Assembly (NCBI GenBank): GCA_007693535.1
Contig: REDK01000159.1
Location: forward strand, 12,047 to 76,046
Source of the DNA: Chromatiaceae bacterium
GTDB taxonomy: Bacteria; Pseudomonadota; Gammaproteobacteria; Chromatiales; Chromatiaceae
Reading direction: 5' to 3'
DNA length: 64,000 nt
Shown here: positions 1-64,000 of the stretch, piece by piece
Position numbering within the stretch: the first letter of the stretch is position 1
Layout of the letters: each line of letters begins with the position of its first letter
Program-made: the position numbers and the translations under genes
Notes under the pieces: generated by a model
What the model saw: only the letters and a program-made list of their open reading frames with translations
Told to the model about the DNA's origin: nothing
Database searches by the model: none

Positions 1-1848
1 GCCCTTGCCAGGGTGGGTGAGAATGCACAGATCGTCCCATGGACCGAAAGGCTCCAACGCGACGCCGGCATGTTGGACCGCGTGGTCCTCATAGAGCAGG
101 CGCGCGCCGACCGCCGCGACGTCGTCGTGAAGCGCATCGAGCATTGGCTCGATCCACCCATCACCGACTGCGAAGACGTCCGAGTTCATCAACAATAGTA
201 GGTCACCACGGGCAGCGGCAGCCCCTCGGTTACATGCCCCGGAGAAGCCGAGGTTGCGCTGAGGGTACAGCAGTGTGAACGCTATGCCGAACACCGCATG
301 GAGGGCCTCCGCCGAGGCGATCATCTCGGTGGCGATACGGGGGTCATCGAGCACATAGATCCACTCGACGTCGCGCAGGCTGCTATCCTTCCGAAAGCTC
401 TCCATCTGATAGCGCATGAAGTCCCACCGCCCATACACGGGGATGATAATCGACACCCGCGGGGCATCTCCCAAGGCCCCGATGCGGCAAACGACATCAG
501 GCCGAACCGTGTCCGAGCCCGTGTCCGAGCCCGCGCCCAACCTAGGGCGTCCTTGATTAGGTGCGCGCCACAACCGCTCCACTGGTTGTGCGACCTGCCG
601 CAACATGAATTCGCGTAGCCTGATCCTGTCCGGGCTGAACGCGGCGAGCAGCGTGCGCACCGACTCGACACCCGGTGTCAGCGGGCTTACCGGGATGCGG
701 CGTCGCCGGCAGCGGTTATCCTGGTACAGTACATCCAGATCAAGGACCGGCGTTGGCACTGTTGTGCCGAACGCGCTAATAGGAATGAGTGCGACGAAGC
801 CCCGCGGCGATTGCGGCACATGGTACTGCCGATACAGTCGATCGAGCTTTGGCTCGGGAACCCGGCTCCAAAATGCGCTGAGGTCGATCTCGCCCCCGTC
901 GGACCAGCGTTTAACAGCAATTCGCTTGATGGCCCGAACCGGATCGATTATCGATCCGGCAAGAAAAAGGCCGACGTCTGGGATGGCGAAGCAGGCGGTT
1001 ACCTCGACATTGGCAGGCGGGCGGGGCAGCCCGGCCAGCAGAAGCATCCAGGCAGCAATATCGAGAATCAACCCCTGGTGACGATAGAGCCAACCTTGGA
1101 CCCTGAAACCTCCGACTTGGGAGGTCAGCGCCGGCAGCCGCGCGATGGTAATCGGCGCCCATGCTGCCGGGGCTGGGCCCATTCGCACCGGGCTGAATGC
1201 CGCTGCGCCGGATCGCTCGGTCGCCGCCCCTTGGCGCCACACCAACACAGGCACGCGATCTGCCAAGTTCAGATTCACATCACCGGGCGAGCACTCGATC
1301 GGCTGCGTCGAGCTGCAGTGCGAAAAGCGGAAGGCGTCGTCGACCCAGTCTGGCTGCGCAAACAGCGCCTCTGCCGGGCTCAATAAGACGGCGTTGCGAT
1401 GGGTCAGCCGCAGGCAGAAGCTGGCGAGATGCGCTGGCGCCGGCGGCTCATCTGGTAGCCAGACCTCAAATCCCACGTCGAAGATGCTGCGCCAGTCTTG
1501 GGCACGAATGGCCAGGTCTTCACGGGATGCTGGGTCACAGGCCACGATGATGAGGTGCGGCCGTTGTGCCCGTGGTCGACCACTCAATTCCGCCAACGCG
1601 GCACGCACAAGGTCCTGGCGCTCATGTGCGGCGATGACCCAAATTCGCCCGGGCGCGCGCTGGTCGGAATAAACGAGACGTGGGCAATGTGGGTGCAGAG
1701 GGTCATCCCAAACAGGTGTCGCACGCCGCCGGAGCATGGCAAGCGCGCGGGCACGGAGCGCGTGGTAGACGGCGAACACAAGCCGTCTCCATCGGATGCC
1801 GAATAGCGCGGGCGGAATCAGCGGTCGCCGCGGTAAAGACTCAGGCAT
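1..1848 (-). CDS. Multidomain family-2 glycosyltransferase; C-terminus runs off the left window edge
   Basis: Absent from the ORF track because there is no stop in the window. Manual minus-strand translation is open from ATG 1848 (alternative ATG 1737) to nt 1. The C-terminal half has GT-A/GT2 hallmarks: RVSIIIPVYGRWDFMRYQMESF, IYVLDDP, NLGFSGACNRGAAAARGDLLLLMNSDV. The start overlaps the 3' end of the upstream GT4 gene. Confidence 0.8.
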   Translation of the reverse strand, partial: MPESLPRRPLIPPALFGIRWRRLVFAVYHALRARALAMLRRRATPVWDDPLHPHCPRLVYSDQRAPGRIWVIAAHERQDLVRAALAELSGRPRAQRPHLIIVACDPASREDLAIRAQDWRSIFDVGFEVWLPDEPPAPAHLASFCLRLTHRNAVLLSPAEALFAQPDWVDDAFRFSHCSSTQPIECSPGDVNLNLADRVPVLVWRQGAATERSGAAAFSPVRMGPAPAAWAPITIARLPALTSQVGGFRVQGWLYRHQGLILDIAAWMLLLAGLPRPPANVEVTACFAIPDVGLFLAGSIIDPVRAIKRIAVKRWSDGGEIDLSAFWSRVPEPKLDRLYRQYHVPQSPRGFVALIPISAFGTTVPTPVLDLDVLYQDNRCRRRRIPVSPLTPGVESVRTLLAAFSPDRIRLREFMLRQVAQPVERLWRAPNQGRPRLGAGSDTGSDTVRPDVVCRIGALGDAPRVSIIIPVYGRWDFMRYQMESFRKDSSLRDVEWIYVLDDPRIATEMIASAEALHAVFGIAFTLLYPQRNLGFSGACNRGAAAARGDLLLLMNSDVFAVGDGWIEPMLDALHDDVAAVGARLLYEDHAVQHAGVALEPFGPWDDLCILTHPGKG

Positions 1849-3053
1849 TGCCGTGCCGTGGCGGCGATGGTCGGTGGTGGTGCAATACCGGCTTGAAGCT
1901 GGTCCAGTAGGGCCGGATTGTCGATGATGCGACACAGGACAGAACACAGTGCGTCCGGATCGCCCACCGCGAAATGCACACCGTCCACCCCATCGCGAAC
2001 TTTCTCTGCCATCCCGCCAATATTGCTGCAGATCACCGGGCGCCCGTGCCGAAAGGCCTCCTGGATCACCATCGGCGAATTCTCCCACCACAAGGAAGGG
2101 ACGATCACCCAATCCACACCTGCCATACGCCGAGGCAGATCCTGGGGCTGGTAAGGCCCCCGATAGATCAGCTCCTGTGGCCCCGCAGCGATGGCCTGCT
2201 CGATGCGTCTGGCGAAGGTGCCGGGGAAGCCGTGGTGCCCACCCCCGTGTAACTGGAGCCGGCAGCGCTGCCTCGTTCTGGCAGGCAGGCGCGCAAAGGC
2301 AGCGAGCAGGACATCGACACCCTTATAGGGCGTGATTTGTCCGAAATGGCCGAACACTTGTATTGCGGAGCCGCTGTCTCGCCGCGGCGCGATGACATCG
2401 GCGGGTTGCCCGTTCTCGATTACGAAGATACGCTCAGCGGCCAATCCCCAGGCGGCGTAGCGGGCCTTCAAGAACTCGCTCGGCGAGATGAAGTGATCGA
2501 CCTCGGAGAACAGGCTTTTGATGTAGCGCTCACGCAAAAAGTAATCCGGGGGTGGGCGTTCCGGCATGCACAGGTGACAATCCTGAGGGTGAGCGCGCTC
2601 GCACAGCCTGCCATTCGTCTTGAGCATCTGACCCTGGCGATTGCAGATCGCCAGGAACTCATGCAGCGTCAGAAGGATTCGAGCCGTTGGCAGCTCGTTG
2701 CGGACAACGCGGAAGGTCTCGACACCGACGTTGACGTAGTGATGGAAATGCACGACATCAGGTCGGATCTCGCGCAGCAGTGCAGGTAGATCGAAGGCGA
2801 GAAAGCGCAGGTTGCTGGCCGAGAAATCGAAGTAATCAGTGCTCTGATCATACAGGATCTCGCGCTGGTCCTTGCTGCGTATGGCGAAGGCCGCGCCGGG
2901 TCGGGCGAAGCCGGGATGCTGATGACAGGCCAGAAACCAAGCATCGCACTCCGCTGATTTCCGGAGATGCTCGAACAGTTGATAGGCGGCGATTTCGGCC
3001 CCGCCATGCGAGAAATCCGGGTGGGCATGAGCAATGATCAGTACGCGCAGCAC
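1818..3053 (-). CDS. GT4-family (GT-B) glycosyltransferase
   Basis: 411-aa ORF with a GTG start. N-terminus is VLIIAHAHPDFSHGGAEIAAYQL. The C-terminal nucleotide-sugar motif is WWENSPMVIQEAFRHGRPVICSNIGGMAEKV. Confidence 0.85.
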   Translation of the reverse strand: MLRVLIIAHAHPDFSHGGAEIAAYQLFEHLRKSAECDAWFLACHQHPGFARPGAAFAIRSKDQREILYDQSTDYFDFSASNLRFLAFDLPALLREIRPDVVHFHHYVNVGVETFRVVRNELPTARILLTLHEFLAICNRQGQMLKTNGRLCERAHPQDCHLCMPERPPPDYFLRERYIKSLFSEVDHFISPSEFLKARYAAWGLAAERIFVIENGQPADVIAPRRDSGSAIQVFGHFGQITPYKGVDVLLAAFARLPARTRQRCRLQLHGGGHHGFPGTFARRIEQAIAAGPQELIYRGPYQPQDLPRRMAGVDWVIVPSLWWENSPMVIQEAFRHGRPVICSNIGGMAEKVRDGVDGVHFAVGDPDALCSVLCRIIDNPALLDQLQAGIAPPPTIAATARQCLSLYRGDR

Positions 3054-4350
3054 GGAGCGGTCCTAATCAGAGAATGAGAGAATGCGGGGCGCATTGCGCA
3101 TGCCTTCGGGTACCGAAACTCGTCCGGAGACCCAGCATCTTACAGTCGGCGGCGGCTCGGGGAGCAGCGCCCCCATGGCAGCGGATGGATGCTGGCGCTT
3201 GGGGAGACAGCGAGACCATGTGCCCTCGGGTGGCCGATGGATAGCGATTCAACGACTCCATCGCCGGCAAGGCTGGGCCATCCTGGAAGGCCGGGACCAG
3301 CGCCTGCAAGCGTTCAGCGCCTGGGCATTGTAGACAGCACCAAGACGATCGGAGCGCTCGCCGGTCAACCGGCAGGCATGCCGCGGGGGCGCGGATGCGC
3401 CGATCGGGCAACAACCTGGAACCCGCGCGGAGAGACCCCCGGGGGCCGAAATGCTCGTGGCAACCTGCCCGGGTGCGGCGACCAGCGCGGGCACACTGCT
3501 GAGTTGCCGGCGGAAGCGGGCGCGGCTGACAGCCGCCAGCACGATACTGGATGACATCGCGATGCGCTTGCATCTCAGGGCACTCGCAGGGCGGGTGGGG
3601 CACTTCGCGCAGCTACGTCGACGATCGCGGACCGTGTCGAGCCGATAGCATCGCGCGCATCCCGCTGCTCGACGAGCCCGGGTTGACGCAGCAGACACCA
3701 CGGCTGAATGCGAGTACCCCGCTGTCCAACTTCGCGCCGCGAGCGCGCAACCGGATCCGCTGCACATGGGCCTAGCAGCGGCGGCTGGCTGGGGGCTTGG
3801 CTGTCTGGGAATTTGGCGTCGCTCTTCGGTCGGCATCCATTGGTACAGCCGGTACAGCCGCCGATCACCGTCGCCTGCCCGCCGACCAACGCGCGCATCC
3901 GGTCGAAACGTCCGTCGGCGGACCCTGCCTCGATGCGGTGGCGCCGCGCGGATCAGACAACAAGCCTCCAGGCTACGCCGACAACCGGTTGTTTGACAAG
4001 GTCTGCTGAACGGCAACCAAAATGCGATATGCTAAGGGGTCCGCTGACTCGTCACGAGTCTTGGGAGATCCGCTGGGCGGCGCGAAGGAACGTGTCGGCG
4101 ACAGCGGTGCAGTCAGCGCAAGCTGCGATAACAGGGTCTGCAGAAGAACCGGCATCAGGCCAGGAAGATCAGACCAAACAGCTTGAGGACAGCGAAATCA
4201 GGCGACCGATCAGTCGTTCCCCCAAAGGCACTTTTGATACCAGTTATTTCTGCCAGGCTCGAAAACGATGCGGTGTTCTCGTTCCTTTGGGAAGCGTTGG
4301 TACCGGCGGCGGGCCGCTTCGGTGACAGCGGCGGAGCCGGCCGCCAGCCG

Positions 4351-5298
4351 ATGAGCGGGAGCCTGGGAGGCTCCATATCAGCGGCTTCGACCTGCCCTGG
4401 CGGCATCGAGCGCGTCATCGCAGTGGTGGTCACCTTCGAGCCCCAGCCCCAAGCTATCAACACGGTACTGGCAACGCTAGCGCCACAGGTCGCTGCACTG
4501 GTGATCGTGGACAACGGCTCGTGCAATGACGCCGCAATCGAACTGCCCGCAGCCCTGGAGAACGCCATCTATTGGATACGGCTCGGCGAGAACCGCGGCA
4601 TCGCGGCGGCGCAGAACAGGGGCATCCAGTGGGCACGTGAGCAGCATGCAGACTATGTGTTGCTGTGCGATCAAGACAGCGAGCCAGCCCCGGACATGGT
4701 CACACAACTGATCACTGCAGCCCGCTGTCTCGTTGCCAACGGCGTGCGCCTGGCCCTGGTCGCACCCTCATACGTTGACGCACGGCAGACCGCGCAGATC
4801 CCGTTCATGCACTTAGTGGACGGCCGCCCGCGCTGGTTCGGCTGCACCGGGAATCGGGGTACTCCAGAGATCACCACGGCCATCGCCTCTGGGGCCTTGA
4901 TCCCGTTGGCGACAATCGATGCCGTTGGCGGCATGCTTGAATCGCTGTTCATCGATTTGGTGGATATCGAATGGTGCTTTCGCGCTCGGGCGCATGGCTT
5001 TCGCGCCTATGGTGTGTGCGCCGCGAAGCTCTCGCACAGCCTCGGCGAACAACCGAAGCGCGTGCTGGGCCGCATGCTGGCCACCCACAGTCCACTGCGC
5101 AACTACTATTTCTATCGCAACGCCATCTGGTTATTTCGGCAAGGCTATGTGCCGGCCGCCTGGAAGCTGGCTATCGCGCTGCAGATGCTCAAGCGCTATC
5201 TGGTCTTTCCAGCCTTCGTGCCGCCGCGTCGGCGATACCTCGAAATGATGACCCGCGGGCTCTGGCACGGGCTGCGTGGCCGTGGTGGAGCGTTATGA
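4351..5298 (+). CDS. GT2 glycosyltransferase, rhamnosyltransferase-like
   Basis: In-frame ATG at 4351 of track ORF 4183..5298. Motifs: VIAVVVTFEPQP, VIVDNGS, GENRGIAAAQNRGIQWA, LLCDQDSEP. The stop overlaps the next start (ATGA at 5295). Confidence 0.85.
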   Translation: MSGSLGGSISAASTCPGGIERVIAVVVTFEPQPQAINTVLATLAPQVAALVIVDNGSCNDAAIELPAALENAIYWIRLGENRGIAAAQNRGIQWAREQHADYVLLCDQDSEPAPDMVTQLITAARCLVANGVRLALVAPSYVDARQTAQIPFMHLVDGRPRWFGCTGNRGTPEITTAIASGALIPLATIDAVGGMLESLFIDLVDIEWCFRARAHGFRAYGVCAAKLSHSLGEQPKRVLGRMLATHSPLRNYYFYRNAIWLFRQGYVPAAWKLAIALQMLKRYLVFPAFVPPRRRYLEMMTRGLWHGLRGRGGAL

Positions 5299-6374
5299 AT
5301 CAAGGTGCGCGCTTGCTCCTGCTGACCCGCCACGGCGCGCTCGGCTCGAGTAGCCGAGTGCGGCTGATGACATATCGGCCCTGGTTGGAGCAGGCAGGGT
5401 TCGCTGTCGAGGTCAGTTCTTTTTTCGACGACGTTTATCTGCGCCAGCTCTACACTGATGGCCGTGCTCACCGCAACGACGTTCTGCGAGCCTTTGGTCG
5501 GCGCCTGCGCACCCTGTTCGGGCTGCGCCGCTACCGTCTGCTATGGATCGAGAAAGAACTCTTTCCCTTCCTGCCGGGGGGTGTAGACGGTTTCCTGCCG
5601 CGCCTCGGCGTGCCGTATGTCCTGGATTACGATGACGCGACTTTTCATCGCTACGACCTGCATCCATCCCCGCTCGTCCGCGCCCTGTTCAGCCGACGTT
5701 TGGTGCCGCTGCTGCGCGGCGCCCGCATGGTCACGGCGGGCAACGCTTACCTGGCCGACTATGCTCGCAGCGCCGGTGCAGGGGATGTCCGGGAGCTGCC
5801 TACGGTGGTAGACATACAACAGCACGCCATGACTGCCGAGCCGACTGGCGACGAGCTGCGCATCGGCTGGATCGGCTCGCCCTCCACAGCGCACTACCTC
5901 GGTTTGGTGCGGAAACCTCTGCGCCGGCTCGCCCGCGAGCGCGCACTCCGGCTGGTTGTGGTCGGTGCCCGCGACATTCCCGTGGTGGACGTGCCGCTTG
6001 AGTTTCACGACTGGGCCGCCGACACGGAGGCCGCACTGCTGGCCACCCTGCATCTGGGCATCATGCCGCTCACGGATGGTCCCTGGGAACGCGGCAAGTG
6101 CGGCTATAAGCTGATCCAGTACATGGCCTGCGGTAAGCCCGTCATCGCTTCACCGGTCGGCGTGAATGCCGATATCGTCAGCCCTGACGTGGGCCTGCTC
6201 GCTGCCAACGACGCACAATGGCTCACGTCCCTGCGCACGCTGGCTGGTGATGCTGCGCTGCGCCGAAGCTTCGGTCGCGCTGGTCGCGCGAAGGTTGAGG
6301 CACGCTACTCGTTGCAGATCCGGGGCCCGCAGTTGGCCGCGCTGCTCGCCGAGGCCGCGACTCACGAGCAATGA
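5295..6374 (+). CDS. GT-B (GT4/GT1) glycosyltransferase
   Basis: ATG 5295 (M109 of track ORF 4971..6374) overlaps the upstream stop as ATGA. N-terminus is MNQGARLLLLTRHGALGSSSRVR. The C-terminal motif is GKCGYKLIQYMACGKPVIASPVG. Confidence 0.8.
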   Translation: MNQGARLLLLTRHGALGSSSRVRLMTYRPWLEQAGFAVEVSSFFDDVYLRQLYTDGRAHRNDVLRAFGRRLRTLFGLRRYRLLWIEKELFPFLPGGVDGFLPRLGVPYVLDYDDATFHRYDLHPSPLVRALFSRRLVPLLRGARMVTAGNAYLADYARSAGAGDVRELPTVVDIQQHAMTAEPTGDELRIGWIGSPSTAHYLGLVRKPLRRLARERALRLVVVGARDIPVVDVPLEFHDWAADTEAALLATLHLGIMPLTDGPWERGKCGYKLIQYMACGKPVIASPVGVNADIVSPDVGLLAANDAQWLTSLRTLAGDAALRRSFGRAGRAKVEARYSLQIRGPQLAALLAEAATHEQ

Positions 6375-7609
6375 ACAAGCAGGTTGCAGCGGTTGGGCCG
6401 GCCGCGGAGACGTCGTTCGCAGCGGTTGCAGATCCGGCACCGGAGGGGAAGCGGGTTCGGCTCCTGTTCTTGGTCACCGTCGACTGGTTCTTTTCGTCAC
6501 ATTACCTGAACCGCGCACTCGCCGCACGGCAGGCGGGATACGAGGTGCTCGTAGTGACGCACCTGGACACCGAGGACGCGCGGTTGCGCGCCGCCGGACT
6601 CGTGCCGATCCACTGGCGGGTTCGCCGCAAGGGCCTCAATCCACTGACCGAGCTGCAAGCGATCCAACAACTCGTGCAGATCTACCGCACGCGTCGCCCG
6701 GACCTGGTGCACCAGATCGCGCTGAAGCCCATCGTCTACGGCTCGCTGGCGGCTCGCATCAGCGGCTTGCGCGGTATCCTAAACGCGCCAGTGGGCATGG
6801 GCTTCGTGTTCTCGTCCCCATCCCTGCTTGCGCGAGCGCTGCGACCACTGGTGCTGTTGGCGTTGCGAGCGCTGCTCAATCCGCCTGGGAGTCGCGTGGT
6901 GTTCGAGAATAGCGACGATCGCGCCACGGCTATCGCCGACGGACTGGTCCGCGAGCGCGATGCGGTGCTGATTCGCGGTGCGGGGGTCGACATCAGGCGG
7001 TTCACACCGGCGCCGGAGCCGCCTGGCCGCCCGCGGGTATTGCTGATCGCACGAATGCTCTGGGATAAAGGCGTTGGCGAGTTTGTCGAGGCCGCCCGGC
7101 TACTACGGCGACGCGGCGTTGAGGCTGATTTCGTGCTGGTGGGGCGCATCGACCAGGATAACCGTGCCTGTATCGACGAGATCCAACTGCGCGCCTGGAA
7201 GTCGGAAGGCGTCATCGACTGGCTCGGACACCAGGAAGACGTGCCGGGGCTGCTGGCCGGTTGTCATGTCGTCGCGCTGCCCTCTTACCGCGAAGGGCTA
7301 CCAAAATCACTGCTGGAAGCGCTGGCCGCGGGCAGGCCGATCGTCACCACAGATGTTCCCGGCTGCCGGGAAGTGGTCATCCCCGGCGAGAATGGCCTGC
7401 TAGTTCGGCCACGGGACGGGCAGGCGCTGGCTGAGGCCCTGTCGCGTTTGATCAAGGACGCTGCGCTGCGACAGCGCTTCGGTGCCGCGAGCCGGCGGCT
7501 GGCGGAGCGTAACTTCGGCACCGAGAAGGTGGAACAGGCGACGCTGGCGCTTTACGCCGACATGCTCCGGCCAGAACGCACCGCAGACGCGGGCGGCGAA
7601 GACCGCTGA
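6371..7609 (+). CDS. GT4-family glycosyltransferase
   Basis: ATGA overlap with the upstream gene. Motifs: RLLFLVTVDWFFSSHYLNRALAARQAGYEV and YREGLPKSLLEALAAGRPIVTTDVPGCREVV. Paralogous to the gene at 13581..14909. Confidence 0.85.
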   Translation: MNKQVAAVGPAAETSFAAVADPAPEGKRVRLLFLVTVDWFFSSHYLNRALAARQAGYEVLVVTHLDTEDARLRAAGLVPIHWRVRRKGLNPLTELQAIQQLVQIYRTRRPDLVHQIALKPIVYGSLAARISGLRGILNAPVGMGFVFSSPSLLARALRPLVLLALRALLNPPGSRVVFENSDDRATAIADGLVRERDAVLIRGAGVDIRRFTPAPEPPGRPRVLLIARMLWDKGVGEFVEAARLLRRRGVEADFVLVGRIDQDNRACIDEIQLRAWKSEGVIDWLGHQEDVPGLLAGCHVVALPSYREGLPKSLLEALAAGRPIVTTDVPGCREVVIPGENGLLVRPRDGQALAEALSRLIKDAALRQRFGAASRRLAERNFGTEKVEQATLALYADMLRPERTADAGGEDR

Positions 7610-7734
7610 TGGCAAAGATTGCGAGATGCCGAGGAGCAACGCCGCCCGGTATCGCAGCATCCGGGTGTAAAGACAATCCGCCAGCAAGTCTCAGCTGAAG
7701 CTCTACCAGTCCGCCGGACCAGCATCACCCGCCG

Positions 7735-9096
7735 CTATTTGTTGGGCACAGACGCTAGGGTCCGCCATCTGGCCGATCGCTGCAGCAAACAGCGCAGCCC
7801 GATCCACGCCTGCAGGAACAAGAATCCTTCCGCTGCAAATCGCAGCCGTGCAAGGCCCATTGGTCCGGGTACGACTATCGTGTAGGCGCTCAACAGCATG
7901 ATGATCCAGAGGAAAGGACTGCCCGCGCGCATGATCACCACTGCGCCTACCAAGGCAAGCAGGAGCAGACCGGCACGCAGTGCTACCTCTGCGAGTACTA
8001 CCCAGTCAAGATACTCCAGAAAACTTCGCACCTTGTGTGCGAACGAAACCTCGTCAAGGGCTGCAAAGCGCACCCGTTCCGACTGGTAACCGAAGGCCGC
8101 GTAGGCATCGAGCATGCCAGGGCCGAGCAGGGTCTTGAGCATACCGATGACCCAGGTCTGTGCGTAAACAACCGGGTACTGAAGCAGCGCGTCAAGGGCT
8201 GCCTGCTGCTGCAGGCGGAAGCGCTCAACGGTATTCAACGGGCCATCCCGTTTACTCTCGGCGGCGAAGAAGGCCTGCTCAGCGAGTACGGCGGCTTCCC
8301 GCTGGCCTTCCTGAAAACGCAGGCCGCGCGCAACCTCCCACACATAAGGTAAGTGGTAATTTAGGAACATATTGCTGGCCTGCCCGGATAAGTAGGGCGT
8401 GCCGAACACGATCTGGTTGCGGGCAAGCCAGGGACTCAGCGTCAACGCTGCCACGAGCACCAGCAACGCCGCACGGATGCAGCCGGTGCGCCCAAAGCCG
8501 CTTGCAACAAGCAGCACCGGCGCGAACACCACGGGCAGTAAAAAGTTTGCTGGGCGCACCCAGACGACAGCACCCAGCAGCAAACCCGCCAGCAGAAGCC
8601 AATTCCAACGGCCGGTCTTGAGGTGCCAGCCTACAGCAAAGACGGCCGGTACGATCATTACCAAGTTTAGAGTATCGCTCAGGATCAGCTTTGGGTAGCC
8701 GATACCGCCTGGTTCGACGAGCAGGAAAACCACCACCGCGCGCGCAAGGCCGGAGTCCAACAGCGACCGCGTGCCGATGTAGTACACGCCGACGGTGGCG
8801 AGATACAGCAACTCCTGCACGAGGAGCGGCCAGAAGCGGTCACCGAGCCCCAACCACTGGAAAAAACCTAAATAGGCAGGGTAGCCCGGCGTGCGAAAGA
8901 CCTCTGGACGATACAAGTCCAAACTGGAAGAGAACCAACCATGCTCGACAAGGCCCACCGCGAGCTGCAGGTAAAGGGATGAATCTGGCTGCAACGGTTC
9001 GCCTCCAACCGCCCACAGCAACAGCAAGAGCGCGAACCGCAAGACCAACAGCACCATGACGGTGACCGCAAATAGCCGGGCGTCATGGGCAGACAT
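7735..9096 (-). CDS. GT-C fold membrane glycosyltransferase (PMT_2/ArnT-like)
   Basis: Polytopic membrane protein. Start reset to ATG 9096 (M38 of the track ORF) so it does not overlap the upstream gene. The first-loop signature is QPDSSLYLQLAVGLVEHGWF...YRPEVFRTPGYPAYLGF, typical of lipid-linked-sugar-dependent GT-C enzymes. Confidence 0.7.
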   Translation of the reverse strand: MSAHDARLFAVTVMVLLVLRFALLLLLWAVGGEPLQPDSSLYLQLAVGLVEHGWFSSSLDLYRPEVFRTPGYPAYLGFFQWLGLGDRFWPLLVQELLYLATVGVYYIGTRSLLDSGLARAVVVFLLVEPGGIGYPKLILSDTLNLVMIVPAVFAVGWHLKTGRWNWLLLAGLLLGAVVWVRPANFLLPVVFAPVLLVASGFGRTGCIRAALLVLVAALTLSPWLARNQIVFGTPYLSGQASNMFLNYHLPYVWEVARGLRFQEGQREAAVLAEQAFFAAESKRDGPLNTVERFRLQQQAALDALLQYPVVYAQTWVIGMLKTLLGPGMLDAYAAFGYQSERVRFAALDEVSFAHKVRSFLEYLDWVVLAEVALRAGLLLLALVGAVVIMRAGSPFLWIIMLLSAYTIVVPGPMGLARLRFAAEGFLFLQAWIGLRCLLQRSARWRTLASVPNK

Positions 9097-9124
9097 TGGT
9101 GTTGGGTACCGATGGAAGGCTTGG

Positions 9125-10138
9125 TTATGCCGGGGGGGCTGTTGGTGCATCCGCTGCAGCCTCGGCACACGCTGCCAGCTTGCGGAAGGTGAGATGCCGG
9201 CCCACAAAGAAAATGGCGCCGAATGCGGTCACCGGGATCCAGTGACCCAGAAGGAATAGGACACTCGCAGCCAATGCGGCCTCTTGGTCGATGCCGAAGG
9301 GCGTTAGCGCGAAGACAAAGGCCGCCTGAATCGGCCCCACGAATCCCGGCGCACTTGGCAGCGCTACGGCGAAGGCGGTGACACCGATGGTGAGCATGAC
9401 AATTGGTACCGGCACCACACCAGCATAGGCGTAGATGGCGAGCCAGGCGAGGACGACGGCCAGGAGCCAGCGGCCGATGGAGTAGAGAATGAGCAGCGCC
9501 GCGGTAGCAGGATTGCGCACTGCGCACAGACCCTGCCGGAATTGCTCAAGATAGATAACGCAGCGGCGACCAATCGCTGACGGCACCCAGCTGGACAGCG
9601 ATCTTGTTGGGGTATCCAGCCGTCGCGGCAGAAGCACAAACATCGCCAGCACCGCGCCCAGCCCCATGATCGCAATGCTGGCGAACCAAGCGAGGGCGCG
9701 GAAGCCTGCCGGCGCCGTCGGCACCAGTGCCAGCGCCGCCGCATAGACCACCAGGATACCGATTAGATCAAGCAGTCGCTCCAATGCCAGGCTCATCATT
9801 ACGCCGCTCCTGGACAGGCCAGCATCCCGCGCCAACAGGTCGGCACGAATCAGCTCACCAAGACGCAGCGGCAGCACATTGTTGGCGGCGAAGCCAATCA
9901 TCATCGATGGTAACAACTCTTGGACTGTAAATCGCCCGAAGGGTCGGAGCACCAGCCCCCAGCGGTGGGCGTTGCTCACAAAAAAGACGCCCAGTACCAT
10001 GAGGTAGGGCGGCAGCACCAGGAGATTACCGCCAATTAGGGTCTGCCCGAATGACCGCAGGTCAGCGCCCCATAGGGAATAAATCAGTGTCAACGCCGTC
10101 ACGGAACCCGCGACGGCGAGATGCACAAGCTGCTTCAT
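9125..10138 (-). CDS. UPF0104 / lysyl-PG-synthase-TM-like (flippase-like) membrane protein
   Basis: 337 aa and polytopic. Family hallmark N..LP.R.GE..R is seen as NNVLPLRLGELIRADL. ATGA overlap with the upstream oxidoreductase gene. Confidence 0.65.
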   Translation of the reverse strand: MKQLVHLAVAGSVTALTLIYSLWGADLRSFGQTLIGGNLLVLPPYLMVLGVFFVSNAHRWGLVLRPFGRFTVQELLPSMMIGFAANNVLPLRLGELIRADLLARDAGLSRSGVMMSLALERLLDLIGILVVYAAALALVPTAPAGFRALAWFASIAIMGLGAVLAMFVLLPRRLDTPTRSLSSWVPSAIGRRCVIYLEQFRQGLCAVRNPATAALLILYSIGRWLLAVVLAWLAIYAYAGVVPVPIVMLTIGVTAFAVALPSAPGFVGPIQAAFVFALTPFGIDQEAALAASVLFLLGHWIPVTAFGAIFFVGRHLTFRKLAACAEAAADAPTAPPA

Positions 10139-11436
10139 TTGGCAAGGCGCACGGCATCAGCTCCGTAGATGCGGCGCAGGCAGTCAGCGGCAGAGGCGAT
10201 ATCCTCATCCGTCTCGATATGGCGGAACTCGGCATTACGGCCGACACAGTGCAGGTTGGCAAAGCGCCCAAACAGGTTTCTAGCTTGCTGCTTGGCATCC
10301 TCGAACCCGCGATCATAAACTGGATAACCGCAGCGCTCGGTGAGGATCATGCTGTCCAACACCTCCTCTCGCTGAACCAAATGGTAGCGTTCCAGCGCAC
10401 GCTGCACGCCCTCTAGTGGTTGATCGGTTTCAACTGTCACTTCCGCACACAGTACAGTGCGATCGGTATGTGGCAGGTCCGGATGAAAATGTTTGAACTC
10501 CGCCATCCGGTTGATCACCACGTCGCCATCACCCCAGTAGACCCATTGGTAGGGCATCACAAAGGGCTTGGAAATATGCAGATAGACAAGCTGGACTCGC
10601 TTGAAGCGGAGCTGCAGCTGGCCACCAAGCATCCGCGCGAGCACCGTCGCCGGTATGCTGGAGAAGAGCCGGTCGCAGGCCAGGTGCTGCTCCGCACCAT
10701 CAACACGGTAGCGCACGCCGGTGATACGATTGTTATGGTACTCGACGGCAGTGACCGGCGTCGCAAGCATGATTTCACCACGGATACGTGCCGCCATAGC
10801 ATCGCAGATGCTGCCGTAGCCGCCCTGTTTGGGATACCAAAAGCTGTTGAAAAAGGTCTTCGACTGGCGCTGCAGTGCATCCAGCAGGCCGGACGAGCGG
10901 AGCTTCTCGCGCCCCCAATTGGGAGAGATCTGCCCAGGCGGCACCCCAAACATCTTCTTGGTATATGGCTCGAAAAAGAAGTCGTAAAGGCCGCGCCCAT
11001 AGCGGTTCAGGGCCATGGCCTCGAAAGAATCTTCAAGCAACTTGGGGCGGTTGATAAAGCCCCAAACCAGCTTCAAACCGACCTGGGGCGGAAAGCGCAG
11101 GATCAGCTCGATTGGATTGATTGGATCCTGAATATGCTTGTCGCGCATGAGGATCCTGCTGTTACGCTGGAATTCCCGCAGCGGCACGAGTTCTTGGATA
11201 GCGCGAAGAACGGGTTGGTCATGCGTATACAGCCGATGCGGCGCAATGTCGCAAGGTAGATCGTGCCAATTGAAACTGCGGGCGAGACCTCCGATGCGCG
11301 GCGCCGCCTCCAGCACCGTCACACGCCTGCCCATTTCCGATAGAAGCCAGGCTAGCGCGAGCCCGGAGACACCGGCCCCGATGATGAGGATACGCTCATC
11401 CTCAACGCCTAAAGCGCCAGCTGCAGTAGTGTCCAT
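10135..11436 (-). CDS. FAD/NAD(P)-binding oxidoreductase (amine-oxidase / UDP-galactopyranose-mutase-like fold)
   Basis: Rossmann dinucleotide motif ILIIGAGVSGLALAWLLSEMGRRVTVLEAAPRIGG. ATG at 11436 is preferred over the track's TTG at 11442. Confidence 0.8.
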   Translation of the reverse strand: MDTTAAGALGVEDERILIIGAGVSGLALAWLLSEMGRRVTVLEAAPRIGGLARSFNWHDLPCDIAPHRLYTHDQPVLRAIQELVPLREFQRNSRILMRDKHIQDPINPIELILRFPPQVGLKLVWGFINRPKLLEDSFEAMALNRYGRGLYDFFFEPYTKKMFGVPPGQISPNWGREKLRSSGLLDALQRQSKTFFNSFWYPKQGGYGSICDAMAARIRGEIMLATPVTAVEYHNNRITGVRYRVDGAEQHLACDRLFSSIPATVLARMLGGQLQLRFKRVQLVYLHISKPFVMPYQWVYWGDGDVVINRMAEFKHFHPDLPHTDRTVLCAEVTVETDQPLEGVQRALERYHLVQREEVLDSMILTERCGYPVYDRGFEDAKQQARNLFGRFANLHCVGRNAEFRHIETDEDIASAADCLRRIYGADAVRLAK

Positions 11437-11780
11437 TTTCAATCAGTCAAGGGCGCAGTTCGGGCTGGCATCAGGGAAGCGCAGCGCTCGAGATGGCGCC
11501 GAGCAGCCTGCGGGTTGGAAACGCCACTGGCCTCCACCCTCGACCAACGCACAAACATTCAGCGCCTCGCCGCCAGGCGCTTCTGCTGCCACGCAGCCGA
11601 CGGTTTTCGCACCGTTCATCATGCGTGGGCCGCTCCCCCTGTCGCCGCGCCGACGATGACCGCCGGCATCCGAGGCGCCCTCCCTGGTGCCGTTGGTCAC
11701 GCCGGGCACGCTCTGGGTGTACATGGAGTTATGATCAGGGTCGAGAATTGGCTTAGGTGCCCGGCATCGGGCTAATCGCG

Positions 11781-12767
11781 ATGTTACTCTATCTGGTCTC
11801 TGGTGCGAATGGGTTCGTTGGCCGTGCGCTGTGCCGGCTGCTGACCGAGCGAGGCTGCCGGGTGCGGGCGCTGCTGCATCATGATGCCGCGGGTCCCTGG
11901 CATGAGCGATGCGTCTGCGATCTGGGCAGTGGCAGCTTGCCGACCGGTGTCTGTCGCGGTGTCGACGGGATCTTCCACTTGGCGGGACTTGCCCATCTGC
12001 CAGACCAATGCAGTACCGAGGAATCCCTCTACCGTCGAGTGAATGTCGACGGCACGCGTCTGCTCCTCGATGCGGCCAAGGCTGCCGGCGTTGGCCGCTT
12101 CATCTACTTCAGTAGCGTCAAGGCGGCGGCGGAACCGGGCGATGATTGTGTCGACGAGACCTGGGATGCGCCGCCAGCCGATGCCTACGGTCAATCCAAA
12201 CGGGCCGCGGAGCAAGTGGTCTTGGCGGCCGCGCGCGAGGGGCTGCACGCAAGCGTCTTGCGCCCGACCCTGGTCTACGGTCCTGGCGTCAAAGGCAATC
12301 TCCGCCGGATGCTCGACGCAGTGGCCTGCGGTCGATTCCCACCATTGCCAGAGTCGCATAACCGGCGCTCGATGGTCTCGGTGGCCGATCTGGCCGATGC
12401 CGCCTGGTTGGCGATGACGACCGACGCGGCCAATGCACGCGTGTATATCGTTGCGGACGGGGTGGACTATTCGACCCGGGCACTGTATCTGGCCATCTGT
12501 CAGGCATTCGGTCGCAGGCCGCCATCCTGGTCGCTGCCGATGTGGCTGCTCACGGCGGGCGCACGGGCCGGCGATCTGCTGGGTCAGGCGCTCGGCAGGC
12601 CGATGCCGTATTCATCACTGGCGCTCACCCGTCTGTGCGGCTCGGCCTGCTATCGCGCTGACCGGCTGCGGGCGGAATTGTCCTGGAGGCCGCGGCAGGA
12701 TTTCTTCACCGTCGTCGACGAGATGCTGTCAGCGCAGAATGCCCGTCGTTCAGCGCCGCCCGCGTGA
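11781..12767 (+). CDS. NAD-dependent epimerase/dehydratase (extended SDR)
   Basis: ATG 11781 gives MLLYLVSGANGFVGRALCRLL (the TGxxGxxG-type motif). A YGQSK catalytic YxxxK motif is present. Divergent from the oxidoreductase operon. Confidence 0.85.
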   Translation: MLLYLVSGANGFVGRALCRLLTERGCRVRALLHHDAAGPWHERCVCDLGSGSLPTGVCRGVDGIFHLAGLAHLPDQCSTEESLYRRVNVDGTRLLLDAAKAAGVGRFIYFSSVKAAAEPGDDCVDETWDAPPADAYGQSKRAAEQVVLAAAREGLHASVLRPTLVYGPGVKGNLRRMLDAVACGRFPPLPESHNRRSMVSVADLADAAWLAMTTDAANARVYIVADGVDYSTRALYLAICQAFGRRPPSWSLPMWLLTAGARAGDLLGQALGRPMPYSSLALTRLCGSACYRADRLRAELSWRPRQDFFTVVDEMLSAQNARRSAPPA

Positions 12768-12900
12768 CGGGCTGATGTCGGGCTGATGGGGCGGCCATGG
12801 CGGATGAGCGCGGCGAAATCCACCGCTACGGCATCGACGATCGTTGGAGTGTCTGGCCGGGTGCGGCCTTGATCTGAACTCCGACCAAGTACGCGGCCGA

Positions 12901-12959
12901 CTGCGTAGTCAGGCCATCCTGGCCTGACGCCGTCAGGGCTGGAAGCCCTGACGACGCAG
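12901..12959. repeat. Compound palindrome (predicted three-way junction; REP-like or bidirectional terminator)
   Basis: Outer stem is CTGCGT (12901-06) with ACGCAG (12954-59). It encloses two 8-bp hairpins: GTCAGGCC-atcct-GGCCTGAC (12908-28) and GTCAGGGC-tggaa-GCCCTGAC (12932-52). It lies between convergent genes. Confidence 0.6.
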
Positions 12960-13114
12960 GGCTCACCGGCGGATGGTCGGGATCATCATCAAGGCCTCTG
13001 GACGGCGACCGGTGCGGCTCCTATCAGGCCGAGGCCCGGCGCTTGGTCTGCGTCAATGGCGAAGGTCTCGCCGCCACGGTGGGCAACGGCCTCGGCGTTC
13101 TCGGGGCGCGAGAC

Positions 13115-13558
13115 TCAAGCATCCGGCAGCCAGTCCGCGTCGAGGATCTCCGCGCGACCGTAGGGACAGGTGACCGGAAACAGGTGCCGGTCCAGGTCGG
13201 CCTCGATGACTGCATCGCGCACCGCCTTCTCATAGACCCGGTTCAGGGTGACCGGGTCTAGCAGCCGCTGCAGACTCGGCGATTGCTCCAGCAGGCGCTC
13301 GATCGCGGTCCGCTGATGGTTCATGGTGAGCAGCCAACTTTTGCCGCGGCGCTCGGGCTGGAACTGGTACTTGAGCAGGTGCACCAGCAGCACTTGCAGT
13401 CGATTCAGCAATTCGCGGCGCTCACTGGCACCCATTCCCTCCAGCTCCTCGGCGACATGCTCGATGTCCAGTTGACTCAACTTGCCTTCGCGCAACAACC
13501 GGGCACTGTGCAGCGCCCACGCGGCAAAATCCGCTTCATAGGTGACATTGTCATTCAT
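13115..13558 (-). CDS. DUF29 family protein
   Basis: ATG 13558 (M75 of the track ORF). The sequence YEADFAAWALHSARLLREGKLSQLDIEHVAEELEGMGASERRELLNRLQVLLVHLLKYQFQPERRGKSW matches the DUF29 pattern. Confidence 0.8.
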   Translation of the reverse strand: MNDNVTYEADFAAWALHSARLLREGKLSQLDIEHVAEELEGMGASERRELLNRLQVLLVHLLKYQFQPERRGKSWLLTMNHQRTAIERLLEQSPSLQRLLDPVTLNRVYEKAVRDAVIEADLDRHLFPVTCPYGRAEILDADWLPDA

Positions 13559-13580
13559 CGCTGGACCCCAGTAGGAGTGG

Positions 13581-14909
13581 TCAAGGTCTCGACGCAGGGT
13601 CGCGCTCGCGGCCATCCGCATCCCCAGTGCCAGTTGCTGGCTCGGTCGACGACGGGCCGACCGAGCCGCCAGTGCGACGCCCCGCGGCCGCACGGTGCGG
13701 ATACCGGTGCGGATACAGTTGCCGATACAGGGCCAGCACCTCCGCGGCCAGCCGGTCCTCGCCGAAGCGTGCCTCGGCAATCGCCCGCGAGCGGCGGCCC
13801 AGGCGCGCGCGCAGGTCGGGGTCGGCGATCAGCGTCGCCAGCGCCGCGGCCAGGGCCGGCGCATCGCGCGGGGGCACCAGTAGGCCGTTGCCGCCAGGCT
13901 CGACCACATCGCGGCAGCCGGGCAGGTCGGTGGTCACCAGCGGCAACCCGCAGGCGGCCCCTTCGAGCAGGAACTTGGGGATGCCCTCGCGATAGTAGGA
14001 CGGCAGACAGGCGATATGGGCCTGGGCCAGCACCGCCGGCATGTCCTCGCGCCGCCCCCACCATTCGATCGCCCCCTCCGCCTGCCAAGCTAGCAGTTCA
14101 TCGGCGCTGACCGAGGCCGGATTGCCGGCATCGGGCGCGCCGAGCAGACAGCAGCGAAACGCGAGCCCGCGCGCACGCAACAGCCGCGCCGCGGCGACCA
14201 GTTCACCGACGCCCTTGTCCCACAGCAGGCGCGAGGCCAGCATCACCGTGACCGGCCCCGGGGCCGGTAGACGGGGCACGAAGCGCTCAAGATCGACCCC
14301 GGACCCGGGGATCAGATGCGCCCGCACCCCGGCCAGGGCGAGCAGTTCGGCCTGATCGGTGCGGTTTTGCACCAGCACCTGCGCCCCCGGACGGCGCAGC
14401 AGCAGCCGGTAACCGAGCAGCACCAGGCGCCGCCCGAGGCGCGCCTGCCAGACGCGTGCCGAGAACAACCAGCCGAAGCCCGGCAGGGCGGCGATCAGGG
14501 CCGGGGTGCCGGCCAGGCGTGCCGCCAGCGCGCCGTAGAGCACCGGCTTCTGGGCGATGCAGTGCAGCAGTTCGGGACGCAGCCGGCGCAGCAGCCGGTA
14601 CAGGCGCCAGACCGCGGCCAGTTCCCGCAGCGGGTGCATACCCTGGCGGCTGATCGCGAAGGGGATGACCTCGAAACCACAGGCGCGCAGGCGCTCGCCA
14701 TGGTCCTCGACTCCAGTGATGACCGCGACCCGGTAGCCGGCCGCCTGCACCGCTGCCGCCAGGCCGCGGTAGTGATGGTGGAAATACCAGTCGACGGTGA
14801 CGAAAAAGGCGACTCGGGGCGGCTGCCCATGCGTGCGCTCGGTCGCGCCAGCCGCCACCTGCGGGGGCTGGGACGGGGGCGGCTCCGGGTGCAGGGGCGT
14901 GACGCTCAT
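13581..14909 (-). CDS. GT4-family glycosyltransferase (paralogue of 6371..7609)
   Basis: ATG 14909 overlaps the asnB-like stop (ATGA). Motifs: RVAFFVTVDWYFHHHYRGLAAAVQAAGYRV and YREGIPKFLLEGAACGLPLVTTDLPGCRDVV. The C-terminal tail contains a 12-bp tandem repeat. Confidence 0.85.
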   Translation of the reverse strand: MSVTPLHPEPPPSQPPQVAAGATERTHGQPPRVAFFVTVDWYFHHHYRGLAAAVQAAGYRVAVITGVEDHGERLRACGFEVIPFAISRQGMHPLRELAAVWRLYRLLRRLRPELLHCIAQKPVLYGALAARLAGTPALIAALPGFGWLFSARVWQARLGRRLVLLGYRLLLRRPGAQVLVQNRTDQAELLALAGVRAHLIPGSGVDLERFVPRLPAPGPVTVMLASRLLWDKGVGELVAAARLLRARGLAFRCCLLGAPDAGNPASVSADELLAWQAEGAIEWWGRREDMPAVLAQAHIACLPSYYREGIPKFLLEGAACGLPLVTTDLPGCRDVVEPGGNGLLVPPRDAPALAAALATLIADPDLRARLGRRSRAIAEARFGEDRLAAEVLALYRQLYPHRYPHRAAAGRRTGGSVGPSSTEPATGTGDADGRERDPASRP

Positions 14910-16864
14910 GTCGCTGCCGGCACGGTGGGCAGGGTCTCCTGCCAGGCCTGAAACATCAGCACGTCCCACAGGCAATACTCCCAGTTCTGCACCCCGGCTA
15001 GATGCTCCTGCCAGGCCTGGCGCAGCGGGGCGACCGCGAAGAAGCCCTCGCGGCGCAGCCGCTCGGCCGCCAGCAGGCCCTCGGCCCAGTCGCGCAGCGG
15101 GCCGCGCAGCCAGGCGCCGATGGGGACGCTGAAGCCGGCCTTGGGCCGGTCGATCAGGGCGCGCGGGACATGGCGCTCGAGCAGGCTGCGCAGCGGGCGC
15201 TTGCCGATGCCCGCGCTGAGCTTCCAGGCCCGCGGCAGGCGCCAGGCGAACTCGAACACCCGATGGTCGAGCAGCGGCACCCGCGCCTCCAGCCCGACGC
15301 CCATGCTGGCGCGATCCACCTTGACCAGGATGTCATCCGGCAGATAGGTCAGGCTGTCGAGCAGCATCATCAGGTGCAGGTCGTCGCCGAGGCCGGCACC
15401 GTCCTCGGTATCGAGTAACGAGGGTGGCTCGCTGGCCCCCGGCACCAAGGCGGCTGGCGCTTTCCAATGCGACAGCAGGCTGCGATAGAGGGCGGCCGGG
15501 GCATCCTCGGCCAGTACCAGGGCGACCTTGTGCAGCCGCGCCCCCGGGGTCTGCACCTGCAGGGCCGCCGGCAGCAGGCTGCCAAGCGGGCGCAGCAGCC
15601 GGTTCCAGGCCGCCGGCGGCAGCGCCCGCAGCCCGCGCCCGGCCAGCCGTCGCAGCGGCCGCGGGATGCGCGCCAGGGTGCGCCCGGCGGTCTGCCCCCA
15701 GAGATAACGGGTGTAGCCGCCGAAGAGTTCATCGCCGCCGTCGCCGGAGAGACAGACGGTGACGTGCTCGCGGGCCATGGCCGCGACCAGATGGGTTGGG
15801 ATCTGCGAGCAATCGCCGAACGGTTCGTCCCACAGCCGCGGCAGCGCCGGCAGCAGGTCGAGCCCGGCGGCCGGGGACAGATACAGCTCGGTATGGTCGC
15901 AGCCCAGGTGCGCAGCCACCGCGCGGGCATGCACCGCCTCGTCGAAGCCGTCCTCGCGAAAGCCGATGGTGAAGGTGCGCACCGGCCGGCTGGATTGCGC
16001 CTGCATCAGCGCCACCACCAGGCTGGAGTCGATGCCGCCGGAGAGGAAGGCCCCCAGTGGGCGGTCGGCGTGCATGCGCAGGTCCACCGCATCGCGCAGC
16101 AGGTCGTCGAGGGCGGCGAGCGCCTCGGCCTCGCTGCCGCGCCAGGGGTCGGCGACCCCGGCGACCGCGGTGGCGCGGGCCGACCAATAGTGCTGCACGC
16201 GCGGTGCGGCGGCGGCGGCATCCAGGCGGAGCCAACTGCCCGCCGGCAGCTTATGGATGCCGGCATGGATCGAGCGCGGCGCCGGCACGTAGCCGAAGCG
16301 CAGCAGTTGCACCAGGGCGCCGCGATCGATCGCGCCCTCCCAGGCCGGATGGGCACGCAGGGCCTTGAGTTCGGAGCCGAACAGGAAGACGCCGCCGGCC
16401 TGCCCATAATAGAGCGGCTTCTCGCCGAGCCGGTCGCGGGCGAGATAGAGGGCGCGCGTGTCCCGGTCCCAGAGGGCGAACGCGAACATGCCGTTGACCT
16501 CGGCCAGCGTCTGCTCGATGCCCCAGGCGGCCAGGGCCTGTAACAGCACCTCGGTATCAGAATGACCGCGCCAGGGGACCTGCCCGTCGAGGCGCGCGCG
16601 CAGGGCGCGATGGTTGTAGATCTCGCCGTTGAAGCAGAGCACCAGGCGCCCGCAGGCCGAGACCATCGGCTGGCGGCCCTGGGGCGAGAGGTCCAGGATG
16701 GCGAGCCGGCGATGCCCGAGGGCGAGTCCGGCGGCGGCATCGATCCAGGTGCCACTGCCGTCGGGGCCGCGGTGTGCCAGCGTCGCGGTCATCGCCTCGA
16801 CGCTGGCCGCGAGCGCCGCCGGCGCGCCCCCGCCCGGCTGCCACAGGCCGCAGATCCCACACAT
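14906..16864 (-). CDS. Asparagine synthase-type glutamine amidotransferase (AsnB family), copy 1
   Basis: Starts MCGICGLW (Cys2 Ntn nucleophile). PP-loop is SGGIDSS. ATG 16864 shares one nt with the upstream stop (TGATG). The 272-codon upstream extension in the track was rejected. Confidence 0.9.
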   Translation of the reverse strand: MCGICGLWQPGGGAPAALAASVEAMTATLAHRGPDGSGTWIDAAAGLALGHRRLAILDLSPQGRQPMVSACGRLVLCFNGEIYNHRALRARLDGQVPWRGHSDTEVLLQALAAWGIEQTLAEVNGMFAFALWDRDTRALYLARDRLGEKPLYYGQAGGVFLFGSELKALRAHPAWEGAIDRGALVQLLRFGYVPAPRSIHAGIHKLPAGSWLRLDAAAAAPRVQHYWSARATAVAGVADPWRGSEAEALAALDDLLRDAVDLRMHADRPLGAFLSGGIDSSLVVALMQAQSSRPVRTFTIGFREDGFDEAVHARAVAAHLGCDHTELYLSPAAGLDLLPALPRLWDEPFGDCSQIPTHLVAAMAREHVTVCLSGDGGDELFGGYTRYLWGQTAGRTLARIPRPLRRLAGRGLRALPPAAWNRLLRPLGSLLPAALQVQTPGARLHKVALVLAEDAPAALYRSLLSHWKAPAALVPGASEPPSLLDTEDGAGLGDDLHLMMLLDSLTYLPDDILVKVDRASMGVGLEARVPLLDHRVFEFAWRLPRAWKLSAGIGKRPLRSLLERHVPRALIDRPKAGFSVPIGAWLRGPLRDWAEGLLAAERLRREGFFAVAPLRQAWQEHLAGVQNWEYCLWDVLMFQAWQETLPTVPAAT

Positions 16865-18036
16865 CAGTCGCGTCTCCCGGCGGCGAGCGCCTCGTAGACC
16901 TCGGTGTAACGCGCGGCGATCGCCGGCAGCGCATAGTGCGCGGCCACCCGCGCCCGCGCCTGCGCACCGAGGTGCGCGCGCGCGGTCGTGTCGAGCTGCA
17001 GCAACCGCTGGAGCGCGGCCGCGAGCGCCGTCGCATCCCGCGGCGGGACCACCGCGCCGGTGGCACCGACGATGGCCGCTGAATCCCCGACCGCGGTGAC
17101 CACGCAGGGCGTCCCACAGGCCATCGCCTCGCCGATGATATTCGGAAAGCCCTCGCCATAGGCGGCCGCCGAGACCACCAGGTCGCAGCCGGCGAAGAGG
17201 CGCGCGATATCCTGGCGCGGCCCGAGCAGATGCACCCGCCCATCGACACCGGCGGCCCTGATCCAGCCACGCAACACCGGATTGTCCGGGCTCTGCGCAG
17301 GCCCGCACAGCAACAGCCGCACCGCCGGCACCGCGCTGGCCAGCCGCGCCAGGGCAGCGAACAGGTTGGGCAGGTCCTTCTGCGGGTCGAAGCGCGCCGC
17401 GGTGGCGATCAGCGGCGTCGCCAATGGCAGGCCGAGTTCGCGGCGCAGATCGGCCGCGGCGTCCGGGTCCGGCCGGAAGCGGGCGAGATCGAAGCCATTG
17501 GGGATCACCGTCATGCGCGCTCCGCTGTAGCCCAGCGCCTGGTGGACCGCGCGGGTCTGCTCGGAACAGCACAGGATGCGCCGCGGGGCCCAATGCGACA
17601 GCGGCGCACACAGGCGCACCACCAGCCGCGTGCCGCGCTTGGAGCTGGCCATATCCAGATTGCTCTGGCGCAGATTCCACAGCAGCGGTACCTGCCCCAG
17701 CCAGGGCCGGGCCAGGGCACCGAGCAGGTCGGCATGATACAGCCAGGTCTGCAGCAGGTCCGGACGCAGTTGCCGCAACTGGCGCAGCAGCCGCGGCAGC
17801 GCGCGGGCATCGAGGGCACCGCGGCGCAGGCCCAGGTCGGACACCGGCACCCCGAGGTCGGCGATCGGCCCGGCCAGCTCACCGCCCGCCACCAGCGCGA
17901 TCACCGCCCCCTGCAGGCGCGCCGGATCGGTGGCCGTGAGCAGCTTCAGCAGCATCATCTCGGCCCCGCCGGTGGTGAGCCCGGTGATCAGGTGCACCAC
18001 CCGCAGCGGTCGCCGGGCCACCGGGTCGGTCCTCAT
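16864..18036 (-). CDS. GT4-family glycosyltransferase
   Basis: ATG 18036 (ATGA overlap). N-terminus is MRTDPVARRPLRVVHLITGLTTGGAEMMLLKL. The C-terminal motif is YGEGFPNIIGEAMACGTPCVVTAVGD. Confidence 0.85.
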   Translation of the reverse strand: MRTDPVARRPLRVVHLITGLTTGGAEMMLLKLLTATDPARLQGAVIALVAGGELAGPIADLGVPVSDLGLRRGALDARALPRLLRQLRQLRPDLLQTWLYHADLLGALARPWLGQVPLLWNLRQSNLDMASSKRGTRLVVRLCAPLSHWAPRRILCCSEQTRAVHQALGYSGARMTVIPNGFDLARFRPDPDAAADLRRELGLPLATPLIATAARFDPQKDLPNLFAALARLASAVPAVRLLLCGPAQSPDNPVLRGWIRAAGVDGRVHLLGPRQDIARLFAGCDLVVSAAAYGEGFPNIIGEAMACGTPCVVTAVGDSAAIVGATGAVVPPRDATALAAALQRLLQLDTTARAHLGAQARARVAAHYALPAIAARYTEVYEALAAGRRD

Positions 18037-19283
18037 GCGTCTGGGTCGAGGCCGGGATCGAGGGCGGGATCGATGGCGGGATCGAGCAGGTCCAGATAGC
18101 GGCGGCTGATCGGGGCCAGCGCGAAGTCCGCCGCGCGCGCCCGCAGCCGGGCCGGGTCCGGCGGCCGCTCCAAGGTGGCAAGGATGGCGGCAGCCAGGGC
18201 CGCGGGGTCGCCCACCGGCACCAGGGCGCCGAAGGCGCCGTCGGCGAGCACCTCGCGCGGACCGCTCGGGCAATCGGTGCTGACCACCGGCGTGCCACAG
18301 GCCATGGCCTGGATCAGCACCCCCGGCAGCCCCTCCCAGGCCGAGGCGAGCACGAACAGCCGCGCCGCACGCATGAAGCAGAACGGATTCGGCGTAAAGC
18401 CGGGCAGGTCCACCCAGGGCGTGAGCCCCAGGGCCTGGATGCGCGCCGCCAGCGCCGCGCGCTGCGGCCCCTCGCCGAGGATCAGCAGCCGTGCCGGGCG
18501 CACGCGGCGCACCCGCGCGAAGGCCTCCAACAGGGTGGGATAGTCCTTCTGCGGGGCCAGCCGGCCGGCCGCCAGCAGCACCGGCAGGCCGCCGTCGCCG
18601 AACCAGGGATGCGGTGGTGGCGCCGCCGCTAGGGCCGGCAGATCGGGGGTCAGCACCGGGTTGTGGATCACCTGCAGGCGTCCGGGTGCCAGTCGCAGGT
18701 GCCGCTGCAGGTCGTCCGCAACCCCGGCCGAGACCGCGATCACCGCGCTCGCGCGCGGATAGAAGCGGCGCGCGAGCGGCAGCAGCAGGCGCCCGGCGAG
18801 GCCGTTGGCATGGGCGCTTTCGGCGGAGAGATTGCTGCGCACGCTGACCAGGCAGCGCGTCCCGGTGCCGGCCAGGGCCACCGCCCACAGCGCGATCAGG
18901 TTGGCATGGTCCATCGCCGCGAGCAGGGCGCGCGGGCGGCGGCGGCGCAGATAGCGCACCAGCCCGGGCAAGGCCGCCAGCACCCGGGGGCGATCGAGGT
19001 CCACCAGCCGTAGCTCGGGCGGCGCCCGTCCCCCGGACTGGTCCGGTGCCTGGTCCTGTGCCTGGTCCTGCGCCTGTTCCCGCGCTTGGGCCAGATAAGG
19101 GCCGCTCGCACGCGCCAGCACCAGGTCCACCGGGCGTCCCAGGTCGAGCAGGCCGCGCGCCAGGTTCAAGGTCATGCGCTCGGCCCCGCCCCCGGCCAAC
19201 GAGGGCAGGAACAGGGCGATCGGGGCTGGCGCGGTGGGCTGGGCCGCCGTCGGGCCGGTGCCGCGCGTTGGGGCCCGGTTCAC
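18033..19283 (-). CDS. GT4-family glycosyltransferase
   Basis: GTG 19283 overlaps the upstream stop (GTGA). Motifs: IALFLPSLAGGGAERMTLNLARGL and WEGLPGVLIQAMACGTPVVSTDCPSGPREV. Contains a QAQDQAQDQAPDQ insert and a C-terminal DPAIDPALDPGLDP tail, both encoded by 12-bp repeats. Confidence 0.75.
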   Translation of the reverse strand: MNRAPTRGTGPTAAQPTAPAPIALFLPSLAGGGAERMTLNLARGLLDLGRPVDLVLARASGPYLAQAREQAQDQAQDQAPDQSGGRAPPELRLVDLDRPRVLAALPGLVRYLRRRRPRALLAAMDHANLIALWAVALAGTGTRCLVSVRSNLSAESAHANGLAGRLLLPLARRFYPRASAVIAVSAGVADDLQRHLRLAPGRLQVIHNPVLTPDLPALAAAPPPHPWFGDGGLPVLLAAGRLAPQKDYPTLLEAFARVRRVRPARLLILGEGPQRAALAARIQALGLTPWVDLPGFTPNPFCFMRAARLFVLASAWEGLPGVLIQAMACGTPVVSTDCPSGPREVLADGAFGALVPVGDPAALAAAILATLERPPDPARLRARAADFALAPISRRYLDLLDPAIDPALDPGLDPDA

Positions 19284-21145
19284 CGCCCGGGCGCACCGAC
19301 GGGCGCCGTCGCGGCGGTGCGGCGCAGCCAGAGTTCCAGGATCAGCAGCGGCCAGAGCTGGTAGATCGAGAACCAGCCGGGCTGCGCCTGCCGGTCCACC
19401 AGGGCACGCAGGGCCTCGGCGGCCACCAGCGTGCCGAGGCGGGTGTCCGGGGCGCACAATAACTGCCGCGCCAGGTCCAGCATCGCCTCCCGCGACCAGG
19501 TGTTGGAGGGCAGGCCGAAGCCCATCTTGGGCCGGTGCATCCAGGGCCGGGGCAGATAGCGCGTGGCCAGCTCCTTGAGCAGCCGCTTAGTGGTGGCGGG
19601 CGCCTGCCACAGGGCCGCGGCCGGCAGCCCCTGGGCGTAGGCCGCCACGTCGCGGTCGAGCAACGGGCAGCGCACCTCCAGGGCCACCTGCATACTCATG
19701 CGGTCCACCTTGGCCAGCACCGCCCCCGGCAGGTAGGTCTCGGCATCGAGGTTGCGCATGCGATGCAGCAGGGACAGGCGCCGATCGTCGAGGTCCGCGC
19801 GCCAGCCGGCGAGAATGCCCGCCACCGTCGGCGACAGCCCTTCGGTGAGGCTGGCCACCTGCTCCGGTAGATGGATCAGCCAGCGCGGCGAGAGGTAGGC
19901 ATCGGCGGGCGACCAGCGCCGCCGCGTGCGCAGCATCCGCCGTGCCTGCTGCAACCAGTTGCCGCCCTCCATGATGCTGTCACGATAGCGCCCATAGCCG
20001 CCGAACAGTTCATCGCCGCCATCGCCGGAGAGGGCGACGGTGACGTGCTGGCGGGTATAGCGGCACAGCAGCCAGGTCGGCAGGCAACTGGAATCGCCAT
20101 TGGGCTCGTCGAGCCGCGCGGCGATCTCCTGGACCAGATGCAGCGCATCCGGCTGCAGCAGTTCCTCGTGATGCTCGGTCCCGAGATGGGCGGCCACCTC
20201 GCGGGCATAGAGATGCTCGGTCTCGTCGGTGCCGGCGAAGCCGATCGAAAAGGTCGTCAACGGTTGGCCGAGTTCCTGGGTGACCATCGCCGCGACCAGG
20301 GCTGAATCCACCCCGCCGGAGAGGAAGGCCCCCAGCGGCACGTCGCTCAGCAGGCGCTTCTGCACCGCCGCGCGCACCAGTGGGCGCAACGCCTCTAGCC
20401 GCTCGCCCGGAGACGGACCGCCCAGGCGGTGTGGCTCGCGTGCCTGAAACTGCCAGTAGCGTTGGGTGGCCGCGATCCGCGGTCCGCCCCCGTCCAGGTC
20501 GACCCGCAACCAGGACCCGGCCGGCAGCTTGCGGGCGGCCCGATAGATACTGAACGGCGCCGGCACGTATTGCAGCAGCAGGTACAGGGACAGGGCATCC
20601 GGGTCCACCTGCTGCGTGAACCCCGGCACCTGCACCAGGGCCTGCAGCTCCGAGGCGAACGCGAACCAACCCGGACCCTCGGCATAGTAGAGCGGCTTCT
20701 TGCCGAAGGGATCGCGGGCGAGCAGCAGGCGGCGTTGCTGGCGCTGCCAGACGCCGAAGGCGAACATCCCGTCGAGGTCGTGCAGGCGGGCCGGATCGAG
20801 GTCCTCGAACAGGTGTGGCAGGACCTCCGAATCGGTGTGGGTATGAAACCGATGCCCGTCCGCCTCCAGGGCCTGGCGCAGGGCCATGAAGTTATAGATC
20901 TCGCCGTTGAAGGTCACCTGCACCGAGCCGTCGGCGTTGCCGAGCGGCTGGCGCCCATCCTGGGAAAGGTCGATGATCGCCAGCCGCCGATGCGCCAGAG
21001 CGCAGCCACCGGCCGGGTCCACCCAAACCCCGGCATCATCGGGACCGCGATGGACCATGCTGTCGCGCATCGCGGTGACAATGGCAGCCAGCGCGGCGGC
21101 GTCGAACCGCCCGGGGGCGCAGAGGATGCCGGCGATCCCGCACAT
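19280..21145 (-). CDS. Asparagine synthase-type glutamine amidotransferase (AsnB family), copy 2
   Basis: Starts MCGIAGIL at ATG 21145 (TGATG junction). PP-loop is SGGVDSA. Confidence 0.9.
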   Translation of the reverse strand: MCGIAGILCAPGRFDAAALAAIVTAMRDSMVHRGPDDAGVWVDPAGGCALAHRRLAIIDLSQDGRQPLGNADGSVQVTFNGEIYNFMALRQALEADGHRFHTHTDSEVLPHLFEDLDPARLHDLDGMFAFGVWQRQQRRLLLARDPFGKKPLYYAEGPGWFAFASELQALVQVPGFTQQVDPDALSLYLLLQYVPAPFSIYRAARKLPAGSWLRVDLDGGGPRIAATQRYWQFQAREPHRLGGPSPGERLEALRPLVRAAVQKRLLSDVPLGAFLSGGVDSALVAAMVTQELGQPLTTFSIGFAGTDETEHLYAREVAAHLGTEHHEELLQPDALHLVQEIAARLDEPNGDSSCLPTWLLCRYTRQHVTVALSGDGGDELFGGYGRYRDSIMEGGNWLQQARRMLRTRRRWSPADAYLSPRWLIHLPEQVASLTEGLSPTVAGILAGWRADLDDRRLSLLHRMRNLDAETYLPGAVLAKVDRMSMQVALEVRCPLLDRDVAAYAQGLPAAALWQAPATTKRLLKELATRYLPRPWMHRPKMGFGLPSNTWSREAMLDLARQLLCAPDTRLGTLVAAEALRALVDRQAQPGWFSIYQLWPLLILELWLRRTAATAPVGAPGR

Positions 21146-21912
21146 CAGGTGACACCCCGGTAGCGACCGATCCAGGTACCCCAGCCCCAGACCCCCAGTG
21201 ATTCGACCTCGCCGCGAGCGATGGCGGCATCGACCCATGCTTTGATGTAGACGGTCTTCTCCGGCGCCCCGCTCGATTGATAATCGTCGAGCACCAGGAT
21301 CGCGCCGGCGGCGAGGAGCCCGCGATAGAGGCCGATATCGCGCTCGACACTGCCATCCGCGTCGATCAGCAACAGGCCGATCCGCTCTTTGCCAAGGATC
21401 TCCTGCACCTGTTGGCGGATCGCCGGATCGGCCGATTTCCCGGGCAACACCAGGGCATGCTGGCGCAGATCGAAGCGGTCGAGATTGCAGGCGAGATCGT
21501 CGAGGATGTCATTGCTCGGCAAGGTGTCGTGCTGTTGGCGCCCACCTGGCTCCACCGCAATGATCGGTGATCGCCGGCGCCTTGCCGCGGCCCCCGCCAT
21601 CACCACCGTCGCGCCCCCGATATAGGTACCGAGTTCCAACACCCGCCCCCGCCCCACGGCAACCAGGTGATATAGCAGCGTGAGGACCTCCTCGTGCAAC
21701 ATCGAAAACTCGTTCGCCCGATGAATCAGTTCGAACCCCGGGTGCCGCGGTAACCCGACGGCATAATGTCGCAACCCCGCCTCGGTGACCGACAGCCAAT
21801 GCCTACCGAGGACGCTATCGGTCAGCAGGTAATACAGGGACCAGTACAACTGCTGTCGCCGGTCGGAGAGATGCCAGGAGGCGCTAGCAATCAGTTCTTT
21901 AAAGGTGCGCAT
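21145..21912 (-). CDS. Class I SAM-dependent methyltransferase-like protein
   Basis: 255 aa. Motif I-like VLELGTYIGGATVVMAG, followed by IIAVEP and LLLIDADG. First gene of the six-gene overlapping minus-strand operon. Confidence 0.6.
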   Translation of the reverse strand: MRTFKELIASASWHLSDRRQQLYWSLYYLLTDSVLGRHWLSVTEAGLRHYAVGLPRHPGFELIHRANEFSMLHEEVLTLLYHLVAVGRGRVLELGTYIGGATVVMAGAAARRRRSPIIAVEPGGRQQHDTLPSNDILDDLACNLDRFDLRQHALVLPGKSADPAIRQQVQEILGKERIGLLLIDADGSVERDIGLYRGLLAAGAILVLDDYQSSGAPEKTVYIKAWVDAAIARGEVESLGVWGWGTWIGRYRGVT

Positions 21913-22128
21913 CGCATTGGACGAACGTGGAGGGCTGAGACAACGAGAGCAGCGGTTTCATCGCCGCAACCGGACAGCCCCTGCGCTGGGCCTACCATAG
22001 GCCCAACCCGGACTCAACCCGGACCCACCCTAGGGACCCACCAGCAGCGACGCTCCGCGATGGCCGGGGCCGGACGCTCGGCCAACCGGTGACGGGCTGA
22101 AGCATGGCAGATGCCCGCGACGCAGACA

Positions 22129-22140
22129 ACCGGTAGCGCG
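22129..22140 (+). promoter_or_regulatory. ops-like element, copy 1 (9/12 to GGCGGTAGCGTG)
   Basis: acCGGTAGCGcG lies in the leader upstream of the 22486 operon. The same 10-mer CGGTAGCGCG recurs at 22333. Confidence 0.25.
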
Positions 22141-22226
22141 GCAATCCATCAGCGTTCCGGTCGCGACGCCCTGTCTAGGAAGAGGTCTAGCAAGCGGCGC
22201 GGCCGGTGACGGTTCCCCGTCCACTG

Positions 22227-22235
22227 TGGGATAAT
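22227..22235 (+). promoter_or_regulatory. Possible extended -10 promoter element
   Basis: TGgGATAAT at 22227-35, with GTGACG 18 nt upstream as a weak -35. It is about 250 nt upstream of ATG 22486. Confidence 0.25.
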
Positions 22236-22330
22236 CAGAAGCGTTTCTGCGCCGCGGCCAAGCGCACATCCATTGCCCGTTGCTGCAAGGGTTGCGAGCT
22301 TCACCAGGCGGGCAAACGCCATTTGGGCGG

Positions 22331-22342
22331 AGCGGTAGCGCG
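22331..22342 (+). promoter_or_regulatory. ops-like element, copy 2 (10/12 to GGCGGTAGCGTG)
   Basis: aGCGGTAGCGcG lies about 145 nt upstream of ATG 22486 on the coding strand. This is the position expected of a JUMPstart/ops leader element. Confidence 0.35.
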
Positions 22343-22485
22343 AAGTAGGATCAGATGAGGGGCGCAGCAGCTATAAGGGATGCGACTACAACCGCGCGGC
22401 CACGCTATTTGCAGTGACTTGACCAGCGCGGCCTGGTTGCAAGCTAACTGGCTCGACGCAAGATCGACTTGAGGAGACCGCCGCC

Positions 22486-24516
22486 ATGGCATCCAGTGCA
22501 TCGCGCCATCGCTTGCGTCATCAATACTTAGTCCATGCGACTTTGGTTGTCGGCATGGCCCTGATGCTGACCGCCGTGGGACTGCGCGGACTCAGCCAAG
22601 AGGTTCAACTCGAGTTCGACGCCGCCGAGATACAGCACCTGGAAGGCCAGGCCTATCAGATCAAGCTGCGCCGACGCCTGGACTGGCCTTGGGAACTGCT
22701 CAGCGATTACATGCGCTCGCGCCAGCGCTCGCCGCTGCGGCTGCATGAGGACGGCAACCTACTCGGTCCACCGCATGCCTTTTATGAGGAGATCGCCAGC
22801 GCCGGGGGCGGCGGTTATATGCACTGGCGAGACGTTCTGATCTTCAGCACCTCGGACCAGAGCGACCCCCGCACCAATCAGCGCCACTATACCGCCACCG
22901 CGCGCGCCGTGCTTGCTATCGGCGATCTCCAGCGTATCGCGATGATCGGGTTCTGGCTGCTGGTGGGAGCCGGCAGTGTCTGGCTCTGGCGCCAACGGGA
23001 CCAGGTAGCGCGGGTGATAAAGCGCAACTGGGCACATCTTAGACGGCGCCGTTGGGACTATGCCCTGGCTGCCACGGTCCCGGCCATGACGGCGATCATG
23101 GTCGCCACATCCATGCCTTATATCTGGAACGACTCTGACAGCACCATCTGGCTGGTCTGGGAGTGGCAATGGGCCTTCGTGCCCCAGCATCCTCCCGTCT
23201 ACCCGGCGCTGATGGTGCTCGCAAAGGCACTGGCCGGCGATGCGCCGCGCGTGCTCCTGCTCGCAACCACGCTACAACTGACAGTCTCTGTCGTTGCCCT
23301 GACGTATCTTTCGACTGCGTTCCCTCGACGGTGGCAGATCCTGCTTCTCTCCACCCTGGGCACAGTCGGCAGCGCGGCCCATCTCTATTCTTACGGACTG
23401 CTGACCGAGGGCCTGGCAAACCCCCTGTTCGTCCTCTTTCTCGGTGCCGTGCTGCGCCTGCGTCGGAATAGATTGAGCCCGTCACTGGCCGCCGTACTGC
23501 TGCTCTCATTACTCGCCGCGGCGCTGACTCGTCACGCCTTTCTGTTCTTTGCCGTGCTCCCGGTAGTCTTACTCGCCTTGCGAGCACTGGCCCGGCCTGA
23601 AAACCAGTGGCGACGCCGGCTGTTGCCGGTCCTGGCTGGCATCGGCCTGATGTCATTGCTCGTGATCGGGGATGCACTGGTTACCCAATGGACCTGTCTG
23701 GCGCTGGATGTTCAATGTCGTGCCCTGACCGGCCGCACCGGCGTCTATCGCATGCAAGAGGCCTATGCGATGGTCCCCGCCGAGGAACGCGCCGACTGGC
23801 TGGCGCGCCTGATGGAGCGAGCCCCTGATCCAGCCATCGGCGAGGCCATCGAACTGATGGTCAAGACGCCAGGCCCCTGGGTCGGTCCGAATGCCGCCAT
23901 CGCTGCCCGCGCACCCCTGGGTGGCGGTCAGACCGACCACCTGATGAATGCCGGCTTTCGCGCATTCTGGACCTGGCCTGATCGCTACGTGCTGGCGCAA
24001 TGGCGCTCGCAATTGTCCCAGGCCGTCTTCGGCCCGCGGCGTCCGGACGAACGGATCGGGCAGGTTGCCTATCTGTTACTGCACTCGGCACACTCCATCA
24101 CCGATGTCTATCCGAAGGACCCCCGCCATGGACCCGCGCTCGCCGGCACCGCCGCCAGCGATCAGGAGACTGCCGCGGTCTACCAGACGCTCGCGCAACA
24201 CGCCCCCTGGCGATGGCTCGATGCGCTTTTGCCACTGACGTCAAGGGCGCGCGGACTCCTGCTTCTGGCCGCGGCGGCACTCTCGATGGCCGCGATGACT
24301 TGGAGCCGTCGGGATGGCCTGCCCGAACTGCTGGCGACGCTTTGGATCGGCGCTGCCGGCTATGCCGCTGCCCTGACCCTTGCCACCGTTGTAATACCCC
24401 GGTACCTGTCCCCGCTCGATATCTTGTTGTGGCTGACCATCGGAATCGCATCGATCGCCATCGGCGACCGATTGCTGTACCGTGGCAGCAGTGGCACGAA
24501 CGCGGTGGCCGGCTAG
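22486..24516 (+). CDS. Polytopic membrane protein, GT-C-like, with an N-terminal extracytoplasmic domain shared with 40298..42196
   Basis: ATG preceded by GAGGAG (22471-76). After one TM comes a roughly 90-aa domain (…LRLHEDGNLLGPPHAFYEEIASAGGGGYMHWRDVLIFSTSDQSDPRTNQRHY). This is followed by many TM helices, with WNDSDSTIW and HPPVYPAL loop motifs reminiscent of GT-C enzymes. Confidence 0.6.
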   Translation: MASSASRHRLRHQYLVHATLVVGMALMLTAVGLRGLSQEVQLEFDAAEIQHLEGQAYQIKLRRRLDWPWELLSDYMRSRQRSPLRLHEDGNLLGPPHAFYEEIASAGGGGYMHWRDVLIFSTSDQSDPRTNQRHYTATARAVLAIGDLQRIAMIGFWLLVGAGSVWLWRQRDQVARVIKRNWAHLRRRRWDYALAATVPAMTAIMVATSMPYIWNDSDSTIWLVWEWQWAFVPQHPPVYPALMVLAKALAGDAPRVLLLATTLQLTVSVVALTYLSTAFPRRWQILLLSTLGTVGSAAHLYSYGLLTEGLANPLFVLFLGAVLRLRRNRLSPSLAAVLLLSLLAAALTRHAFLFFAVLPVVLLALRALARPENQWRRRLLPVLAGIGLMSLLVIGDALVTQWTCLALDVQCRALTGRTGVYRMQEAYAMVPAEERADWLARLMERAPDPAIGEAIELMVKTPGPWVGPNAAIAARAPLGGGQTDHLMNAGFRAFWTWPDRYVLAQWRSQLSQAVFGPRRPDERIGQVAYLLLHSAHSITDVYPKDPRHGPALAGTAASDQETAAVYQTLAQHAPWRWLDALLPLTSRARGLLLLAAAALSMAAMTWSRRDGLPELLATLWIGAAGYAAALTLATVVIPRYLSPLDILLWLTIGIASIAIGDRLLYRGSSGTNAVAG

Positions 24517-24802
24517 ATCGGCGGCCCTGGTTGGATACGGCGCGATTCCGGCACGACACCGCTGCGCGCTGGTGCGCAGGGCCGAACGCCCCGCGTCGCC
24601 GATGTCTCGAAGTGAAAGCCGGCAAGACCGACAGGTCATATCACAACAGACTACCTATATATTTTGATCCGTCGGTACCAATCGAGTATGCTCCCGACGC
24701 GATTGATGTGGCGGCGCCTATTCAGTGGCGGCCAGCCTCAGGCCCATTAGCACGCCCAGTAGCAGACCGGGTATCAAGCAAGGCCACGAGTGATCACTAA
24801 AC

Positions 24803-25693
24803 ATGTATTCTGTCGTCATTCCTGCGTACAATGAGGCTGCAGCAATCGGAGAATCTGTCGCAGCCATTCGCGTCGCCCTTGCAGCAACCGATGATGTGGA
24901 GATACTCGTCATCGACGACGGCTCGACCGATTCTACCGCAGCGGCGGCCCGCGCCGCCGGCGCGGTGGTCTTGATGCACCCCCACAATGTCGGCTACGGG
25001 CGTGCGCTGAAGTCCGGCATTCTTGCAGCCAAATACGACACCATCGTAATTATCGATGCCGATCTCACCTATCCGGCATCCGCCATACCGCTGCTGATCG
25101 ATCGCTACGCACTAGGATTCGACATGGTCGTCGGTGCTCGCACTGGTCATCATTATCAGGGAAGCATCTTCAAGGGGCCGCTGCGGCGCCTGCTGCAATT
25201 CCTGGTCGAGTTCTCTGCCGGCCGCGCCGTGCCCGACGCCAACTCGGGGCTGCGAGTATTCAGTCGCAATACCATTGTCCCCTATCTGCCACACCTCTGC
25301 GACACCTTTAGCTTTACCACATCCCTGACCCTGGGCTATATGATGACCGGACGCTTCGTCCATTACCTACCGATCTCCTATCATCAACGTGTCGGGCAGA
25401 CAAAGGTTCGCCTGATCCTTGATGCCCTGCGCACCCTGCAATATATCGTTCAGGCCATTATCTATTACAATCCGCTGAAGATATTCCTGCTGCTAACGCT
25501 GATCACGACGGTCTTGTCGGTGCTGGGATTTCTGCTTGCTGCAGTGACCGGCCTACATGCTCCATATTATCTCGGCATCGGTGGCTTGTTGGTCACCATT
25601 GTGATCTTCGCGCTCGGCCTGCTGGCCGATCTGCTCCGTCAGATTCTCGTTCGCACCGGCAGCGACCGCGGTCCCGGTCGCCCTGTCGATTAG
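24803..25693 (+). CDS. GT2 polyprenyl-phosphate glycosyltransferase (GtrB/ArnC/DPM1-like)
   Basis: Motifs: MYSVVIPAYNEAAAIGESV, ILVIDDGSTDST, NVGYGRALKSG, VIIDADLTYP. Two C-terminal TM helices are present. Confidence 0.85.
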   Translation: MYSVVIPAYNEAAAIGESVAAIRVALAATDDVEILVIDDGSTDSTAAAARAAGAVVLMHPHNVGYGRALKSGILAAKYDTIVIIDADLTYPASAIPLLIDRYALGFDMVVGARTGHHYQGSIFKGPLRRLLQFLVEFSAGRAVPDANSGLRVFSRNTIVPYLPHLCDTFSFTTSLTLGYMMTGRFVHYLPISYHQRVGQTKVRLILDALRTLQYIVQAIIYYNPLKIFLLLTLITTVLSVLGFLLAAVTGLHAPYYLGIGGLLVTIVIFALGLLADLLRQILVRTGSDRGPGRPVD

Positions 25694-25756
25694 GATCAGA
25701 ACTGCCGATCGACAGCCCGACGGCAGACCGCCGCGCTTCCGATAGCGTACAAGCGC

Positions 25757-26815
25757 ATGCGCCCGAATACACCCGAGTACCGGACCAAACCCGGTCAAGC
25801 AGCGCCGGGCACCGATCGGGCGAGCGCAGGGCCGCACCAGCCCGTCGCCGAGCCGGATCAACTGTCCAGCGCCGCCCCGGCCAGCGCCCGGCCATGGCGC
25901 CGGGTGATCCTGATACGCATCGGGCTGATCGTCGTCGGCTTGGCCCTGCTGCTGGGGTGGGTGCTGGAGCAATGGCCGCAAGAGGCCCTGCGTATCCCAT
26001 ACGGGTATCTGCTAGCCGCATTGCTGCTCAATCAGGCCGCGTTGTTGGCCGCGGCACTGCGCCTCCAGGCCACCCTGGGCATTTTCGGCATCGCGATCGG
26101 GAGCGGCCAGGCGCTGCGTATCCATTTGCAGTCGCTATTCTATTTCTTTTTCGTACCGATGTCGGTCGGCCTGGAACTGGGGCGCTTCATCGAGCTGCGC
26201 CGGCTCGCCCCGGGAGCCCCCGCGAGCCGGATCCTGCTGGCATTGTTGGCGGACCGTCTGCTGGGATTGATCGGCGTGATCCTAGTGACCGTGATGACCT
26301 TACCCATGGTGCTACCCGGACGGATCCCCGCCGAACTCCCACCCGGTTGGCTGGCCTGGACCGCCGGCATCGGCGCCGGCGTGACAATCGCAGGCACCGT
26401 CCTGTTCCTCGTTCAGGCGCGGCTCCGACGGGTCATCCTGGCGCTGCTGATCTTGGACCGGGCCTCCGTCCGCCGACTCCTGGGGCTCTCCGCTGCCTCG
26501 ATGCTATTGGTCGTTGCCGCTGTCCTTGCCATTGCGCAGGGGGCAGCCGTGGCGATCGGATTCGGTGAACTCGGTTTTGCCTTGGGCATCGCACTCCTCG
26601 GCATGGTCCTGCCCGTGTCGGTGCTTGGCGCCACCTTGGGCGAAGGGGCTGGTATTGGTGCCTTCGTCTTCCTTGGACTCCCGCCCGCCGCAGCGTTGTT
26701 GCTGGTATCCGCGGCCTATTGCGGTCGCCTGGTTGGCGCCCTCCAGGGTGCAGTCATCGAACTCATCCGGGCATTGATCAGCCGGGGCCCGCGCGCTCTG
26801 GCACCCACTTCTTGA
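25757..26815 (+). CDS. Polytopic membrane protein, UPF0104/flippase-like (weaker match)
   Basis: 352 aa with at least 7 hydrophobic helices. Its position and topology resemble 9125..10138, but the hallmark motif is degenerate (VPMSVGLELGRFIELRRL). Confidence 0.5.
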   Translation: MRPNTPEYRTKPGQAAPGTDRASAGPHQPVAEPDQLSSAAPASARPWRRVILIRIGLIVVGLALLLGWVLEQWPQEALRIPYGYLLAALLLNQAALLAAALRLQATLGIFGIAIGSGQALRIHLQSLFYFFFVPMSVGLELGRFIELRRLAPGAPASRILLALLADRLLGLIGVILVTVMTLPMVLPGRIPAELPPGWLAWTAGIGAGVTIAGTVLFLVQARLRRVILALLILDRASVRRLLGLSAASMLLVVAAVLAIAQGAAVAIGFGELGFALGIALLGMVLPVSVLGATLGEGAGIGAFVFLGLPPAAALLLVSAAYCGRLVGALQGAVIELIRALISRGPRALAPTS

Positions 26816-26833
26816 ACATCAGGGTCTAATCGC

Positions 26834-27652
26834 ATGGTGAAGCAAGCAAAGGCGGAACGCACGATCGCTGATTTTGGTGCCCAGTGGGAACGCTTTCCCG
26901 ACAACTCAGGGTTTTATGGGTCAGGCGAACTCTTTGCAGACATCGTCGAACCCTTGTTACCCGCCGCCGAGGTCCAAGGCTTGCAGGTGGCCGAGATTGG
27001 TAGTGGCACGGGGCGCATCGTCGAGATGCTGCTGGGTGCCGGCGCCCGGCACATCACGGCAATCGAGCCATCGAGCGCGATTGCGGCTCTGCGACAGCGT
27101 TTCGCCGACCGCACCGATCGCGTCGCCTGTCATCAGATTGCAGGCGACCGCATCGACCAATTGCGGCCATTCGATCTAATCCTCTCGATCGGCGTGCTTC
27201 ATCATATCCCGGAACCGGAGCCGGTGGTGCGAGCGGCGTTCACGGCACTGCGCCCTGGTGGCCGCCTGCTGATCTGGCTCTACGGCCGCGAGGGCAACGG
27301 ACTCTATCTGGCCGTATTCGGACCGCTACGTCGGCTGACGACCAGGCTGCCGGATGGAGTCCTAGACTTGCTCGTCCGTATCCTCGACCTGCCCTTGGTG
27401 CTCTACATCGCCTTGTGTCGTCATTTGCTGCTGCCATTGCCGCTGCGCGACTACATCCTCAATGTGATTGGTCGCATGGCACCGGACAAGCGCCGCTTGA
27501 TCATTTTTGATCAACTCAACCCTGCGCACGCAAAGTACTATACCCAGGCCGAGGCGCGGCAACTGGTCACCGATGCCGGCTTCATCGATGTCCAGCTACA
27601 CCATCGCCACCGTTACAGTTGGACTGTCATCGGTACCAAGCCGAACGGATGA
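26834..27652 (+). CDS. Class I SAM-dependent methyltransferase
   Basis: Motif I is VAEIGSGTGRIVEMLLGAG. Post-I is ITAIEPS. Motif II-like sequence FDLILSIGVLHHIPEP. Confidence 0.8.
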   Translation: MVKQAKAERTIADFGAQWERFPDNSGFYGSGELFADIVEPLLPAAEVQGLQVAEIGSGTGRIVEMLLGAGARHITAIEPSSAIAALRQRFADRTDRVACHQIAGDRIDQLRPFDLILSIGVLHHIPEPEPVVRAAFTALRPGGRLLIWLYGREGNGLYLAVFGPLRRLTTRLPDGVLDLLVRILDLPLVLYIALCRHLLLPLPLRDYILNVIGRMAPDKRRLIIFDQLNPAHAKYYTQAEARQLVTDAGFIDVQLHHRHRYSWTVIGTKPNG

Positions 27653-27800
27653 GGCCGCAACCTGCCTGCGGGCGCTTGCAGCCGGGATCACAAAGATGCG
27701 CCCGCGAGCCAATGAGGCTTGAGCTGCCCAAGGACCATGTCGCCGCAATGTCGCCAGGATTTCAAATCCAACGGCCAAGGCGGTGCAGCAAGGGGTCGTT

Positions 27801-28604
27801 ATGAACCAGTTGAGCGACACTGACCCGCACGGGGCGGCTCTTGAGCAACTGCCGGCGCACCTGGCACCCTTCAACTGCGTCTGGCATCACCGGTTAATGT
27901 TGGCAGCGGTCGGATTGTATCTGCGCCCACGGGCACGGGTGCTAGACTTCGGCTGCGGCAGCGGCGCCGATGTCTATGCCTATCGCGACAGCGGTTACGA
28001 TGCCTATGGTTTCGACATGGCGGCTGGGCCTGACCTGCGCTGCACCGAGGATCGTCACCTGTTCCGCAGCCTCGCAAGCAGCCAGCCCGGAGACCCGGAT
28101 TACCGCGTGCCCAGAGACTATCGGATGGACTTTCCAGACGGATTCTTCGACTTGGTGGTTTCCAATTCGGTCTTCGAGCATGTCCAGGACCCTGGCCTAG
28201 CCCTACGCGAGATTGCCCGCGTGATGCGACCGGGAGCGGTCTCGATCCATCTCTTTCCGGCGCGGTATCGCCTGATCGAGCCCCACATCCTGGTCCCGCT
28301 GGGCGGCATCTTGAGCAGCCCAGCCTGGTATCGGTTATGGGCCTGGCTCGGCGTGCGCAACCGCTTCCAGCAAGGCCTGTCCGCGACCGAGGTAGTGGCC
28401 GCCAACCTGCGCTATCGCCGAATCGGCATCCATTACCCGCCGGTGCGCCACTTCCTTGAACTTGCCCGGCCTCATTTCGCCGAGGTCCGGCTGGCGCCGG
28501 AGCTTTGGACCCTCGGCAGCCTTCGCCATCCACTAGTCCGGCTCCCAATGGGACGTTGGCTCTATAGCCGCATTGCCACCGTGGTGCTCTGGTTGCGCAA
28601 GTGA
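27801..28604 (+). CDS. Class I SAM-dependent methyltransferase (Methyltransf_11-like)
   Basis: ATG 27801 is preceded by AAGGGG. Motifs: VLDFGCGSGADVYAY and FFDLVVSNSVFEHVQDP. Confidence 0.8.
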   Translation: MNQLSDTDPHGAALEQLPAHLAPFNCVWHHRLMLAAVGLYLRPRARVLDFGCGSGADVYAYRDSGYDAYGFDMAAGPDLRCTEDRHLFRSLASSQPGDPDYRVPRDYRMDFPDGFFDLVVSNSVFEHVQDPGLALREIARVMRPGAVSIHLFPARYRLIEPHILVPLGGILSSPAWYRLWAWLGVRNRFQQGLSATEVVAANLRYRRIGIHYPPVRHFLELARPHFAEVRLAPELWTLGSLRHPLVRLPMGRWLYSRIATVVLWLRK

Positions 28605-28748
28605 GGTCGGACTGGTAACAGCGCCCATGGCGCGGCATTGCTGAAATCGCGCTAGGCTGCCAATGCAGCAACCGTCCACCAGATCATCGAGCAGCAAGAA
28701 TCCTCGCCGCGCTGGCCGGCGCAACCTGCCCAGTGTCCGCCTCGCGCC

Positions 28749-29945
28749 TCAAGGCACCCAGGGCATTGCTCCGGCCTCCCGGTACCAAGCCGTGGTGAGC
28801 GTCCGCGCAACCGCAGGTCCTTGGACCTGCGGCGTATACTTGCTCAGGGCTGCGGCTGCCGCCGCCTCGGCCATGGCCGGATAATCGTCCAGTTCGGCCA
28901 GCGCGCGCCGCAGGACCCCGAGCCATTCATGGCTGCGGGCCAGGTAGCCGGTCTTACCGTCACTAACCGCACGTCTCAAGGTGAACAAAGGTGACACGAC
29001 GCTAATAGTCCCAACCGCGGCGGCCTCGAAGACCTTGAGTTCGGACTTGCTATTGGTAAAAGAGTTGTCCAGCAGCGGTACGAGATTGATCTCGACCTCG
29101 CCGATCCGTCTTTGTAGCGCGAGAAAACGCTGCATCGGTAACTGTTCTACCCGCTCGGCGAACGGCGCCAACATGGCAGGCAGCGCGATCTGTCCCACCA
29201 GCCGCAGGATGATGCGCTGCTCCGACTCCATTAAAGCCGCAATCGCATCGGCCACGACCGCGAAATCGCGCTGATGCGTTGGCGAACCGCTAAAGTAACC
29301 CAGGTGGACGTGCTGGTCACGTTGGAAGTCCGTGGCCCGCTTGGCTTCCAGTATCCGCGCCGAGTATTCCAGTTGCGCCCCATTCATGAAATTCGGCAAT
29401 ACCGCGACTGGCAGAGCGCAAAAGGCCTGGACCCGCTCGGCCAGGTAGGCGTTCGTGACGATCACCCCGTCGCATAGGCGCAGCAGGGCGCCATAACGGC
29501 CGAAGTCGGCAAACCAATAGTCCATATCGGCCTCTTCAGCGCTATGATCAAGATAATCCAGGATGAGCTGCACATAGCGGTGATCGAAAACCAGATCATC
29601 GATGTCGAACAGCACAGTCTGGCCGCGCATGCGGGCCCTTGCCACCAGAGCGGCCAGTGGTGCAGTGTACTTGCAGTGGCACAGGACGATAACGTCGACC
29701 TGGTCGAGGATCGGCTCGGCGTCGCGCAACTCCGCTGCCGAGAACCAACTCGCAGCCCGGCCCACGCCATTGGCCGCCAGTGCCTCGATCATGTTGAGAA
29801 CCCGATACCGGAAGGTCGCAAGGTTCGGCTTGGGATAGATGTAGGCGACCCGCCATGAACCACGCCGCAGGCATCGCAGTCGCTCCTGCAGCGGCGGGAA
29901 ACACAGCACCCCGCTGCCCGGCTGAGGCAGATCCGCGGTAAACAA
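28749..29945 (-). CDS. GT-B glycosyltransferase (tandem paralogue of 29962..31119)
   Basis: Aligns along its whole length with the upstream paralogue: TFRYRVLNMIEAL, DIDDLVFD, YLAER, HLGYFSG(S/T)PTH(Q/R)RDF, GEVEINLVPL, SELKVFEAA(A/V)VGTISV. The start is uncertain. TTG 29945 matches the paralogue's N-terminus (FTADLP vs FLANLP); the alternative ATG 30011 would overlap the upstream gene by 50 nt. Confidence 0.7.
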   Translation of the reverse strand: MFTADLPQPGSGVLCFPPLQERLRCLRRGSWRVAYIYPKPNLATFRYRVLNMIEALAANGVGRAASWFSAAELRDAEPILDQVDVIVLCHCKYTAPLAALVARARMRGQTVLFDIDDLVFDHRYVQLILDYLDHSAEEADMDYWFADFGRYGALLRLCDGVIVTNAYLAERVQAFCALPVAVLPNFMNGAQLEYSARILEAKRATDFQRDQHVHLGYFSGSPTHQRDFAVVADAIAALMESEQRIILRLVGQIALPAMLAPFAERVEQLPMQRFLALQRRIGEVEINLVPLLDNSFTNSKSELKVFEAAAVGTISVVSPLFTLRRAVSDGKTGYLARSHEWLGVLRRALAELDDYPAMAEAAAAAALSKYTPQVQGPAVARTLTTAWYREAGAMPWVP

Positions 29946-29961
29946 GAAAGCGTCGCCCGCG

Positions 29962-31119
29962 CTAGTCGTACAACGCCTGCAACACCGCAGCACCCTGGGC
30001 TGCCGGCGCATAGCAAGCCAAGGCCTCCGCTGCCGCTGCCTCGGCCATCTGAGGATAGTCGTCAAGCCTGGCGATCGCCTGCGTCAAAACCGGGTACCAG
30101 TTCTGCGCCGTGGCCAAGAAGCCGCTGCTGCCGACGCTGAGCGCCCGTTCGATGGTATAAGTCGGGGTGCCGACACTGATGGTCCCGACCACCGCTGCTT
30201 CGAAGACCTTGAGTTCGGACTTGCAGTTGGTGAAGACGTTATCCTGCAGCGGTACCAGATTGATCTCCACCTCGCCGATCAGGCGTTGGAGGTTCAGGAA
30301 ATCTTGCAATGGGTAGTACTCGATCCGCTGCTGGAACTCGGAAAAGGCCGGCGGCAGCTCCAGGAATCCCACGATGCGCAGCACGATTCGCGCATCGGCC
30401 CGCAGGAGTTGCAACAGGCTATCGACGATTACCGCGAAATCGCGCCGATGGGTGGGGGTGCCGCTGAAGTATCCGAGATGAATCCGGCCATCTCGGACAA
30501 AATCGGCAGCGCGCTTGGCAGCAAGGATGGCGGCCGAGACCTCGATCTGCGCTTGGTTCAGAAAGTTTGGCACCGTCGCGACTGCTAACCCAGAAAACTC
30601 GGCGATGCGTTCGGCCAGGTATGCATTGGTTCCAATCGCCCGGTCGCACAGCCGAAGCAATGCCCCATGGCGTCCAATATCGGCAAACCAGAAATCCAGA
30701 TCGCCCTCGCTGGTGCCCTGATCCAGCGTGTTCAGTACAAAATGGACATAACGGTCATCGAAAACCAAGTCATCGATGTCATAGATGACCGGGATACCGC
30801 GGGCGCCGGCCCGGATGACCAGCTCCGCCAGCCTCGGTGAATAGCGGGCACGGCAAAGCACGAGCCGGTCGGCATGGTTCAGAATCGACTCTGCATATGG
30901 CAGATCGGCATCGCAGAACCAGGCAGCACCGATGGCCTGTTCGCTGGTTACCAGCGCCTCAATCATGTTCAGGACGCGGTACCTGAAGGTGCTGGTATCC
31001 GGGCGGTGGTAGAAATAGGCGACATGGCGATCGCCCGCGGCTAGTTGGGCAAGGCGGTCAGTGAATGGTGTGTGCCAGGGGTCCTGGTATTCGACCCGGG
31101 GCAGGTTGGCCAGGAACAT
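29962..31119 (-). CDS. GT-B glycosyltransferase (tandem paralogue)
   Basis: ATG 31119 (the track uses GTG 31122), immediately after the upstream TGA. Motifs are listed under the paralogue. Confidence 0.75.
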   Translation of the reverse strand: MFLANLPRVEYQDPWHTPFTDRLAQLAAGDRHVAYFYHRPDTSTFRYRVLNMIEALVTSEQAIGAAWFCDADLPYAESILNHADRLVLCRARYSPRLAELVIRAGARGIPVIYDIDDLVFDDRYVHFVLNTLDQGTSEGDLDFWFADIGRHGALLRLCDRAIGTNAYLAERIAEFSGLAVATVPNFLNQAQIEVSAAILAAKRAADFVRDGRIHLGYFSGTPTHRRDFAVIVDSLLQLLRADARIVLRIVGFLELPPAFSEFQQRIEYYPLQDFLNLQRLIGEVEINLVPLQDNVFTNCKSELKVFEAAVVGTISVGTPTYTIERALSVGSSGFLATAQNWYPVLTQAIARLDDYPQMAEAAAAEALACYAPAAQGAAVLQALYD

Positions 31120-31122
31120 CAC

Positions 31123-33786
31123 TCAGACCTTGGCCAGCGTGGTCAGGACCGGCGCCATGGCCGCCTCCCAGTCCCGGGCGATTCCCGCCGACCGATGATT
31201 CTCCTGGCGCCGCGACTCATCCTGCGCCAGGGTGGCGGCCTCCCCCAGTGTGCGTACCAAGTCATCCAGTGCCGGTTCCGCACAGAGGATGTTATCGCAG
31301 TAGCGCGACAGCGGTGGCCGCGCCGGCTGCTGATTGGTCACCACCACCGCCCCACTGGCGGCAAGGTCAAACGGAGGATAGCTAGGATGCGGGGTATATT
31401 GCAGCGAGAGCCCGACATCCACGCGCCGGATCAGCGCGGCATATTCTTTCCAGGATAGCGTCTCCGCCAGCTGCGGACGGATCGCGTGCGGCAATTTGAC
31501 CGGTGGCAGCCCGCGCCCGAGGAAATGGAACTCCCAGGCAGCAGGCGGGAACAAACCGGTCTCGACAGCGGCGGCAATGGCCTCGAGACCGCGCAGGAAG
31601 AGGTTGCGTGGATGATGCGGCCGCGCGTAGAAAAAGAAGGTGCGACAACGGTCGGCCTTGGCGCGCTCTGGGTAGTAGATGGTCGACGGGAAGGCGGGCT
31701 CGAAGGCGGGGCTGGCCGAGGTGATCCCGCGCATCCCGGCGGCGATCAGATGGTCGCGCAGTGCGGTGGTATTGACGATAAAATTCAGGCGCTCATCGCA
31801 GAAGATCTCCTGACATCGCAGTTGCAGGTCGCCCGCGGGATAGAACATGCGCTCGTCTTCCTGCACGAGATACCAGATGCGCGAGGGATCGAGGCTGCGG
31901 CGGGCAGCCCAGGTCGTCCACCAGGAAGTGGTCAGGATCAACTCATCTGTCTGTATTGCCAGCGCCCTGCTATCGACCTCCGTCGGCGCATACTCGAACT
32001 CGATGTTCGCATGATAGGCGATACCATGTGCCTGCAGTACAGTCCCGAGATTGGCAGGCTCCGGTGGGCTGTGCCGGGTCGCGATGCGCAGTCGCAGGCC
32101 AAGGTGTTGGGCCAGCAGAACAGCGAGAATGATTGCCGTGGCAACCCCGCCGAACAGGCTCGTAGCGCCAAGGGTGTCGGTCAGCAGCGTGATCCGACCG
32201 CCGTTGCGCGGGCTGGGATCCGGATAGGTCGCAATCGCGATGAGATTGGGGATCTCGTTGGCTACGACCTCGGCGACCGTCGCCTCAGGGATCTCAGTTT
32301 TTGGTGCGCTTCCCGCTGCCCCAGCCAGGGCGTCGGGAGATAGCTCGGCTGCCGCGCTTGCGATGCGAGCGGGCAGCCTCGGTAAGCCGGCCTCTCCGCG
32401 AGCCGCCCCGATCAGCCGGCGCAGCGGCGCGGTCATGCGCCAGATGGTCGAGGCCACTATGGCGTCGCGTTCTGCCGCGGCGCCGGCCAGGTCATGGACC
32501 TGCTCTGTCATCTCGCCGAGCTGCTCACGCAGGGCCTGTTGCTCTGCCTCGCAGGCTTGCAGTGCCTGGCTCAGGCAAGCGGACTCCTGCCGGCACTCAT
32601 CCAGGCGCTGCGCGGCGACCGCGTTCGCCTGCCCCTGGATGGCTTGAGTCGCCTCGATCCGACGCGCGGCAGTGGCGATCTCCTCCGCCGCATCGGAAAG
32701 GTCGCAGGCCTCCGGCCGCCTTCCACCGAGGCTTGCACGTGGGCCCCCCCGACGCGCCTTCTGATTCTGCCACTGCCTGCTAAGCCTTGCCTTTGCTGCC
32801 TGATGCTGCGGCGACTTACGGAGCGCCGGGGAGGTAGATACCGCTTGCTCCGGCTGGCAAGCGGCCAGGCGGCTTGCCGCCTCAGCGGCACTGCGCTCGG
32901 TTGCCACGATCAAATTCAGGAGCGGACGCAGTGCCTCTAACTCGGCCTCCAATCCCTGTAATGCCCGCGTTGCTTCGGGACCTTCAAGGTCCAGTTCATC
33001 CGCCGCAATCCGCGATAGCCATTCAAAGGCATCGGCAACCAACCCTGGTACCTCGGGGTTCCGGCGCAATTCCTCCGCGGTGAAGTGCGCGTGGCATAGT
33101 GATGCATCCAGGAAGTCGCGCGAGAAGTCCGCCAGGGCGGCCCGGTCGACTCGATCCGCCAACCCGAGCGCCCGCGCCACGCGCTCCAGTTCGGTCTCGG
33201 GTGCGGCCAACAGGCGCTCGTATTGCAAGACCACGCGGCGGGCACCCCGACTGTCGCTCACCGCAGCCAGGCTGTGCTGCAACCACAACAGCAAGCCCTT
33301 ACCGGTCGCGAATCCATGGTGCTGTTTCAGCGAAGCAGCAACGCTGAGCGGATTGCGCAAGGCAATCACATAGGCTGCCTCGAACCCCAACTCTTCGAAT
33401 ACGGCCTGCCAAAAGGGTAGCACCCGCGGCAGGCGCGGATCTTTCATGCCGAAGAGACTGGTGTCTGTCAGCTTGGACCGCAGCAGGACTTCCGCCCGGC
33501 GCCTCAGCGATGTCAAACTCACCTCCCGCAAGCGCTCACCAAGCGCCGGGTCGAGGCTATGCCAGGAGGTCTCCAATCGGGTCAGCAGATCTTCATTGAA
33601 ACGGTAGATGTCCATATCCTCGAAGAAGCCGCGGTCATTGATCCCGGTTCGCGGCGGCATGAGATTTCTACCCAAGTCTACACCCATCACTCGCAAGGCG
33701 GCCGCGATCGCACTGGTGCCGCTGCGATGCATACCCAGCACCACCACAAGGCGTGGCGCGACTGCATTTTTTTGGTTATTCGGCAT
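31123..33786 (-). CDS. Three-part fusion: N-terminal sulfotransferase domain, central coiled-coil, C-terminal WsaF-like GT-B glycosyltransferase
   Basis: The N-terminus has a PAPS-binding 5'-PSB-like loop (VVVLGMHRSGTS) and a 3'-PB-like motif (ALRNPLSVAASL). The central roughly 200 aa are heptad-rich, Ala/Glu/Gln-rich sequence (…LQGLEAELEALRPLL…CEAEQQALREQLGEMTEQVHDL). The C-terminus has WsaF-family marks: LFGGVATAI, TTSWWTTW, YLVQEDERMFYP, FFFYARPHHPRNLF, QYTPHPSYPPFDLAASGAVVVTN. Confidence 0.75.
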   Translation of the reverse strand: MPNNQKNAVAPRLVVVLGMHRSGTSAIAAALRVMGVDLGRNLMPPRTGINDRGFFEDMDIYRFNEDLLTRLETSWHSLDPALGERLREVSLTSLRRRAEVLLRSKLTDTSLFGMKDPRLPRVLPFWQAVFEELGFEAAYVIALRNPLSVAASLKQHHGFATGKGLLLWLQHSLAAVSDSRGARRVVLQYERLLAAPETELERVARALGLADRVDRAALADFSRDFLDASLCHAHFTAEELRRNPEVPGLVADAFEWLSRIAADELDLEGPEATRALQGLEAELEALRPLLNLIVATERSAAEAASRLAACQPEQAVSTSPALRKSPQHQAAKARLSRQWQNQKARRGGPRASLGGRRPEACDLSDAAEEIATAARRIEATQAIQGQANAVAAQRLDECRQESACLSQALQACEAEQQALREQLGEMTEQVHDLAGAAAERDAIVASTIWRMTAPLRRLIGAARGEAGLPRLPARIASAAAELSPDALAGAAGSAPKTEIPEATVAEVVANEIPNLIAIATYPDPSPRNGGRITLLTDTLGATSLFGGVATAIILAVLLAQHLGLRLRIATRHSPPEPANLGTVLQAHGIAYHANIEFEYAPTEVDSRALAIQTDELILTTSWWTTWAARRSLDPSRIWYLVQEDERMFYPAGDLQLRCQEIFCDERLNFIVNTTALRDHLIAAGMRGITSASPAFEPAFPSTIYYPERAKADRCRTFFFYARPHHPRNLFLRGLEAIAAAVETGLFPPAAWEFHFLGRGLPPVKLPHAIRPQLAETLSWKEYAALIRRVDVGLSLQYTPHPSYPPFDLAASGAVVVTNQQPARPPLSRYCDNILCAEPALDDLVRTLGEAATLAQDESRRQENHRSAGIARDWEAAMAPVLTTLAKV

Positions 33787-35188
33787 CACTTAATTCTCTA
33801 TCCAGCGTCACATCACAGACACAATCGAAGTCTACCAATCCGGTTGCTTGATTCCGTTCCTCTGGCAGCACCCTGAAGATGGCTGCGTCCAAGAGCCGGT
33901 GCAGCCAACCATCCTCGCCGTTGAGCATCCCCAACACGCCAGCATTCAGGAAATAGGTTCCTGGATTCAAACGGCAAACAAACCGAAATGCCACCCGACA
34001 GCAGCTGCCGGCCCTGACGACCGCGAGCGCCTCTCCAAACGTCGCCGCCGAGATGCCGCCCCCCAATTCGATCCCGCTCACAGTCTTGATCAGCATTCCG
34101 AACCTGACCACCGTAGCGGTCGCGGTAAAGTTGGCCCGATACGAATAGACATAGGTGCGTCCGCGGACCAGATGATTCACTTGCAGCCCTGACGGCAGAA
34201 AGATGCCGACATCGGCAATCTCGACCTCCCGCGATTCATAGGCGACAGTACTGGCAGGCCGCAGGTTGGGATCAAATGTCTCCCGCCGGTCTTCGGATGG
34301 CCGGGCCAGGCCTGCCGAGGCATCGCCGCGACCCTGCTCGCCTGGCTCGTGCAAAACCGCCAGTCGTACTACCTCGCCGTCCTGATCCCGAATCTGTTGG
34401 CGGATCTCTTCCCGTTGTCCAGGTCCGGCGTACAGCAGACGCTGATAACGTCCGACAATGGTCTTCGGAACCCCGGTCGCAATCCGTTCTCCCTCATCCA
34501 GCAACACGGCCCGATCGCACAGTTCTACGACCGCGCTGCCGGAATGGGAGACAAATAGGATGGTCGCCCCAGCATCGCGCATGCTCTCGATACGAGAAAA
34601 GCATTTACGCTGAAATAATTCATCCCCGACTGCGAGGGCCTCATCGATGATCAGGATGTCAGGATCAACATTGATCGCCACCGCGAAACCCAGCCGAACC
34701 ACCATGCCACTGGAGTAGGTCTTGACCGGCTGCTCGATGAAATCGCCGATATCGGCAAAGGCAGCGATCCTGTCGAAGCGAGCGGCGATCTCGTCGCGCT
34801 CTAGTCCAAGCAGGCTACCATTCAAGAAGACATTATCCCGGCCGGAAAAATCAGGGTTGAAGCCCGTGCCCAGTTCGAGTAGGGCGGCGATCCGGCCACG
34901 GATATCAACGGTACCGACCGTTGGCGTCAGAGTCCCGCAGATCACCTGCAGGAGCGTGGATTTCCCGGAGCCGTTACGCCCGATGATGCCCACCGTCTCG
35001 CCGCGCGAGACATCTAGCGAAACATCGCGCAGGGCCCAGAATTCGCGGTAATAATTGGTCGCAGGCAGGCCCAGCAAACTGCGCAGCCGTGGCATCACTG
35101 ACTGTTTGAGTCGGTCCTGCGGCTGCGCGTAGATCTGATAGCACTTGCCGAGCCCCTGCACTCGTATCGCAAATCCTTCAGACGACAT
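33776..35188 (-). CDS. wzt: O-antigen/glycan ABC exporter ATP-binding protein with C-terminal carbohydrate-binding-type domain
   Basis: Walker A is GRNGSGKST, the signature is YSSGMVVRL and Walker B is ILIIDEAL. An extra C-terminal domain of roughly 200 aa is beta-rich (…GRTYVYSYRANFTATATVVRFGMLIKT…LNPGTYFLNAGV). ATG 35188 lies inside the wzm 3' end (11-nt overlap). Confidence 0.9.
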   Translation of the reverse strand: MSSEGFAIRVQGLGKCYQIYAQPQDRLKQSVMPRLRSLLGLPATNYYREFWALRDVSLDVSRGETVGIIGRNGSGKSTLLQVICGTLTPTVGTVDIRGRIAALLELGTGFNPDFSGRDNVFLNGSLLGLERDEIAARFDRIAAFADIGDFIEQPVKTYSSGMVVRLGFAVAINVDPDILIIDEALAVGDELFQRKCFSRIESMRDAGATILFVSHSGSAVVELCDRAVLLDEGERIATGVPKTIVGRYQRLLYAGPGQREEIRQQIRDQDGEVVRLAVLHEPGEQGRGDASAGLARPSEDRRETFDPNLRPASTVAYESREVEIADVGIFLPSGLQVNHLVRGRTYVYSYRANFTATATVVRFGMLIKTVSGIELGGGISAATFGEALAVVRAGSCCRVAFRFVCRLNPGTYFLNAGVLGMLNGEDGWLHRLLDAAIFRVLPEERNQATGLVDFDCVCDVTLDRELSDAE

Positions 35189-36008
35189 CGGCAAACCCCT
35201 TGCGGGTCTTCTGGAACCACCAGAACCCGACCTTGGCGACCGCCAGGCTCAAGAGCGAGTAAAGGAACCAACCCGGCCAATTCGGGACTTGACCGAACAG
35301 CAAGACCTTGCGCCCCTCCTCGATGACAAAGGTCAGTGGATTGAGGTACAGCAGGAGCTGCAGCTTGGGTGATAGGACGCTGACCGGATAAAAGATCGGC
35401 GCCATGAACAGCATGATGGTGGTAATGATGCCGATGGTCTGGGCAACGTCCCTGATATAGACACCAAGGGCGGCCAGAAACCAGCCGACACCCGTGGTCG
35501 CGATCACCAGCGGCGCGACGAGTAGTGGAAAAAAGACCAAGGTCCAGGACAACGAGCCGGTGAGCAGATATTGTGCCAACAGCAGCACTGAGAGACTGAT
35601 CAGGGCATGGAACAAGGCTGCACCCATCGCGACAACTGGTAGGATCTCCAGCGGGAATACCACGCGTTTGACGTAGCTGACGTTATGGACGATGAGCAGC
35701 GGTGCACGATTGGCAACCTCGGCGAACAGCGCGTGGATGATCATGCCGACGAATAGCACGATGGCAAAGCTGACATGGTCGTCGGCGACTCCGCCTCCCC
35801 AGCGGTTGCGAAAGACCACCGAGAAGACAAAGGTATAGACCAGTAACATCAGGATCGGATTGAAGAAGGACCAGGCCAGGCCCAGGATCGAGCCGCGATA
35901 GCGGGCGGCGATCTCACGGCGGACCAGTTGCCTGACCAGACCATGATGAGCGCGACCGGTGGCCAGCATGGCGCTGAAGCTAGTGGGATGATCTTGATGG
36001 GGGTTCAT
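35178..36008 (-). CDS. wzm: ABC-2 type polysaccharide exporter permease
   Basis: 276 aa with 6 TM helices. N-terminus is …LVRQLVRREIAARYRGSILGLAWSFFNPILML, typical of Wzm/TagG. ATGA overlap with the upstream GT. Confidence 0.9.
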   Translation of the reverse strand: MNPHQDHPTSFSAMLATGRAHHGLVRQLVRREIAARYRGSILGLAWSFFNPILMLLVYTFVFSVVFRNRWGGGVADDHVSFAIVLFVGMIIHALFAEVANRAPLLIVHNVSYVKRVVFPLEILPVVAMGAALFHALISLSVLLLAQYLLTGSLSWTLVFFPLLVAPLVIATTGVGWFLAALGVYIRDVAQTIGIITTIMLFMAPIFYPVSVLSPKLQLLLYLNPLTFVIEEGRKVLLFGQVPNWPGWFLYSLLSLAVAKVGFWWFQKTRKGFADVV

Positions 36009-38107
36009 GAGTCAGGCGCAGCCGACCAGAGCTTGGCCGTTGCACTGGTGCTGACGACCGCATAAGCAGCAATTGTTTCATCGATCATTCGCGCCATGCC
36101 AAACTGCTCGGCGACGAAGCGCGGGCCGGCCTGGCCCAGTCGGCGACGGCGGTCCGCGTCATCCAGCAAACGCACCACGGTCGTGGCGATCGGGTCAGGA
36201 TCGGACTCAGTAAGATACAGGCCGGTCTCGCCATCGGCCATGGACTCGGCAGTGCCGCCACCGCCGCAGGCAACGACCGGCACGCCCAAGGCCTGTGCCT
36301 CCAGCAGCACGTTCGGTGTCCCTTCCCATGCGGAGGTCAACAGCAGCAGATCGCAGGCGGCAAGCGCCAGCCGGGCGTCGGCTGTTGGTGCCATCAGCCG
36401 CACGCGCCCGGACTCTGGGAATGAGTGGATACGCGCATTCAGCGCTTCCGCTAGCGGGCCTTGACCATAGAGGCAGCCGTGAGTACCGGCCCGGGCAGCG
36501 AGCACGCGCGCCACGACCTCCAGCCAGAGCAGCGGCCGCTTCTCCTCTGACAGCCGGAACATGCCGCCAATTACCAGGGCCGCGGCCGGGAATCCGAGTG
36601 CATGGCGATGGGCGGCAATCGCCGCCTGGGCGGGTCGAGTGATGGCCGCGTGATCGACGCCGTTGCGGATGACGCCGATCTCCCGAGGCGGTAAGCCCAG
36701 CCAAGCCGCATAGTCGGCTGCACCGGCCCGGCTGTTATTGATGAACACCGTCTGCGGCGATCCCAACAGCGCCTGGTAGGCCGGCCGATACCAAGGCTGA
36801 TAGATATAGTCGAAATGGATCGGGCTGACATTGCGCCCGGATAGGATCAGCCGCGGAACCCCGGCAAGCACCGCCGCGAGACCAGCGCGAACATTGCTGT
36901 AATCCAGCCAGGCGTGAACGATCGCCGGACGCAGCGCATGGATCGCGAGATAGAGATTAGTGATCTCCTGTTGCAGATCGGCAGGCAATCCACGCAGTAC
37001 CCGCGCCAGGCGCCGCAGCAAGGCCTTGACTGCTGGATCAATCGCATCCCGCCAAGCGTCGATGCTGCTGGCCGGGCCGCCGAGTTCGCGCACCTCGATC
37101 CCGGCGGCGACCAGCTGATGGTAAAAGAAGTCGTTCCCCGGCCGACCCCGTAGATTGCTGACCAGGATGGTCAGATCGGCGATGCCCTGTTGTCGCAGAC
37201 CCAGTGCAGTATTGACGATCTGCCGCTCGGCACCGCCGGCGCAGAGGGTAGGACAGACGAACAGGATGCGGGCGTGTACGATCTGCTGGAGCGGGATGCG
37301 CAGTGCGGCGGTGGCATCGCCGAGGAGTCGTGCGAAACGACGCCGCTGATGCGTCTCGACATAGCGCAGATAGCGCTCGGCACCGAGCAGCACCTGTGCC
37401 CCGGCATCGGCGCCGCGGACACCGCGGGCGGGCAGCGACTGCACGAAGGATAGCACCTTGTATCCAGCGAGCAGGAGCAACGGGCGGCGATGCCAATCAT
37501 CGACGCGCCAGCAGGTCAGGTTGAGAAATCCGCGGGTCAGCGCGATGCGGATCATGCGCGCGGTCAGTCCGGCGCAATCGCCGATATAGAGCAGATCGCG
37601 GGCGCCGCGACGCGCTGGCACTTGCCACGTGTAGTCCGCCCGCTGGAACTGACCGAGGCGTCCCTCCATGGCACCCAGCGCGAGCCCCGGCGGTGGCGCC
37701 TGGTCCAGGACCAGGGCGGTGACGGCAGGATGCGCCAACAGACTGGCGATAGCAGGCTCGGGGAGCACAAAGGGGACCGCTAGCACGACTTGGTCGATGG
37801 CGCGCTTTTGACACCAGGCGAGCGCTGCTTGGACGCGCGGGTCGTCAACGGCGGGTGGCTTTAGTGGCTGATCGGTCGGTGGCCGCAAGCTGGTATCCGC
37901 ATCGGGCGCTGGGGCAGGCGCGCGACGAACTGGCTGTTTCAGGACAGGCTCCTGTTGCACGCGGCCATCCGCAAACAGCCTCCGGAAGGGCGGCGGAAGG
38001 CCGGACAGGTTGGCATGACGGACCCTGAGGGGCGACAGTCCGGGCAACAGGTGCCAAGGCAAAATCGGATTCGGGCAGCAAGACCCCAGACGGCAGCGCC
38101 GGGGCAA
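36005..38107 (-). CDS. GT4-family glycosyltransferase with an uncharacterised N-terminal extension of about 300 aa
   Basis: The C-terminal half has ILFVCPTLCAGGAERQIVNTALGL and WEGTPNVLLEAQALGVPVVACGGGGTAE. The start is uncertain: the track start is TTG 38107 and GTG 37960 is an alternative. Confidence 0.75.
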   Translation of the reverse strand: MPRRCRLGSCCPNPILPWHLLPGLSPLRVRHANLSGLPPPFRRLFADGRVQQEPVLKQPVRRAPAPAPDADTSLRPPTDQPLKPPAVDDPRVQAALAWCQKRAIDQVVLAVPFVLPEPAIASLLAHPAVTALVLDQAPPPGLALGAMEGRLGQFQRADYTWQVPARRGARDLLYIGDCAGLTARMIRIALTRGFLNLTCWRVDDWHRRPLLLLAGYKVLSFVQSLPARGVRGADAGAQVLLGAERYLRYVETHQRRRFARLLGDATAALRIPLQQIVHARILFVCPTLCAGGAERQIVNTALGLRQQGIADLTILVSNLRGRPGNDFFYHQLVAAGIEVRELGGPASSIDAWRDAIDPAVKALLRRLARVLRGLPADLQQEITNLYLAIHALRPAIVHAWLDYSNVRAGLAAVLAGVPRLILSGRNVSPIHFDYIYQPWYRPAYQALLGSPQTVFINNSRAGAADYAAWLGLPPREIGVIRNGVDHAAITRPAQAAIAAHRHALGFPAAALVIGGMFRLSEEKRPLLWLEVVARVLAARAGTHGCLYGQGPLAEALNARIHSFPESGRVRLMAPTADARLALAACDLLLLTSAWEGTPNVLLEAQALGVPVVACGGGGTAESMADGETGLYLTESDPDPIATTVVRLLDDADRRRRLGQAGPRFVAEQFGMARMIDETIAAYAVVSTSATAKLWSAAPDS

Positions 38108-38364
38108 GTGTGGCAGTATACCTTAGTTTCGCTGTGTGCTCTTTGGCATCAAGGCTGCCGCTGCGTCAGGGTTGCCCGGACCGGACCTTTGGGACACTGG
38201 TTGGCCGCGCGCCACGGTTCGGCGTTGGTTGTTCGAGCTGCATACGCGACCGATCGCACCGACGGTTTACTCTTGGCGGCCTGGGCCTGTCGCGTCTGAT
38301 CGCCTGTCCGGCCAAGCGCCCGGCGTCCCGTTGCCGACTGTCGGCGAGTCTGAGGAAGTCAACG

Positions 38365-40257
38365 ATGTGCGGTATCGCCGGACTGCTGTGCTGGCAACAA
38401 ACAGCCGATCGGACGATCGTCCAGGCGATGATCGATCGCCAGATTCACCGCGGACCCGACGCCGGCGGCATCGAGGCCCTCGGTCCATTGGTGCTGGGGC
38501 ACCGGCGGCTGGCGATCATCGATGTCACCCCGGAGAACGACCAACCGCTGTGCGATCGGCAGGGCGACCTCACCATCGTCTTCAATGGCGAGATCTACAA
38601 CTTTCGCGAGCTGCGTGCCGAACTGCAGGCGGCCGGCGCACTGTTTCGTACCCGCGGCGATACCGAGGTGATTCTGGAGGCCTATCGCGCCTGGGGCACG
38701 GGCTGCCTGGAGCGCTTCAACGGCATGTTTGCGTTCGCCCTGTGGGATGCCCGTGAGCAGCAATTGTTCCTGGCGCGCGATCGAGTTGGCGAGAAGCCCC
38801 TGTTCTATGCCCAGCTCGCCGATGCTGGCCTGGCCTTCGCATCGGAGCCGCGGGCATTGCGTGCGCACCCAGCGGTCGGCGGGACTGTCGATCCGATTGG
38901 TCTCGCGCATTATTTGACGCTCAATTATAGCATCGGCGAGCACAGCCTATTGGCTGGGGTCCGTCGCTTACCCCCTGGGCATTATCTCATTGCCCGCCGG
39001 GGTCATCCCCCGCGAGAATATCGTTACTGGGATCTGGCGGCCTGTTTTCGTGCCAAACGCCGGTTTGCATCGATCCAGGCCGCCGCCGAGGAACTAACCG
39101 ACCTGATCGACGACGCGGTGCGCATGCGCCTGGTCAGCGACGTTCCGTTGGGGGCCTTCCTCAGCGGTGGAGTCGACTCTTCCGCGGTCGCCGCGGCTAT
39201 GGCCAAGGCAGTCCCAGCCGAGCAGGTGCAGACCTTCAGCGTCGGCTTTGGTGTGCCGACCTTCGACGAGGTGGAGACCGCCAGGGCGGTTGCCGATCAT
39301 CTGGGTCTCGATCATCAGGATCGCATCGTTGCTGCCGATGCCCCGACGCTGATCCAGGCATTGATCGCCGCCGCGGACGAACCCCTGGCCGATACCTCAG
39401 TCTTGCCGACGTGGCGATTGGCCGCCTTTGCCCGCGAACAGGTCAGCGTCGTGCTTTCCGGTGACGGTGCCGACGAGTGCTTTGCCGGCTACGAGACCTA
39501 CCTCGCAGACCGTCTCCACCAGACGCTGCGCTGGCTCCCCGCCGGGGCTGCCAGCGGCCTGTTCAGGCTGGCCGATCGGCTGCTGCCGGTGCGCTTCTCG
39601 AAGGTCAGCCTCGACTACAAGCTGCGCCGCTTCCTGGCCGAACTGCACCGCCCCCTGCCGCGCGCCCATGCCGCCTGGCGCGACATCTTTTCGGCACACG
39701 ACCGCCTGGCGCTGGTCCAGCCGCAATGGCAGGCATTATTCGCGGAGCCCGAGGCCGATCCCTTCGCGCAGTTCGCCCCCCATTACGCCGAAGTGGCCGA
39801 TTGCCATTGGCTCGATCAAGTCAGCTACGTAGACATCAAGACCTGGCTCGCCGACGACATCCTAGTCAAGGTCGATCGCACCACCATGGCCCATTCCCTA
39901 GAGGCCCGTGCACCGCTGCTCGATCACCGCTTGGTGGAATTCGCGGCAGCACTGCCGGTCGATTGGCGGCTGCGCGGCCTGCGCACCAAGCATATCCTGA
40001 AACACAGCCAGCGCCAACGTCTGCCGCGGTGGGTACTGAACGGTAGAAAACGCGGATTCAATGCGCCCGTCACCCATTGGTTGAGCGGACCGCTGCGGGA
40101 ATTCGCCGGGGATACCCTGGCGCTGCCGCGATTGCATGAATGGGTTCGTCCCGAGGCGATCGTCAGGCTGTGGGCCGAGCAGGACGCTGGTCGCCGGGAT
40201 CATGGCCTCAAACTCTTCGGGTTGCTCTGTCTGGCGCTGTGGCTCGATACACTGTGA
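38365..40257 (+). CDS. Asparagine synthase-type glutamine amidotransferase (AsnB family), copy 3
   Basis: ATG 38365 is preceded by GAGGAAG (38352-58). The protein starts MCGIAGLL. PP-loop is SGGVDSS. The 85-codon upstream extension in the track was rejected. Confidence 0.9.
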   Translation: MCGIAGLLCWQQTADRTIVQAMIDRQIHRGPDAGGIEALGPLVLGHRRLAIIDVTPENDQPLCDRQGDLTIVFNGEIYNFRELRAELQAAGALFRTRGDTEVILEAYRAWGTGCLERFNGMFAFALWDAREQQLFLARDRVGEKPLFYAQLADAGLAFASEPRALRAHPAVGGTVDPIGLAHYLTLNYSIGEHSLLAGVRRLPPGHYLIARRGHPPREYRYWDLAACFRAKRRFASIQAAAEELTDLIDDAVRMRLVSDVPLGAFLSGGVDSSAVAAAMAKAVPAEQVQTFSVGFGVPTFDEVETARAVADHLGLDHQDRIVAADAPTLIQALIAAADEPLADTSVLPTWRLAAFAREQVSVVLSGDGADECFAGYETYLADRLHQTLRWLPAGAASGLFRLADRLLPVRFSKVSLDYKLRRFLAELHRPLPRAHAAWRDIFSAHDRLALVQPQWQALFAEPEADPFAQFAPHYAEVADCHWLDQVSYVDIKTWLADDILVKVDRTTMAHSLEARAPLLDHRLVEFAAALPVDWRLRGLRTKHILKHSQRQRLPRWVLNGRKRGFNAPVTHWLSGPLREFAGDTLALPRLHEWVRPEAIVRLWAEQDAGRRDHGLKLFGLLCLALWLDTL

Positions 40258-40297
40258 GCCTGGCAATCTGATCCCCGAAATCTGAATCCTGGCACCG

Positions 40298-42196
40298 ATG
40301 ACCGCTGCACCGCGATCGCCAACCGCGGCGCGCAAGCGCCGCTTCGCATGGCCATCCGTGCCCGGCCGCCCGCAGCATGGGTTTGCGGCGCCTACCCGGC
40401 CGCTGTCGGTCCGTCTCCAGCGCGTGTTGCTGAGGATCGCGATGTTGGCCTTAGGCATCCTGGGTGGGACCGCGCTCCTGCGGCCAGATGGCACCAGGAT
40501 CATTGCGCCGGATCAGATGCGCGCCGAGGAGGGCCACGCCTATGTCGTCCCGCTGAATCGCCTCTACCGCTGTCCCTATCGCGTGCGTCCGTTCGAACAG
40601 AGCCGGGACCGCACGTCCTCCCTGCAGGTCACCGAGGCGGGCCGGCCCCTCGGCCCTGGCGATGCCCCTCACATCGAGATCCGTGCCGCCGGCGGTGGGG
40701 CCTTCAGCCACTGGGGGAATACGCTCTATTTCTCGACGACGGACCAGAGCGATCCCCGCAGCAATGGCCAGTTCTATGCGGTGTCCGCACCGATCGAGAT
40801 GCATCCGCTCTGGCTTTGGGGCTGGGTTGCGATGGGTGGCACGGCACTACTCGGCGCCTGGACCGCTGGCGGCCGCCAACCACTCGACGCGATCGGCAGA
40901 GTCAAACGACTGCTCTGGGGGCTGGCCACGGTCGCCGCGGTGCTGACGCTTGCGGCACTGCTCCTACAGGTTGCCCCGATCCGCGGGACATCGCAACTGC
41001 GCGGGGAGCAGTGGTCGCAACTGGAAAGCAATGTCTATTATCGGCCGCTGCCCTATATCTTGGCGCCCTTCATCGAATTGGACAGCCATGCGCTACGCCT
41101 TGAGTACGACGGCAAGCGTATCGCTTGTCATTCTGGCGCCCACGCCAACATCACGGGGGCAATCGGTTGCGCCTACGACGGCATTCATCTCTATTTGGCG
41201 GTGGGGGATGCACAGGTCCTGGCACAACCCGAGCAGCCGACGACGATCTCCTATCCCATCCGCGTACACCCTGCTCTGACCGCGGGGTTTGCTCTCCTCG
41301 CACTGCTGCTTGGTCTGCTCGCGCGGCGACCGCGTCTGCGGGATGCGCGCTTGGTCATCGGCACGGCCTTGGGCGTTATAGGCCTGCTGTTGCTTGCCGC
41401 AAACGTCTATGGCCTTAGCCAGCCGTTGCGGCACCCACGGCTGCACGAGACTGCCGGGGCCTTCGATCCAATCGATCTCACATTGGACTACCGAGCCGCA
41501 CTTGAGCGATTGCGCCGAGGCCCCGGCGAGGATGCTGAGACCTATGTTGAACGGGCGACGCTCGCGGTTGCCGATGGTGTCCTGCACCGCTGGCAGCAGC
41601 CAGACTTCGATGCCTACCGCATCCATATCCCCATCTGGGAGAATTGGGTATTGCATTTGCTTGGCCTCATCGATCCGCAATTGCGCGCCTATATCTTCTG
41701 GGATCATCACCGTGGCTTGGAGCGCGGTATCGGTGAATGCGGTCATTTCGCCTCGATCCTGGTGGGCTTTCTGCGTGCGGCCGGCATCGATGCCCGGATG
41801 GTGACGCTGCAGGGCCATGTGATCGTCACCGCCGAGGTCGGCGACGGGCGCTGGCACCTGCTCGACCCGGATCTGGGCGTGGTGATTCCAACCGAGCTGG
41901 ACGATGCAGTTGCGCAGCCCGCGTTGCTCGCAGCGGCCTATGCTGAGCGCCTGCGGGGGACCGCCATGACCGCTGCGCAGCAGGCAGCCTTCGCGCGGCG
42001 CTTGGTCGGCTATTATCTCGACCACGAAAGTAACCGGATCGACCCTACTGGGCGCCTGTCCTACTATGTTGGGATGGCATCGCCGGCCCAGCGGTATGGC
42101 GAGCGCGAGACCCTGGCCTATCGATTGAAATGGGCCTTGCCTGTGCTATTGGTTTGGCTCGGCGTACTGCTGACCGGTCGCAGCCGTGCAAGATGA
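40298..42196 (+). CDS. Membrane protein with N-terminal domain shared with 22486..24516 and a C-terminal transglutaminase-like Cys-His-Asp core
   Basis: Shared domain: LQVTEAGRPLGPGDAPHIEIRAAGGGAFSHWGNTLYFSTTDQSDPRSNGQFY. TM helices are present. The transglutaminase-like core is GECGHFASILVGFLRAAGIDARMVTLQGHVIVTAEVGDGRWHLLDPD (about nt 41730-41880). The start is uncertain. Confidence 0.6.
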   Translation: MTAAPRSPTAARKRRFAWPSVPGRPQHGFAAPTRPLSVRLQRVLLRIAMLALGILGGTALLRPDGTRIIAPDQMRAEEGHAYVVPLNRLYRCPYRVRPFEQSRDRTSSLQVTEAGRPLGPGDAPHIEIRAAGGGAFSHWGNTLYFSTTDQSDPRSNGQFYAVSAPIEMHPLWLWGWVAMGGTALLGAWTAGGRQPLDAIGRVKRLLWGLATVAAVLTLAALLLQVAPIRGTSQLRGEQWSQLESNVYYRPLPYILAPFIELDSHALRLEYDGKRIACHSGAHANITGAIGCAYDGIHLYLAVGDAQVLAQPEQPTTISYPIRVHPALTAGFALLALLLGLLARRPRLRDARLVIGTALGVIGLLLLAANVYGLSQPLRHPRLHETAGAFDPIDLTLDYRAALERLRRGPGEDAETYVERATLAVADGVLHRWQQPDFDAYRIHIPIWENWVLHLLGLIDPQLRAYIFWDHHRGLERGIGECGHFASILVGFLRAAGIDARMVTLQGHVIVTAEVGDGRWHLLDPDLGVVIPTELDDAVAQPALLAAAYAERLRGTAMTAAQQAAFARRLVGYYLDHESNRIDPTGRLSYYVGMASPAQRYGERETLAYRLKWALPVLLVWLGVLLTGRSRAR

Positions 42197-42357
42197 ACTC
42201 GCCTCCAGCCCAAGTCGAGCGAGGTGCATCGCAGAAGGCGCAGACGACGGGGAAGCAGGCACCGCGCTTGATCGGCGCTCCAGCCATCATCGTGCTCTGG
42301 CTACGGCGTTGAGGCCCCGCGCTGGCTGACTCGTCGTGCTCGGGGCGACGGGTGGCC

Positions 42358-45300
42358 TCACGCTAGCGGCCAACCGGGCATTGTGTTCAGGCCCGCGCGT
42401 GACGCGGCGTCGCGCAGGGCGGCGCGCAGGTCTTGGTGGCGCTCAAGCCAGGCGGCCATGGCGGTTCTCGCCGCGGGGTGTGCCGGGGCCAATTGCAACG
42501 CGCGCATGAGTTGGTCGACCGGGAAGCACTTGCGTCGGGTATCGATGACCTCCTCGGTGCGCACCAGCGCAAGCAGGTAGAGCAGCCGCAGCAGTGCGGC
42601 GTGCCGTTCAGCGTCGTGACCGCCAGGGAATTGCCCCCAGCCGCGATCAAACAACAAAATCCGTTCGGCAATCAGCAGATTGGCTCGCGGGTCGGCGATG
42701 AGTGCTGCCAGTGGTTGCGCCAGTGCGAACGCCGAACCGGCGATGAGGCGACCAAGGTGGATCGCGAAGTCGCTGTCGTGGGCATGGCTGTTGCCGAGTA
42801 ATGCGGCCGCCACCGCGGTTGGCATCCGGTAGGGGCGCGGTTGCGCCTGGCAGCGGTCGGGCACGAGCAGCGCGAAGAAGCTGATGGTGAAGCAGACCGA
42901 TGCATCGATCTGTGCGCGGACGCTCGGCGGGGCATCGCCATCGCCGCAGACTTCGGCAAGCGCAGCCAGCGCCTCGTTGGTTGCCGCCGCGGGCGGTGCC
43001 GCATCGGCCCCGCCGGCTCGCGGCGCCTGGAACCAGGGACCGGGCCGATCGCCGAAGAGTCGCGCCAGTTGGTTCCGCCCTGCCAATTGGTACCGCGGCT
43101 CTCGGCCTTCCCACAACCGCAGCCAACAGCGGGCCGCGCCAATGCCCAGTATGCAGCGCACGCGCCGCTTGGTCTCCGCGGTTGGCATGGTGATCTCCAG
43201 GGCCTGGTAGAGGCCGCGGTCGACAGCCCCCCGCCCGACTCCAAGGATGCTTGCCAACGCCCGGTCGCGTTCGAAGGGGGGCGTTAGGCCACCAAAATAG
43301 GCGCAACGCGGAAAGCCGAGCCGCCGGGCCAGCGCCCGTCGGATGGGCCGATCATGCCGGGTCAAGCGTTCATCCAAGTGGCAGCCGGACGGGTCGACAC
43401 CTGCCCAGGCGAGGAGGCAATGGGCGAGACTCAGGCCCAGCCGGTCGGCCGCCTGGAGCACCTGCACCTCGCTTGAGCGGCCCTGGGCGAGCAGCCAGTC
43501 GAGCCAATCGAACAGGTCGGTGACCGCCGCGACCGGCACGACCTCGGCGGCCAGCAGGCGGTCCAGCAGGACCCAGGCCAGATTGCCGATGCGGACGCGG
43601 ACGCGGACAGGGGCAGCGATCGGATTCTTGCCGACGCCCGTGGCCGACTTGCCGATGCGCTGGGTCAAGACCCGCACGGTCCGTTCGGCCAGCAGAGCGG
43701 GCGCCGCGCGGGGGTCCACGAGGGCGGCGTGCAGGCGCCGGTTGCAGGCCGTGGCCAGGGCCAGGCTGGGGATGCCGGCCGCCGCAGGCGGTGCCAGTGC
43801 CCGCAGATCCGGCAGTGCCACAAGCAGGTCCGCGGCAACCGCTACCGGGTCGGCGGCGGCCGGGACAATCGCGTCAAGGCAGGCGGCGAACAGGGCCGTG
43901 GCCGCGTGCTCGGCCTGGGTCAGATCGGCCTCGCCCCGGATGACCGCGTTGTAGCTGGGCTGTGCATACCGGTGCAACCAACGGAGCGCCCGCGTTGGCG
44001 GCAGGCCGCGCAGCAAACCGATCACCCCACCGCGCCAGACCGTTGACTCGGGGTCGCGGTCGCTGTCCGGGGCCAGCGCCCATTGCCAGTAGGCGCCGAG
44101 CAGCGCCTGCAGATGGCCCTTGGGATCGGCGCCGATGCGCGCAACGATTGCTGCCCGGTCATGGGCGAGGGACGAGGAGGCAGCGGCGACCCGGGCCGCG
44201 GCGGCGAACAGGTCTGGCGACCGGTCTGAAGCCCGGGCGGGCGGGCGGTCCAGTGCCGCTGCCGCGGTGCACTGTTGCAGGTGGGTTGCGATCAGCAGCG
44301 TGCCGACCAGTGCCTGCACCGCGTCCACCCAGGCCGGCGCATCGTCGGCGCGGGGAGTGAGGAGGCCCGGCTGTGCCGCGGCCAGGTCCAGCACGCTCGC
44401 CGGCCAGCGGATCAGCAGCCGCGGGGCATGCTGGCGCAGCGCCCGCAACCGCTGCTTCACTGCCGCGGCGGCGAGGATCGGCGCCACCAGTTCGGCGGTC
44501 GCGGGCGACTCGGCGCGGGCGCGGGCGACGGTGGTCACCAGCGCCCGCAACTCGGCAAAATCCCGCAGTTCGCCGAGCCGCGGCGCGGCTGCCTGTGGCC
44601 GCGCCCGATCAGCGCGCCGCTTGGTCAGGGGCCAGGCGACCAGCCGGTCGTCGGCCAACTGCGGCGCGGCATCGAGCAGCGGCGAGGCGGTCAATGCCGA
44701 CCAGCGCAAGGCTGCCCGCCCGCCGCGCTCGGCGACCTGCCACCAGGCGCGCGACCAGAAATCGACCTGCGCCTGGAGCGCCGCGTTCGGCGCCGTGCCG
44801 GGCAGATCGATCAGGGTCGCGAGGCGCCACAGCGCGCGGCCGAGCGCGCCGGGCGGGTCCGCGCCAGCGGCGTGGATCTGCTCGATCAGGGCGCTGAGCC
44901 AGTGCGCACCGGTCGCCCGCTGATGCAGCGCCGGGCGCGCTGGGCAATCCGGCAGCGCCCCCTGTAACCAGGTCACCAGTGCTGGCACCGAGCGCGCGGC
45001 GATGGCCTGATCGCAGGCTCCGGCGAAGTGCTGGCGCAGGCGGTCGGGCGCGATCGCGGCCGCGCCGGGGGCGGCCGCGAGGTCCCCCAGCAGCCGGTGC
45101 AGTTCATCACCGAAGCCGGCGCCGTCAGCGTCGCCCTCCGCGCGGGACCCGACCTGCTCGGCCCAGCAGCCTTGCCAATCCAACACCGAGAGCGGGGACG
45201 CGGCTCGGGCGGCCTGCCAGCCGGCGGCGACTTGCTCGAACAGCCCGGGCGCGGCCGCCGTAAGCGGCGCGGCATCAGGCAGATATTGCAGCGCAAACGG

Positions 45301-46011
45301 CCCGAGCGGCCGACTGAAACCGGCCGCGGCGCTGAGATAGATGCGCAACGGCACCGGCAGCAGCGCAGCGACGCAACTCAGCGCGGTCAGAAAGGTGTCC
45401 GGTGAATCGATCCGATCGGCGGCCCCGATCAGGAGCCGGGCGTTGGCATCCTCAAGCGCAGTGAGCAACCGCCACAGCAGGGTGCGCGGGGGTGGCAGCG
45501 GGTCCTGTTCGCAGCGCGGCGGCGGCAGTGCGGCGGGATCGAACCGCTCCATCGGGACCGGCGCGCCGGCAGCGAAGCGCGCGTAGTCGGTCTGGGTATC
45601 GGGTTCGGCACGCAGCCAGGCAGTGGCATGGGCGAGCAGCCGCGGGGCGGCAGGGTTCCAGACCGACTCCGGGAAGACCAGCGTCAGCAGTTGGGTATGG
45701 GTGCGCCCCGGGCCGCCCTCCCCGGCCTCGGGGCGCGCCCGCACGCAACTGGCGAGCATGTAGCGTTGCCCGTCGGCGGCTGCTGGCCAGAACCAGATGG
45801 CCCCGTCGCGCTCGCGCCCGGGATGGACCAGCGCCTGGATCGACTGATTGTCGAGCAATTGCCCCGGCCGGCACAGCGGCAGCAGGGCCGGCGGCAGGCC
45901 GGCGCTGATCCGGGTCGGGCGATGCTCGAAGCCCGGCGCGACCGGGCCGCCGGGGATCGCGCAGACCTTCCCGTGGACGAAACGGAAGGCCTCGATCGCC
46001 GGGGAGTTCAC
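42358..46011 (-). CDS. Hypothetical 1217-aa protein: small N-terminal alpha/beta-looking domain plus more than 1000 aa of Ala/Leu/Arg-rich sequence, presumably helical
   Basis: Uninterrupted 3.65-kb ORF with G/C-dominated third positions. The GTG start at 46011 overlaps the stop of the upstream micro-ORF (GTGA). N-terminus is FRFVHGKVCAIPGG…GFEHRPTRISAGL…RYMLASCVRARPEAGEGGPGRTHTQLLTLVFPE. No nucleotide-binding or catalytic motif was recognised. Confidence 0.75.
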   Translation of the reverse strand: MNSPAIEAFRFVHGKVCAIPGGPVAPGFEHRPTRISAGLPPALLPLCRPGQLLDNQSIQALVHPGRERDGAIWFWPAAADGQRYMLASCVRARPEAGEGGPGRTHTQLLTLVFPESVWNPAAPRLLAHATAWLRAEPDTQTDYARFAAGAPVPMERFDPAALPPPRCEQDPLPPPRTLLWRLLTALEDANARLLIGAADRIDSPDTFLTALSCVAALLPVPLRIYLSAAAGFSRPLGPFALQYLPDAAPLTAAAPGLFEQVAAGWQAARAASPLSVLDWQGCWAEQVGSRAEGDADGAGFGDELHRLLGDLAAAPGAAAIAPDRLRQHFAGACDQAIAARSVPALVTWLQGALPDCPARPALHQRATGAHWLSALIEQIHAAGADPPGALGRALWRLATLIDLPGTAPNAALQAQVDFWSRAWWQVAERGGRAALRWSALTASPLLDAAPQLADDRLVAWPLTKRRADRARPQAAAPRLGELRDFAELRALVTTVARARAESPATAELVAPILAAAAVKQRLRALRQHAPRLLIRWPASVLDLAAAQPGLLTPRADDAPAWVDAVQALVGTLLIATHLQQCTAAAALDRPPARASDRSPDLFAAAARVAAASSSLAHDRAAIVARIGADPKGHLQALLGAYWQWALAPDSDRDPESTVWRGGVIGLLRGLPPTRALRWLHRYAQPSYNAVIRGEADLTQAEHAATALFAACLDAIVPAAADPVAVAADLLVALPDLRALAPPAAAGIPSLALATACNRRLHAALVDPRAAPALLAERTVRVLTQRIGKSATGVGKNPIAAPVRVRVRIGNLAWVLLDRLLAAEVVPVAAVTDLFDWLDWLLAQGRSSEVQVLQAADRLGLSLAHCLLAWAGVDPSGCHLDERLTRHDRPIRRALARRLGFPRCAYFGGLTPPFERDRALASILGVGRGAVDRGLYQALEITMPTAETKRRVRCILGIGAARCWLRLWEGREPRYQLAGRNQLARLFGDRPGPWFQAPRAGGADAAPPAAATNEALAALAEVCGDGDAPPSVRAQIDASVCFTISFFALLVPDRCQAQPRPYRMPTAVAAALLGNSHAHDSDFAIHLGRLIAGSAFALAQPLAALIADPRANLLIAERILLFDRGWGQFPGGHDAERHAALLRLLYLLALVRTEEVIDTRRKCFPVDQLMRALQLAPAHPAARTAMAAWLERHQDLRAALRDAASRAGLNTMPGWPLA

Positions 46012-46088
46012 GGTCGCCGGGCCACGCTCAGGGCCAATGCCAAGGCCAACATCGGGACCAACATCGGGGTCAACATGAGGGTCAGCAT
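46008..46088 (-). CDS. Candidate 26-codon hydrophobic micro-ORF bridging the GTPase-like gene and the 1217-aa gene
   Basis: MLTLMLTPMLVPMLALALALSVARRP. Its ATG overlaps the GTPase-like gene's stop (TAATG) and its TGA overlaps the downstream GTG start (GTGA). It is built from the 12-bp repeat array. Confidence 0.3.
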   Translation of the reverse strand: MLTLMLTPMLVPMLALALALSVARRP

Positions 46089-46102
46089 TAGGGCCACAAT
46101 TC
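46029..46102. repeat. Imperfect 12-bp tandem array, about 6 units
   Basis: Coding-strand units are ATGCTGACCCTC / ATGTTGACCCCG / ATGTTGGTCCCG / ATGTTGGCCTTG / GCATTGGCCCTG, plus a degenerate unit inside the upstream gene's 3' end. Confidence 0.75.
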
Positions 46103-47308
46103 GTCGTAACGATGAATTAGTGTGCCGCGCCGATCGCGGCAGCCGGTGGCAATGAAGATGAACGGGTCGAGGGTCAGGAACGGTTGCCACCAGCGCTGGC
46201 GGACCTGGTCCGGATCGTAGTGCCCGGGGGCATCGGGGTTCGGCTGGGGACGCGTCAGCAGCGTATCGGCGCGCTCGCCGCCCGCCGCGGTCGGGGCGAG
46301 ATTGGCACCGCCATTGGCGGGGACAAAGCCGAAGGTCGAGACCGGCACGCACCAGACGGTGCGGCCGTGTCGGGGATCGTGGAACTGGCCCAGGGCATTG
46401 TTGACAGCGGCCAGGTGGTCGGTGAGCGCGTGCGCCATCTCGGCGCGCGCCCGCTCGCGCCGGGCCAGTTCGCGGTAGGCATGGCGCCCGGCCGCAACGC
46501 CCTGCTTCTCGTACATGGTGAAGCAGATCAGCAGCCGGCGCAGGGCCGGCTGATGGATGAAACCGTGGATGTATTCCTTGAGTGCCTGCTCTTGATCGGG
46601 GCGAATCCAGCGCGACAGCGGCAGACAGATCAGCAGGGTGTCGCAGTTGGCCAGGGCCTCGCTCAGCAGCGCCCGGCAACGCTGGAAGCCCGGATCGGTG
46701 GGGGCCAGGTCCTCTACCAGCAGACCGCCGACGCCATCGAAGGCGCTGACACTGGTGAGCGAGAGGACGCGGGCACCTTGCTGTCGACGCAGGTAAAGGC
46801 GAAACCCAGGACGCAGGCAAGTCCCAAGATCGGAGGCATCGAGGCTCAGCCCGCGCGGCAGATAGCGATCGAGCCAGCGGTTGAGCTGGATGAAGTCCGG
46901 GTTGCGGTCGGCAATGGTCGCGTTATAACGCCCGGCGTAGGAATGGCCGCGGGCATCGGCGCAACGATCGAGCGACATCAGGAACAGGGTCTTGCCGGCG
47001 GCGCTCGGGCCGATCACCACGCACCGACTGACTGCAGTGCGCCTGGCTAGTGCGCCGCGGCGCAGTCGGGCAACCGCCCGCCGCCACCAGGACGGACGGC
47101 CCGCCACTGAACCGGTGCCGGTCTCCCCGCCGGGCCCCGGCTCGAACCCCGCATCCGAGTCCGAGTCCGGTGCTGGTGCCGGCCCTACTGCCGCGTCGGC
47201 GGCGGCGGGTCGCTGCGCAGCCCCGGCGGCTGGCCCCAGGCCCGTGGCCGGATCGCTGTCGAGGTCCAGATCGAGGTCGAGAGCAGGCTCGACGCGTCGC
47301 TCGGTCAT
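46088..47308 (-). CDS. P-loop NTPase, GTPase-like, with a disordered acidic/Pro-Ala-rich N-terminus
   Basis: Walker A/G1 is VVIGPSAAGKT (nt 46988-47011). A DxxG-type G3 candidate is SAFDGVGG. A possible degenerate G4 is ICFTMYEK and a possible G5 is CVPVSTFG. The first roughly 95 aa are low complexity (DLDLDLDSD, PAPAPDSDSD). First gene of the minus arm. Confidence 0.7.
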   Translation of the reverse strand: MTERRVEPALDLDLDLDSDPATGLGPAAGAAQRPAAADAAVGPAPAPDSDSDAGFEPGPGGETGTGSVAGRPSWWRRAVARLRRGALARRTAVSRCVVIGPSAAGKTLFLMSLDRCADARGHSYAGRYNATIADRNPDFIQLNRWLDRYLPRGLSLDASDLGTCLRPGFRLYLRRQQGARVLSLTSVSAFDGVGGLLVEDLAPTDPGFQRCRALLSEALANCDTLLICLPLSRWIRPDQEQALKEYIHGFIHQPALRRLLICFTMYEKQGVAAGRHAYRELARRERARAEMAHALTDHLAAVNNALGQFHDPRHGRTVWCVPVSTFGFVPANGGANLAPTAAGGERADTLLTRPQPNPDAPGHYDPDQVRQRWWQPFLTLDPFIFIATGCRDRRGTLIHRYDELWP

Positions 47309-47466
47309 GATTGCCGTCCGGGTTGCAGTTGCTCGCTCGTCAGTTGCCAGGCCTTTGGTATTGTACGGGTCGCAGCGCCGGCCGGTTGGCGTCGGCCTCT
47401 CGTGAGGCTGGGGACCGGGGTCGGCGCAGGAATCCGAACTGATCGACGGAGGAGGTGGTCGCGTTG
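47309..47466. promoter_or_regulatory. Divergent control region between the two arms of the five-gene cluster
   Basis: 158-nt gap between divergent starts. A strong SD, GGAGGAGG (47448-55), lies 11 nt before ATG 47467. No confident -35/-10 pair was identified. Confidence 0.35.
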
Positions 47467-50400
47467 ATGGAACCGCCGGAGTGCGTCTGGGACGCCGAAC
47501 AGGGGCTGGTCGTTTTGTACCGTCATGCCGCGGATCGCGCGCCCCAGGCCGACCTCAGTCTGGTGGTCGCGCCAGATGCCGCACCTGCCTGGTACGCCGG
47601 CGACTTTCCGGCCGACTGGCCGCTGTGGGCCATCAAGGCACCCGGCAGCGGGTCTTTCCGGCTGCTCGGCTATCCGCGCGGGGCCCTGCCCCCGACCGGC
47701 CCGGCCAGGCGCGCGGCGGCCGCCGCGTCGCCTCATCCGTCTATCGACCCGTCTATCGATCCGGCCGCCGACCCGTCCCCTGGCCTGGCGGACGGTAGCC
47801 TATTCAGTATCCGCTTCAGCGCCGCCCTGCGGCTCGACCTCCGGCGACCCGCTAGCCCCGGACATCCGATCCGCGCCTGGCTATTCCATCCGCCTGCCAG
47901 CGGCGGCCAGGCGCCGGCGGTACAACCGCTGTCGGTGCCCAACGACTGCAGCCTGGTCGCGGCCCTCGAGACCTGGGGCTGGCGGCCCGGCGGCCCAGTC
48001 GGGCTTGCGGCCATGTGTCAGACCGGGGGCCAGACCGGAGGCCAGACCGGGCACCAACCAGGGCGCCGCCTCGGTAACGCGCGCGGCCCGCTCATGACGC
48101 CGCTCCAAGGGGCGGCCATCGACTGCATCTTTACGCTGGTGCCGGACGCGGAACCGCCCGAACTGACGCTACCCGGCTTCCAGCACCTGCAGGCACCGGC
48201 GCTCGCGCTGGACCTGACCGCCTTCGGGGCGGCGGCCGATAACGTTCGCACCGCCTTCTGGTGCTTTCATCATCCGCACGGACCTGGACGCGACATTCGC
48301 CACTGGTCGGGGCACGAACTACCGCTGGTCGATGATGCGGAGGGCCGCCGGTTGCTGGTCTGCCGTTTCGACGACGCTTGCCACCTGGATCGATTCGGCG
48401 TCTATTTTGCCAGCGGCGCGCGGCTGCATCCGCGCGACGATGCCGAGCCCGACCGGGCGCCCACGCTGGCCCTGCAGGGCCCGGCCGCTGCTGGCGGTGC
48501 CGAATGCCTGGTGGCGCTCTTCCGTGGTGACACCTGCCATCTGCTGCCCTCACAGGCCCCCCGCTATGCGGCCGTGGGGCGGGAATACTGCAGCGACGCC
48601 GACCCGGGCGGATTCGACCTGCCGCGCGCTGCCGCCTGGCTCGCAGCCGACCCGCGCCTGGGCGCCGCCCCGGACGTCGACTGGCATGGGGCGGGCGCGG
48701 CCTCGGCCTTCACCCTGCTGGCCTATGCCGATGTCCTGACGCGCCTGCTCGCGGTGCCCATGTCCGCTGCTGCGCGCGCTGCCCACCGCCAGGTCCAGGC
48801 GCAGGGACTGCTGGCCTTTGCCGGGTTCACGCGCCGGCCCGACCTGGCCTTCGCATTGCTGGCCGAGCCGGCGCTGCGCGCGCGGCTCGCGGCCAGCGCG
48901 ACCCGCCCCGGCGCCCTGCTGGACCCGACCCTGACTGCCCCGGTGGCGGCGCTCGCCGCCGCCCTCGAACCGGACGCCGGCGATCTCGGTGCCTGGGTGG
49001 CGGCCGCATCGCCGTCCACGCAACAGGCACTGTGGCAGTTTCTGCTCGCGGGCGGGCAGGCGAGCCACTGGCAGGCACTGCACCTGCAGCCGGATGACCT
49101 ACCGGACGACCTCGCGGCCTTCGCCGACCGGTTGCGGCATGCCTTTGCCGAGCTGCCCGCCTGGATCGTCGCCACCCGCGCCGACCTGGGCCAGCCGCCA
49201 CTGCCGGACCTGCCACTGCAGCGGCTGGCCGATGCCGAGGCGCGCGCGGCCGGCCGCACCGCCGCCGCGGCCGCAGTCCGCGCGGAGTTCGACGGCATCG
49301 CTGCGCTGCTGCCCCGCGCGCGCGCCCGCGGCGGCGACGCGCTGATACAGGCCTTCGGCGCAGCGCTCGACGGCGGCCGGGTCGCCGCTACCGAGGTGCT
49401 GCGACGGCGGCTGCTAGCGGCACTCGCCGGCGGCGACCCTAGACGCCTGACACTGGCGATGCTGGTCGCCGAATTACGCACCCGCGCGGTGCTTTGGGGG
49501 CTGAGCGAATGGCTGGCGGTGCGGCCCATGGCCGCGCCAGAGGACCCCGTGGCAGCCGGACCGGCAACCAGTTCGGCATCGGCACTACCGGTGCCGACAA
49601 TCGATCCGGCACCGGCGCCGTTGATGAATCCGACCCCGGCGCCAACGCCTGAGCCGGCACCTGAGCTGACGCCTGAGCCGACACTGGCGCCGGCACCGGC
49701 ACCTGACGCCGCACCGGCAGCCCCGGCAGCGGCACCGCGCCCCCAGTTCGCGGCCAGGCCGCACGGCCAATCGGCACGACGGATTGCGCTGGTTGAACTC
49801 GCACCCGCACCAGCGCCCACCCCAGGGCCGGCGGCAGCGCCAGCGCCCGGACCAGGCCCCGCGGTTAGCCCTCAATCCGAACCGGTGTCCAACCTGGTAT
49901 CCGCAGCGATCACCGCGGATCAACCAACACCGACACCGGCAACCACACCAACCCCATTGGACCCAGCCGCGGTGCTGCGCTGGTGCGACCGGGTACTCGC
50001 TCGCGCCGCGCCCGACTGGCCGCCGCCCGGCGGAGCAACCGCACCGCTCGACGCCGCGGTGCGCACTGCACAACTGGCCGAACTCTATGAGGTCTGGGGC
50101 CTCGATGATCCGCAACCGGTCGCGCTGCCCGCCTGGACCGGAGCGCGCGCTGCAGCCCATGCGCGGCACGCTGCGGCCATCGCCGCCACCGGCTGGCAGA
50201 TGCGCGAGGCACTGCTCGCGGCCGGCGCGACGGGCCTGCTCGGATTGGTGGACCGGCTGGTCGCCGCCCGCGAGCAACTGGCCGCCGACGCCGTCCACGC
50301 CGGGCTGCGCGCCGAAATCGACGCGGCGCGAGCAGCGGCCCGCCGGCCGGCAGGATGCCAGCCCCACGAGAGCGCAGCGGCACTGGCCGATCTGGCGCGG

Positions 50401-50502
50401 CAACTCGGCACCAGCGGCCCCGAACGCTGGGAGACCATCGCCGCCGCTGCTGACGCCCTCGACCATCCCGACCCGATCACCGACGAGGACGAGCATCGAT
50501 GA
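47467..50502 (+). CDS. Hypothetical 1011-aa protein (Ala/Pro-rich, with internal tetrapeptide repeats and PAP-type linkers)
   Basis: Long uninterrupted ORF. ATG 47467 with a strong SD is preferred to the track's GTG 47455. Contains PSIDPSIDP and QTGGQTGGQTG repeats and a Pro/Ala/Thr-rich linker of about 120 aa (about nt 49570-49960). The stop overlaps the next start (ATGA at 50499). Confidence 0.75.
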   Translation: MEPPECVWDAEQGLVVLYRHAADRAPQADLSLVVAPDAAPAWYAGDFPADWPLWAIKAPGSGSFRLLGYPRGALPPTGPARRAAAAASPHPSIDPSIDPAADPSPGLADGSLFSIRFSAALRLDLRRPASPGHPIRAWLFHPPASGGQAPAVQPLSVPNDCSLVAALETWGWRPGGPVGLAAMCQTGGQTGGQTGHQPGRRLGNARGPLMTPLQGAAIDCIFTLVPDAEPPELTLPGFQHLQAPALALDLTAFGAAADNVRTAFWCFHHPHGPGRDIRHWSGHELPLVDDAEGRRLLVCRFDDACHLDRFGVYFASGARLHPRDDAEPDRAPTLALQGPAAAGGAECLVALFRGDTCHLLPSQAPRYAAVGREYCSDADPGGFDLPRAAAWLAADPRLGAAPDVDWHGAGAASAFTLLAYADVLTRLLAVPMSAAARAAHRQVQAQGLLAFAGFTRRPDLAFALLAEPALRARLAASATRPGALLDPTLTAPVAALAAALEPDAGDLGAWVAAASPSTQQALWQFLLAGGQASHWQALHLQPDDLPDDLAAFADRLRHAFAELPAWIVATRADLGQPPLPDLPLQRLADAEARAAGRTAAAAAVRAEFDGIAALLPRARARGGDALIQAFGAALDGGRVAATEVLRRRLLAALAGGDPRRLTLAMLVAELRTRAVLWGLSEWLAVRPMAAPEDPVAAGPATSSASALPVPTIDPAPAPLMNPTPAPTPEPAPELTPEPTLAPAPAPDAAPAAPAAAPRPQFAARPHGQSARRIALVELAPAPAPTPGPAAAPAPGPGPAVSPQSEPVSNLVSAAITADQPTPTPATTPTPLDPAAVLRWCDRVLARAAPDWPPPGGATAPLDAAVRTAQLAELYEVWGLDDPQPVALPAWTGARAAAHARHAAAIAATGWQMREALLAAGATGLLGLVDRLVAAREQLAADAVHAGLRAEIDAARAAARRPAGCQPHESAAALADLARQLGTSGPERWETIAAAADALDHPDPITDEDEHR

Positions 50503-52979
50503 CCCCCTCCGGCTTCTGGCGCACACTCTGGGAGAAGCTGCTGCGCTCGCCGTATCTGCTACTCCTGTTCGTCGCCAGCGTGCTGCTGTCGATCGCCTCG
50601 TTCTGGACCACCTACATCGGCATCACCCCGTTCGTCGGGGTAGCGGTGTTCGCGTTCTTCATCACCGCTGCGATCCAGTCGCTGCTGTTCGTCGTCTCCT
50701 GGCGGCTCGGCTTCATGTTCGCCGGCAAAGAGGGCGTGGCCAAGGTGGACCTGCTGGTCTTCCTGGTCACCTTCACGCTGTCGGTGTTCTTTTCGTTCAA
50801 CGCCCTGTTCAACGTCATCTTCGCCGAGGAACTGCGGACCGAGGCCAGCCTGACACGCGTGCGCGACGGTGCCCTGGGTGCGGTCAACCAGGCCGAGGCC
50901 AAACTGGTGCGCCAGGCTGCGGACCAGGCCGCGGCCCTGCGCGAGAGCCCCGACTACGCGCGTTGGCGTGCCGATGTGCTGGACGTCGCCGACTTGGCCC
51001 AGCGCGCCGGGCCGGCGATGCGCGATCTGCTCGACACGCAGCGCGAGCAACAGCGCAGCGAAGCCACGCGACTGACGCGAGAGGCGCGCGAACTGGCCGC
51101 GCGCAAGGGCACCATCGAGGATGAGATCGAGCAGCGGCGCGTGCGGCTCGATCGGCTGCGCGAGCAGCGGGAGCCGGAACGCACGGCCCTGGACGCCCTC
51201 ACCGGCGAGGAGCGGACCCTGGAGACCGAGGTGGTGCAACGCCTGGCTGCCCGCGACGCCGAGGAGGGCGGCATCGGTGAAACCGGCCGGGCCGGGCGCG
51301 GGCCGGTATGGGCCGCGCTGGATACCGAATACCGCCGCGCCGAGGCCGACCTGCTGGCGCTGCGCCAGCAGGCCGAGATCCGCCGTCAGCGCCTGGCCGA
51401 GTTGGACGCCGAGATCCGCGACGCAGGCGAGCAACTACGGCGCGATGAGGCCCTGTTCGCTGACCTCGACGGCGAGATCGCGGCGGCCGAGCGGCGCGCC
51501 ACCGAGGCCCGCGCGCGGCTGACGACGCTGGGAGAGGAGGTCGGCATGGAGGCCGGTGTGCAGCAGTTGCGCGACTTTCCGACCCGCTTCGAGGAGACCG
51601 GCGACCCCGGCCACCTGGCCCAGGCCGAACAGCTTTGTACCCAACTGCACGATAACCTGCGCACCGTCCCCGCAGTGGCCGGCGAACTCGACGGACTATC
51701 CTGCGATCGTGGCCCGATCGCCCCGCTAGTCCAGGCGCTGACCGAGACTCGCGCCCTGCGCGCCGCGCTGCAACGGCAATGCACCAGCCCCGACGCGCCG
51801 AGCTTCTACGAGATGGCCCCCGAACAGGCGCTGGCCGCCGCGCGCGCCTGTCTGGACCTGTCGCGACTGCCGTTCGCGCAACTGCGCGGCGAGCGCGGCG
51901 AACTCGATCGGCTACAGCGCGAAGAAGGCCCGCACGCCTCGGAGTTCACCCGCACCACCAATGCACTCTTTGCGGGCGAGAAACTGGCAGTGTTCTCGCT
52001 GGTGCTGGCCCTGTCGATGGACCTTCTGGTGCTGTTCACCGGCCTGATCGGTGCCAAGAGTGCGCGGACGACCTTCGCGATTCGGGTGCTCGAACCGCGT
52101 CATGACGACGACCCGCGGGTGTTCGCGATCAAGGCCCTGCTGCGCCATCTGGCGCCGTTCACGGCGCGCATCGACGGTGTGTTGTATCAGGGCCAGATCG
52201 ATCTCGACCGGATTCATAACCCGCGCGAGCGTGACCTGATCGGGCAACTGCTCAAACGCAACAGCGCCTCGGGCATGACGCGCCCGGTCGCCGACGACGA
52301 GTCGGCCTTCCTGCTCCGCTACGGCGCACTCGAGCAGCTCGAGGAGCAACTCGACCGCCACACCAGGGGACGTGCCGCGGCGCCCGTCGCGCCGCCTCCC
52401 CCCGGCCCGACGCCAGGTCGGCACGTGCCGCAGGTTGAGCCACCGCGCCCGGTTGGTCTCGGCGGCCGCCTCGGCAACGCCGTGCCGCCACCGCCGCGTC
52501 GGCATCGCGACCAGCCCGCTGCCAACGCCGAGCAGGGCACCGTCGCATCGGCCACTGCTGGGTGGGGCGGCGCCACTGCGGGCACCAACTCCAGGGGCAC
52601 GGATGCCGACTTCGCAGACAGCGTTGGCGGAGCCGCCGACTGGAACCTGGCCGACCGCGAAATGCCATGGGCGGTCGGGGCCGCCGCCGTGCCCGATGCC
52701 TGGCAGGATTGGACCGACCCACCCGCCAAGCCCGCGCCGACCAGACCGGACCCTGCCGCTGACGCGGACGCACTCGGCGGTGCCCGGTGGGGTTCCGGGG
52801 TCAACCCGGCCGATCCCGGGCCCGCGGACCCCGAGTGGGCGGCCAGTCACCACGGGACAAGCGGCCACCCCGTTGCGGACGACGATCGGGCCCGCGAAGC
52901 GGCCGCAGCCGACCGCGACGACATCTACGACCTGTTCTATCACGCCGAGCCCGGCCGCAAGCCGCCGGGGTCGGACTGA
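50499..52979 (+). CDS. Membrane protein: 3 N-terminal TM helices, roughly 370-aa coiled-coil, fourth TM, small globular region, disordered Pro/Ala/Gly-rich C-terminus
   Basis: TM helices: LLLLFVASVLLSIASFWTTYIGI, FVGVAVFAFFITAAIQSLLFVVSW, VDLLVFLVTFTLSVFFSFNALFNVIF. This is followed by heptad-like charged sequence (…REARELAARKGTIEDEIEQRRVRLDRLREQRE…RQQAEIRRQRLAELDAEIRDAGEQLRRDEALFADLDGEIAAAERR…). The fourth TM is LAVFSLVLALSMDLLVLFTGLIG (about nt 51984-52052). Confidence 0.8.
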   Translation: MTPSGFWRTLWEKLLRSPYLLLLFVASVLLSIASFWTTYIGITPFVGVAVFAFFITAAIQSLLFVVSWRLGFMFAGKEGVAKVDLLVFLVTFTLSVFFSFNALFNVIFAEELRTEASLTRVRDGALGAVNQAEAKLVRQAADQAAALRESPDYARWRADVLDVADLAQRAGPAMRDLLDTQREQQRSEATRLTREARELAARKGTIEDEIEQRRVRLDRLREQREPERTALDALTGEERTLETEVVQRLAARDAEEGGIGETGRAGRGPVWAALDTEYRRAEADLLALRQQAEIRRQRLAELDAEIRDAGEQLRRDEALFADLDGEIAAAERRATEARARLTTLGEEVGMEAGVQQLRDFPTRFEETGDPGHLAQAEQLCTQLHDNLRTVPAVAGELDGLSCDRGPIAPLVQALTETRALRAALQRQCTSPDAPSFYEMAPEQALAAARACLDLSRLPFAQLRGERGELDRLQREEGPHASEFTRTTNALFAGEKLAVFSLVLALSMDLLVLFTGLIGAKSARTTFAIRVLEPRHDDDPRVFAIKALLRHLAPFTARIDGVLYQGQIDLDRIHNPRERDLIGQLLKRNSASGMTRPVADDESAFLLRYGALEQLEEQLDRHTRGRAAAPVAPPPPGPTPGRHVPQVEPPRPVGLGGRLGNAVPPPPRRHRDQPAANAEQGTVASATAGWGGATAGTNSRGTDADFADSVGGAADWNLADREMPWAVGAAAVPDAWQDWTDPPAKPAPTRPDPAADADALGGARWGSGVNPADPGPADPEWAASHHGTSGHPVADDDRAREAAAADRDDIYDLFYHAEPGRKPPGSD

Positions 52980-52995
52980 CCCCGGCGCTGACGGG

Positions 52996-55839
52996 ATGGA
53001 CCGCTCCCGTTGGTGGCCGCGGACCCTGATCGGGCTCGGCCTGCTGCTCGGCGCGGCGCTGGCCCCGGCGGCACCACCGTTGACAGTGCTGATCGATACC
53101 TCGGGGTCGATGGCCGACCACGACCCGCGCCGCCATGCGCTGCATCTGCCCAAGGTACTGGCCCGCGCGCTGCCGGCCCTGGCCACCGAGCTGGTCGTGG
53201 TCACTGCCGACGGCACTGCCTGCACGGCCGATGCCGCCGCGATACTGCGCCGCGACCCAGCCGCGCTAGCCGCCTTCGACACGGCCCTGGAGGCGGTCGG
53301 CTATGCCGACGAGAACCGCTTCGCGGCCCCGCTCGCCTGGCTGCGCGCGACCCTGACCCCGGCGGGACAGGCCGCGCTACCGGGCCGCGAGGTCCTGCTC
53401 ATCGCCGACGCCGCCGGGCAGCGGCGCGCCGACCGCCGGGCCGCGGTGGATTTCGAGATCGCCCGGCGCGTCACCGCCGCCGGTGGCCGCCACAGCGACG
53501 TGGATGTGCGCGTCTCGCTGCTCTGGAACACCCGCGATGACCTGGATCTGTTCGTCACCGCACCATCGGGGGAGGTGATCTACTTCGGCAACGCAGGCTC
53601 GGCCTGCGGCGGCCGGCTGGACGTGGATCGCAACTACCGCCACACCACCCGCGAGCCGGTCGAAAACGTGCGCTGGCCACGTGGTCGGGCCCCGGCGGGG
53701 CAGTATCGGGTCCGGGTGCGTAATTACGCCTTCAAGGAACCCACCCGCGCACCGGTCCCGTTCACGGTCGAGATCGAGACCGGCGGCGAGGTCAGCACCC
53801 ACCGCGGGATAATCTCGCCGCGCGGTGAGACCGGTGCCGCCAGCGAGATCGCCGTCGCCGAGTTTCGCTTCGACCGCACCCCACCGCCGCCGCCGGCGGA
53901 CGCAACCGCGATCGACGCCGCGCTCGCCGCCAGCGACCGTGCCCTGCACCCGGCCGCGGCCGGCTGCGCCAACCCGCTCGGCGACCTGCGGGCGCTGCAC
54001 GCGGGCGGGGTGCGCTTGACCGCCATCACCCCCGGGGCCGCCACCAGCCCGTTTGCCGATGCGCGCGTGCTGGCTGCTACCCGGCCGCTGCGCAGCCAGG
54101 CCGATCTGGTCGCAACGGTCGCCGCGGTGGCGGCTCGCCACGGCCGACCCGGGCTCGCACACGATAGCGGCAGCGGGCGGGTCCGGCTCGAGGTGCCGCC
54201 CCATATCGGGCGCCTGTGGCTATTGATCAGCGCCGATACCGACCTGGCCGGGCTGCGCCCGGCGGCCGACAACCCGCCCGCCGCCGCGGTGCGGTTGGAA
54301 TCGACACCGGCACGCACCACCCACCTGGACGGCACTGGCGCCAGCGGGGTCAGGCTATTAGAACTGGAGCATCCGGCGCCTGGCACCTGGACCTTCACGA
54401 CCGGCCATGCCGGGGTAGCGGTCGGCTGGCTCAGCGAACACATCCCGGCGCTCGCGGTACGCATGGAACCTGCAGCGCCGCTCTATCGCGACCGACCCGG
54501 CACGGTCCGGTTCATGGTCATCGACCCGGCCCGTGGCGCACCGCCGGACGCTCCGGGTCCACTGGCCCTGAGCGCCGAACTCGACGGCGTCCCGCTCGCG
54601 CTGACCGCCGACGGCCCGGGGCGCTGGAGCGCCGAACTCACGCCAACCGCGACCAGCGCGGTAATCACCCGCCTCGACTACGCCGCCGGCCGCCGCGAGC
54701 AGCGCCTGCCGCTGCCAGTGACTGCCGCCGCCTGGCGCTTCGAGCCAACCCTGCCGGCCCGCCACCGGCGCGACAGGCCGCTGCTACTCGGCGGCCAGTT
54801 GCACCCGCTGCCCGATGCCCCGGCCGGCGCCGCCCCGCCCGCGGTGCTGATCGCCCGGCTCGACGACGGCACCCGCCTCGAGCTGCGCGACGACGGCACC
54901 GGGGATGGCCGCTACAGCGCGCACTGGACCCCCAACAGCAGTGGCCCGCGCACACTCGCATTCAGCGGCCAGGGCGGCGCCCCGATGGTCCCGGCAAGCG
55001 GTCGCATCGAGGTCATCGACTGGGCCGAACTGGCCGGCCCGGCGCGACTCGACTTCGGCCCAATCGCCAGCCGCGAGCAGCGCGGCGTCGCGCTCGATCT
55101 TGGCCCCTCGCGCATCCACGGCCCGCTGGAATTGATCATCAGGCTAACCGGCAGCGACGGCCGCCTGCCGCTCGCGCTGAGTACGGCCACCGCGAGCATC
55201 CCGCTCCTCCCCGACGTGCCAGTGCGCCTGCCGGTCGGCAGCGATGACCTGCACCGGGCGCTGGCGCACTGGGCGCTGACCCTCACCGCCCCGCGCTGTC
55301 CGCCGGCCAGTGCCAACCTCGGCGGACTGATCATCGAGACCGGCGCCGACGGCCCCGACCAGCGGCTCGTGATTGCCCTCGCCGCGCAGCCGCAACCGCG
55401 GCCCTGGTTCATCTGCCTGCTGCCGCTGCTGCTCGGCTTGCTGCTGCTTGCGCTGCTCTTGGCCATCGCCTGGGGCTTCATTTCCCCGGCGCGCTTCCCA
55501 CGCAATCTGGGCGTGGTGCTGTCACCCGAGGAGGACCTCGACGAGGGCTTCTTCCAACTGCTGCGCGCCCGCAGAGGCACCGGTGCCGGCTTCTACCGCG
55601 ACGCCCGCGCCTGCATCGGTGCCGATTTCCGCATCGGCGGCCGCCGCCAGGGCGCGGTCGCCTGCCTGATCGCAGGTCGCCCGCGCCCGCGCCTGCGCGT
55701 GCTGCCCGGCCAGGTGCTCGAACGCCGCGACCTGGCCGGCGATTGGCAACCGCTCGACTCCGGTGAGCAGCCGCTGCGCCTGGGCGAGACCTATCGCACC
55801 GCTAGCGGCAACCTATACCTGGAATTTCGGACGCTGTGA
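52996..55839 (+). CDS. Secreted/anchored protein: signal peptide, vWA-like domain, DUF2135 (YfaP)-like domain, long beta-rich region, C-terminal TM and 118-aa cytoplasmic tail
   Basis: ATG 52996 is in frame within track ORF 52372..55839, 17 nt after the upstream stop. Signal-like N-terminus is MDRSRWWPRTLIGLGLLLGAALAPAAP. MIDAS-like motif is VLIDTSGSM (vWA about nt 53077-53430). The DUF2135-like stretch is VRVSLLWNTRDDLDLFVTAPSGEVIYFGNAGSACGGRLDVDRNYRHTTREPVENVRWPRGRAPAGQYRVRVRNY (about nt 53497-53871). The TM helix is WFICLLPLLLGLLLLALLLAIAWGFI (55405-55482). Confidence 0.8.
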   Translation: MDRSRWWPRTLIGLGLLLGAALAPAAPPLTVLIDTSGSMADHDPRRHALHLPKVLARALPALATELVVVTADGTACTADAAAILRRDPAALAAFDTALEAVGYADENRFAAPLAWLRATLTPAGQAALPGREVLLIADAAGQRRADRRAAVDFEIARRVTAAGGRHSDVDVRVSLLWNTRDDLDLFVTAPSGEVIYFGNAGSACGGRLDVDRNYRHTTREPVENVRWPRGRAPAGQYRVRVRNYAFKEPTRAPVPFTVEIETGGEVSTHRGIISPRGETGAASEIAVAEFRFDRTPPPPPADATAIDAALAASDRALHPAAAGCANPLGDLRALHAGGVRLTAITPGAATSPFADARVLAATRPLRSQADLVATVAAVAARHGRPGLAHDSGSGRVRLEVPPHIGRLWLLISADTDLAGLRPAADNPPAAAVRLESTPARTTHLDGTGASGVRLLELEHPAPGTWTFTTGHAGVAVGWLSEHIPALAVRMEPAAPLYRDRPGTVRFMVIDPARGAPPDAPGPLALSAELDGVPLALTADGPGRWSAELTPTATSAVITRLDYAAGRREQRLPLPVTAAAWRFEPTLPARHRRDRPLLLGGQLHPLPDAPAGAAPPAVLIARLDDGTRLELRDDGTGDGRYSAHWTPNSSGPRTLAFSGQGGAPMVPASGRIEVIDWAELAGPARLDFGPIASREQRGVALDLGPSRIHGPLELIIRLTGSDGRLPLALSTATASIPLLPDVPVRLPVGSDDLHRALAHWALTLTAPRCPPASANLGGLIIETGADGPDQRLVIALAAQPQPRPWFICLLPLLLGLLLLALLLAIAWGFISPARFPRNLGVVLSPEEDLDEGFFQLLRARRGTGAGFYRDARACIGADFRIGGRRQGAVACLIAGRPRPRLRVLPGQVLERRDLAGDWQPLDSGEQPLRLGETYRTASGNLYLEFRTL

Positions 55840-55925
55840 GGCGCTGCGCTCAGGGCGACGCCGACCGATCGGGCCGGCGGGCCAAAGCACAGCGCACCGC
55901 CCTCGTCGCGACCACCGCTGCCGGC

Positions 55926-57383
55926 TCACAAGAGCGGGCCCAGCATCGCGACCACGTTGTTCCAGAGCCGGCGACGGCGCGGCCAGGCGGCGACCGTTGC
56001 GGCGGTCACCGGGCGGGCGGCGGCGATGTAGCTGTCCTGGCGCGCGCGGATGGCCGCGGTCAGCGGCGGATCGTAGAACAGGATGTTGTTTTCGTAGTTC
56101 AGATCGAAGCTGCGCCGGTCCAGGTTGGCCGAGCCGATCAGGGCCAGCTCGCCATCCAGGGTCAGCGACTTGCTGTGCAACAGCCCGCCCTGGTACTCGT
56201 GGATGACGACCCCGGCGGCGAGCAGGTCCGCGTAACAGGCGCGACTGGCGGCGGCGACCAGGGCGCTGTCGTTGCGTGCCGGCAGGATCAGATGGGTCTC
56301 GCAACCACGGCGGGCGGCCGCGCACAGGGCTGCCTGCATCGCCTCGTCCGGCACGTAGTAGGGGGTACTGATGACCAGCTCCTGCCGGGCCGCGTACATC
56401 AGGGTCTGAAACAGCTCCGGCATCGCCGCATAACGCAGGGTCGGGCCGGTGCCGATGACCTGGGCCGGCAGCGCCGTCGGCGGCGCCGGCAGCGGCGCCA
56501 GCGGTGCCGTCAGCAGCGCGCTCAGGTCCTCGTCGGTATGGGCCATCCAGTCGGCGGCGAACAGGGCCTGGTTCTGGCGCGCGATCGGTCCCTCGAAGCG
56601 CAGCATCAGGTCCACCCAGGGGGCGAACCGCGGCTTGATGCGAAACGCCGGGTCGGCGCAGTTCTGGCTGCCACAATAGGTGATGCATCCATCGATGACG
56701 ACGACCTTGCGGTGATTGCGCAGATCGATGCGCCCGCGCAGGGGCCGCAGCAGCGGATTGCCGACCGGTAACGCGCGCTCCAGGCGCACGCCGGCCGCCG
56801 CCAGTGCCGACCACAGCGGCGAGCGTGGCAGCAGCCGCGACCCGAGGTCATCCACCAGCACCCGGCAGCGGACTCCGCGCGCGGCGGCACGCTGCAAGGA
56901 CTCTGCCATCCGGGTGCCATTGTGGTCCGGCAGCCAGATGTAGAACAGCAGATGGACATGGTCGCGGGCGGCATCGATGTCGGCGACCATCGCGGCGATG
57001 GCCGCGTCCGAATCGGCCAGCAGCCGCCCCCGATTGCCGGCCACCGGGGCCACCTCGCCGATGGAGGCGCCGAGCTGAAACAGCGGTCGGCGCGCAGCCG
57101 GGATCGCCGCGGCGGCAGCGCCCATAGCCGCGGCCATGCCGGGGGTATCGGCCAGCACCGGCAGCCGCGCCAAGGTGGCCTGCATCCGCGCGATCCGCCG
57201 TCGCCCCAGGTTGACCTCCCCGAACAGCAGATAGGCCAACAACCCGAGCAGCGGCAGCGCGGCGATCACCAGCACCCAGGCCATGCGCGCGGCCGGATCG
57301 CGATGCGGGCGCAGCAGGGCCCGCAGGATCAGCCCCCCCTGCAGTAAGAGATGCAGTAGGCTCAGAAACAGGGCGGTGAACAT
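55926..57383 (-). CDS. cls: Cardiolipin synthase (phospholipase D superfamily)
   Basis: ATG 57383 gives [63 protein letters not shown], a ClsA-type N-terminus. There are two HKD motifs (HRKVVVIDG and HSKSLTLDGE). Length is 485 aa. Confidence 0.9.
   Translation of the reverse strand: MFTALFLSLLHLLLQGGLILRALLRPHRDPAARMAWVLVIAALPLLGLLAYLLFGEVNLGRRRIARMQATLARLPVLADTPGMAAAMGAAAAAIPAARRPLFQLGASIGEVAPVAGNRGRLLADSDAAIAAMVADIDAARDHVHLLFYIWLPDHNGTRMAESLQRAAARGVRCRVLVDDLGSRLLPRSPLWSALAAAGVRLERALPVGNPLLRPLRGRIDLRNHRKVVVIDGCITYCGSQNCADPAFRIKPRFAPWVDLMLRFEGPIARQNQALFAADWMAHTDEDLSALLTAPLAPLPAPPTALPAQVIGTGPTLRYAAMPELFQTLMYAARQELVISTPYYVPDEAMQAALCAAARRGCETHLILPARNDSALVAAASRACYADLLAAGVVIHEYQGGLLHSKSLTLDGELALIGSANLDRRSFDLNYENNILFYDPPLTAAIRARQDSYIAAARPVTAATVAAWPRRRRLWNNVVAMLGPLL
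57127..57301. repeat. 175-bp direct repeat, copy 1 (inside the cls 5' coding region)
   Basis: Near-identical to 58873-59047. There are 4 mismatches in the first 50 nt or so, then roughly 125 nt identical. Confidence 0.9.
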
Positions 57384-57670
57384 CGCTGGTCTCCCTGGCA
57401 GGGCACTTGGCGCTGTGCGGGTGGAATGGGCATGGCACGGGCGGATACACCGTCCCTGACAGGGGCTCGCGGCATCCCGGCGGGGGCCGCGGCAAGCCGC
57501 GTTGCGACAGCCTACCAGGCCCGGGCAGATCGGCGGCGCGCAACGGCTCGCCCCCAGAACCTGACCGGTGCCGACCTGGCCAACGCCGCGAACCAGCGCC
57601 ACCCTCCGTCCGAGCGGCCGCACCTCACGCATCGTCGGCCCGTCGCTGGCGGTGGCTGGCGCAGATCGGG

Positions 57671-57844
57671 ATCATTGTGCCCGCGCCCCTGGGTGTCGCC
57701 GACGCCGCGCCAGTTGGCCGCCCGGTGGCAGGTGTCCACGTGGCAGCTGGTGTCGACGAAGGTCTCCACCAGCACCAGCGTGAGCCCATAGCGGCCCTGC
57801 CAGTCACGCGGCGAGCGGCGCAGGCAGCGCCCAAGCACGTGAGA
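57671..57844 (-). pseudogene. C-terminal fragment resembling DUF4338-family proteins
   Basis: …HVLGRCLRRSPRDWQGRYGLTLVLVETFVDTSCHVDTCHRAANWRGVGDTQGRGHND, within track ORF 57512..58063. As I recall it, the family motif is DW..RYG…LVETFVD…GTCYRAANW..VG.T.GRG. The upstream part of the ORF has no family resemblance. Confidence 0.35.
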
Positions 57845-57986
57845 GGCGACAGCGCCGCGGGCGCCGCCAGCGGCCCCGGCGCCGGAACTGCGCCCTGCGC
57901 GGCCGGCAGCTCGATGAGACCCTTGTTGAGCCTGGCCTGCGCCCGGGTCTATCGTGCCTGCGAAACTGTGCAACTGTGAGCCAGCC

Positions 57987-58217
57987 ATGAAGAACATCAC
58001 CCTTTCCGTAGACGACGAGACCTGGCGCCAGGCACGCATCGCCGCGGCGGAGCGCAACACCACGGTGAGTGCATTGGTGCGCGACTACCTCCGAGCCGTC
58101 GCCCGCCCCGCCGGGAATGGCCCCGATGCCGCCGAGGCCCTGTTTGCGGCCCTGGACCGCGCCCAGGGGTTCAGCGCCACCGAACGGCTGACCCGCGAGC
58201 AGGTCCATGACCGCTGA
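57987..58217 (+). CDS. vapB: Ribbon-helix-helix antitoxin (VapB-type)
   Basis: MKNITLSVDDETWRQARIAAAERNTTVSALVRDYLRAV fits a beta-strand plus two helices pattern. It overlaps the PIN gene by 11 nt. Confidence 0.7.
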   Translation: MKNITLSVDDETWRQARIAAAERNTTVSALVRDYLRAVARPAGNGPDAAEALFAALDRAQGFSATERLTREQVHDR

Positions 58218-58626
58218 CGCCTTCGTCGACACCAGCGTCCTCCTCTACTCGGCCTCAGGCAACCCGCAGGAGGCCGACAAGCGGGACACGGCGCGGCGGC
58301 GCCTGGCCGGAGCGGGCTGGGGCCTGTCGGTACAGGTCCTCCAGGAGTTCTATGTCAACATCGTGCGGCCGCCAGTCTGCGCCATGACCCACGCCGATGC
58401 GGTAGCCGCGATCCGCGAGCTGCTGCGTCGTCCCACGGTGGCCACGGATACGTCGTTGGTCCTGGAGGGGCTGCGGCTGAAGGAGCGCTACCAGATCTCC
58501 TACTGGGATGCCGCGATCATCGCCGCGGCCCGCGCCCTGGGTGCCTGCACCCTGTACTCCGAGGATCTGAGCCATGGCCAGGACTACGACGGGGTGCGCG
58601 TGGTGAACCCTTTCTTGCCCCATTGA
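58207..58626 (+). CDS. vapC: PIN-domain toxin (VapC-type)
   Basis: 139 aa. Acidic PIN residues are in the expected order: AFVDTSVLL (N-terminal Asp), VLQEF, YWDAAIIAAA, SEDLSHG. Confidence 0.85.
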   Translation: MTADAFVDTSVLLYSASGNPQEADKRDTARRRLAGAGWGLSVQVLQEFYVNIVRPPVCAMTHADAVAAIRELLRRPTVATDTSLVLEGLRLKERYQISYWDAAIIAAARALGACTLYSEDLSHGQDYDGVRVVNPFLPH

Positions 58627-58644
58627 ACCCGCAGGCATCAACCG

Positions 58645-58833
58645 ATGCCGATGATGCTCCGTCTCCACAACGTGCTCCAGGCGGCATTAGGCCTCCCGGT
58701 CGCGGACCGGGCGGCACTTGCCGAGCGGTGTCCGACGCGCCTCGACGTGCCGGACGAGGCCGACTCGGATGGTGGTTGGGGCGCGGAGGCGGAGCGACGG
58801 CTTGCCACCGACCGCGACGCGTGCCCCGACTGA
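58645..58833 (+). pseudogene. Orphan or truncated addiction-module antitoxin-like ORF (Lp..eR..La..L..SLd / W..E..rR type)
   Basis: LQAALGLPVADRAALAERCPTRLDVPDEADSDGGWGAEAERRLATD. The C-terminus diverges and there is no partner toxin. It is followed directly by the duplicated cls fragment. Confidence 0.35.
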
Positions 58834-58872
58834 CGACGATATCACCGCAGCGGCCGGCGCGCGGCGCTGATG

Positions 58873-59047
58873 GCCGCGGCCATGCCGGGGGCATCGGCCA
58901 GCACCAGCAGCCGCACCAGGGTGGCCTGCATCCGCGCGATCCGCCGTCGCCCCAGGTTGACCTCCCCGAACAGCAGATAGGCCAACAACCCGAGCAGCGG
59001 CAGCGCGGCGATCACCAGCACCCAGGCCATGCGCGCGGCCGGATCGC
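58873..59047 (-). pseudogene. Duplicated fragment of the cls 5' coding region (direct repeat copy 2)
   Basis: Encodes …[38 protein letters not shown]…, identical to cls residues 34 to about 70, but lacks the cls start and everything downstream. Confidence 0.85.
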
Positions 59048-59148
59048 ACGCATGGCAGCGCGTCGATGTTGGCGCGGCATTTGCTCAGCATCTCTGGCCA
59101 CCCGCATAGCGACCAGCATGGACAAACCTCGCCGTGGTCCCAGGCAAC

Positions 59149-59172
59149 CGTTATATCCCGCTGAATACAACG
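59149..59172. promoter_or_regulatory. Candidate ModE operator (Mo-box)
   Basis: Inverted repeat CGTTATAT-N8-ATACAACG (7/8 self-complementary) in an otherwise GC-rich region. It lies 27 nt upstream of the modE ATG. Confidence 0.45.
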
Positions 59173-59198
59173 AAAACCGACCCGAGTGACCAGCGCCC

Positions 59199-60011
59199 AT
59201 GGCCGACCCCCTCGACCCGCACCTGGAGGCCGCCGCGATGCTGCGTCTCGACCTGCACCAGCGGGGGTTCGTTGGGCGCGGCCGCATCGAACTGCTGCGC
59301 CAGATCGGTGCAACCGGATCGATCAGCCAGGCCGCGCGCGCCATGGGGATGTCCTACAAGCAGGCCTGGGACGCGGTGGATGCAATGAACAATCTGTCCG
59401 CCCAGGCGCTGGTGCGCCGCCGCACCGGGGGCCGCCACGGGGGCGGCAGCGAACTCACCGAGGAGGGCGAGCGGCTGATTGTCGTGTACACGGCAGCCGC
59501 ACAGGAACACCACCGCTTTCTCGCGCGCCTGCGCGCGGCCATCAGCGATTTCGATCGCTTTCAGACCCTGATCGGAGCCATGCAAATGAAGGTCAGTGCC
59601 AGAAACAACCTGCGCGGGGTCGTGACCAAGGTCACCCCGGGGGCGGTCAATGCCGAGGTCACGCTGGATGTCAACGGCATCGCGCTGGTCGCGATCGTCA
59701 CCAACGAGAGCGTGCAGACCCTGGGGCTGGTCCCGGGGGTGGAGGCCTATGCGCTGATCAAGTCCTCGTCCGTGATCCTGGCCACCGCCGACGGGGGCCT
59801 GAAGACCTCGGCGCGCAATCGCCTCTGCGGCCGGATCGAGCGCCTGACCCTCGGGGCAGTGAATGCCGAGGTGGTGCTGGCCCTGGCAGGCGGCGCCCGC
59901 CTCACCGCCGTGATCACGCTGGCAAGCGTGCGCGAACTGGGCCTGACCGAGCGCGGAGAGGCCTGCGGCCTGATCAAGGCGCCGCAAATCATCCTGGCGG
60001 TCGCCGACTGA
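59199..60011 (+). CDS. modE: Molybdate-responsive transcriptional regulator ModE (HTH + two Mop/TOBE domains)
   Basis: GRIELLRQIGATGSISQAARAMGMSYKQAWDAVDAMNNLS aligns with the E. coli ModE HTH region as recalled. Two SARN(N/R)L…G…V… Mop repeats are present. Confidence 0.9.
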   Translation: MADPLDPHLEAAAMLRLDLHQRGFVGRGRIELLRQIGATGSISQAARAMGMSYKQAWDAVDAMNNLSAQALVRRRTGGRHGGGSELTEEGERLIVVYTAAAQEHHRFLARLRAAISDFDRFQTLIGAMQMKVSARNNLRGVVTKVTPGAVNAEVTLDVNGIALVAIVTNESVQTLGLVPGVEAYALIKSSSVILATADGGLKTSARNRLCGRIERLTLGAVNAEVVLALAGGARLTAVITLASVRELGLTERGEACGLIKAPQIILAVAD

Positions 60012-60188
60012 GCCCGCGGACAACTTGCCAGCCACGCACCACCGCGACCCCAATCCGCCCCGGCGCACCAACCGCCGAGATGGGGAGCGCGGTGACCGCC
60101 GCCACCAGCTCGCCTGCATGGATCAGGAGCAAACCGTTCCAGCAGCGATCTTGTCATCGGCTCTACCCGCCCGAGAGAGGAAATCCGC

Positions 60189-60971
60189 ATGCGTCTCATC
60201 CGGCTTGCCCAAACCCTGCTCCTCGCCGCCGGACTGACCCTTGGTGGCGCTGCCAACGCCAACGGCGCCATCCGCATTGCCGCGGCGGCCGATCTCAAGT
60301 TCGCAATGGATGAGATCGTGGCCGCCTTCCGGGCCGATCATCCTGACGACCAGATCGAGGTGATCTACGGCTCCTCGGGTAAATTCCATACCCAGATTCG
60401 ACAGGGGGCACCGTTCGATCTGTACTTCTCGGCCGACATCGCGTTCCCGCGCGGCCTGGAGGAGCGCGGTCTGTCGGCCGGACCGACCCGACCCTACGCC
60501 ATCGGCCGCCTGGTGCTGTGGAGCAATACCCGCGACGCCAGCCAAATGACCCTGGCGGATCTCGCCGATGAGGACCTCGGCCGCATCGCCATCGCCAATC
60601 CCCGGCATGCCCCCTATGGCATGCGCGCCGAGGAGGCCCTGCGTGCGGCCGGGCTCTGGGACGACCTGCAGGGCCGGCTGGTGCTGGGCGAGAACATCGC
60701 GCAGACCGCCCAATTCGTGCAGACCGGGAATGCCGCCATCGGCATCATCGCGCTTGCCCTGGCGCTGAACCCGGCCCTGGTCGCGGCCGGCGGCTATTAC
60801 CTGATCGACGACGCCTTGCATCAGCCCTTGGAGCAGGGCTTCATCATCACCAAGCGAGCGGCCGAGAACCCCCTCGCTGCAGCCTTCGCCGACTACATGC
60901 AAGGCCCCACGGCGCAGGGGATCATGCTCCGTTATGGCTTCATCCACCCCGGCGCAGACCAGGACGATTGA
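60189..60971 (+). CDS. modA: Molybdate ABC transporter periplasmic binding protein
   Basis: Signal peptide is MRLIRLAQTLLLAAGLTLGGAANA. This is followed by IRIAAAADLKFAMDEI…GSSGKFHTQIRQGAPFDLYFSAD. SD GAGAGAGG lies upstream. Confidence 0.9.
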   Translation: MRLIRLAQTLLLAAGLTLGGAANANGAIRIAAAADLKFAMDEIVAAFRADHPDDQIEVIYGSSGKFHTQIRQGAPFDLYFSADIAFPRGLEERGLSAGPTRPYAIGRLVLWSNTRDASQMTLADLADEDLGRIAIANPRHAPYGMRAEEALRAAGLWDDLQGRLVLGENIAQTAQFVQTGNAAIGIIALALALNPALVAAGGYYLIDDALHQPLEQGFIITKRAAENPLAAAFADYMQGPTAQGIMLRYGFIHPGADQDD

Positions 60972-60974
60972 TCC

Positions 60975-61667
60975 GTGCTGGACGATCTGCATCCGGCGCT
61001 GAGTCACGCGGACTGGGCCGCGGTCTGGCTGACCCTGCGATTGGCCAGCGTCACCACCGTCATCCTGATGTTCGTCGGCACCCCAATCGCCTGGTGGCTG
61101 GCGCGCACCCGCTCACGCCTCAAGGCGGTGGTCGGCGCCGTCGTCGCCCTGCCGCTGGTGCTGCCGCCGACGGTACTCGGGTTCTATCTGCTGGTGACGA
61201 TGGGGCCGTTCGGCCCGGTGGGCCGATTCACCCAGTGGCTGGGCATCGGGTTGTTGCCCTTCACCTTCCCGGGCCTGGTAGTGGCCTCGGTCTTCTATTC
61301 GCTGCCATTCGTGGTGCAGCCGATACAAAACGCCTTCGAGGCGATTGGCGAGCGCCCGCTGGAGGTGGCAGCGACCCTGCGCGCCGGCCCCTGGGACCGC
61401 TTCTTCACCGTGGTCTTGCCGCTGGCCACCCCTGGCTTCATCACCGCGGCCATCCTCGGCTTCGCCCACACCGTGGGCGAGTTCGGCGTGGTGCTGATGA
61501 TCGGCGGGAATATCCCGGAGCAGACCCGGGTGGTCTCGGTGGCGATCTATGACCATGTCGAGGCGCTGGAATATGCCGAGGCCCATGTGCTCGCCGCCGG
61601 CATGCTGGTGTTCAGCTTCGTCGTGCTGCTGACCCTCTATTCTCGCAACAACAAGGTCTGGAAATGA
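60975..61667 (+). CDS. modB: Molybdate ABC transporter permease
   Basis: GTG start. 230 aa with 5 TM helices. The EAA-loop region is …[20 protein letters not shown]…. Confidence 0.9.
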
Positions 61668-62791
61668 CGGCGCTGACACCGGCACCGCAAGGCGGCACGG
61701 CGGCCGGCAGCGACCGGCCGGTGGAGTTGCGTATGCGGGTGGATTGGCCGGGCTTCGTGCTCGAGGTCGATCTGGCGCTGCCGGGACGGGGCGTCACCGC
61801 CCTGTTCGGTCATTCCGGTTCTGGCAAGACCACGCTGCTGCGCTGTATCGCCGGGCTGGAGCGGCAGGGCCGGGGCCGGTTGGCATTTCAGGGCGAGGTC
61901 TGGCAGGACAGCGCCCGCCGGATCTTCGTGCCCACCCATCGGCGCCCACTCGGCTATGTGTTCCAGGAGGCCAGCCTGTTTCCGCACCTGTCGGTGCAAA
62001 AGAACCTCGATTACGGACGCAAGCGGGTTGGCACCGAACCCAGCGTATCGCTCGCACAGGCCGTGGAGCTGCTCGGCATCGGGCACCTGCTGGGGCGGCT
62101 GCCGGCGCGCCTCTCCGGCGGGGAGCGCCAGCGCGTCGCGATCGCCCGGGCGCTGGCGACCAGCCCCCGGCTGTTGCTGATGGATGAACCGTTGGCAGCG
62201 CTAGACCTCAAGCGCAAGGCCGAGATCCTGCCCTATCTGGAGCGGCTGCATGCGGAACTGGACATCCCGGTCTTCTACGTCAGCCATTCCCCCGACGAGG
62301 TCGCGCGCCTGGCCGATCATGTCGTCCTGCTGGCGGAGGGGCGGGCGGTCGCCAGCGGCGGGCTGCAGGAGACCCTGGCGCGGCTGGACCTGCCGTTGGC
62401 CTTCAGCGAGGACGCCGGGGTGGTGATCGCGGCGGTGGTGGCCACCCATGACGACAACTATCACCTCTCGCGGCTGGACTTTCCGGGCGGCAACGTGGTG
62501 GTTGCGCGGCGCCGGGAGCCGATCGGCACCCGCCTGCGGGTGCGGGTTCATGCCCGCGATGTCAGCCTGGCCCTGGAGCGGGCGACCGGTACCAGCATCG
62601 CCAACCTACTGCCGGCCCAGGTCACCGAGATCGCCGACGCCGACACCCCGGCCCATGTGCTGGTGCGCCTGGATGCCGGCGGCACGCCCTTGCTCGCGCG
62701 CATCACCCGCCGCTCGCTCGATCAGCTCGGGGTCGCCCGCGGCAAGGCCCTGTGGGCGCAGATCAAGGCGGTGGCGCTGCTGAGCGACTGA
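61664..62791 (+). CDS. modC: Molybdate ABC transporter ATP-binding protein with C-terminal TOBE domain
   Basis: Walker A is GHSGSGKTT, the signature is LSGGERQRV and Walker B is [12 protein letters not shown]. The C-terminal TOBE-like stretch is [31 protein letters not shown] overlap with modB. Confidence 0.9.
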
Positions 62792-62953
62792 AGCAGCCAA
62801 CCGCGTCGCGCGACCAGCGCGAATCAACTGCCGACAACGACTTGGTCAGCGCCCGCGCTTGATCGACAATAGTGCCCCCGACGGCGCCCTGCCTCTGGCA
62901 GCCGGCGTCCCACCGCCCTCCCCCATGCCGCTGACGCGGCGACAAGGATCGCG

Positions 62954-64000
62954 ATGAATCTCCACGAATATCAGGCCAAGGTGCTGTTTGCGCGCTTTGG
63001 CATTCCGGTGCCGCGCGGGCAGGTCGCGGCCGACCTCGCCGAGGTCGAACAAGCCGCGGCCGCGCTCGGCGACGGTCCCTGGGTGCTCAAGGCACAGATC
63101 CATGCCGGCGGTCGCGGCAAGGCCGGCGGGGTGCTGACCTGCAGCGACCGCCCGGCCCTGCAGCAAGCCGCCGCCGGCCTGCTCGGGCGACGCCTGGTCA
63201 CCGCGCAGAGCGGGCCCGATGGGCTGCCGGTGCAACGGCTGCTGGTGGAACAGACCACCGCGATTGCCCGCGAACTCTATCTGGGCCTGCTGGTGGATCG
63301 CGCCGCCCGCCGGGTCGTGATCGTCGCCGCCACCGCCGGCGGGATGGAGATCGAGGACTTCGCGGTCGCCCATCCCGAGGATGTGCTGGTCACGCAGGTG
63401 CAGCCAGCGGTGGGGCTGCAGCCCTGGCACGGGCGCCGCCTGGGCTTCTTTCTAGGGCTGGCGCCGGCCCAGATGCCGGCCCTACAGGCCCTGCTGGCAG
63501 GGCTGTATCGGCTCTTCATCGACTGCGATGCCAGCCTGGTGGAGGTCAATCCGCTGGTGGTCACCACCGCTGGCGATCTGCTCGCAGTGGATGCCAAGAT
63601 CAATCTGGACGATAACGCGCTGGTGCGTCATCCCGACCTGGCCGCCCTGCGCGACCCGACCCAGGAGGACCCGCGCGAGGCCGCTGCCCGCGCCCTAGCC
63701 CTCAATTACATCAGCCTGGATGGCGATATCGGCTGCATGGTCAACGGCGCCGGGCTGGCGATGGCGACCATGGACCTGATCAAGCTGCACGGCGGCGCCC
63801 CGGCCAATTTCCTCGATGTTGGCGGCAGTGCCAGCGCCGAACGGGTCGCCGAGGCCTTCAAGCTGGTCCTCACCGAAGGCAAGGTCCGGGCGGTGCTGGT
63901 CAATATCTTCGGCGGCATCGTGCGCTGCGACCTGATCGCCGAGGGCATCCTGGGGGCGGTGCGCGAGATCGCCGTCGGGGTCCCAGTGGTGGTGCGCCTG
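62954..64000 (+). CDS. sucC: Succinyl-CoA synthetase beta subunit; 3' end beyond the window
   Basis: Not in the ORF track because there is no stop in the window. Manual translation from ATG 62954 gives MNLHEYQAKVLFARFGIPVPRG…KAQIHAGGRGKAGGV…CMVNGAGLAMATMD…ANFLDVGG…VNIFGGIVRCD. Confidence 0.95.
   Translation, partial: MNLHEYQAKVLFARFGIPVPRGQVAADLAEVEQAAAALGDGPWVLKAQIHAGGRGKAGGVLTCSDRPALQQAAAGLLGRRLVTAQSGPDGLPVQRLLVEQTTAIARELYLGLLVDRAARRVVIVAATAGGMEIEDFAVAHPEDVLVTQVQPAVGLQPWHGRRLGFFLGLAPAQMPALQALLAGLYRLFIDCDASLVEVNPLVVTTAGDLLAVDAKINLDDNALVRHPDLAALRDPTQEDPREAAARALALNYISLDGDIGCMVNGAGLAMATMDLIKLHGGAPANFLDVGGSASAERVAEAFKLVLTEGKVRAVLVNIFGGIVRCDLIAEGILGAVREIAVGVPVVVRL

What the first reader, a model, noticed from the sequence alone, without database searches (positions are those of the whole stretch)
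31123..35188. Sulfotransferase / coiled-coil / WsaF-like GT fusion next to a Wzt with a carbohydrate-binding-type domain: candidate sulfate-capping chain terminator and molecular ruler
In ABC-transporter-dependent O-antigen pathways, chain length is set by a terminator enzyme held at a fixed distance from the polymerase by a coiled-coil. Known examples are WbdD in E. coli O9a and WbbB in the Klebsiella O12 type. The Wzt C-terminal domain then recognises the terminal cap.

Here one 887-aa protein joins three parts: a PAPS-type sulfotransferase domain (GMHRSGTS, RNPLSVAAS), a coiled-coil-like segment of about 200 aa, and a WsaF-type glycosyltransferase. It is translationally overlapped with a two-domain Wzt and with Wzm. 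Known caps are methyl, methyl-phosphate or Kdo. A sulfate cap with this architecture would be a new variant as far as I know.
Basis: partly seen in the sequence, partly recalled or inferred. Interest (0 to 1): 0.65.

Follow-up and report, generated by a model that had tools for sequence, protein, structure and literature searches.

The report
Candidate sulfate-capping O-antigen chain terminator
One large enzyme joins a sulfate-adding domain, a long helical spacer and a sugar-adding domain, and it sits next to an exporter whose sugar-binding domain almost always travels with such sulfate enzymes, so it probably caps finished surface-sugar chains with sulfate to set their length and permit export; nobody has tested this.

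Summary
On the minus strand, wzm (35178-36008), wzt with a Wzt_C domain (33776-35194) and an 888-aa gene (31123-33789) overlap by 11-17 nt.

The 888-aa protein has three parts:
- an N-terminal PAPS-type sulfotransferase fold (aa 10-265, pLDDT 92);
- a helical spacer of about 200 aa, including an 89-residue single helix;
- a WsaF-like GT-B glycosyltransferase.

- The sulfotransferase module is N-terminal in 108 of 113 relatives. A heptad-periodic spacer of variable length (73-598 aa) follows it, and then very different glycosyltransferase sets.
- I picked 72 metagenome loci only by similarity to this Wzt's binding domain. In 64 the sulfotransferase gene lies directly downstream of wzt, and one more carries a different sulfotransferase family there.
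- APS kinase genes lie in 18 of 160 related loci.

So this is a WbbB/WbdD-style terminator-ruler-polymerase in which the cap chemistry is most likely sulfation.

Nothing is shown biochemically. The helical spacer here is less canonical than in most relatives. I could not read the 2019 Mann/Kimber/Whitfield census, which may already list such candidates. Verdict: a new variant of a known kind, worth experimental follow-up.

The parts
35178..36008 (-). wzm, the ABC-2 permease of the glycan exporter (276 aa)
   Evidence: Pfam ABC2_membrane, E 4.5e-25. Its stop overlaps the wzt start.
33776..35194 (-). wzt, the ATP-binding subunit carrying a C-terminal carbohydrate-binding module (472 aa from TTG 35194; an ATG lies at 35188)
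   Evidence: Pfam ABC_tran plus Wzt_C. The nucleotide-binding domain matches Aquifex aeolicus Wzt 8dku at E 1e-69, but only over aa 9-255.
33830..34243 (-). Wzt C-terminal carbohydrate-binding module (aa 318-455), a conserved subtype linked to sulfotransferases
   Evidence: Pfam Wzt_C, E 9e-25. It is 37-61% identical to the modules of about 19 Wzt proteins next to sulfotransferase genes in distant phyla. In the reciprocal scan, 64 of 72 loci have the sulfotransferase directly downstream. phmmer finds no match to the solved Wzt binding domains.
31123..33789 (-). 888-aa three-part protein: sulfotransferase, helical spacer and WsaF-like glycosyltransferase
   Evidence: A 69%-identical ortholog (P0002) sits in a syntenic cluster.
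32995..33762 (-). N-terminal PAPS-type sulfotransferase domain (aa 10-265)
   Evidence: AlphaFold2 pLDDT is 92. The best Foldseek PDB matches are TPST2, the CurM and OLS sulfotransferase domains, Stf1 and cytosolic SULTs. Family-invariant residues are H21, R22, G24, T25, S26, E57, K116, D117, R145, P147 and S153. There are 2816 cluster representatives at E<=1e-30.
33712..33735 (-). 5'-phosphosulfate-binding loop GMHRSGTS (aa 19-26)
   Evidence: H21, R22, G24, T25 and S26 are invariant in 113 relatives. The RSGT(S/T) form is the one known in TPST and bacterial sulfotransferases (established knowledge).
33331..33357 (-). 3'-phosphate-binding motif RNPLSVAAS (aa 145-153)
   Evidence: R145, P147 and S153 are invariant. 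The family profile aligns this motif onto RNPKDVAVS of human SULT1A3 and RHPYSVIES of the CurM sulfotransferase.
32395..32994 (-). Helical spacer, the candidate molecular ruler (aa 266-465), including the single 89-residue helix 364-452 (32434-32700)
   Evidence: AlphaFold2 secondary structure. The family profile of this region matches coiled-coil proteins in the PDB.
32419..32442 (-). Conserved WRMTAPLR motif at the C-terminal end of the spacer (aa 450-457)
   Evidence: The pattern W[RK]..P[LIVMF]R is found after the spacer in 100 of 247 relatives and is visible in the consensus. Its function is unknown.
31126..32202 (-). C-terminal WsaF-like GT-B glycosyltransferase (aa 530-888), the presumed polymerase component
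   Evidence: Pfam WsaF_C E 1.4e-42 and WsaF_N E 8.8e-6. phmmer against PDB WsaF 2x0d gives E 6e-23 over aa 504-850. Foldseek's top hit is WsaF 2x0e at E 9e-13.
29962..31122 (-). GT4-like glycosyltransferase (386 aa) that abuts the stop codon of the 888-aa gene
   Evidence: Weak Glyco_trans_1_4 hit. It is conserved downstream of the orthologs P0002 and P0005.
28749..30065 (-). Tandem paralog of the previous glycosyltransferase; the true start is probably internal, giving about 398 aa
   Evidence: 56% identity over 383 aa to the 386-aa neighbour. The ortholog in L001 is 398 aa.
36005..38107 (-). TviE-like GT4 glycosyltransferase, the first gene of the operon; its start is uncertain
   Evidence: Pfam Glycos_transf_1 and Glyco_transf_4. 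NCBIfam TviE-like at E 9e-58, below that model's cut-off.

Best explanation
The operon GT4 - wzm - wzt - (sulfotransferase/spacer/WsaF-like GT) - GT - GT encodes an ABC-transporter-dependent surface-glycan pathway, most likely for an O-antigen. The pathway follows the polymerase-terminator design of WbbB (Klebsiella O12) and ORF6 (Klebsiella O7).

Proposed mechanism:
1. The C-terminal WsaF-like glycosyltransferase and the neighbouring glycosyltransferases extend the lipid-linked chain at the membrane.
2. The helical spacer, probably oligomeric, holds the N-terminal PAPS-dependent sulfotransferase at a fixed distance from them.
3. A chain long enough to reach that domain is sulfated on its non-reducing end.
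4. Sulfation stops extension and creates the epitope that the Wzt C-terminal module must bind before Wzm/Wzt exports the chain.

Shown here: the domain architecture, the folds, the PAPS-binding motifs, the tight gene coupling, and the family-wide linkage of this binding-module subtype with sulfotransferases and with APS kinase genes.

Inferred: the sulfotransfer activity, the terminal position of the sulfate, recognition of the cap by Wzt, the ruler function, and the nature of the glycan.
For: Architecture. Pfam, PDB sequence and fold matches give the order sulfotransferase, long helix, GT-B.

Sulfotransferase identity.
- The 5'-PSB and 3'-PB motifs are invariant in 113 relatives.
- RNPLSVAAS aligns on SULT1A3 RNPKDVAVS.
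- Of the 25 Foldseek matches with E <= 0.001, 18 are PAPS sulfotransferases and a PAP-binding relative; the other 7 are a kinase domain.

PAPS supply. Adenylyl-sulfate kinase genes lie within the flanks of 13 of 80 genome loci and 5 of 80 metagenome loci of the family. Four of these were verified with NCBIfam.

Terminator-like layout.
- The module is N-terminal in 108 of 113 relatives.
- A low-proline, heptad-periodic spacer of 73-598 aa follows it.
- The C-terminal modules are interchangeable: GT2, GT4, RgpF, WbsX or WsaF.
- A stand-alone sulfotransferase-plus-coiled-coil protein, in the WbdD-like format, occurs in a Dyella rml-wzm-wzt cluster.

Coupling to the exporter.
- 64 of 72 loci chosen only by similarity to the Wzt binding module carry the sulfotransferase gene directly downstream, with a median gap of 2 nt.
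- One of the 8 exceptions has a different sulfotransferase family (PF00685) in that position.
- 66 cassettes fall into 48 clusters at 70% identity. The binding module is more conserved than the sulfotransferase (median pairwise identity 53% against 43%). The two co-vary, with Spearman 0.61 and 0 of 500 Mantel permutations reaching that value.
- 7 of the 8 genome loci closest to the window's N-domain have the wzm-wzt-sulfotransferase order.

The framework of the known systems is taken from PMC11231755.
Against: - There is no biochemical evidence for any member of the family.
- The Pfam sulfotransferase hit is marginal: 28.1 bits against a cut-off of 27.
- The window's spacer is interrupted by a Pro/Gly/Arg-rich, low-confidence stretch at aa 348-362. 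Its heptad signal (2.9 and 1.3) is weaker than the family median of 4.8.
- The window (64 kb) holds no APS kinase gene.
- Among loci chosen by the sulfotransferase domain, only 18 of 73 have this type of Wzt within 10 kb. Several have a Wzt without a binding module. The sulfotransferase family is therefore not restricted to exporter-coupled termination.
- The linkage shows co-inheritance. It does not show that the sulfate is terminal rather than internal.
- The cassette loci are related by descent, so the 64 of 72 count is not a set of independent events.
Confidence: 0.65

Rival explanations
1. The sulfotransferase decorates internal residues of the polymer, as in the sulfated exopolysaccharides of cyanobacteria or the LPS and K-antigen sulfation of rhizobia. 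The helical region would then only scaffold a biosynthetic complex. The Wzt module would recognise a sulfated repeat, or something unrelated to sulfate, and chain length would be set in another way.
For: - Known bacterial carbohydrate sulfotransferases (NodH, KpsS, LpsS, Stf0, the synechan enzymes) modify non-terminal or small substrates.
- Most loci chosen by the sulfotransferase domain lack a Wzt of this type within 10 kb, 55 of 73.
- Some relatives are short proteins without a spacer.
Against: - The fixed N-terminal position, separated from the glycosyltransferases by a variable heptad spacer, matches the layout of proven terminators.
- The Wzt module subtype is conserved (median 53%) while the polymerising glycosyltransferases differ completely. 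That pattern fits a common small epitope better than different repeat units.
- In all characterised systems a Wzt binding module reads a terminal cap (PMC11231755).
Confidence: 0.2
2. The N-terminal domain is not a sulfotransferase. It would be a related P-loop enzyme, for example a kinase that adds a phosphate cap as in WbdD chemistry, or a catalytically dead binding domain.
For: - Sulfotransferases and nucleotide or sugar kinases share a fold.
- Foldseek also lists the PFKFB3 kinase domain at E 2e-4.
- The Pfam score is marginal, and sequence matches to PDB sulfotransferases are weak, E 0.03-1.6.
Against: - The loop is HRSGTS, without the GK[ST] lysine of kinases.
- The R-x7-S 3'-phosphate motif, specific to PAP(S) binding, is invariant and aligns on SULT1A3.
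- Sulfotransferase matches have higher TM-scores (0.45-0.58) than kinase matches (0.35-0.38).
- 15 of the 17 weak PDB sequence matches are sulfotransferases.
- APS kinase genes are enriched in the family's loci.
Confidence: 0.05
3. The mechanism is as proposed, but the product is not an LPS O-antigen. It would be another ABC-exported glycan, such as a capsule-like polymer, an S-layer glycan or a secondary cell-wall polymer.
For: - WsaF itself comes from a Gram-positive S-layer glycan pathway.
- The family occurs in Paenibacillus and Paludifilum.
- The 64-kb window is crowded with further glycosyltransferases and three AsnB-like amidotransferases, so more than one polymer may be encoded.
- No WaaL ligase or lipid A/core gene was identified.
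Against: The nearest cassettes are in Gram-negative genera (Lamprocystis, Pseudomonas, Massilia, Azorhizophilus). In those bacteria, wzm plus a wzt with a binding module is the classic O-antigen format.
Confidence: 0.1

Closest known systems
WbbB of Klebsiella pneumoniae O12 / Raoultella terrigena (single-protein polymerase-terminator-ruler)
   Same: One polypeptide carries an N-terminal terminator module, a coiled-coil spacer and C-terminal polymerising glycosyltransferase(s). It is encoded next to wzm and a wzt that has a C-terminal binding module. Only capped chains are exported (PMC11231755).
   Different: WbbB's terminator is a GT99 beta-Kdo transferase that uses CMP-Kdo. Here it is a PAPS-type sulfotransferase fold with no sequence relation. 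WbbB has two C-terminal glycosyltransferase modules; here there is one WsaF-like GT-B plus separate glycosyltransferases. The Wzt binding module is not detectably similar by phmmer to the solved ones.
WbdD of E. coli O9a/O8 (Klebsiella O3/O5) and ORF6 of Klebsiella O7 (kinase/methyltransferase terminators)
   Same: A small non-sugar group caps the non-reducing end (phosphate-methyl or methyl). The catalytic domains sit at the far end of a coiled-coil ruler. ORF6(O7) also carries polymerase glycosyltransferases, including a rhamnosyltransferase, after the coil. The stand-alone sulfotransferase-plus-coil protein of Dyella mirrors the WbdD format.
   Different: The donor would be PAPS rather than ATP and SAM, and the product a sulfate ester. 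There is no kinase or methyltransferase domain in the protein. Two separate methyltransferase genes lie nearby at 26834-27652 and 27783-28604.
WsaF of Geobacillus stearothermophilus (dTDP-beta-L-rhamnose rhamnosyltransferase of the S-layer glycan pathway; PDB 2x0d/2x0e/2x0f)
   Same: The C-terminal 360 aa match WsaF_N plus WsaF_C, align to WsaF over aa 504-850 (E 6e-23), and give WsaF as the top fold match.
   Different: Identity is only about 22%. WsaF is a free-standing enzyme, not fused to a coil or a terminator. No rml genes were found in the window, so the donor sugar is unknown.
Bacterial carbohydrate sulfotransferases NodH, KpsS, LpsS and Stf0 (Sulfotransfer_3 / Sulfotransfer_1)
   Same: PAPS-type fold with an R-x-G type 5'-PSB loop. 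NodH is also detected by PF13469 (PMC11625862). Some loci carry a dedicated APS kinase, which recalls NodPQ.
   Different: Those enzymes are single-domain, act on lipo-chitooligosaccharides, K-antigen, LPS or trehalose, and are not linked to a coiled coil, a fused glycosyltransferase or a Wzt binding module.

Membership tests
PAPS-dependent sulfotransferase superfamily (Pfam Sulfotransfer_3, PF13469) | 5'-phosphosulfate-binding loop ((K/R)xGT(T/S) type) at the end of the first beta-strand | tested here: met
   GMHRSGTS lies at aa 19-26, after strand 13-18 in the model. H21, R22, G24, T25 and S26 are invariant in 113 relatives.
PAPS-dependent sulfotransferase superfamily (Pfam Sulfotransfer_3, PF13469) | 3'-phosphate-binding motif R-x7-S | tested here: met
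   R145 and S153 are invariant. The profile aligns RNPLSVAxS on RNPKDVAVS of SULT1A3 and RHPYSVIES of the CurM sulfotransferase.
PAPS-dependent sulfotransferase superfamily (Pfam Sulfotransfer_3, PF13469) | Sulfotransferase fold and family-model score above threshold | tested here: met
   PF13469 scores 28.1 bits against a cut-off of 27, which is marginal. The AlphaFold2 model has pLDDT 92. The top Foldseek PDB matches are TPST2, CurM/OLS sulfotransferase and Stf1, with TM-scores of 0.45-0.58.
PAPS-dependent sulfotransferase superfamily (Pfam Sulfotransfer_3, PF13469) | PAPS-dependent sulfuryl transfer to an acceptor | not testable with these tools
   Support is indirect only: APS kinase genes occur in 18 of 160 related loci, and none occurs in the window.
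Polymerase-terminator-ruler systems of ABC-dependent glycans (WbdD / WbbB / ORF6-O7 type) | Terminator catalytic module at the end of the coiled coil distal from the polymerase | tested here: met
   The sulfotransferase is at aa 10-265, the spacer at 266-465 and the glycosyltransferase at 530-888. The module is N-terminal in 108 of 113 relatives.
Polymerase-terminator-ruler systems of ABC-dependent glycans (WbdD / WbbB / ORF6-O7 type) | Extended coiled coil | tested here: inconclusive
   The window has an 89-residue single helix (364-452) with a heptad power ratio of 2.9, preceded by weaker helices and a disordered break. At family level the feature is clearly met: the profile matches coiled-coil proteins, median heptad power is 4.8 and proline is 1%. 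The oligomeric state was not modelled.
Polymerase-terminator-ruler systems of ABC-dependent glycans (WbdD / WbbB / ORF6-O7 type) | Polymerising glycosyltransferase(s) fused to, or recruited by, the C-terminal end of the coiled-coil protein | tested here: met
   A WsaF-like GT-B is fused at the C-terminus. Relatives carry GT2, GT4, RgpF or WbsX modules in that position.
Polymerase-terminator-ruler systems of ABC-dependent glycans (WbdD / WbbB / ORF6-O7 type) | Wzt with a C-terminal carbohydrate-binding module encoded in the same cluster | tested here: met
   Wzt_C at aa 318-455, E 9e-25, in the gene immediately upstream and overlapping.
Polymerase-terminator-ruler systems of ABC-dependent glycans (WbdD / WbbB / ORF6-O7 type) | The cap is terminal, stops polymerisation and is required for export through binding to the Wzt module | not testable with these tools
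   Only a genomic proxy is available. The binding-module subtype predicts an adjacent sulfotransferase in 64 of 72 loci, plus 1 with another sulfotransferase family. The two domains also co-vary.
Polymerase-terminator-ruler systems of ABC-dependent glycans (WbdD / WbbB / ORF6-O7 type) | Coiled-coil length sets the modal chain length | not testable with these tools
   Spacer length varies from 73 to 598 aa across relatives. That is compatible with a ruler but is not a test of it.
WsaF-family GT-B glycosyltransferases | WsaF_N and WsaF_C domains with a GT-B fold | tested here: met
   WsaF_C scores 145 bits. WsaF_N scores 26.3 bits, just under the 27-bit cut-off. PDB 2x0d matches at E 6e-23, and Foldseek gives 2x0e at E 9e-13.
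WsaF-family GT-B glycosyltransferases | dTDP-beta-L-rhamnose as donor | not tested
   No rmlABCD genes were seen among the ORFs scanned in the window. Donor-binding residues were not compared. The related Dyella cluster does carry rml genes.

The most novel reading that the evidence does not exclude
Sulfation may be a widespread chain-terminating cap for ABC-exported glycans in environmental bacteria, perhaps one of the commonest. It would be written by a portable cassette, wzm - wzt (with a sulfate-cap-reading module) - sulfotransferase/coiled coil, that plugs into unrelated polymerase glycosyltransferase sets.

The Wzt module of this cassette would be the first carbohydrate-binding module of an exporter specialised for a sulfated terminus. 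A single sulfate per chain would also explain why structural studies of O-antigens have not reported it. One such case is the unexplained sulfotransferase-domain gene between wzt and wbbB in Aeromonas salmonicida (PMC4483657).
Probability: 0.45. Interest if true: 0.75.

Novelty: new variant of a known kind. Interest (0 to 1): 0.62.

Why it matters
Chain-length control by capping is a textbook mechanism, but it rests on very few chemistries: methyl, phospho-methyl and Kdo. All were worked out in enteric bacteria.

This window points to a further chemistry, sulfation. The same sulfotransferase module occurs in at least 588 species genomes, and relatives of this Wzt's binding module occur on 484 or more metagenome stretches. 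These span Proteobacteria, Desulfobacterota, Bacteroidota, Nitrospirota and Firmicutes.

If confirmed, three things would follow:
- a new class of bacterial carbohydrate sulfotransferases, of which few are characterised;
- a new specificity for the exporter's binding module;
- a modular cap-and-reader pair that could be used in glycoengineering to set the chain length of recombinant polysaccharides.

It would also mean that many O-antigens carry an overlooked negative charge at their outermost tip. That charge would be relevant to phage and tailocin recognition and to surface chemistry in alkaline, saline habitats such as the soda lake this contig comes from.

Tried and rejected
Literature.
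- Mann, Kimber & Whitfield 2019 (Glycobiology 29:822) and the 2020 JBC O-antigen review were not held under DOI, PubMed id or a guessed PMC id. I therefore could not check whether sulfotransferase terminators were already listed.
- Ten full-text searches found no open paper that links sulfotransferases with WbdD/WbbB-type termination or that describes a sulfate-capped O-antigen.

Technical dead ends.
- The first alignment (113 sequences) was too large for structure prediction, so I reduced it to 70.
- The fold search with the full-length model returned only GT-B matches. The N-domain had to be modelled separately.
- The 18-sequence alignment of the binding module had no stretch conserved enough for a collection scan. 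An 8-sequence subset worked.
- Looking up the window's own protein P0001 gave no contig.

Leads that failed.
- In L142, an ORF two genes downstream of wzt has an HLPKTAGSS motif that looked like another sulfotransferase, but it has no Pfam or NCBIfam hit. I do not count it.
- The ABC transporter at 60189-62791, which I suspected to import sulfate, is modABC for molybdate.
- Promoter and terminator scans of the operon gave nothing above the shuffled background.
- I did not pursue the taxonomy of the host, because the contig is from an uncultured soda-lake organism.

Considered and rejected.
- The 285-aa plus-strand ORF 31486-32343 inside the gene is not a gene. It is an antisense ORF in high-GC DNA with no support.

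Full report
WHAT IS THERE

On the minus strand lies a tightly packed operon. It reads:
- a TviE-like GT4 glycosyltransferase (36005-38107);
- wzm (35178-36008);
- wzt (33776-35194);
- an 888-aa gene (31123-33789; 887 aa from the ATG at 33786);
- two tandem paralogous GT4-like glycosyltransferases (29962-31122 and 28749-30065), which are 56% identical.

The wzt stop lies inside the start of the 888-aa gene, and the wzm stop lies inside the wzt start. The overlaps are 11-17 nt.

Pfam finds ABC2_membrane in Wzm and ABC_tran plus Wzt_C (aa 318-455, E 9e-25) in Wzt. In the large protein it finds:
- Sulfotransfer_3 (aa 15-211, 28.1 bits against a cut-off of 27);
- WsaF_N (aa 532-651, 26.3 bits, just under the 27-bit cut-off);
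- WsaF_C (aa 716-848, 145 bits).

One correction is needed. The '200-aa coiled coil' is a 200-aa helical spacer. AlphaFold2 shows helices 271-348, a low-confidence Pro/Gly/Arg-rich break at 348-362, and then one 89-residue helix at 364-452 (pLDDT about 80) plus a short helix at 454-464. A disordered linker (465-527) follows, and then the GT-B domain. The heptad (3.5-residue) hydrophobic periodicity is moderate in 364-452 (power ratio 2.9) and weak in 270-348 (1.3).

THE THREE MODULES

The C-terminal module aligns to the rhamnosyltransferase WsaF over aa 504-850 (phmmer against the PDB, E 6e-23). WsaF is also the best fold match (E 9e-13). Identity is only about 22%. I found no rml genes among the ORFs scanned in the window, so the donor sugar is open.

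The N-terminal module, modelled alone, is very confident (pLDDT 92). Its best structural matches are PAPS-dependent sulfotransferases: TPST1/2, the CurM and OLS sulfotransferase domains, Stf1 and cytosolic SULTs, with TM-scores of 0.45-0.58. The PFKFB kinase domain appears with lower TM-scores of 0.35-0.38.

In 113 relatives the invariant residues are H21, R22, G24, T25, S26, N51, G54, E57, K116, D117, W127, R145, P147 and S153. A profile of the domain aligns RNPLSVAxS onto RNPKDVAVS of human SULT1A3 and RHPYSVIES of the CurM sulfotransferase. From established SULT structures, that motif is the Arg/Ser pair that holds the 3'-phosphate of PAPS. I therefore regard 'PAPS-type sulfotransferase' as well supported, although no activity has been tested.

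THE FAMILY

The N-terminal module is abundant. There are 2816 cluster representatives at E<=1e-30 and 13,538 at E<=1e-10. At least 588 species-representative genomes carry it, from Pseudomonas, Massilia, Azospirillum and Acidithiobacillus to Desulfovibrio, Bacteroidales, Nitrospirae and Paenibacillus.

It is N-terminal in 108 of 113 homologs. Proteins of 500-1900 aa follow this module with quite different catalytic sets: GT2, GT4, RgpF, WbsX, WsaF or methyltransferases. Only P0002 (69% identical, in a syntenic cluster) and P0005 share the window's exact architecture.

Between the sulfotransferase and a conserved WRxTxPLR motif (present in 100 of 247 members) lies a spacer of 73-598 aa, median 143. 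The spacer has about 1% proline and strong heptad periodicity, with a median power ratio of 4.8. The family profile of this region hits coiled-coil proteins in the PDB.

A stand-alone version, sulfotransferase plus coil and 516 aa long, sits in an rmlABCD-wzm-wzt(Wzt_C) cluster of Dyella jiangningensis.

This is the layout of the proven terminators: the catalytic cap-adding module at the distal end of a coiled coil, with polymerase glycosyltransferases fused (WbbB, ORF6-O7) or recruited (WbdD) at the other end (PMC11231755).

COUPLING TO THE EXPORTER

This is the key new result. Wzt proteins next to these sulfotransferases in distant phyla have C-terminal modules 37-61% identical to the window's. 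[quoted passage not shown]

I then ran the test in the reverse direction. I scanned the metagenome collection with an alignment of the binding module alone, which gave 484 or more relatives, of which 80 loci were kept.
- 72 of the 80 loci have at least 500 nt downstream of wzt.
- In 64 of those, an ORF with the sulfotransferase N-domain lies immediately downstream on the same strand. The median gap is 2 nt and the range is -49 to +433.
- One of the 8 exceptions (L139) has a different sulfotransferase family there (PF00685, E 3e-10).

The 66 cassettes with both domains complete are diverse, forming 48 clusters at 70% identity. Median pairwise identities are 53% for the binding module, 43% for the sulfotransferase and 72% for the nucleotide-binding domain. 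Identities of the binding module and the sulfotransferase co-vary, with Spearman 0.61 and 0 of 500 Mantel permutations reaching that value.

The relation is asymmetric. Among loci chosen by the sulfotransferase, only 18 of 73 have this Wzt type within 10 kb, although 7 of the 8 closest to the window do. So the sulfotransferase/coil module has other contexts too, whereas this binding-module subtype very rarely occurs without a sulfotransferase.

PAPS SUPPLY

Adenylyl-sulfate kinase genes lie in the flanks of 13 of 80 genome loci and 5 of 80 metagenome loci. Four were verified with NCBIfam, including one CysN/C fusion.

A genome usually has at most one such gene. A 20-kb neighbourhood should therefore hold it well under 1% of the time (my estimate). 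The enrichment is independent support for PAPS use. The window itself has no such gene.

MOST LIKELY MECHANISM (inference; confidence about 0.65)

1. The glycosyltransferases polymerise the lipid-linked chain at the membrane.
2. The spacer holds the sulfotransferase away from them. The 89-residue helix would span about 13 nm, and the whole spacer up to about 25 nm if it is fully extended.
3. A chain that reaches the domain is sulfated at its non-reducing end. This blocks extension and creates the epitope read by the Wzt module, which licenses export.

RIVALS

- Internal decoration rather than capping (about 0.2).
- A non-sulfotransferase P-loop enzyme (about 0.05).
- The same mechanism acting on a glycan other than O-antigen (about 0.1).

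The genomic data show linkage. They do not show the position of the sulfate.

COMPARISON AND NOVELTY

The protein works like WbbB or ORF6-O7 but shares no terminator homology with them. The glycosyltransferase is WsaF-like. The sulfotransferase is a distant relative of NodH-type enzymes.

None of my ten full-text searches of the open literature turned up a paper that connects sulfotransferases with this mechanism or reports a sulfate-capped O-antigen. A 2024 review of polysaccharide sulfotransferases mentions only a handful of bacterial enzymes.

The 2019 census by Mann, Kimber and Whitfield, which 'predicted new chemistries' (quoted from my memory of the abstract), could not be read. It may already list PF13469 terminators, and I cannot exclude that. 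To my knowledge no member has been characterised.

A literature hint: the Aeromonas salmonicida O-antigen cluster has an unexplained sulfotransferase-domain ORF between wzt and wbbB, and no sulfate was seen in the polymer (PMC4483657). One terminal sulfate per chain would be easy to miss in such an analysis (inference).

VERDICT

This is a real feature, correctly read by the first stage. It is best classed as a new variant of a known kind. Interest is 0.62, because it makes a widespread and untested cap chemistry, together with its reader domain, directly testable.

Noticed in passing
L080:15970-17814 (+) and 17836-18339 (+) (Paenibacillus sp. NPDC058174): A Wzt/TagH-like ATP-binding domain is fused to a TPR and a Sulfotransfer_1 domain (614 aa) in place of a binding module. 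An APS kinase gene follows directly, and a 1023-aa sulfotransferase/coil/GT protein lies about 3 kb upstream. An exporter subunit that carries its own sulfotransferase seems undescribed.
   Followed up: partly
L139:3669-4604 (+): In a locus with the same Wzt binding-module subtype, the gene directly downstream of wzt is a Sulfotransfer_1 (PF00685) protein, not the family found elsewhere. A methyltransferase follows it. This suggests the link is to sulfation rather than to one protein family.
   Followed up: partly
window 32419-32442 (-), aa 450-457, and relatives: A short conserved motif, (S)xxWRxTxPLR, marks the C-terminal end of the coiled-coil spacer in 100 of 247 family members. Its role is unknown; membrane contact or glycosyltransferase docking are possibilities.
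   Followed up: partly
window 14906-17680 (-), 19280-21238 (-), 38110-40257 (+): Three AsnB-like glutamine amidotransferase/asparagine synthase paralogs lie in one polysaccharide region. The ORF at 14906-17680 has an N-terminal extension of about 300 aa. They may amidate uronic acids in the glycan(s), which is an inference.
   Followed up: no
window about 8000-42000 versus the flanks: G+C is 59-67% across most of the glycan gene region (about 8-14 kb and 20-42 kb) but 70-75% in the 14-20 kb stretch within it and in the 42-64 kb flank. The lower G+C fits horizontally acquired polysaccharide loci.
   Followed up: no
window 42358-46011 (-), 47455-50502 (+), 50499-52979 (+), 52372-55839 (+): Very long ORFs (826-1217 aa) in the 70-75% G+C flank have no Pfam hit. 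They could be real unknown proteins or artefactual ORFs of high-GC DNA.
   Followed up: no
window 26834-27652 (+) and 27783-28604 (+): Two class-I SAM methyltransferase genes lie just beyond the operon, and they are conserved in the syntenic locus L001. The glycan may be O-methylated as well. A methyl cap added in trans is an untested alternative for termination.
   Followed up: no
window 9125-10138 (-) and 25757-26815 (+): Two membrane proteins of the LPG_synthase_TM family are embedded among glycosyltransferases. Their function in glycan clusters is unclear.
   Followed up: no
window 60189-62791 (+): This is a modABC molybdate transporter. I first suspected a sulfate importer. It is unrelated to the finding.
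   Followed up: yes
whole window: The stretch 31123-35188 is held completely by a soda-lake metagenome run and partly by other soda-lake and lake-water runs. It was not recovered among the 185,579 species-representative genomes scanned with the N-domain, where the best match is 47% identical. The host is therefore probably uncultured.
   Followed up: partly
literature: Aeromonas salmonicida wb(salmo) cluster, ORF19: A 216-aa sulfotransferase-domain ORF lies between wzt and wbbB, and the authors could not explain it because no sulfate was found in the O-antigen (PMC4483657). It is worth re-examining for a terminal sulfate.
   Followed up: no

What the first reader, a model, noticed from the sequence alone, without database searches (positions are those of the whole stretch)
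42358..55839. Divergent five-gene cluster combining a GTPase-like P-loop protein, two giant proteins of more than 1000 aa, a TM/coiled-coil protein and a secreted vWA/DUF2135-like protein: candidate undescribed system
The 13.5 kb lie between the glycan locus and cls and are organised around one 158-nt divergent control region.

The minus arm runs P-loop GTPase-like protein (406 aa), 26-codon micro-ORF, 1217-aa protein, with stop/start overlaps at both junctions. The plus arm runs 1011-aa protein, 826-aa 3TM / coiled-coil / TM protein (ATGA-coupled), then a 947-aa exported vWA + DUF2135-like protein with a TM anchor and cytoplasmic tail.

The parts suggest a trans-envelope apparatus: an extracytoplasmic ligand-binding vWA module, a membrane coiled-coil scaffold and a cytoplasmic NTPase switch with a huge helical partner.

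No component matches a named secretion, motility, defence or toxin system that I can recognise. The closest conceptual relatives are the GTPase-centred and vWA-containing multi-component conflict systems described by comparative genomics (Kaur, Burroughs, Iyer and Aravind 2020). Membership is unproven, and a cell-envelope or cytoskeletal role is equally possible. The block is by eye more GC-rich and more low-complexity than the adjacent glycan genes.
Basis: partly seen in the sequence, partly recalled or inferred. Interest (0 to 1): 0.85.

Follow-up and report, generated by a model that had tools for sequence, protein, structure and literature searches.

The report
Rare GTPase-centred trans-envelope gene system
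A rare but conserved gene cluster in purple sulfur bacteria links a divergent 'double-GTPase'-type switch protein and two giant cytoplasmic proteins to two membrane proteins predicted to reach into the periplasm; no part has a known function, so it is a good candidate for an uncharacterised envelope-sensing or defence machine.

Summary
The cluster is not a chance grouping. All five proteins have homologues in the same A-B<->C-D-E order in several other Chromatiaceae or metagenome loci, and the flanking genes differ between loci. None of the five hits Pfam, NCBIfam or PADLOC. An exhaustive profile search links the P-loop protein B to Pfam DO-GTPase2 (hhalign 99.2 %, E 1e-19 to a member above threshold), the GTPase of the predicted 'GTPase-centric conflict systems' of Kaur et al. 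2020. No GAP1, GASH or FNIII partner was detected, so this is a new variant and not a member. The conserved core is B, the N-terminal domain of A, and C. D/E is one of two interchangeable envelope modules; sister loci carry a PBP transpeptidase (± FtsW/RodA) instead. D models as three TM helices, a coiled-coil hairpin with a conserved tip, a four-cysteine bundle, a fourth TM helix and a small cytoplasmic domain. I infer that the hairpin is periplasmic. E is an anchored vWA-like protein with a conserved cytoplasmic tail. The best reading is a GTPase-gated trans-envelope sensing or assembly system. Whether it serves defence or envelope remodelling is open.

The parts
42358..46011 (-). Gene A: 1217-aa cytoplasmic giant protein, translationally coupled downstream of the GTPase. 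It is present in 1-3 tandem paralogues in related loci.
   Evidence: ORF. No Pfam, NCBIfam, PADLOC or PDB sequence hit. Homologues lie downstream of B in L002 (3 copies), L006, L007 (at least 2 copies), L008, L009, L010, L012, L014, L017 and L018.
45262..46011 (-). N-terminal domain of A (about residues 1-250). This is the best-conserved part of A and the only part kept in the most distant loci. I infer that it is the GTPase-binding or regulatory module.
   Evidence: Conservation profile. The A-family HMM, positions 8-146, matches the gene downstream of the GTPase in L014 (1.8e-23), L015 (a 274-aa stand-alone protein, 1e-14), L017 (9e-15) and L018 (9e-27).
46008..46088 (-). 26-codon micro-ORF that bridges the B stop (TAATG) and the A start (GTGA). 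It contains 12-nt imperfect repeats and is probably a translational-coupling relay, not a functional peptide.
   Evidence: Sequence. A 21-codon ORF with an unrelated sequence sits at the same place in L006. In L002, L007, L008 and L009, B and A overlap directly.
46088..47308 (-). Gene B: 406-aa TRAFAC-class GTPase-like P-loop protein, a divergent relative of Pfam DO-GTPase2. The N-terminal 90 residues or so are disordered.
   Evidence: AF2 model, pLDDT 66.5, pTM 0.67. Foldseek hits only GTPases: eEFSec, Hbs1, GIMAP2, IniA, mitofusin, YcjX, BDLP, MglA. The profile search found 304 relatives, and 36 of 128 scanned hit DO-GTPase2. hhalign to a DO-GTPase2 member that scores above threshold gives 99.2 %, E 1e-19.
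46988..47011 (-). Walker A / P-loop of B (GPSAAGKT, residues 100-107).
   Evidence: Invariant G100, P101, G105 and K106 in the family alignment.
47309..47466 (.). 158-nt divergent intergenic region between B and C, presumed to carry the promoters. No sigma-70 consensus was found.
   Evidence: Sequence. The promoter scan found none in 42-56.2 kb. The same divergent layout is seen in all related loci.
47467..50502 (+). Gene C: 1011-aa cytoplasmic giant protein (1015 aa from the GTG at 47455) with a Pro/Ala-rich linker at about residues 690-850. It is unrelated to A.
   Evidence: ORF. No family hits. hhalign A against C gives probability 0.2 %. Homologues hold the same position in L002, L006-L010 and L012, L014 (3.7e-14), L015 (1e-6) and L018 (1.4e-14).
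50499..52979 (+). Gene D: 826-aa inner-membrane protein and the most conserved component. Layout: 3 TM helices, a long antiparallel coiled-coil hairpin, a 4-Cys helical bundle, TM4, a small cytoplasmic alpha/beta domain and a disordered tail.
   Evidence: AF2 model, pLDDT 72, above 90 for residues 120-480. Hydropathy. 19-member family alignment. Foldseek returns only generic coiled coils, E >= 1.8e-3.
50820..51977 (+). Loop of D between TM3 and TM4 (residues 108-493): the coiled-coil hairpin H171-256/H269-346 plus a helical bundle with invariant C380, C402, C428 and C451. I infer that it is periplasmic.
   Evidence: Secondary structure. Invariant cysteines; the same Cys spacing is kept in the distant L015 homologue. 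The periplasmic side is inferred from three preceding TM helices and from Lys/Arg clusters at the N-terminus, in the TM2-3 loop and after TM4.
51267..51302 (+). Conserved Gly-rich tip of the D hairpin (residues 257-268, within the motif DAEEGGIGETGRAGRGPVW).
   Evidence: Non-helical turn between the two long helices. E255, G258, G263 and G268 are invariant.
52113..52376 (+). Small cytoplasmic alpha/beta domain of D (residues 539-626).
   Evidence: AF2 elements H539-549, E552-558, E561-568, H575-589, E594-597, E600-607 and H610-626, pLDDT about 80. Conserved K545, Y563, R578, N588 and R607.
52996..55839 (+). Gene E: 947-aa exported, membrane-anchored protein. Layout: signal peptide, split vWA-like domain with a DxSxS motif, DUF2135-like insert, beta-rich (Ig-like) region, one TM helix and a conserved cytoplasmic tail of about 113 aa.
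   Evidence: ORF. Family alignment. Seven full-length homologues. Sub-threshold Pfam hits: VWA_2 0.13, DUF2135 0.083, P_proprotein 0.0075. The L010 homologue hits VWA at 0.0017. TM.
53440..53877 (+). DUF2135-like beta-rich insert in the vWA-like domain of E (residues 149-294).
   Evidence: 46 % identical over 146 aa to a domain in unrelated 676-700-aa proteins (P0019-P0021). The insert is absent from the Lamprocystis purpurea E homologue.
55396..55836 (+). TM anchor of E (residues 801-834) and its conserved cytoplasmic tail (835-947), of unknown fold.
   Evidence: Hydropathy. These are among the best-conserved segments of E (0.67-0.77 identity per 50-residue block, comparable to the DUF2135-like insert at 0.65-0.73). 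The segment is retained in the relocated L010 homologue. No Pfam hit at E <= 10.

Best explanation
The cluster encodes a GTPase-gated, trans-envelope sensing or assembly system. It is a new, divergent variant of the DO-GTPase-centred ('GTPase-centric') systems predicted by comparative genomics.

Shown:
- B is a TRAFAC GTPase-fold protein homologous to DO-GTPase2.
- B is always followed by A, in most cases with a stop/start overlap. The N-terminal domain of A is the one part kept at all distances.
- C is always encoded divergently.
- D is a four-TM protein with a long coiled-coil hairpin.
- E is an anchored vWA-like protein with a conserved cytoplasmic tail.

Inferred:
- B bound to the N-domain of A is a nucleotide-dependent switch or timer. 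B lacks a catalytic Gln/Glu after its DxxG motif, so a partner may supply or regulate catalysis.
- The hairpin of D, which is about 85 residues per arm and carries four conserved cysteines, projects into the periplasm. Together with the MIDAS-bearing ectodomain of E it engages a periplasmic or envelope ligand, or detects a perturbation there.
- The conserved cytoplasmic domains of D and E pass that state to the giant proteins A and C, whose assembly the GTPase gates.

The output is most likely an envelope-directed protective response (conflict or stress) and not housekeeping. No effector domain is recognisable.
For: Conserved synteny with homology for every component, and unrelated flanks: L002, L006, L007, L008, L009, L010.

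Rarity:
- 11 B-family and 19 D-family clusters among 5.8 billion proteins.
- 2 loci among 185,579 species genomes.
- Every named source is Chromatiaceae.

GTPase fold. Link to DO-GTPase2.

Tight B-A coupling by GTGA/ATGA overlap in L002, L007, L008 and L009, or through a bridging micro-ORF in the window and L006. In L010 and L012 the two genes are adjacent and separated by about 10-15 nt.

The A N-domain accompanies the GTPase even at E about 1e-22 divergence.

D model and invariant cysteines.

E features:
- Invariant D34, S36, S38 and D138.
- Conserved tail kept even when the gene is relocated.

Envelope theme:
- The sister module carries a PBP transpeptidase, with FtsW/RodA in one case.
- Kaur et al. 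describe TM and extracellular-vWA components in GAP1-N2 systems (PMC7159879).

Hallmarks of diversification: A is present in 1-3 tandem paralogues at 34-40 % identity to the window copy, and modules are swapped between loci.
Against: - No effector, toxin or nuclease domain is recognisable, and PADLOC gives no hit.
- A shows no GAP1 domains and C, D and E show no GASH or FNIII.
- The G4 position of B reads TMYE in place of [NT]KxD, so guanine specificity is unproven.
- The periplasmic placement of the D hairpin rests on charge bias, TM count and cysteines. It was not checked with a dedicated topology predictor or by experiment.
- The B model has only moderate confidence (pLDDT 66.5) and low TM-scores to solved GTPases (0.22-0.37).
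- The cluster was not found on plasmids, phages or viral contigs, and in the window it lies among housekeeping genes.
- No expression data are available.
Confidence: 0.45

Rival explanations
1. The system is an accessory envelope-morphogenesis or peptidoglycan-remodelling machine and not a conflict system. The GTPase and the giant proteins form a cytoplasmic scaffold that positions or activates periplasmic activities. In the window's type these act through D/E; in the sister type they act through a dedicated PBP-SEDS synthase pair. Possible uses are specialised cell-wall growth, cell-cell contact or aggregate formation.
For: In three independent sister loci the divergent arm ends in an operonic PBP transpeptidase, and in one of them FtsW/RodA follows. 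No toxin or effector domain is found anywhere. D forms a long hairpin that I infer to be periplasmic, and E carries an adhesin-like vWA/Ig-like ectodomain. In the window the cluster lies beside glycan-synthesis and cardiolipin-synthase-like genes.
Against: The distribution is extremely patchy even within Chromatiaceae. Insertion sites vary. A is expanded in tandem paralogues and modules are swapped, both more typical of accessory or conflict loci. The window's type carries no PBP or SEDS. The homologous DO-GTPases were assigned, by prediction only, to conflict systems (PMC7159879).
Confidence: 0.3
2. The system is a surface-adhesion or export device. E is the functional adhesin or ligand binder, and A-D serve only to insert, anchor or regulate it.
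For: E has a signal peptide, an invariant DxSxS + D motif, Ig-like repeats and a TM anchor. One E homologue weakly hits an invasin domain (Invasin_D3, E 2.5e-4, below threshold).
Against: E is the least constant component. It was not found within the sequenced part of L012, L013, L015 or the type II loci, and it is relocated in L010. No secretion-system family is detected. E stays anchored in the inner membrane by a C-terminal TM helix with a conserved cytoplasmic tail, which fits signalling better than export.
Confidence: 0.08
3. The genes are unrelated or spurious ORFs that a high-GC genome throws up by chance, and there is no system.
For: At about 70 % GC, long spurious ORFs are frequent on all frames. 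None of the five has a database family.
Against: Each of the five has protein-level homologues at 34-68 % identity in the same order in independent contigs. Conserved motifs and confident AF2 models exist for B and D.
Confidence: 0.01

Closest known systems
DO-GTPase / GAP1 'GTPase-centric' conflict systems (Kaur, Burroughs, Iyer & Aravind 2020, eLife 9:e52696; Pfam DO-GTPase1/2, GAP1-N1/N2/M/C, GASH)
   Same: - The GTPase is homologous: the B profile reaches a DO-GTPase2 member above threshold at 1.8e-16, and hhalign gives 99.2 % over 275 columns, including the shared C-terminal SxYGF, NxD and WxPFxxxDPF motifs.
- A large partner gene lies directly downstream of the GTPase, as GAP1 does.
- Both have membrane-proximal components and an extracellular vWA protein, as described for GAP1-N2 systems.
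- Both are mobile, patchy neighbourhoods.
- The type II sister loci contain a protein with weak HSP70-like matches, which echoes the HSP70 theme of GAP1-N2 systems.
   Different: - B itself does not reach any Pfam DO-GTPase threshold.
- There is one GTPase and not a pair, and no N-terminal zinc ribbon.
- The Walker B region is DGxGG without the family's conserved Glu.
- GAP1-N/M/C, GASH and FNIII are not detected.
- No recognisable effector or EAD domains are present.
- The partners A, C, D and E are families of their own.
- The known systems are themselves only predicted. The paper search found no experimental study of them.
vWA (MIDAS) ectodomain membrane proteins, e.g. the TM-vWA components of GAP1-N2 systems
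   Same: E has an N-terminal beta-strand followed by DTSGS (DxSxS), a later hhhhADxxG motif and a C-terminal membrane anchor. The vWA-like domain is extracytoplasmic.
   Different: Pfam VWA models are matched only below threshold: 13.4 bits against 27 for E, and 19 against 23.8 for the L010 homologue. The domain is split by a DUF2135-like insert of about 146 aa. No MoxR-type AAA+ partner is present.
Long antiparallel coiled-coil hairpins (SMC arms, chemoreceptor signalling domains, Tc-toxin helices). Periplasmic-adaptor alpha-hairpins are a comparison from memory only.
   Same: D is predicted with high confidence to form a hairpin of about 85 residues per arm with a conserved turn. Foldseek's best matches are MukB, Smc5/6 and Rad50 arms, MCPs and TcdA1.
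   Different: No match is significant (best E 1.8e-3, TM <= 0.20). D has its own 3TM + 1TM topology, a four-cysteine bundle and a cytoplasmic alpha/beta domain. There is no ATPase head, HAMP domain or methylation region.
YcjX (DUF463) stress-associated GTPase of E. coli
   Same: YcjX gives the highest query-normalised structural overlap with the B model: 6nz5_B TMq 0.37 over 451 columns and 6nz4_A TMq 0.33. Both are enlarged GTPase domains of about 400 aa with insertions.
   Different: Sequence identity is 10-13 %, there is no profile hit, and the partner genes differ. That YcjX pairs with the membrane protein YcjF is recalled from memory and was not tested here.

Membership tests
DO-GTPase/GAP1 GTPase-centric systems (Kaur et al. 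2020) | The GTPase belongs to the DO-GTPase family of the TRAFAC class | tested here: met
   Homology is established transitively. The B-family profile hits P0105 at 1.8e-16. P0105 scores 28.5 bits on PF19993 DO-GTPase2 (cut-off 27) over model positions 5-192 of 226. hhalign of the B family against P0105 gives 99.2 %, E 1.1e-19. 36 of 128 distant relatives hit DO-GTPase2. B itself has no direct Pfam hit, so it is a divergent sister branch.
DO-GTPase/GAP1 GTPase-centric systems (Kaur et al. 2020) | Conserved glutamate in the Walker B motif of the GTPase | tested here: not met
   The B clade has F-D-G-x-G-G-L, with no Glu in or directly after DxxG. Some distant relatives have DGxGE. The exact position meant by the authors was not checked against their alignment.
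DO-GTPase/GAP1 GTPase-centric systems (Kaur et al. 2020) | Two paralogous GTPase genes (present in 38 % of systems) and/or N-terminal zinc ribbons | tested here: not met
   There is one GTPase gene per locus in the window and in L002-L018. The N-terminus of B is disordered and lacks Cys clusters. In contrast, the DO-GTPase2 locus L016 has a second GTPase downstream.
DO-GTPase/GAP1 GTPase-centric systems (Kaur et al. 2020) | GAP1 protein (GAP1-N1 or -N2, GAP1-M, GAP1-C) encoded downstream of the GTPase | tested here: not met
   A occupies the GAP1 position, but seven A-family members gave no GAP1 hit in Pfam at E <= 10. Profile-profile comparison with the GAP1 models could not be run.
DO-GTPase/GAP1 GTPase-centric systems (Kaur et al. 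2020) | GASH protein (with GAP1-N1) or FNIII-repeat protein (with GAP1-N2) | tested here: not met
   C, D and E give no GASH or FNIII hit. The Ig-like region of E is uncharacterised.
DO-GTPase/GAP1 GTPase-centric systems (Kaur et al. 2020) | Variable effector domains or EADs attached to constant core components | tested here: inconclusive
   No effector or EAD domain is detected. Variability does exist, as A paralogue number and D/E-versus-PBP module swapping.
von Willebrand factor A domain (Pfam VWA/VWA_2) | Score above the Pfam gathering threshold | tested here: not met
   VWA_2 scores 13.4 bits (cut-off 27) on the spliced E domain. VWA scores 19 bits (cut-off 23.8) on the L010 homologue.
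von Willebrand factor A domain (Pfam VWA/VWA_2) | MIDAS motif DxSxS plus a downstream Asp | tested here: met
   D34, S36, S38 and D138 are invariant in the five-member E alignment. The motif is DTSKS in the L010 homologue.
DUF2135 (PF09906) | Score above the Pfam gathering threshold | tested here: not met
   13.4 bits against a cut-off of 22, E 0.083, covering only 31 of 48 model positions. The precomputed label PF26675 on related domains is not in the Pfam copy available here.
Known anti-phage defence systems (PADLOC-DB v2) | Any component matches a defence-system model | tested here: not met
   The only hit is a coiled-coil-type match of D to LmuB at E 0.01, 13 bits.

The most novel reading that the evidence does not exclude
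B, the N-domain of A, and C define a previously unrecognised family of GTPase-gated trans-envelope machines with interchangeable periplasmic modules. One module is the D hairpin plus the E vWA receptor (this window). The other is a dedicated PBP-SEDS peptidoglycan synthase pair with an HSP70/actin-like giant protein (sister loci). If so, this would be a new bacterial principle in which a DO-type GTPase switch couples periplasmic ligand sensing to localised envelope or cell-wall remodelling. It would also give the wholly uncharacterised DO-GTPase superfamily its first testable function.
Probability: 0.25. Interest if true: 0.85.

Novelty: new variant of a known kind. Interest (0 to 1): 0.68.

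Why it matters
The paper search returned only the 2020 comparative-genomics paper on DO-GTPase-centred systems and no experimental study of them.

This cluster is a compact, effector-less variant. Four of its five proteins (A, C, D, E) belong to families with no entry in Pfam, NCBIfam or PADLOC and no sequence match in the PDB. It occurs in a cultured organism, Lamprocystis purpurea.

The predicted architecture gives concrete experiments: a cytoplasmic GTPase with giant scaffolds, a hairpin with a conserved tip and four cysteines that I infer to be periplasmic, and an anchored MIDAS receptor.

The recurrent swap of D/E for a PBP-SEDS pair in sister loci suggests these GTPase systems act on the cell envelope. 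That would refine, or challenge, their current assignment as conflict systems.

Tried and rejected
- **Direct family assignment.** Pfam, NCBIfam and PADLOC on all five proteins gave nothing significant. Lenient scans of sub-domains and of seven A-family members gave only sub-threshold or chance hits.
- **Sequence search of the PDB** with profiles of B, A, C, D and E gave only P-loop or coiled-coil noise.
- **A and C as paralogues.** Rejected: hhalign probability 0.2 %.
- **Micro-ORF as a conserved micropeptide.** Rejected. It is absent from most loci, and the ORF at the same position in L006 has an unrelated sequence.
- **Fixed five-gene unit.** Rejected. E was not found in the sequenced part of L012, L013 and L015, and it is relocated in L010. 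D/E are replaced in L014, L017 and L018.
- **Transglutaminase-like gene as a sixth component.** One lies next to A in the window and another follows E in L009. The two show no BLAST similarity and other loci lack one, so I treated this as unproven.
- **Horizontal-transfer island on GC grounds.** Not supported. The cluster's GC matches other window regions.
- **Mobile-element origin.** D gave no plasmid hit, and neither B nor D gave a viral-contig hit.
- **Sigma-70 promoters and terminators.** No promoter-like site was found in 42-56.2 kb. Terminator-like sites numbered 2 against 3.7 expected by chance.
- **Foldseek of D for a specific family.** Only generic coiled coils came back.
- **Structures of E, A and C.** A also exceeds 1200 aa.


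Full report
**Source and observation**

The window comes from a metagenome-assembled Chromatiaceae genome. The P-loop protein and the TM/coiled-coil protein are identical to NCBI entries EA400_15785 and EA400_15795, 'MAG: Chromatiaceae bacterium'.

- A: 42358-46011(-), 1217 aa
- B: 46088-47308(-), 406 aa
- C: 47455/47467-50502(+), 1015/1011 aa
- D: 50499-52979(+), 826 aa
- E: 52996-55839(+), 947 aa

The 26-codon micro-ORF (46008-46088) overlaps the B stop as TAATG and the A start as GTGA. C and D overlap by ATGA. With the ATG at 47467, which follows a GGAGGAGG run, the divergent spacer is 158 nt.

The flanks are a glycosyltransferase, an asparagine synthase and a transglutaminase-like gene on one side. 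On the other side are a PLD-type (cardiolipin-synthase-like) gene, then ModE and modBC-like genes.

GC is higher than in the neighbouring glycan genes (0.69-0.745 against 0.59-0.66). It is no higher than in other parts of the window, so this is not an island signature.

**Is it a real unit?**

Yes. The close B family has only 11 clusters among 5.8 billion proteins. Every context that could be read repeats the layout: the GTPase followed by A on one strand, and C-D(-E) on the other.

tblastn finds homologues of all five proteins in four loci:
- L002, a JGI metagenome contig of 81 kb. Identities are A 34 %, B 44 %, C 37 %, D 53 %, E 45 %, and A is present in three tandem paralogues.
- L006. Identities are B 53 %, C 40 %, D 68 %, E 51 %.
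- L008, 'Candidatus Thiosymbion' ectosymbiont of Robbea hypermnestra.
- L009.

In L007 (Chromatiaceae MAG PL23a_bin.8) the contig ends after D.

The flanking genes share nothing between loci. A scan of one genome for each of 185,579 species found only two loci, both Chromatiaceae. The D family has 19 clusters, including one from the cultured Lamprocystis purpurea, where it is misnamed 'ABC transporter permease'. D gave no plasmid match, and neither B nor D gave a viral-contig match.

**What the parts are: B**

Pfam, NCBIfam and PADLOC give nothing significant for any of the five proteins.

An AlphaFold2 model built from 11 sequences (pLDDT 66.5, pTM 0.67) matches only GTPases in the PDB: eEFSec, Hbs1, GIMAP2, IniA, mitofusins, BDLP, MglA and YcjX. 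The E-values are about 1e-5 to 1e-4 and the TM-scores are low, 0.22-0.37.

An exhaustive HMMER search of 1.84 billion representative proteins with the B profile found 304 relatives at E <= 1e-3, of which 25 reach 1e-30. Of 128 distant relatives scanned, 36 hit Pfam DO-GTPase2 and 3 hit DO-GTPase1. One of them, P0105, scores 28.5 bits against the curated cut-off of 27. It aligns to the B family by hhalign at 99.2 % probability, E 1e-19, over 275 columns. The alignment includes the shared C-terminal motifs SxYGF, NxD and WxPFxxxDPF.

B is therefore a divergent sister branch of the DO-GTPases of Kaur et al. 2020 (PMC7159879). It differs from them in three ways:
- The G4 position reads TMYE, against TKxD or TKYE in relatives.
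- The Walker B region is DGxGG, with no Glu or Gln after it.
- There is one GTPase gene and not a pair.

**What the parts are: A and C**

Both lack predicted TM helices, apart from one marginal hydrophobic window in A (715-733, score 1.85 against a 1.8 threshold). Both are rich in Ala, Leu, Arg and Pro, and both are without any family or PDB sequence match. They are unrelated to each other.

The first 250 residues or so of A are its best-conserved part. They are the only part that accompanies the GTPase in the most distant loci:
- A stand-alone 274-aa protein in L015 (1e-14).
- Full-length homologues in L014, a Neomegalonema MAG (1.8e-23), in L017 and in L018.

In L002, L007, L008 and L009, the B stop and the A start overlap directly (GTGA or ATGA). 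Only the window and L006 have a bridging micro-ORF, and the two peptides are unrelated. I read the micro-ORF as a translational-coupling relay and not as a functional peptide.

**What the parts are: D**

D is the most conserved protein, at 45-68 % identity to the window copy in the loci that also keep E. The AF2 model, built from 19 sequences, has pLDDT 72 overall and above 90 for residues 120-480. It shows, in order:
- Three N-terminal TM helices.
- An antiparallel coiled-coil hairpin (H171-256 and H269-346) whose turn is the conserved Gly-rich motif EEGGIGETGRAGRGP.
- A helical bundle with four invariant cysteines (C380, C402, C428, C451).
- A fourth TM helix.
- A small alpha/beta domain (539-626).
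- A disordered Pro/Gly tail.

Foldseek finds only generic coiled coils: SMC, MukB and Rad50 arms, chemoreceptors and Tc-toxin helices, with a best E of 1.8e-3.

I infer that the hairpin is periplasmic. Three TM helices precede it. Lys/Arg clusters lie at the N-terminus, in the TM2-3 loop and after TM4. The cysteine spacing is retained in the very distant L015 homologue.

**What the parts are: E**

E has the following features:
- A signal-peptide-like N-terminus.
- An invariant DTSGS...D motif.
- An insert of about 146 aa.
- A beta-rich, Ig-like region.
- One TM helix.
- A strongly conserved cytoplasmic tail of 113 aa.

The insert is 46 % identical to a domain in otherwise unrelated proteins. 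The vWA and DUF2135 labels remain below Pfam thresholds.

**The unit is modular**

In Lamprocystis purpurea (L010) the E homologue lacks the insert and sits downstream of A instead of D. In L012, L013 and L015, no E is seen next to D within the sequenced part of the contig.

In a sister group, the B + A (+ C) core is kept but D/E are replaced. This group comprises L014, L017, L018 and the context of P0061. The replacement genes are:
- A mutually homologous protein of about 1150-1240 aa, with weak, recurrent HSP70-like matches.
- A small TM protein.
- A protein of about 540-670 aa.
- In three of the four loci, an operonic PBP transpeptidase, followed in one case by FtsW/RodA.

The constant core is therefore B, the N-domain of A, and C. 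The variable part is an envelope-directed module.

**Mechanism**

Shown:
- B has a GTPase fold and is homologous to DO-GTPase2.
- B and A are adjacent in every locus read and overlap, directly or through a bridging micro-ORF, in most of them.
- The arrangement is conserved.
- D has the modelled architecture described above.
- E has the listed sequence features.

Inferred:
- B bound to the N-domain of A acts as a nucleotide switch or timer. The missing catalytic residue after DxxG suggests that a partner supplies or regulates catalysis.
- The hairpin of D, stabilised by disulfides, and the MIDAS ectodomain of E engage a ligand or perturbation in the periplasm.
- The conserved cytoplasmic domains of D and E relay this to A and C, whose assembly the GTPase gates.

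The biological role is open.
- For a conflict or stress role: the patchy distribution, variable insertion sites, tandem A paralogues, module swapping and the predicted role of DO-GTPase systems.
- For an envelope or peptidoglycan-remodelling role: the PBP-SEDS link in sister loci and the absence of any effector domain.

I put 0.45 on the GTPase-gated trans-envelope sensor with a protective role, 0.30 on accessory envelope morphogenesis, 0.08 on an adhesion or export device, and 0.01 on a chance grouping of ORFs. The remaining probability is for functions I have not thought of.

**Comparison and novelty**

The closest known kind is the DO-GTPase/GAP1 'GTPase-centric' system. GTPase homology is met. 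The Walker B Glu, the paired GTPases, GAP1, GASH or FNIII, and recognisable effectors are not met. I therefore do not file the cluster as a member.

It works like these systems in outline: a GTPase, a large downstream partner, and membrane and extracellular-vWA components. The partner families are its own. That makes it a new variant of a known, and so far only predicted, kind. The paper search found no experimental work on DO-GTPase systems.

**Limits**

- Topology and nucleotide specificity are untested.
- The GAP1 and GASH comparisons were HMMER-only.
- The neighbourhood survey covers about 15 loci, not the whole superfamily.

Noticed in passing
L014 1465-5007, L017 1-6690, L018 1-7156, and the P0061 context: Sister ('type II') loci keep the GTPase + A (+ C) core. 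D/E are replaced by a homologous protein of about 1150-1240 aa with weak HSP70-like Pfam matches, a small TM protein and a protein of about 540-670 aa. Three loci also carry an operonic, unusually long PBP transpeptidase (921-1011 aa). In one locus a 1186-aa FtsW/RodA-family protein follows.
   Followed up: partly
window 40298-42196 (+); L009 10470-11813: A transglutaminase-like gene converges on the 3' end of A in the window. A different transglutaminase-core + Ig-like gene follows E in L009. The two show no BLAST similarity, so the association may be coincidence or a recurrent accessory theme.
   Followed up: partly
window 46020-46085 (-): The B-A spacer and micro-ORF are built from imperfect 12-nt repeats (ATGTTGACCCCG / ATGTTGGTCCCG / ATGTTGGCCTTG / GCATTGGCCCTG). 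This suggests a recent repeat expansion that separated the normally overlapping B stop and A start.
   Followed up: partly
window 58848-59045 (-): A 73-aa stretch is 85 % identical to residues 112-184 of the PLD/cardiolipin-synthase-like protein encoded at 55926-57632. It looks like a partial duplicate or a pseudogene fragment.
   Followed up: no
window 22642-22902 (+): An 88-aa stretch is 44 % identical to residues 78-164 of the transglutaminase-like protein (40298-42196). A paralogous N-terminal module lies elsewhere in the glycan region.
   Followed up: no
window 14000-20000: A second block of very high GC (0.73-0.75) lies between regions of about 0.60-0.67. It contains long ORFs at 18033-19586(-) and 19280-21508(-). 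It was not examined.
   Followed up: no
L006 3426-4718 (-) and 271-531 (-): In this close relative a 430-aa alpha-amylase / glucanotransferase-like gene is inserted between D and E. A short KAP-family P-loop fragment follows E.
   Followed up: no
L002 1-1415 (-); L009 11893-15282 (+): Additional large genes of unknown family (1018 aa and 1129 aa) lie directly downstream of E on the same strand in two loci. They are unrelated to each other and to the five core proteins, and may be variable cargo.
   Followed up: partly
P0039 (Lamprocystis purpurea, KB902491.1; L010 10001-12238): The D homologue of a cultured species is annotated 'ABC transporter permease' in public databases. Neither Pfam nor the predicted fold supports that name.
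   Followed up: partly
P0092: A 2693-aa protein matches the B profile in 12 separate stretches, with the best at profile positions 211-267. This may be a repeat or a low-complexity artefact.
   Followed up: no
L015 17778-19559 (-); L012 12428-12988 (-): A TIR-domain protein lies about 6 kb from the cluster in L015, and a Uma2-family endonuclease gene lies next to D in L012. These are weak hints of a defence-island setting in some loci.
   Followed up: no
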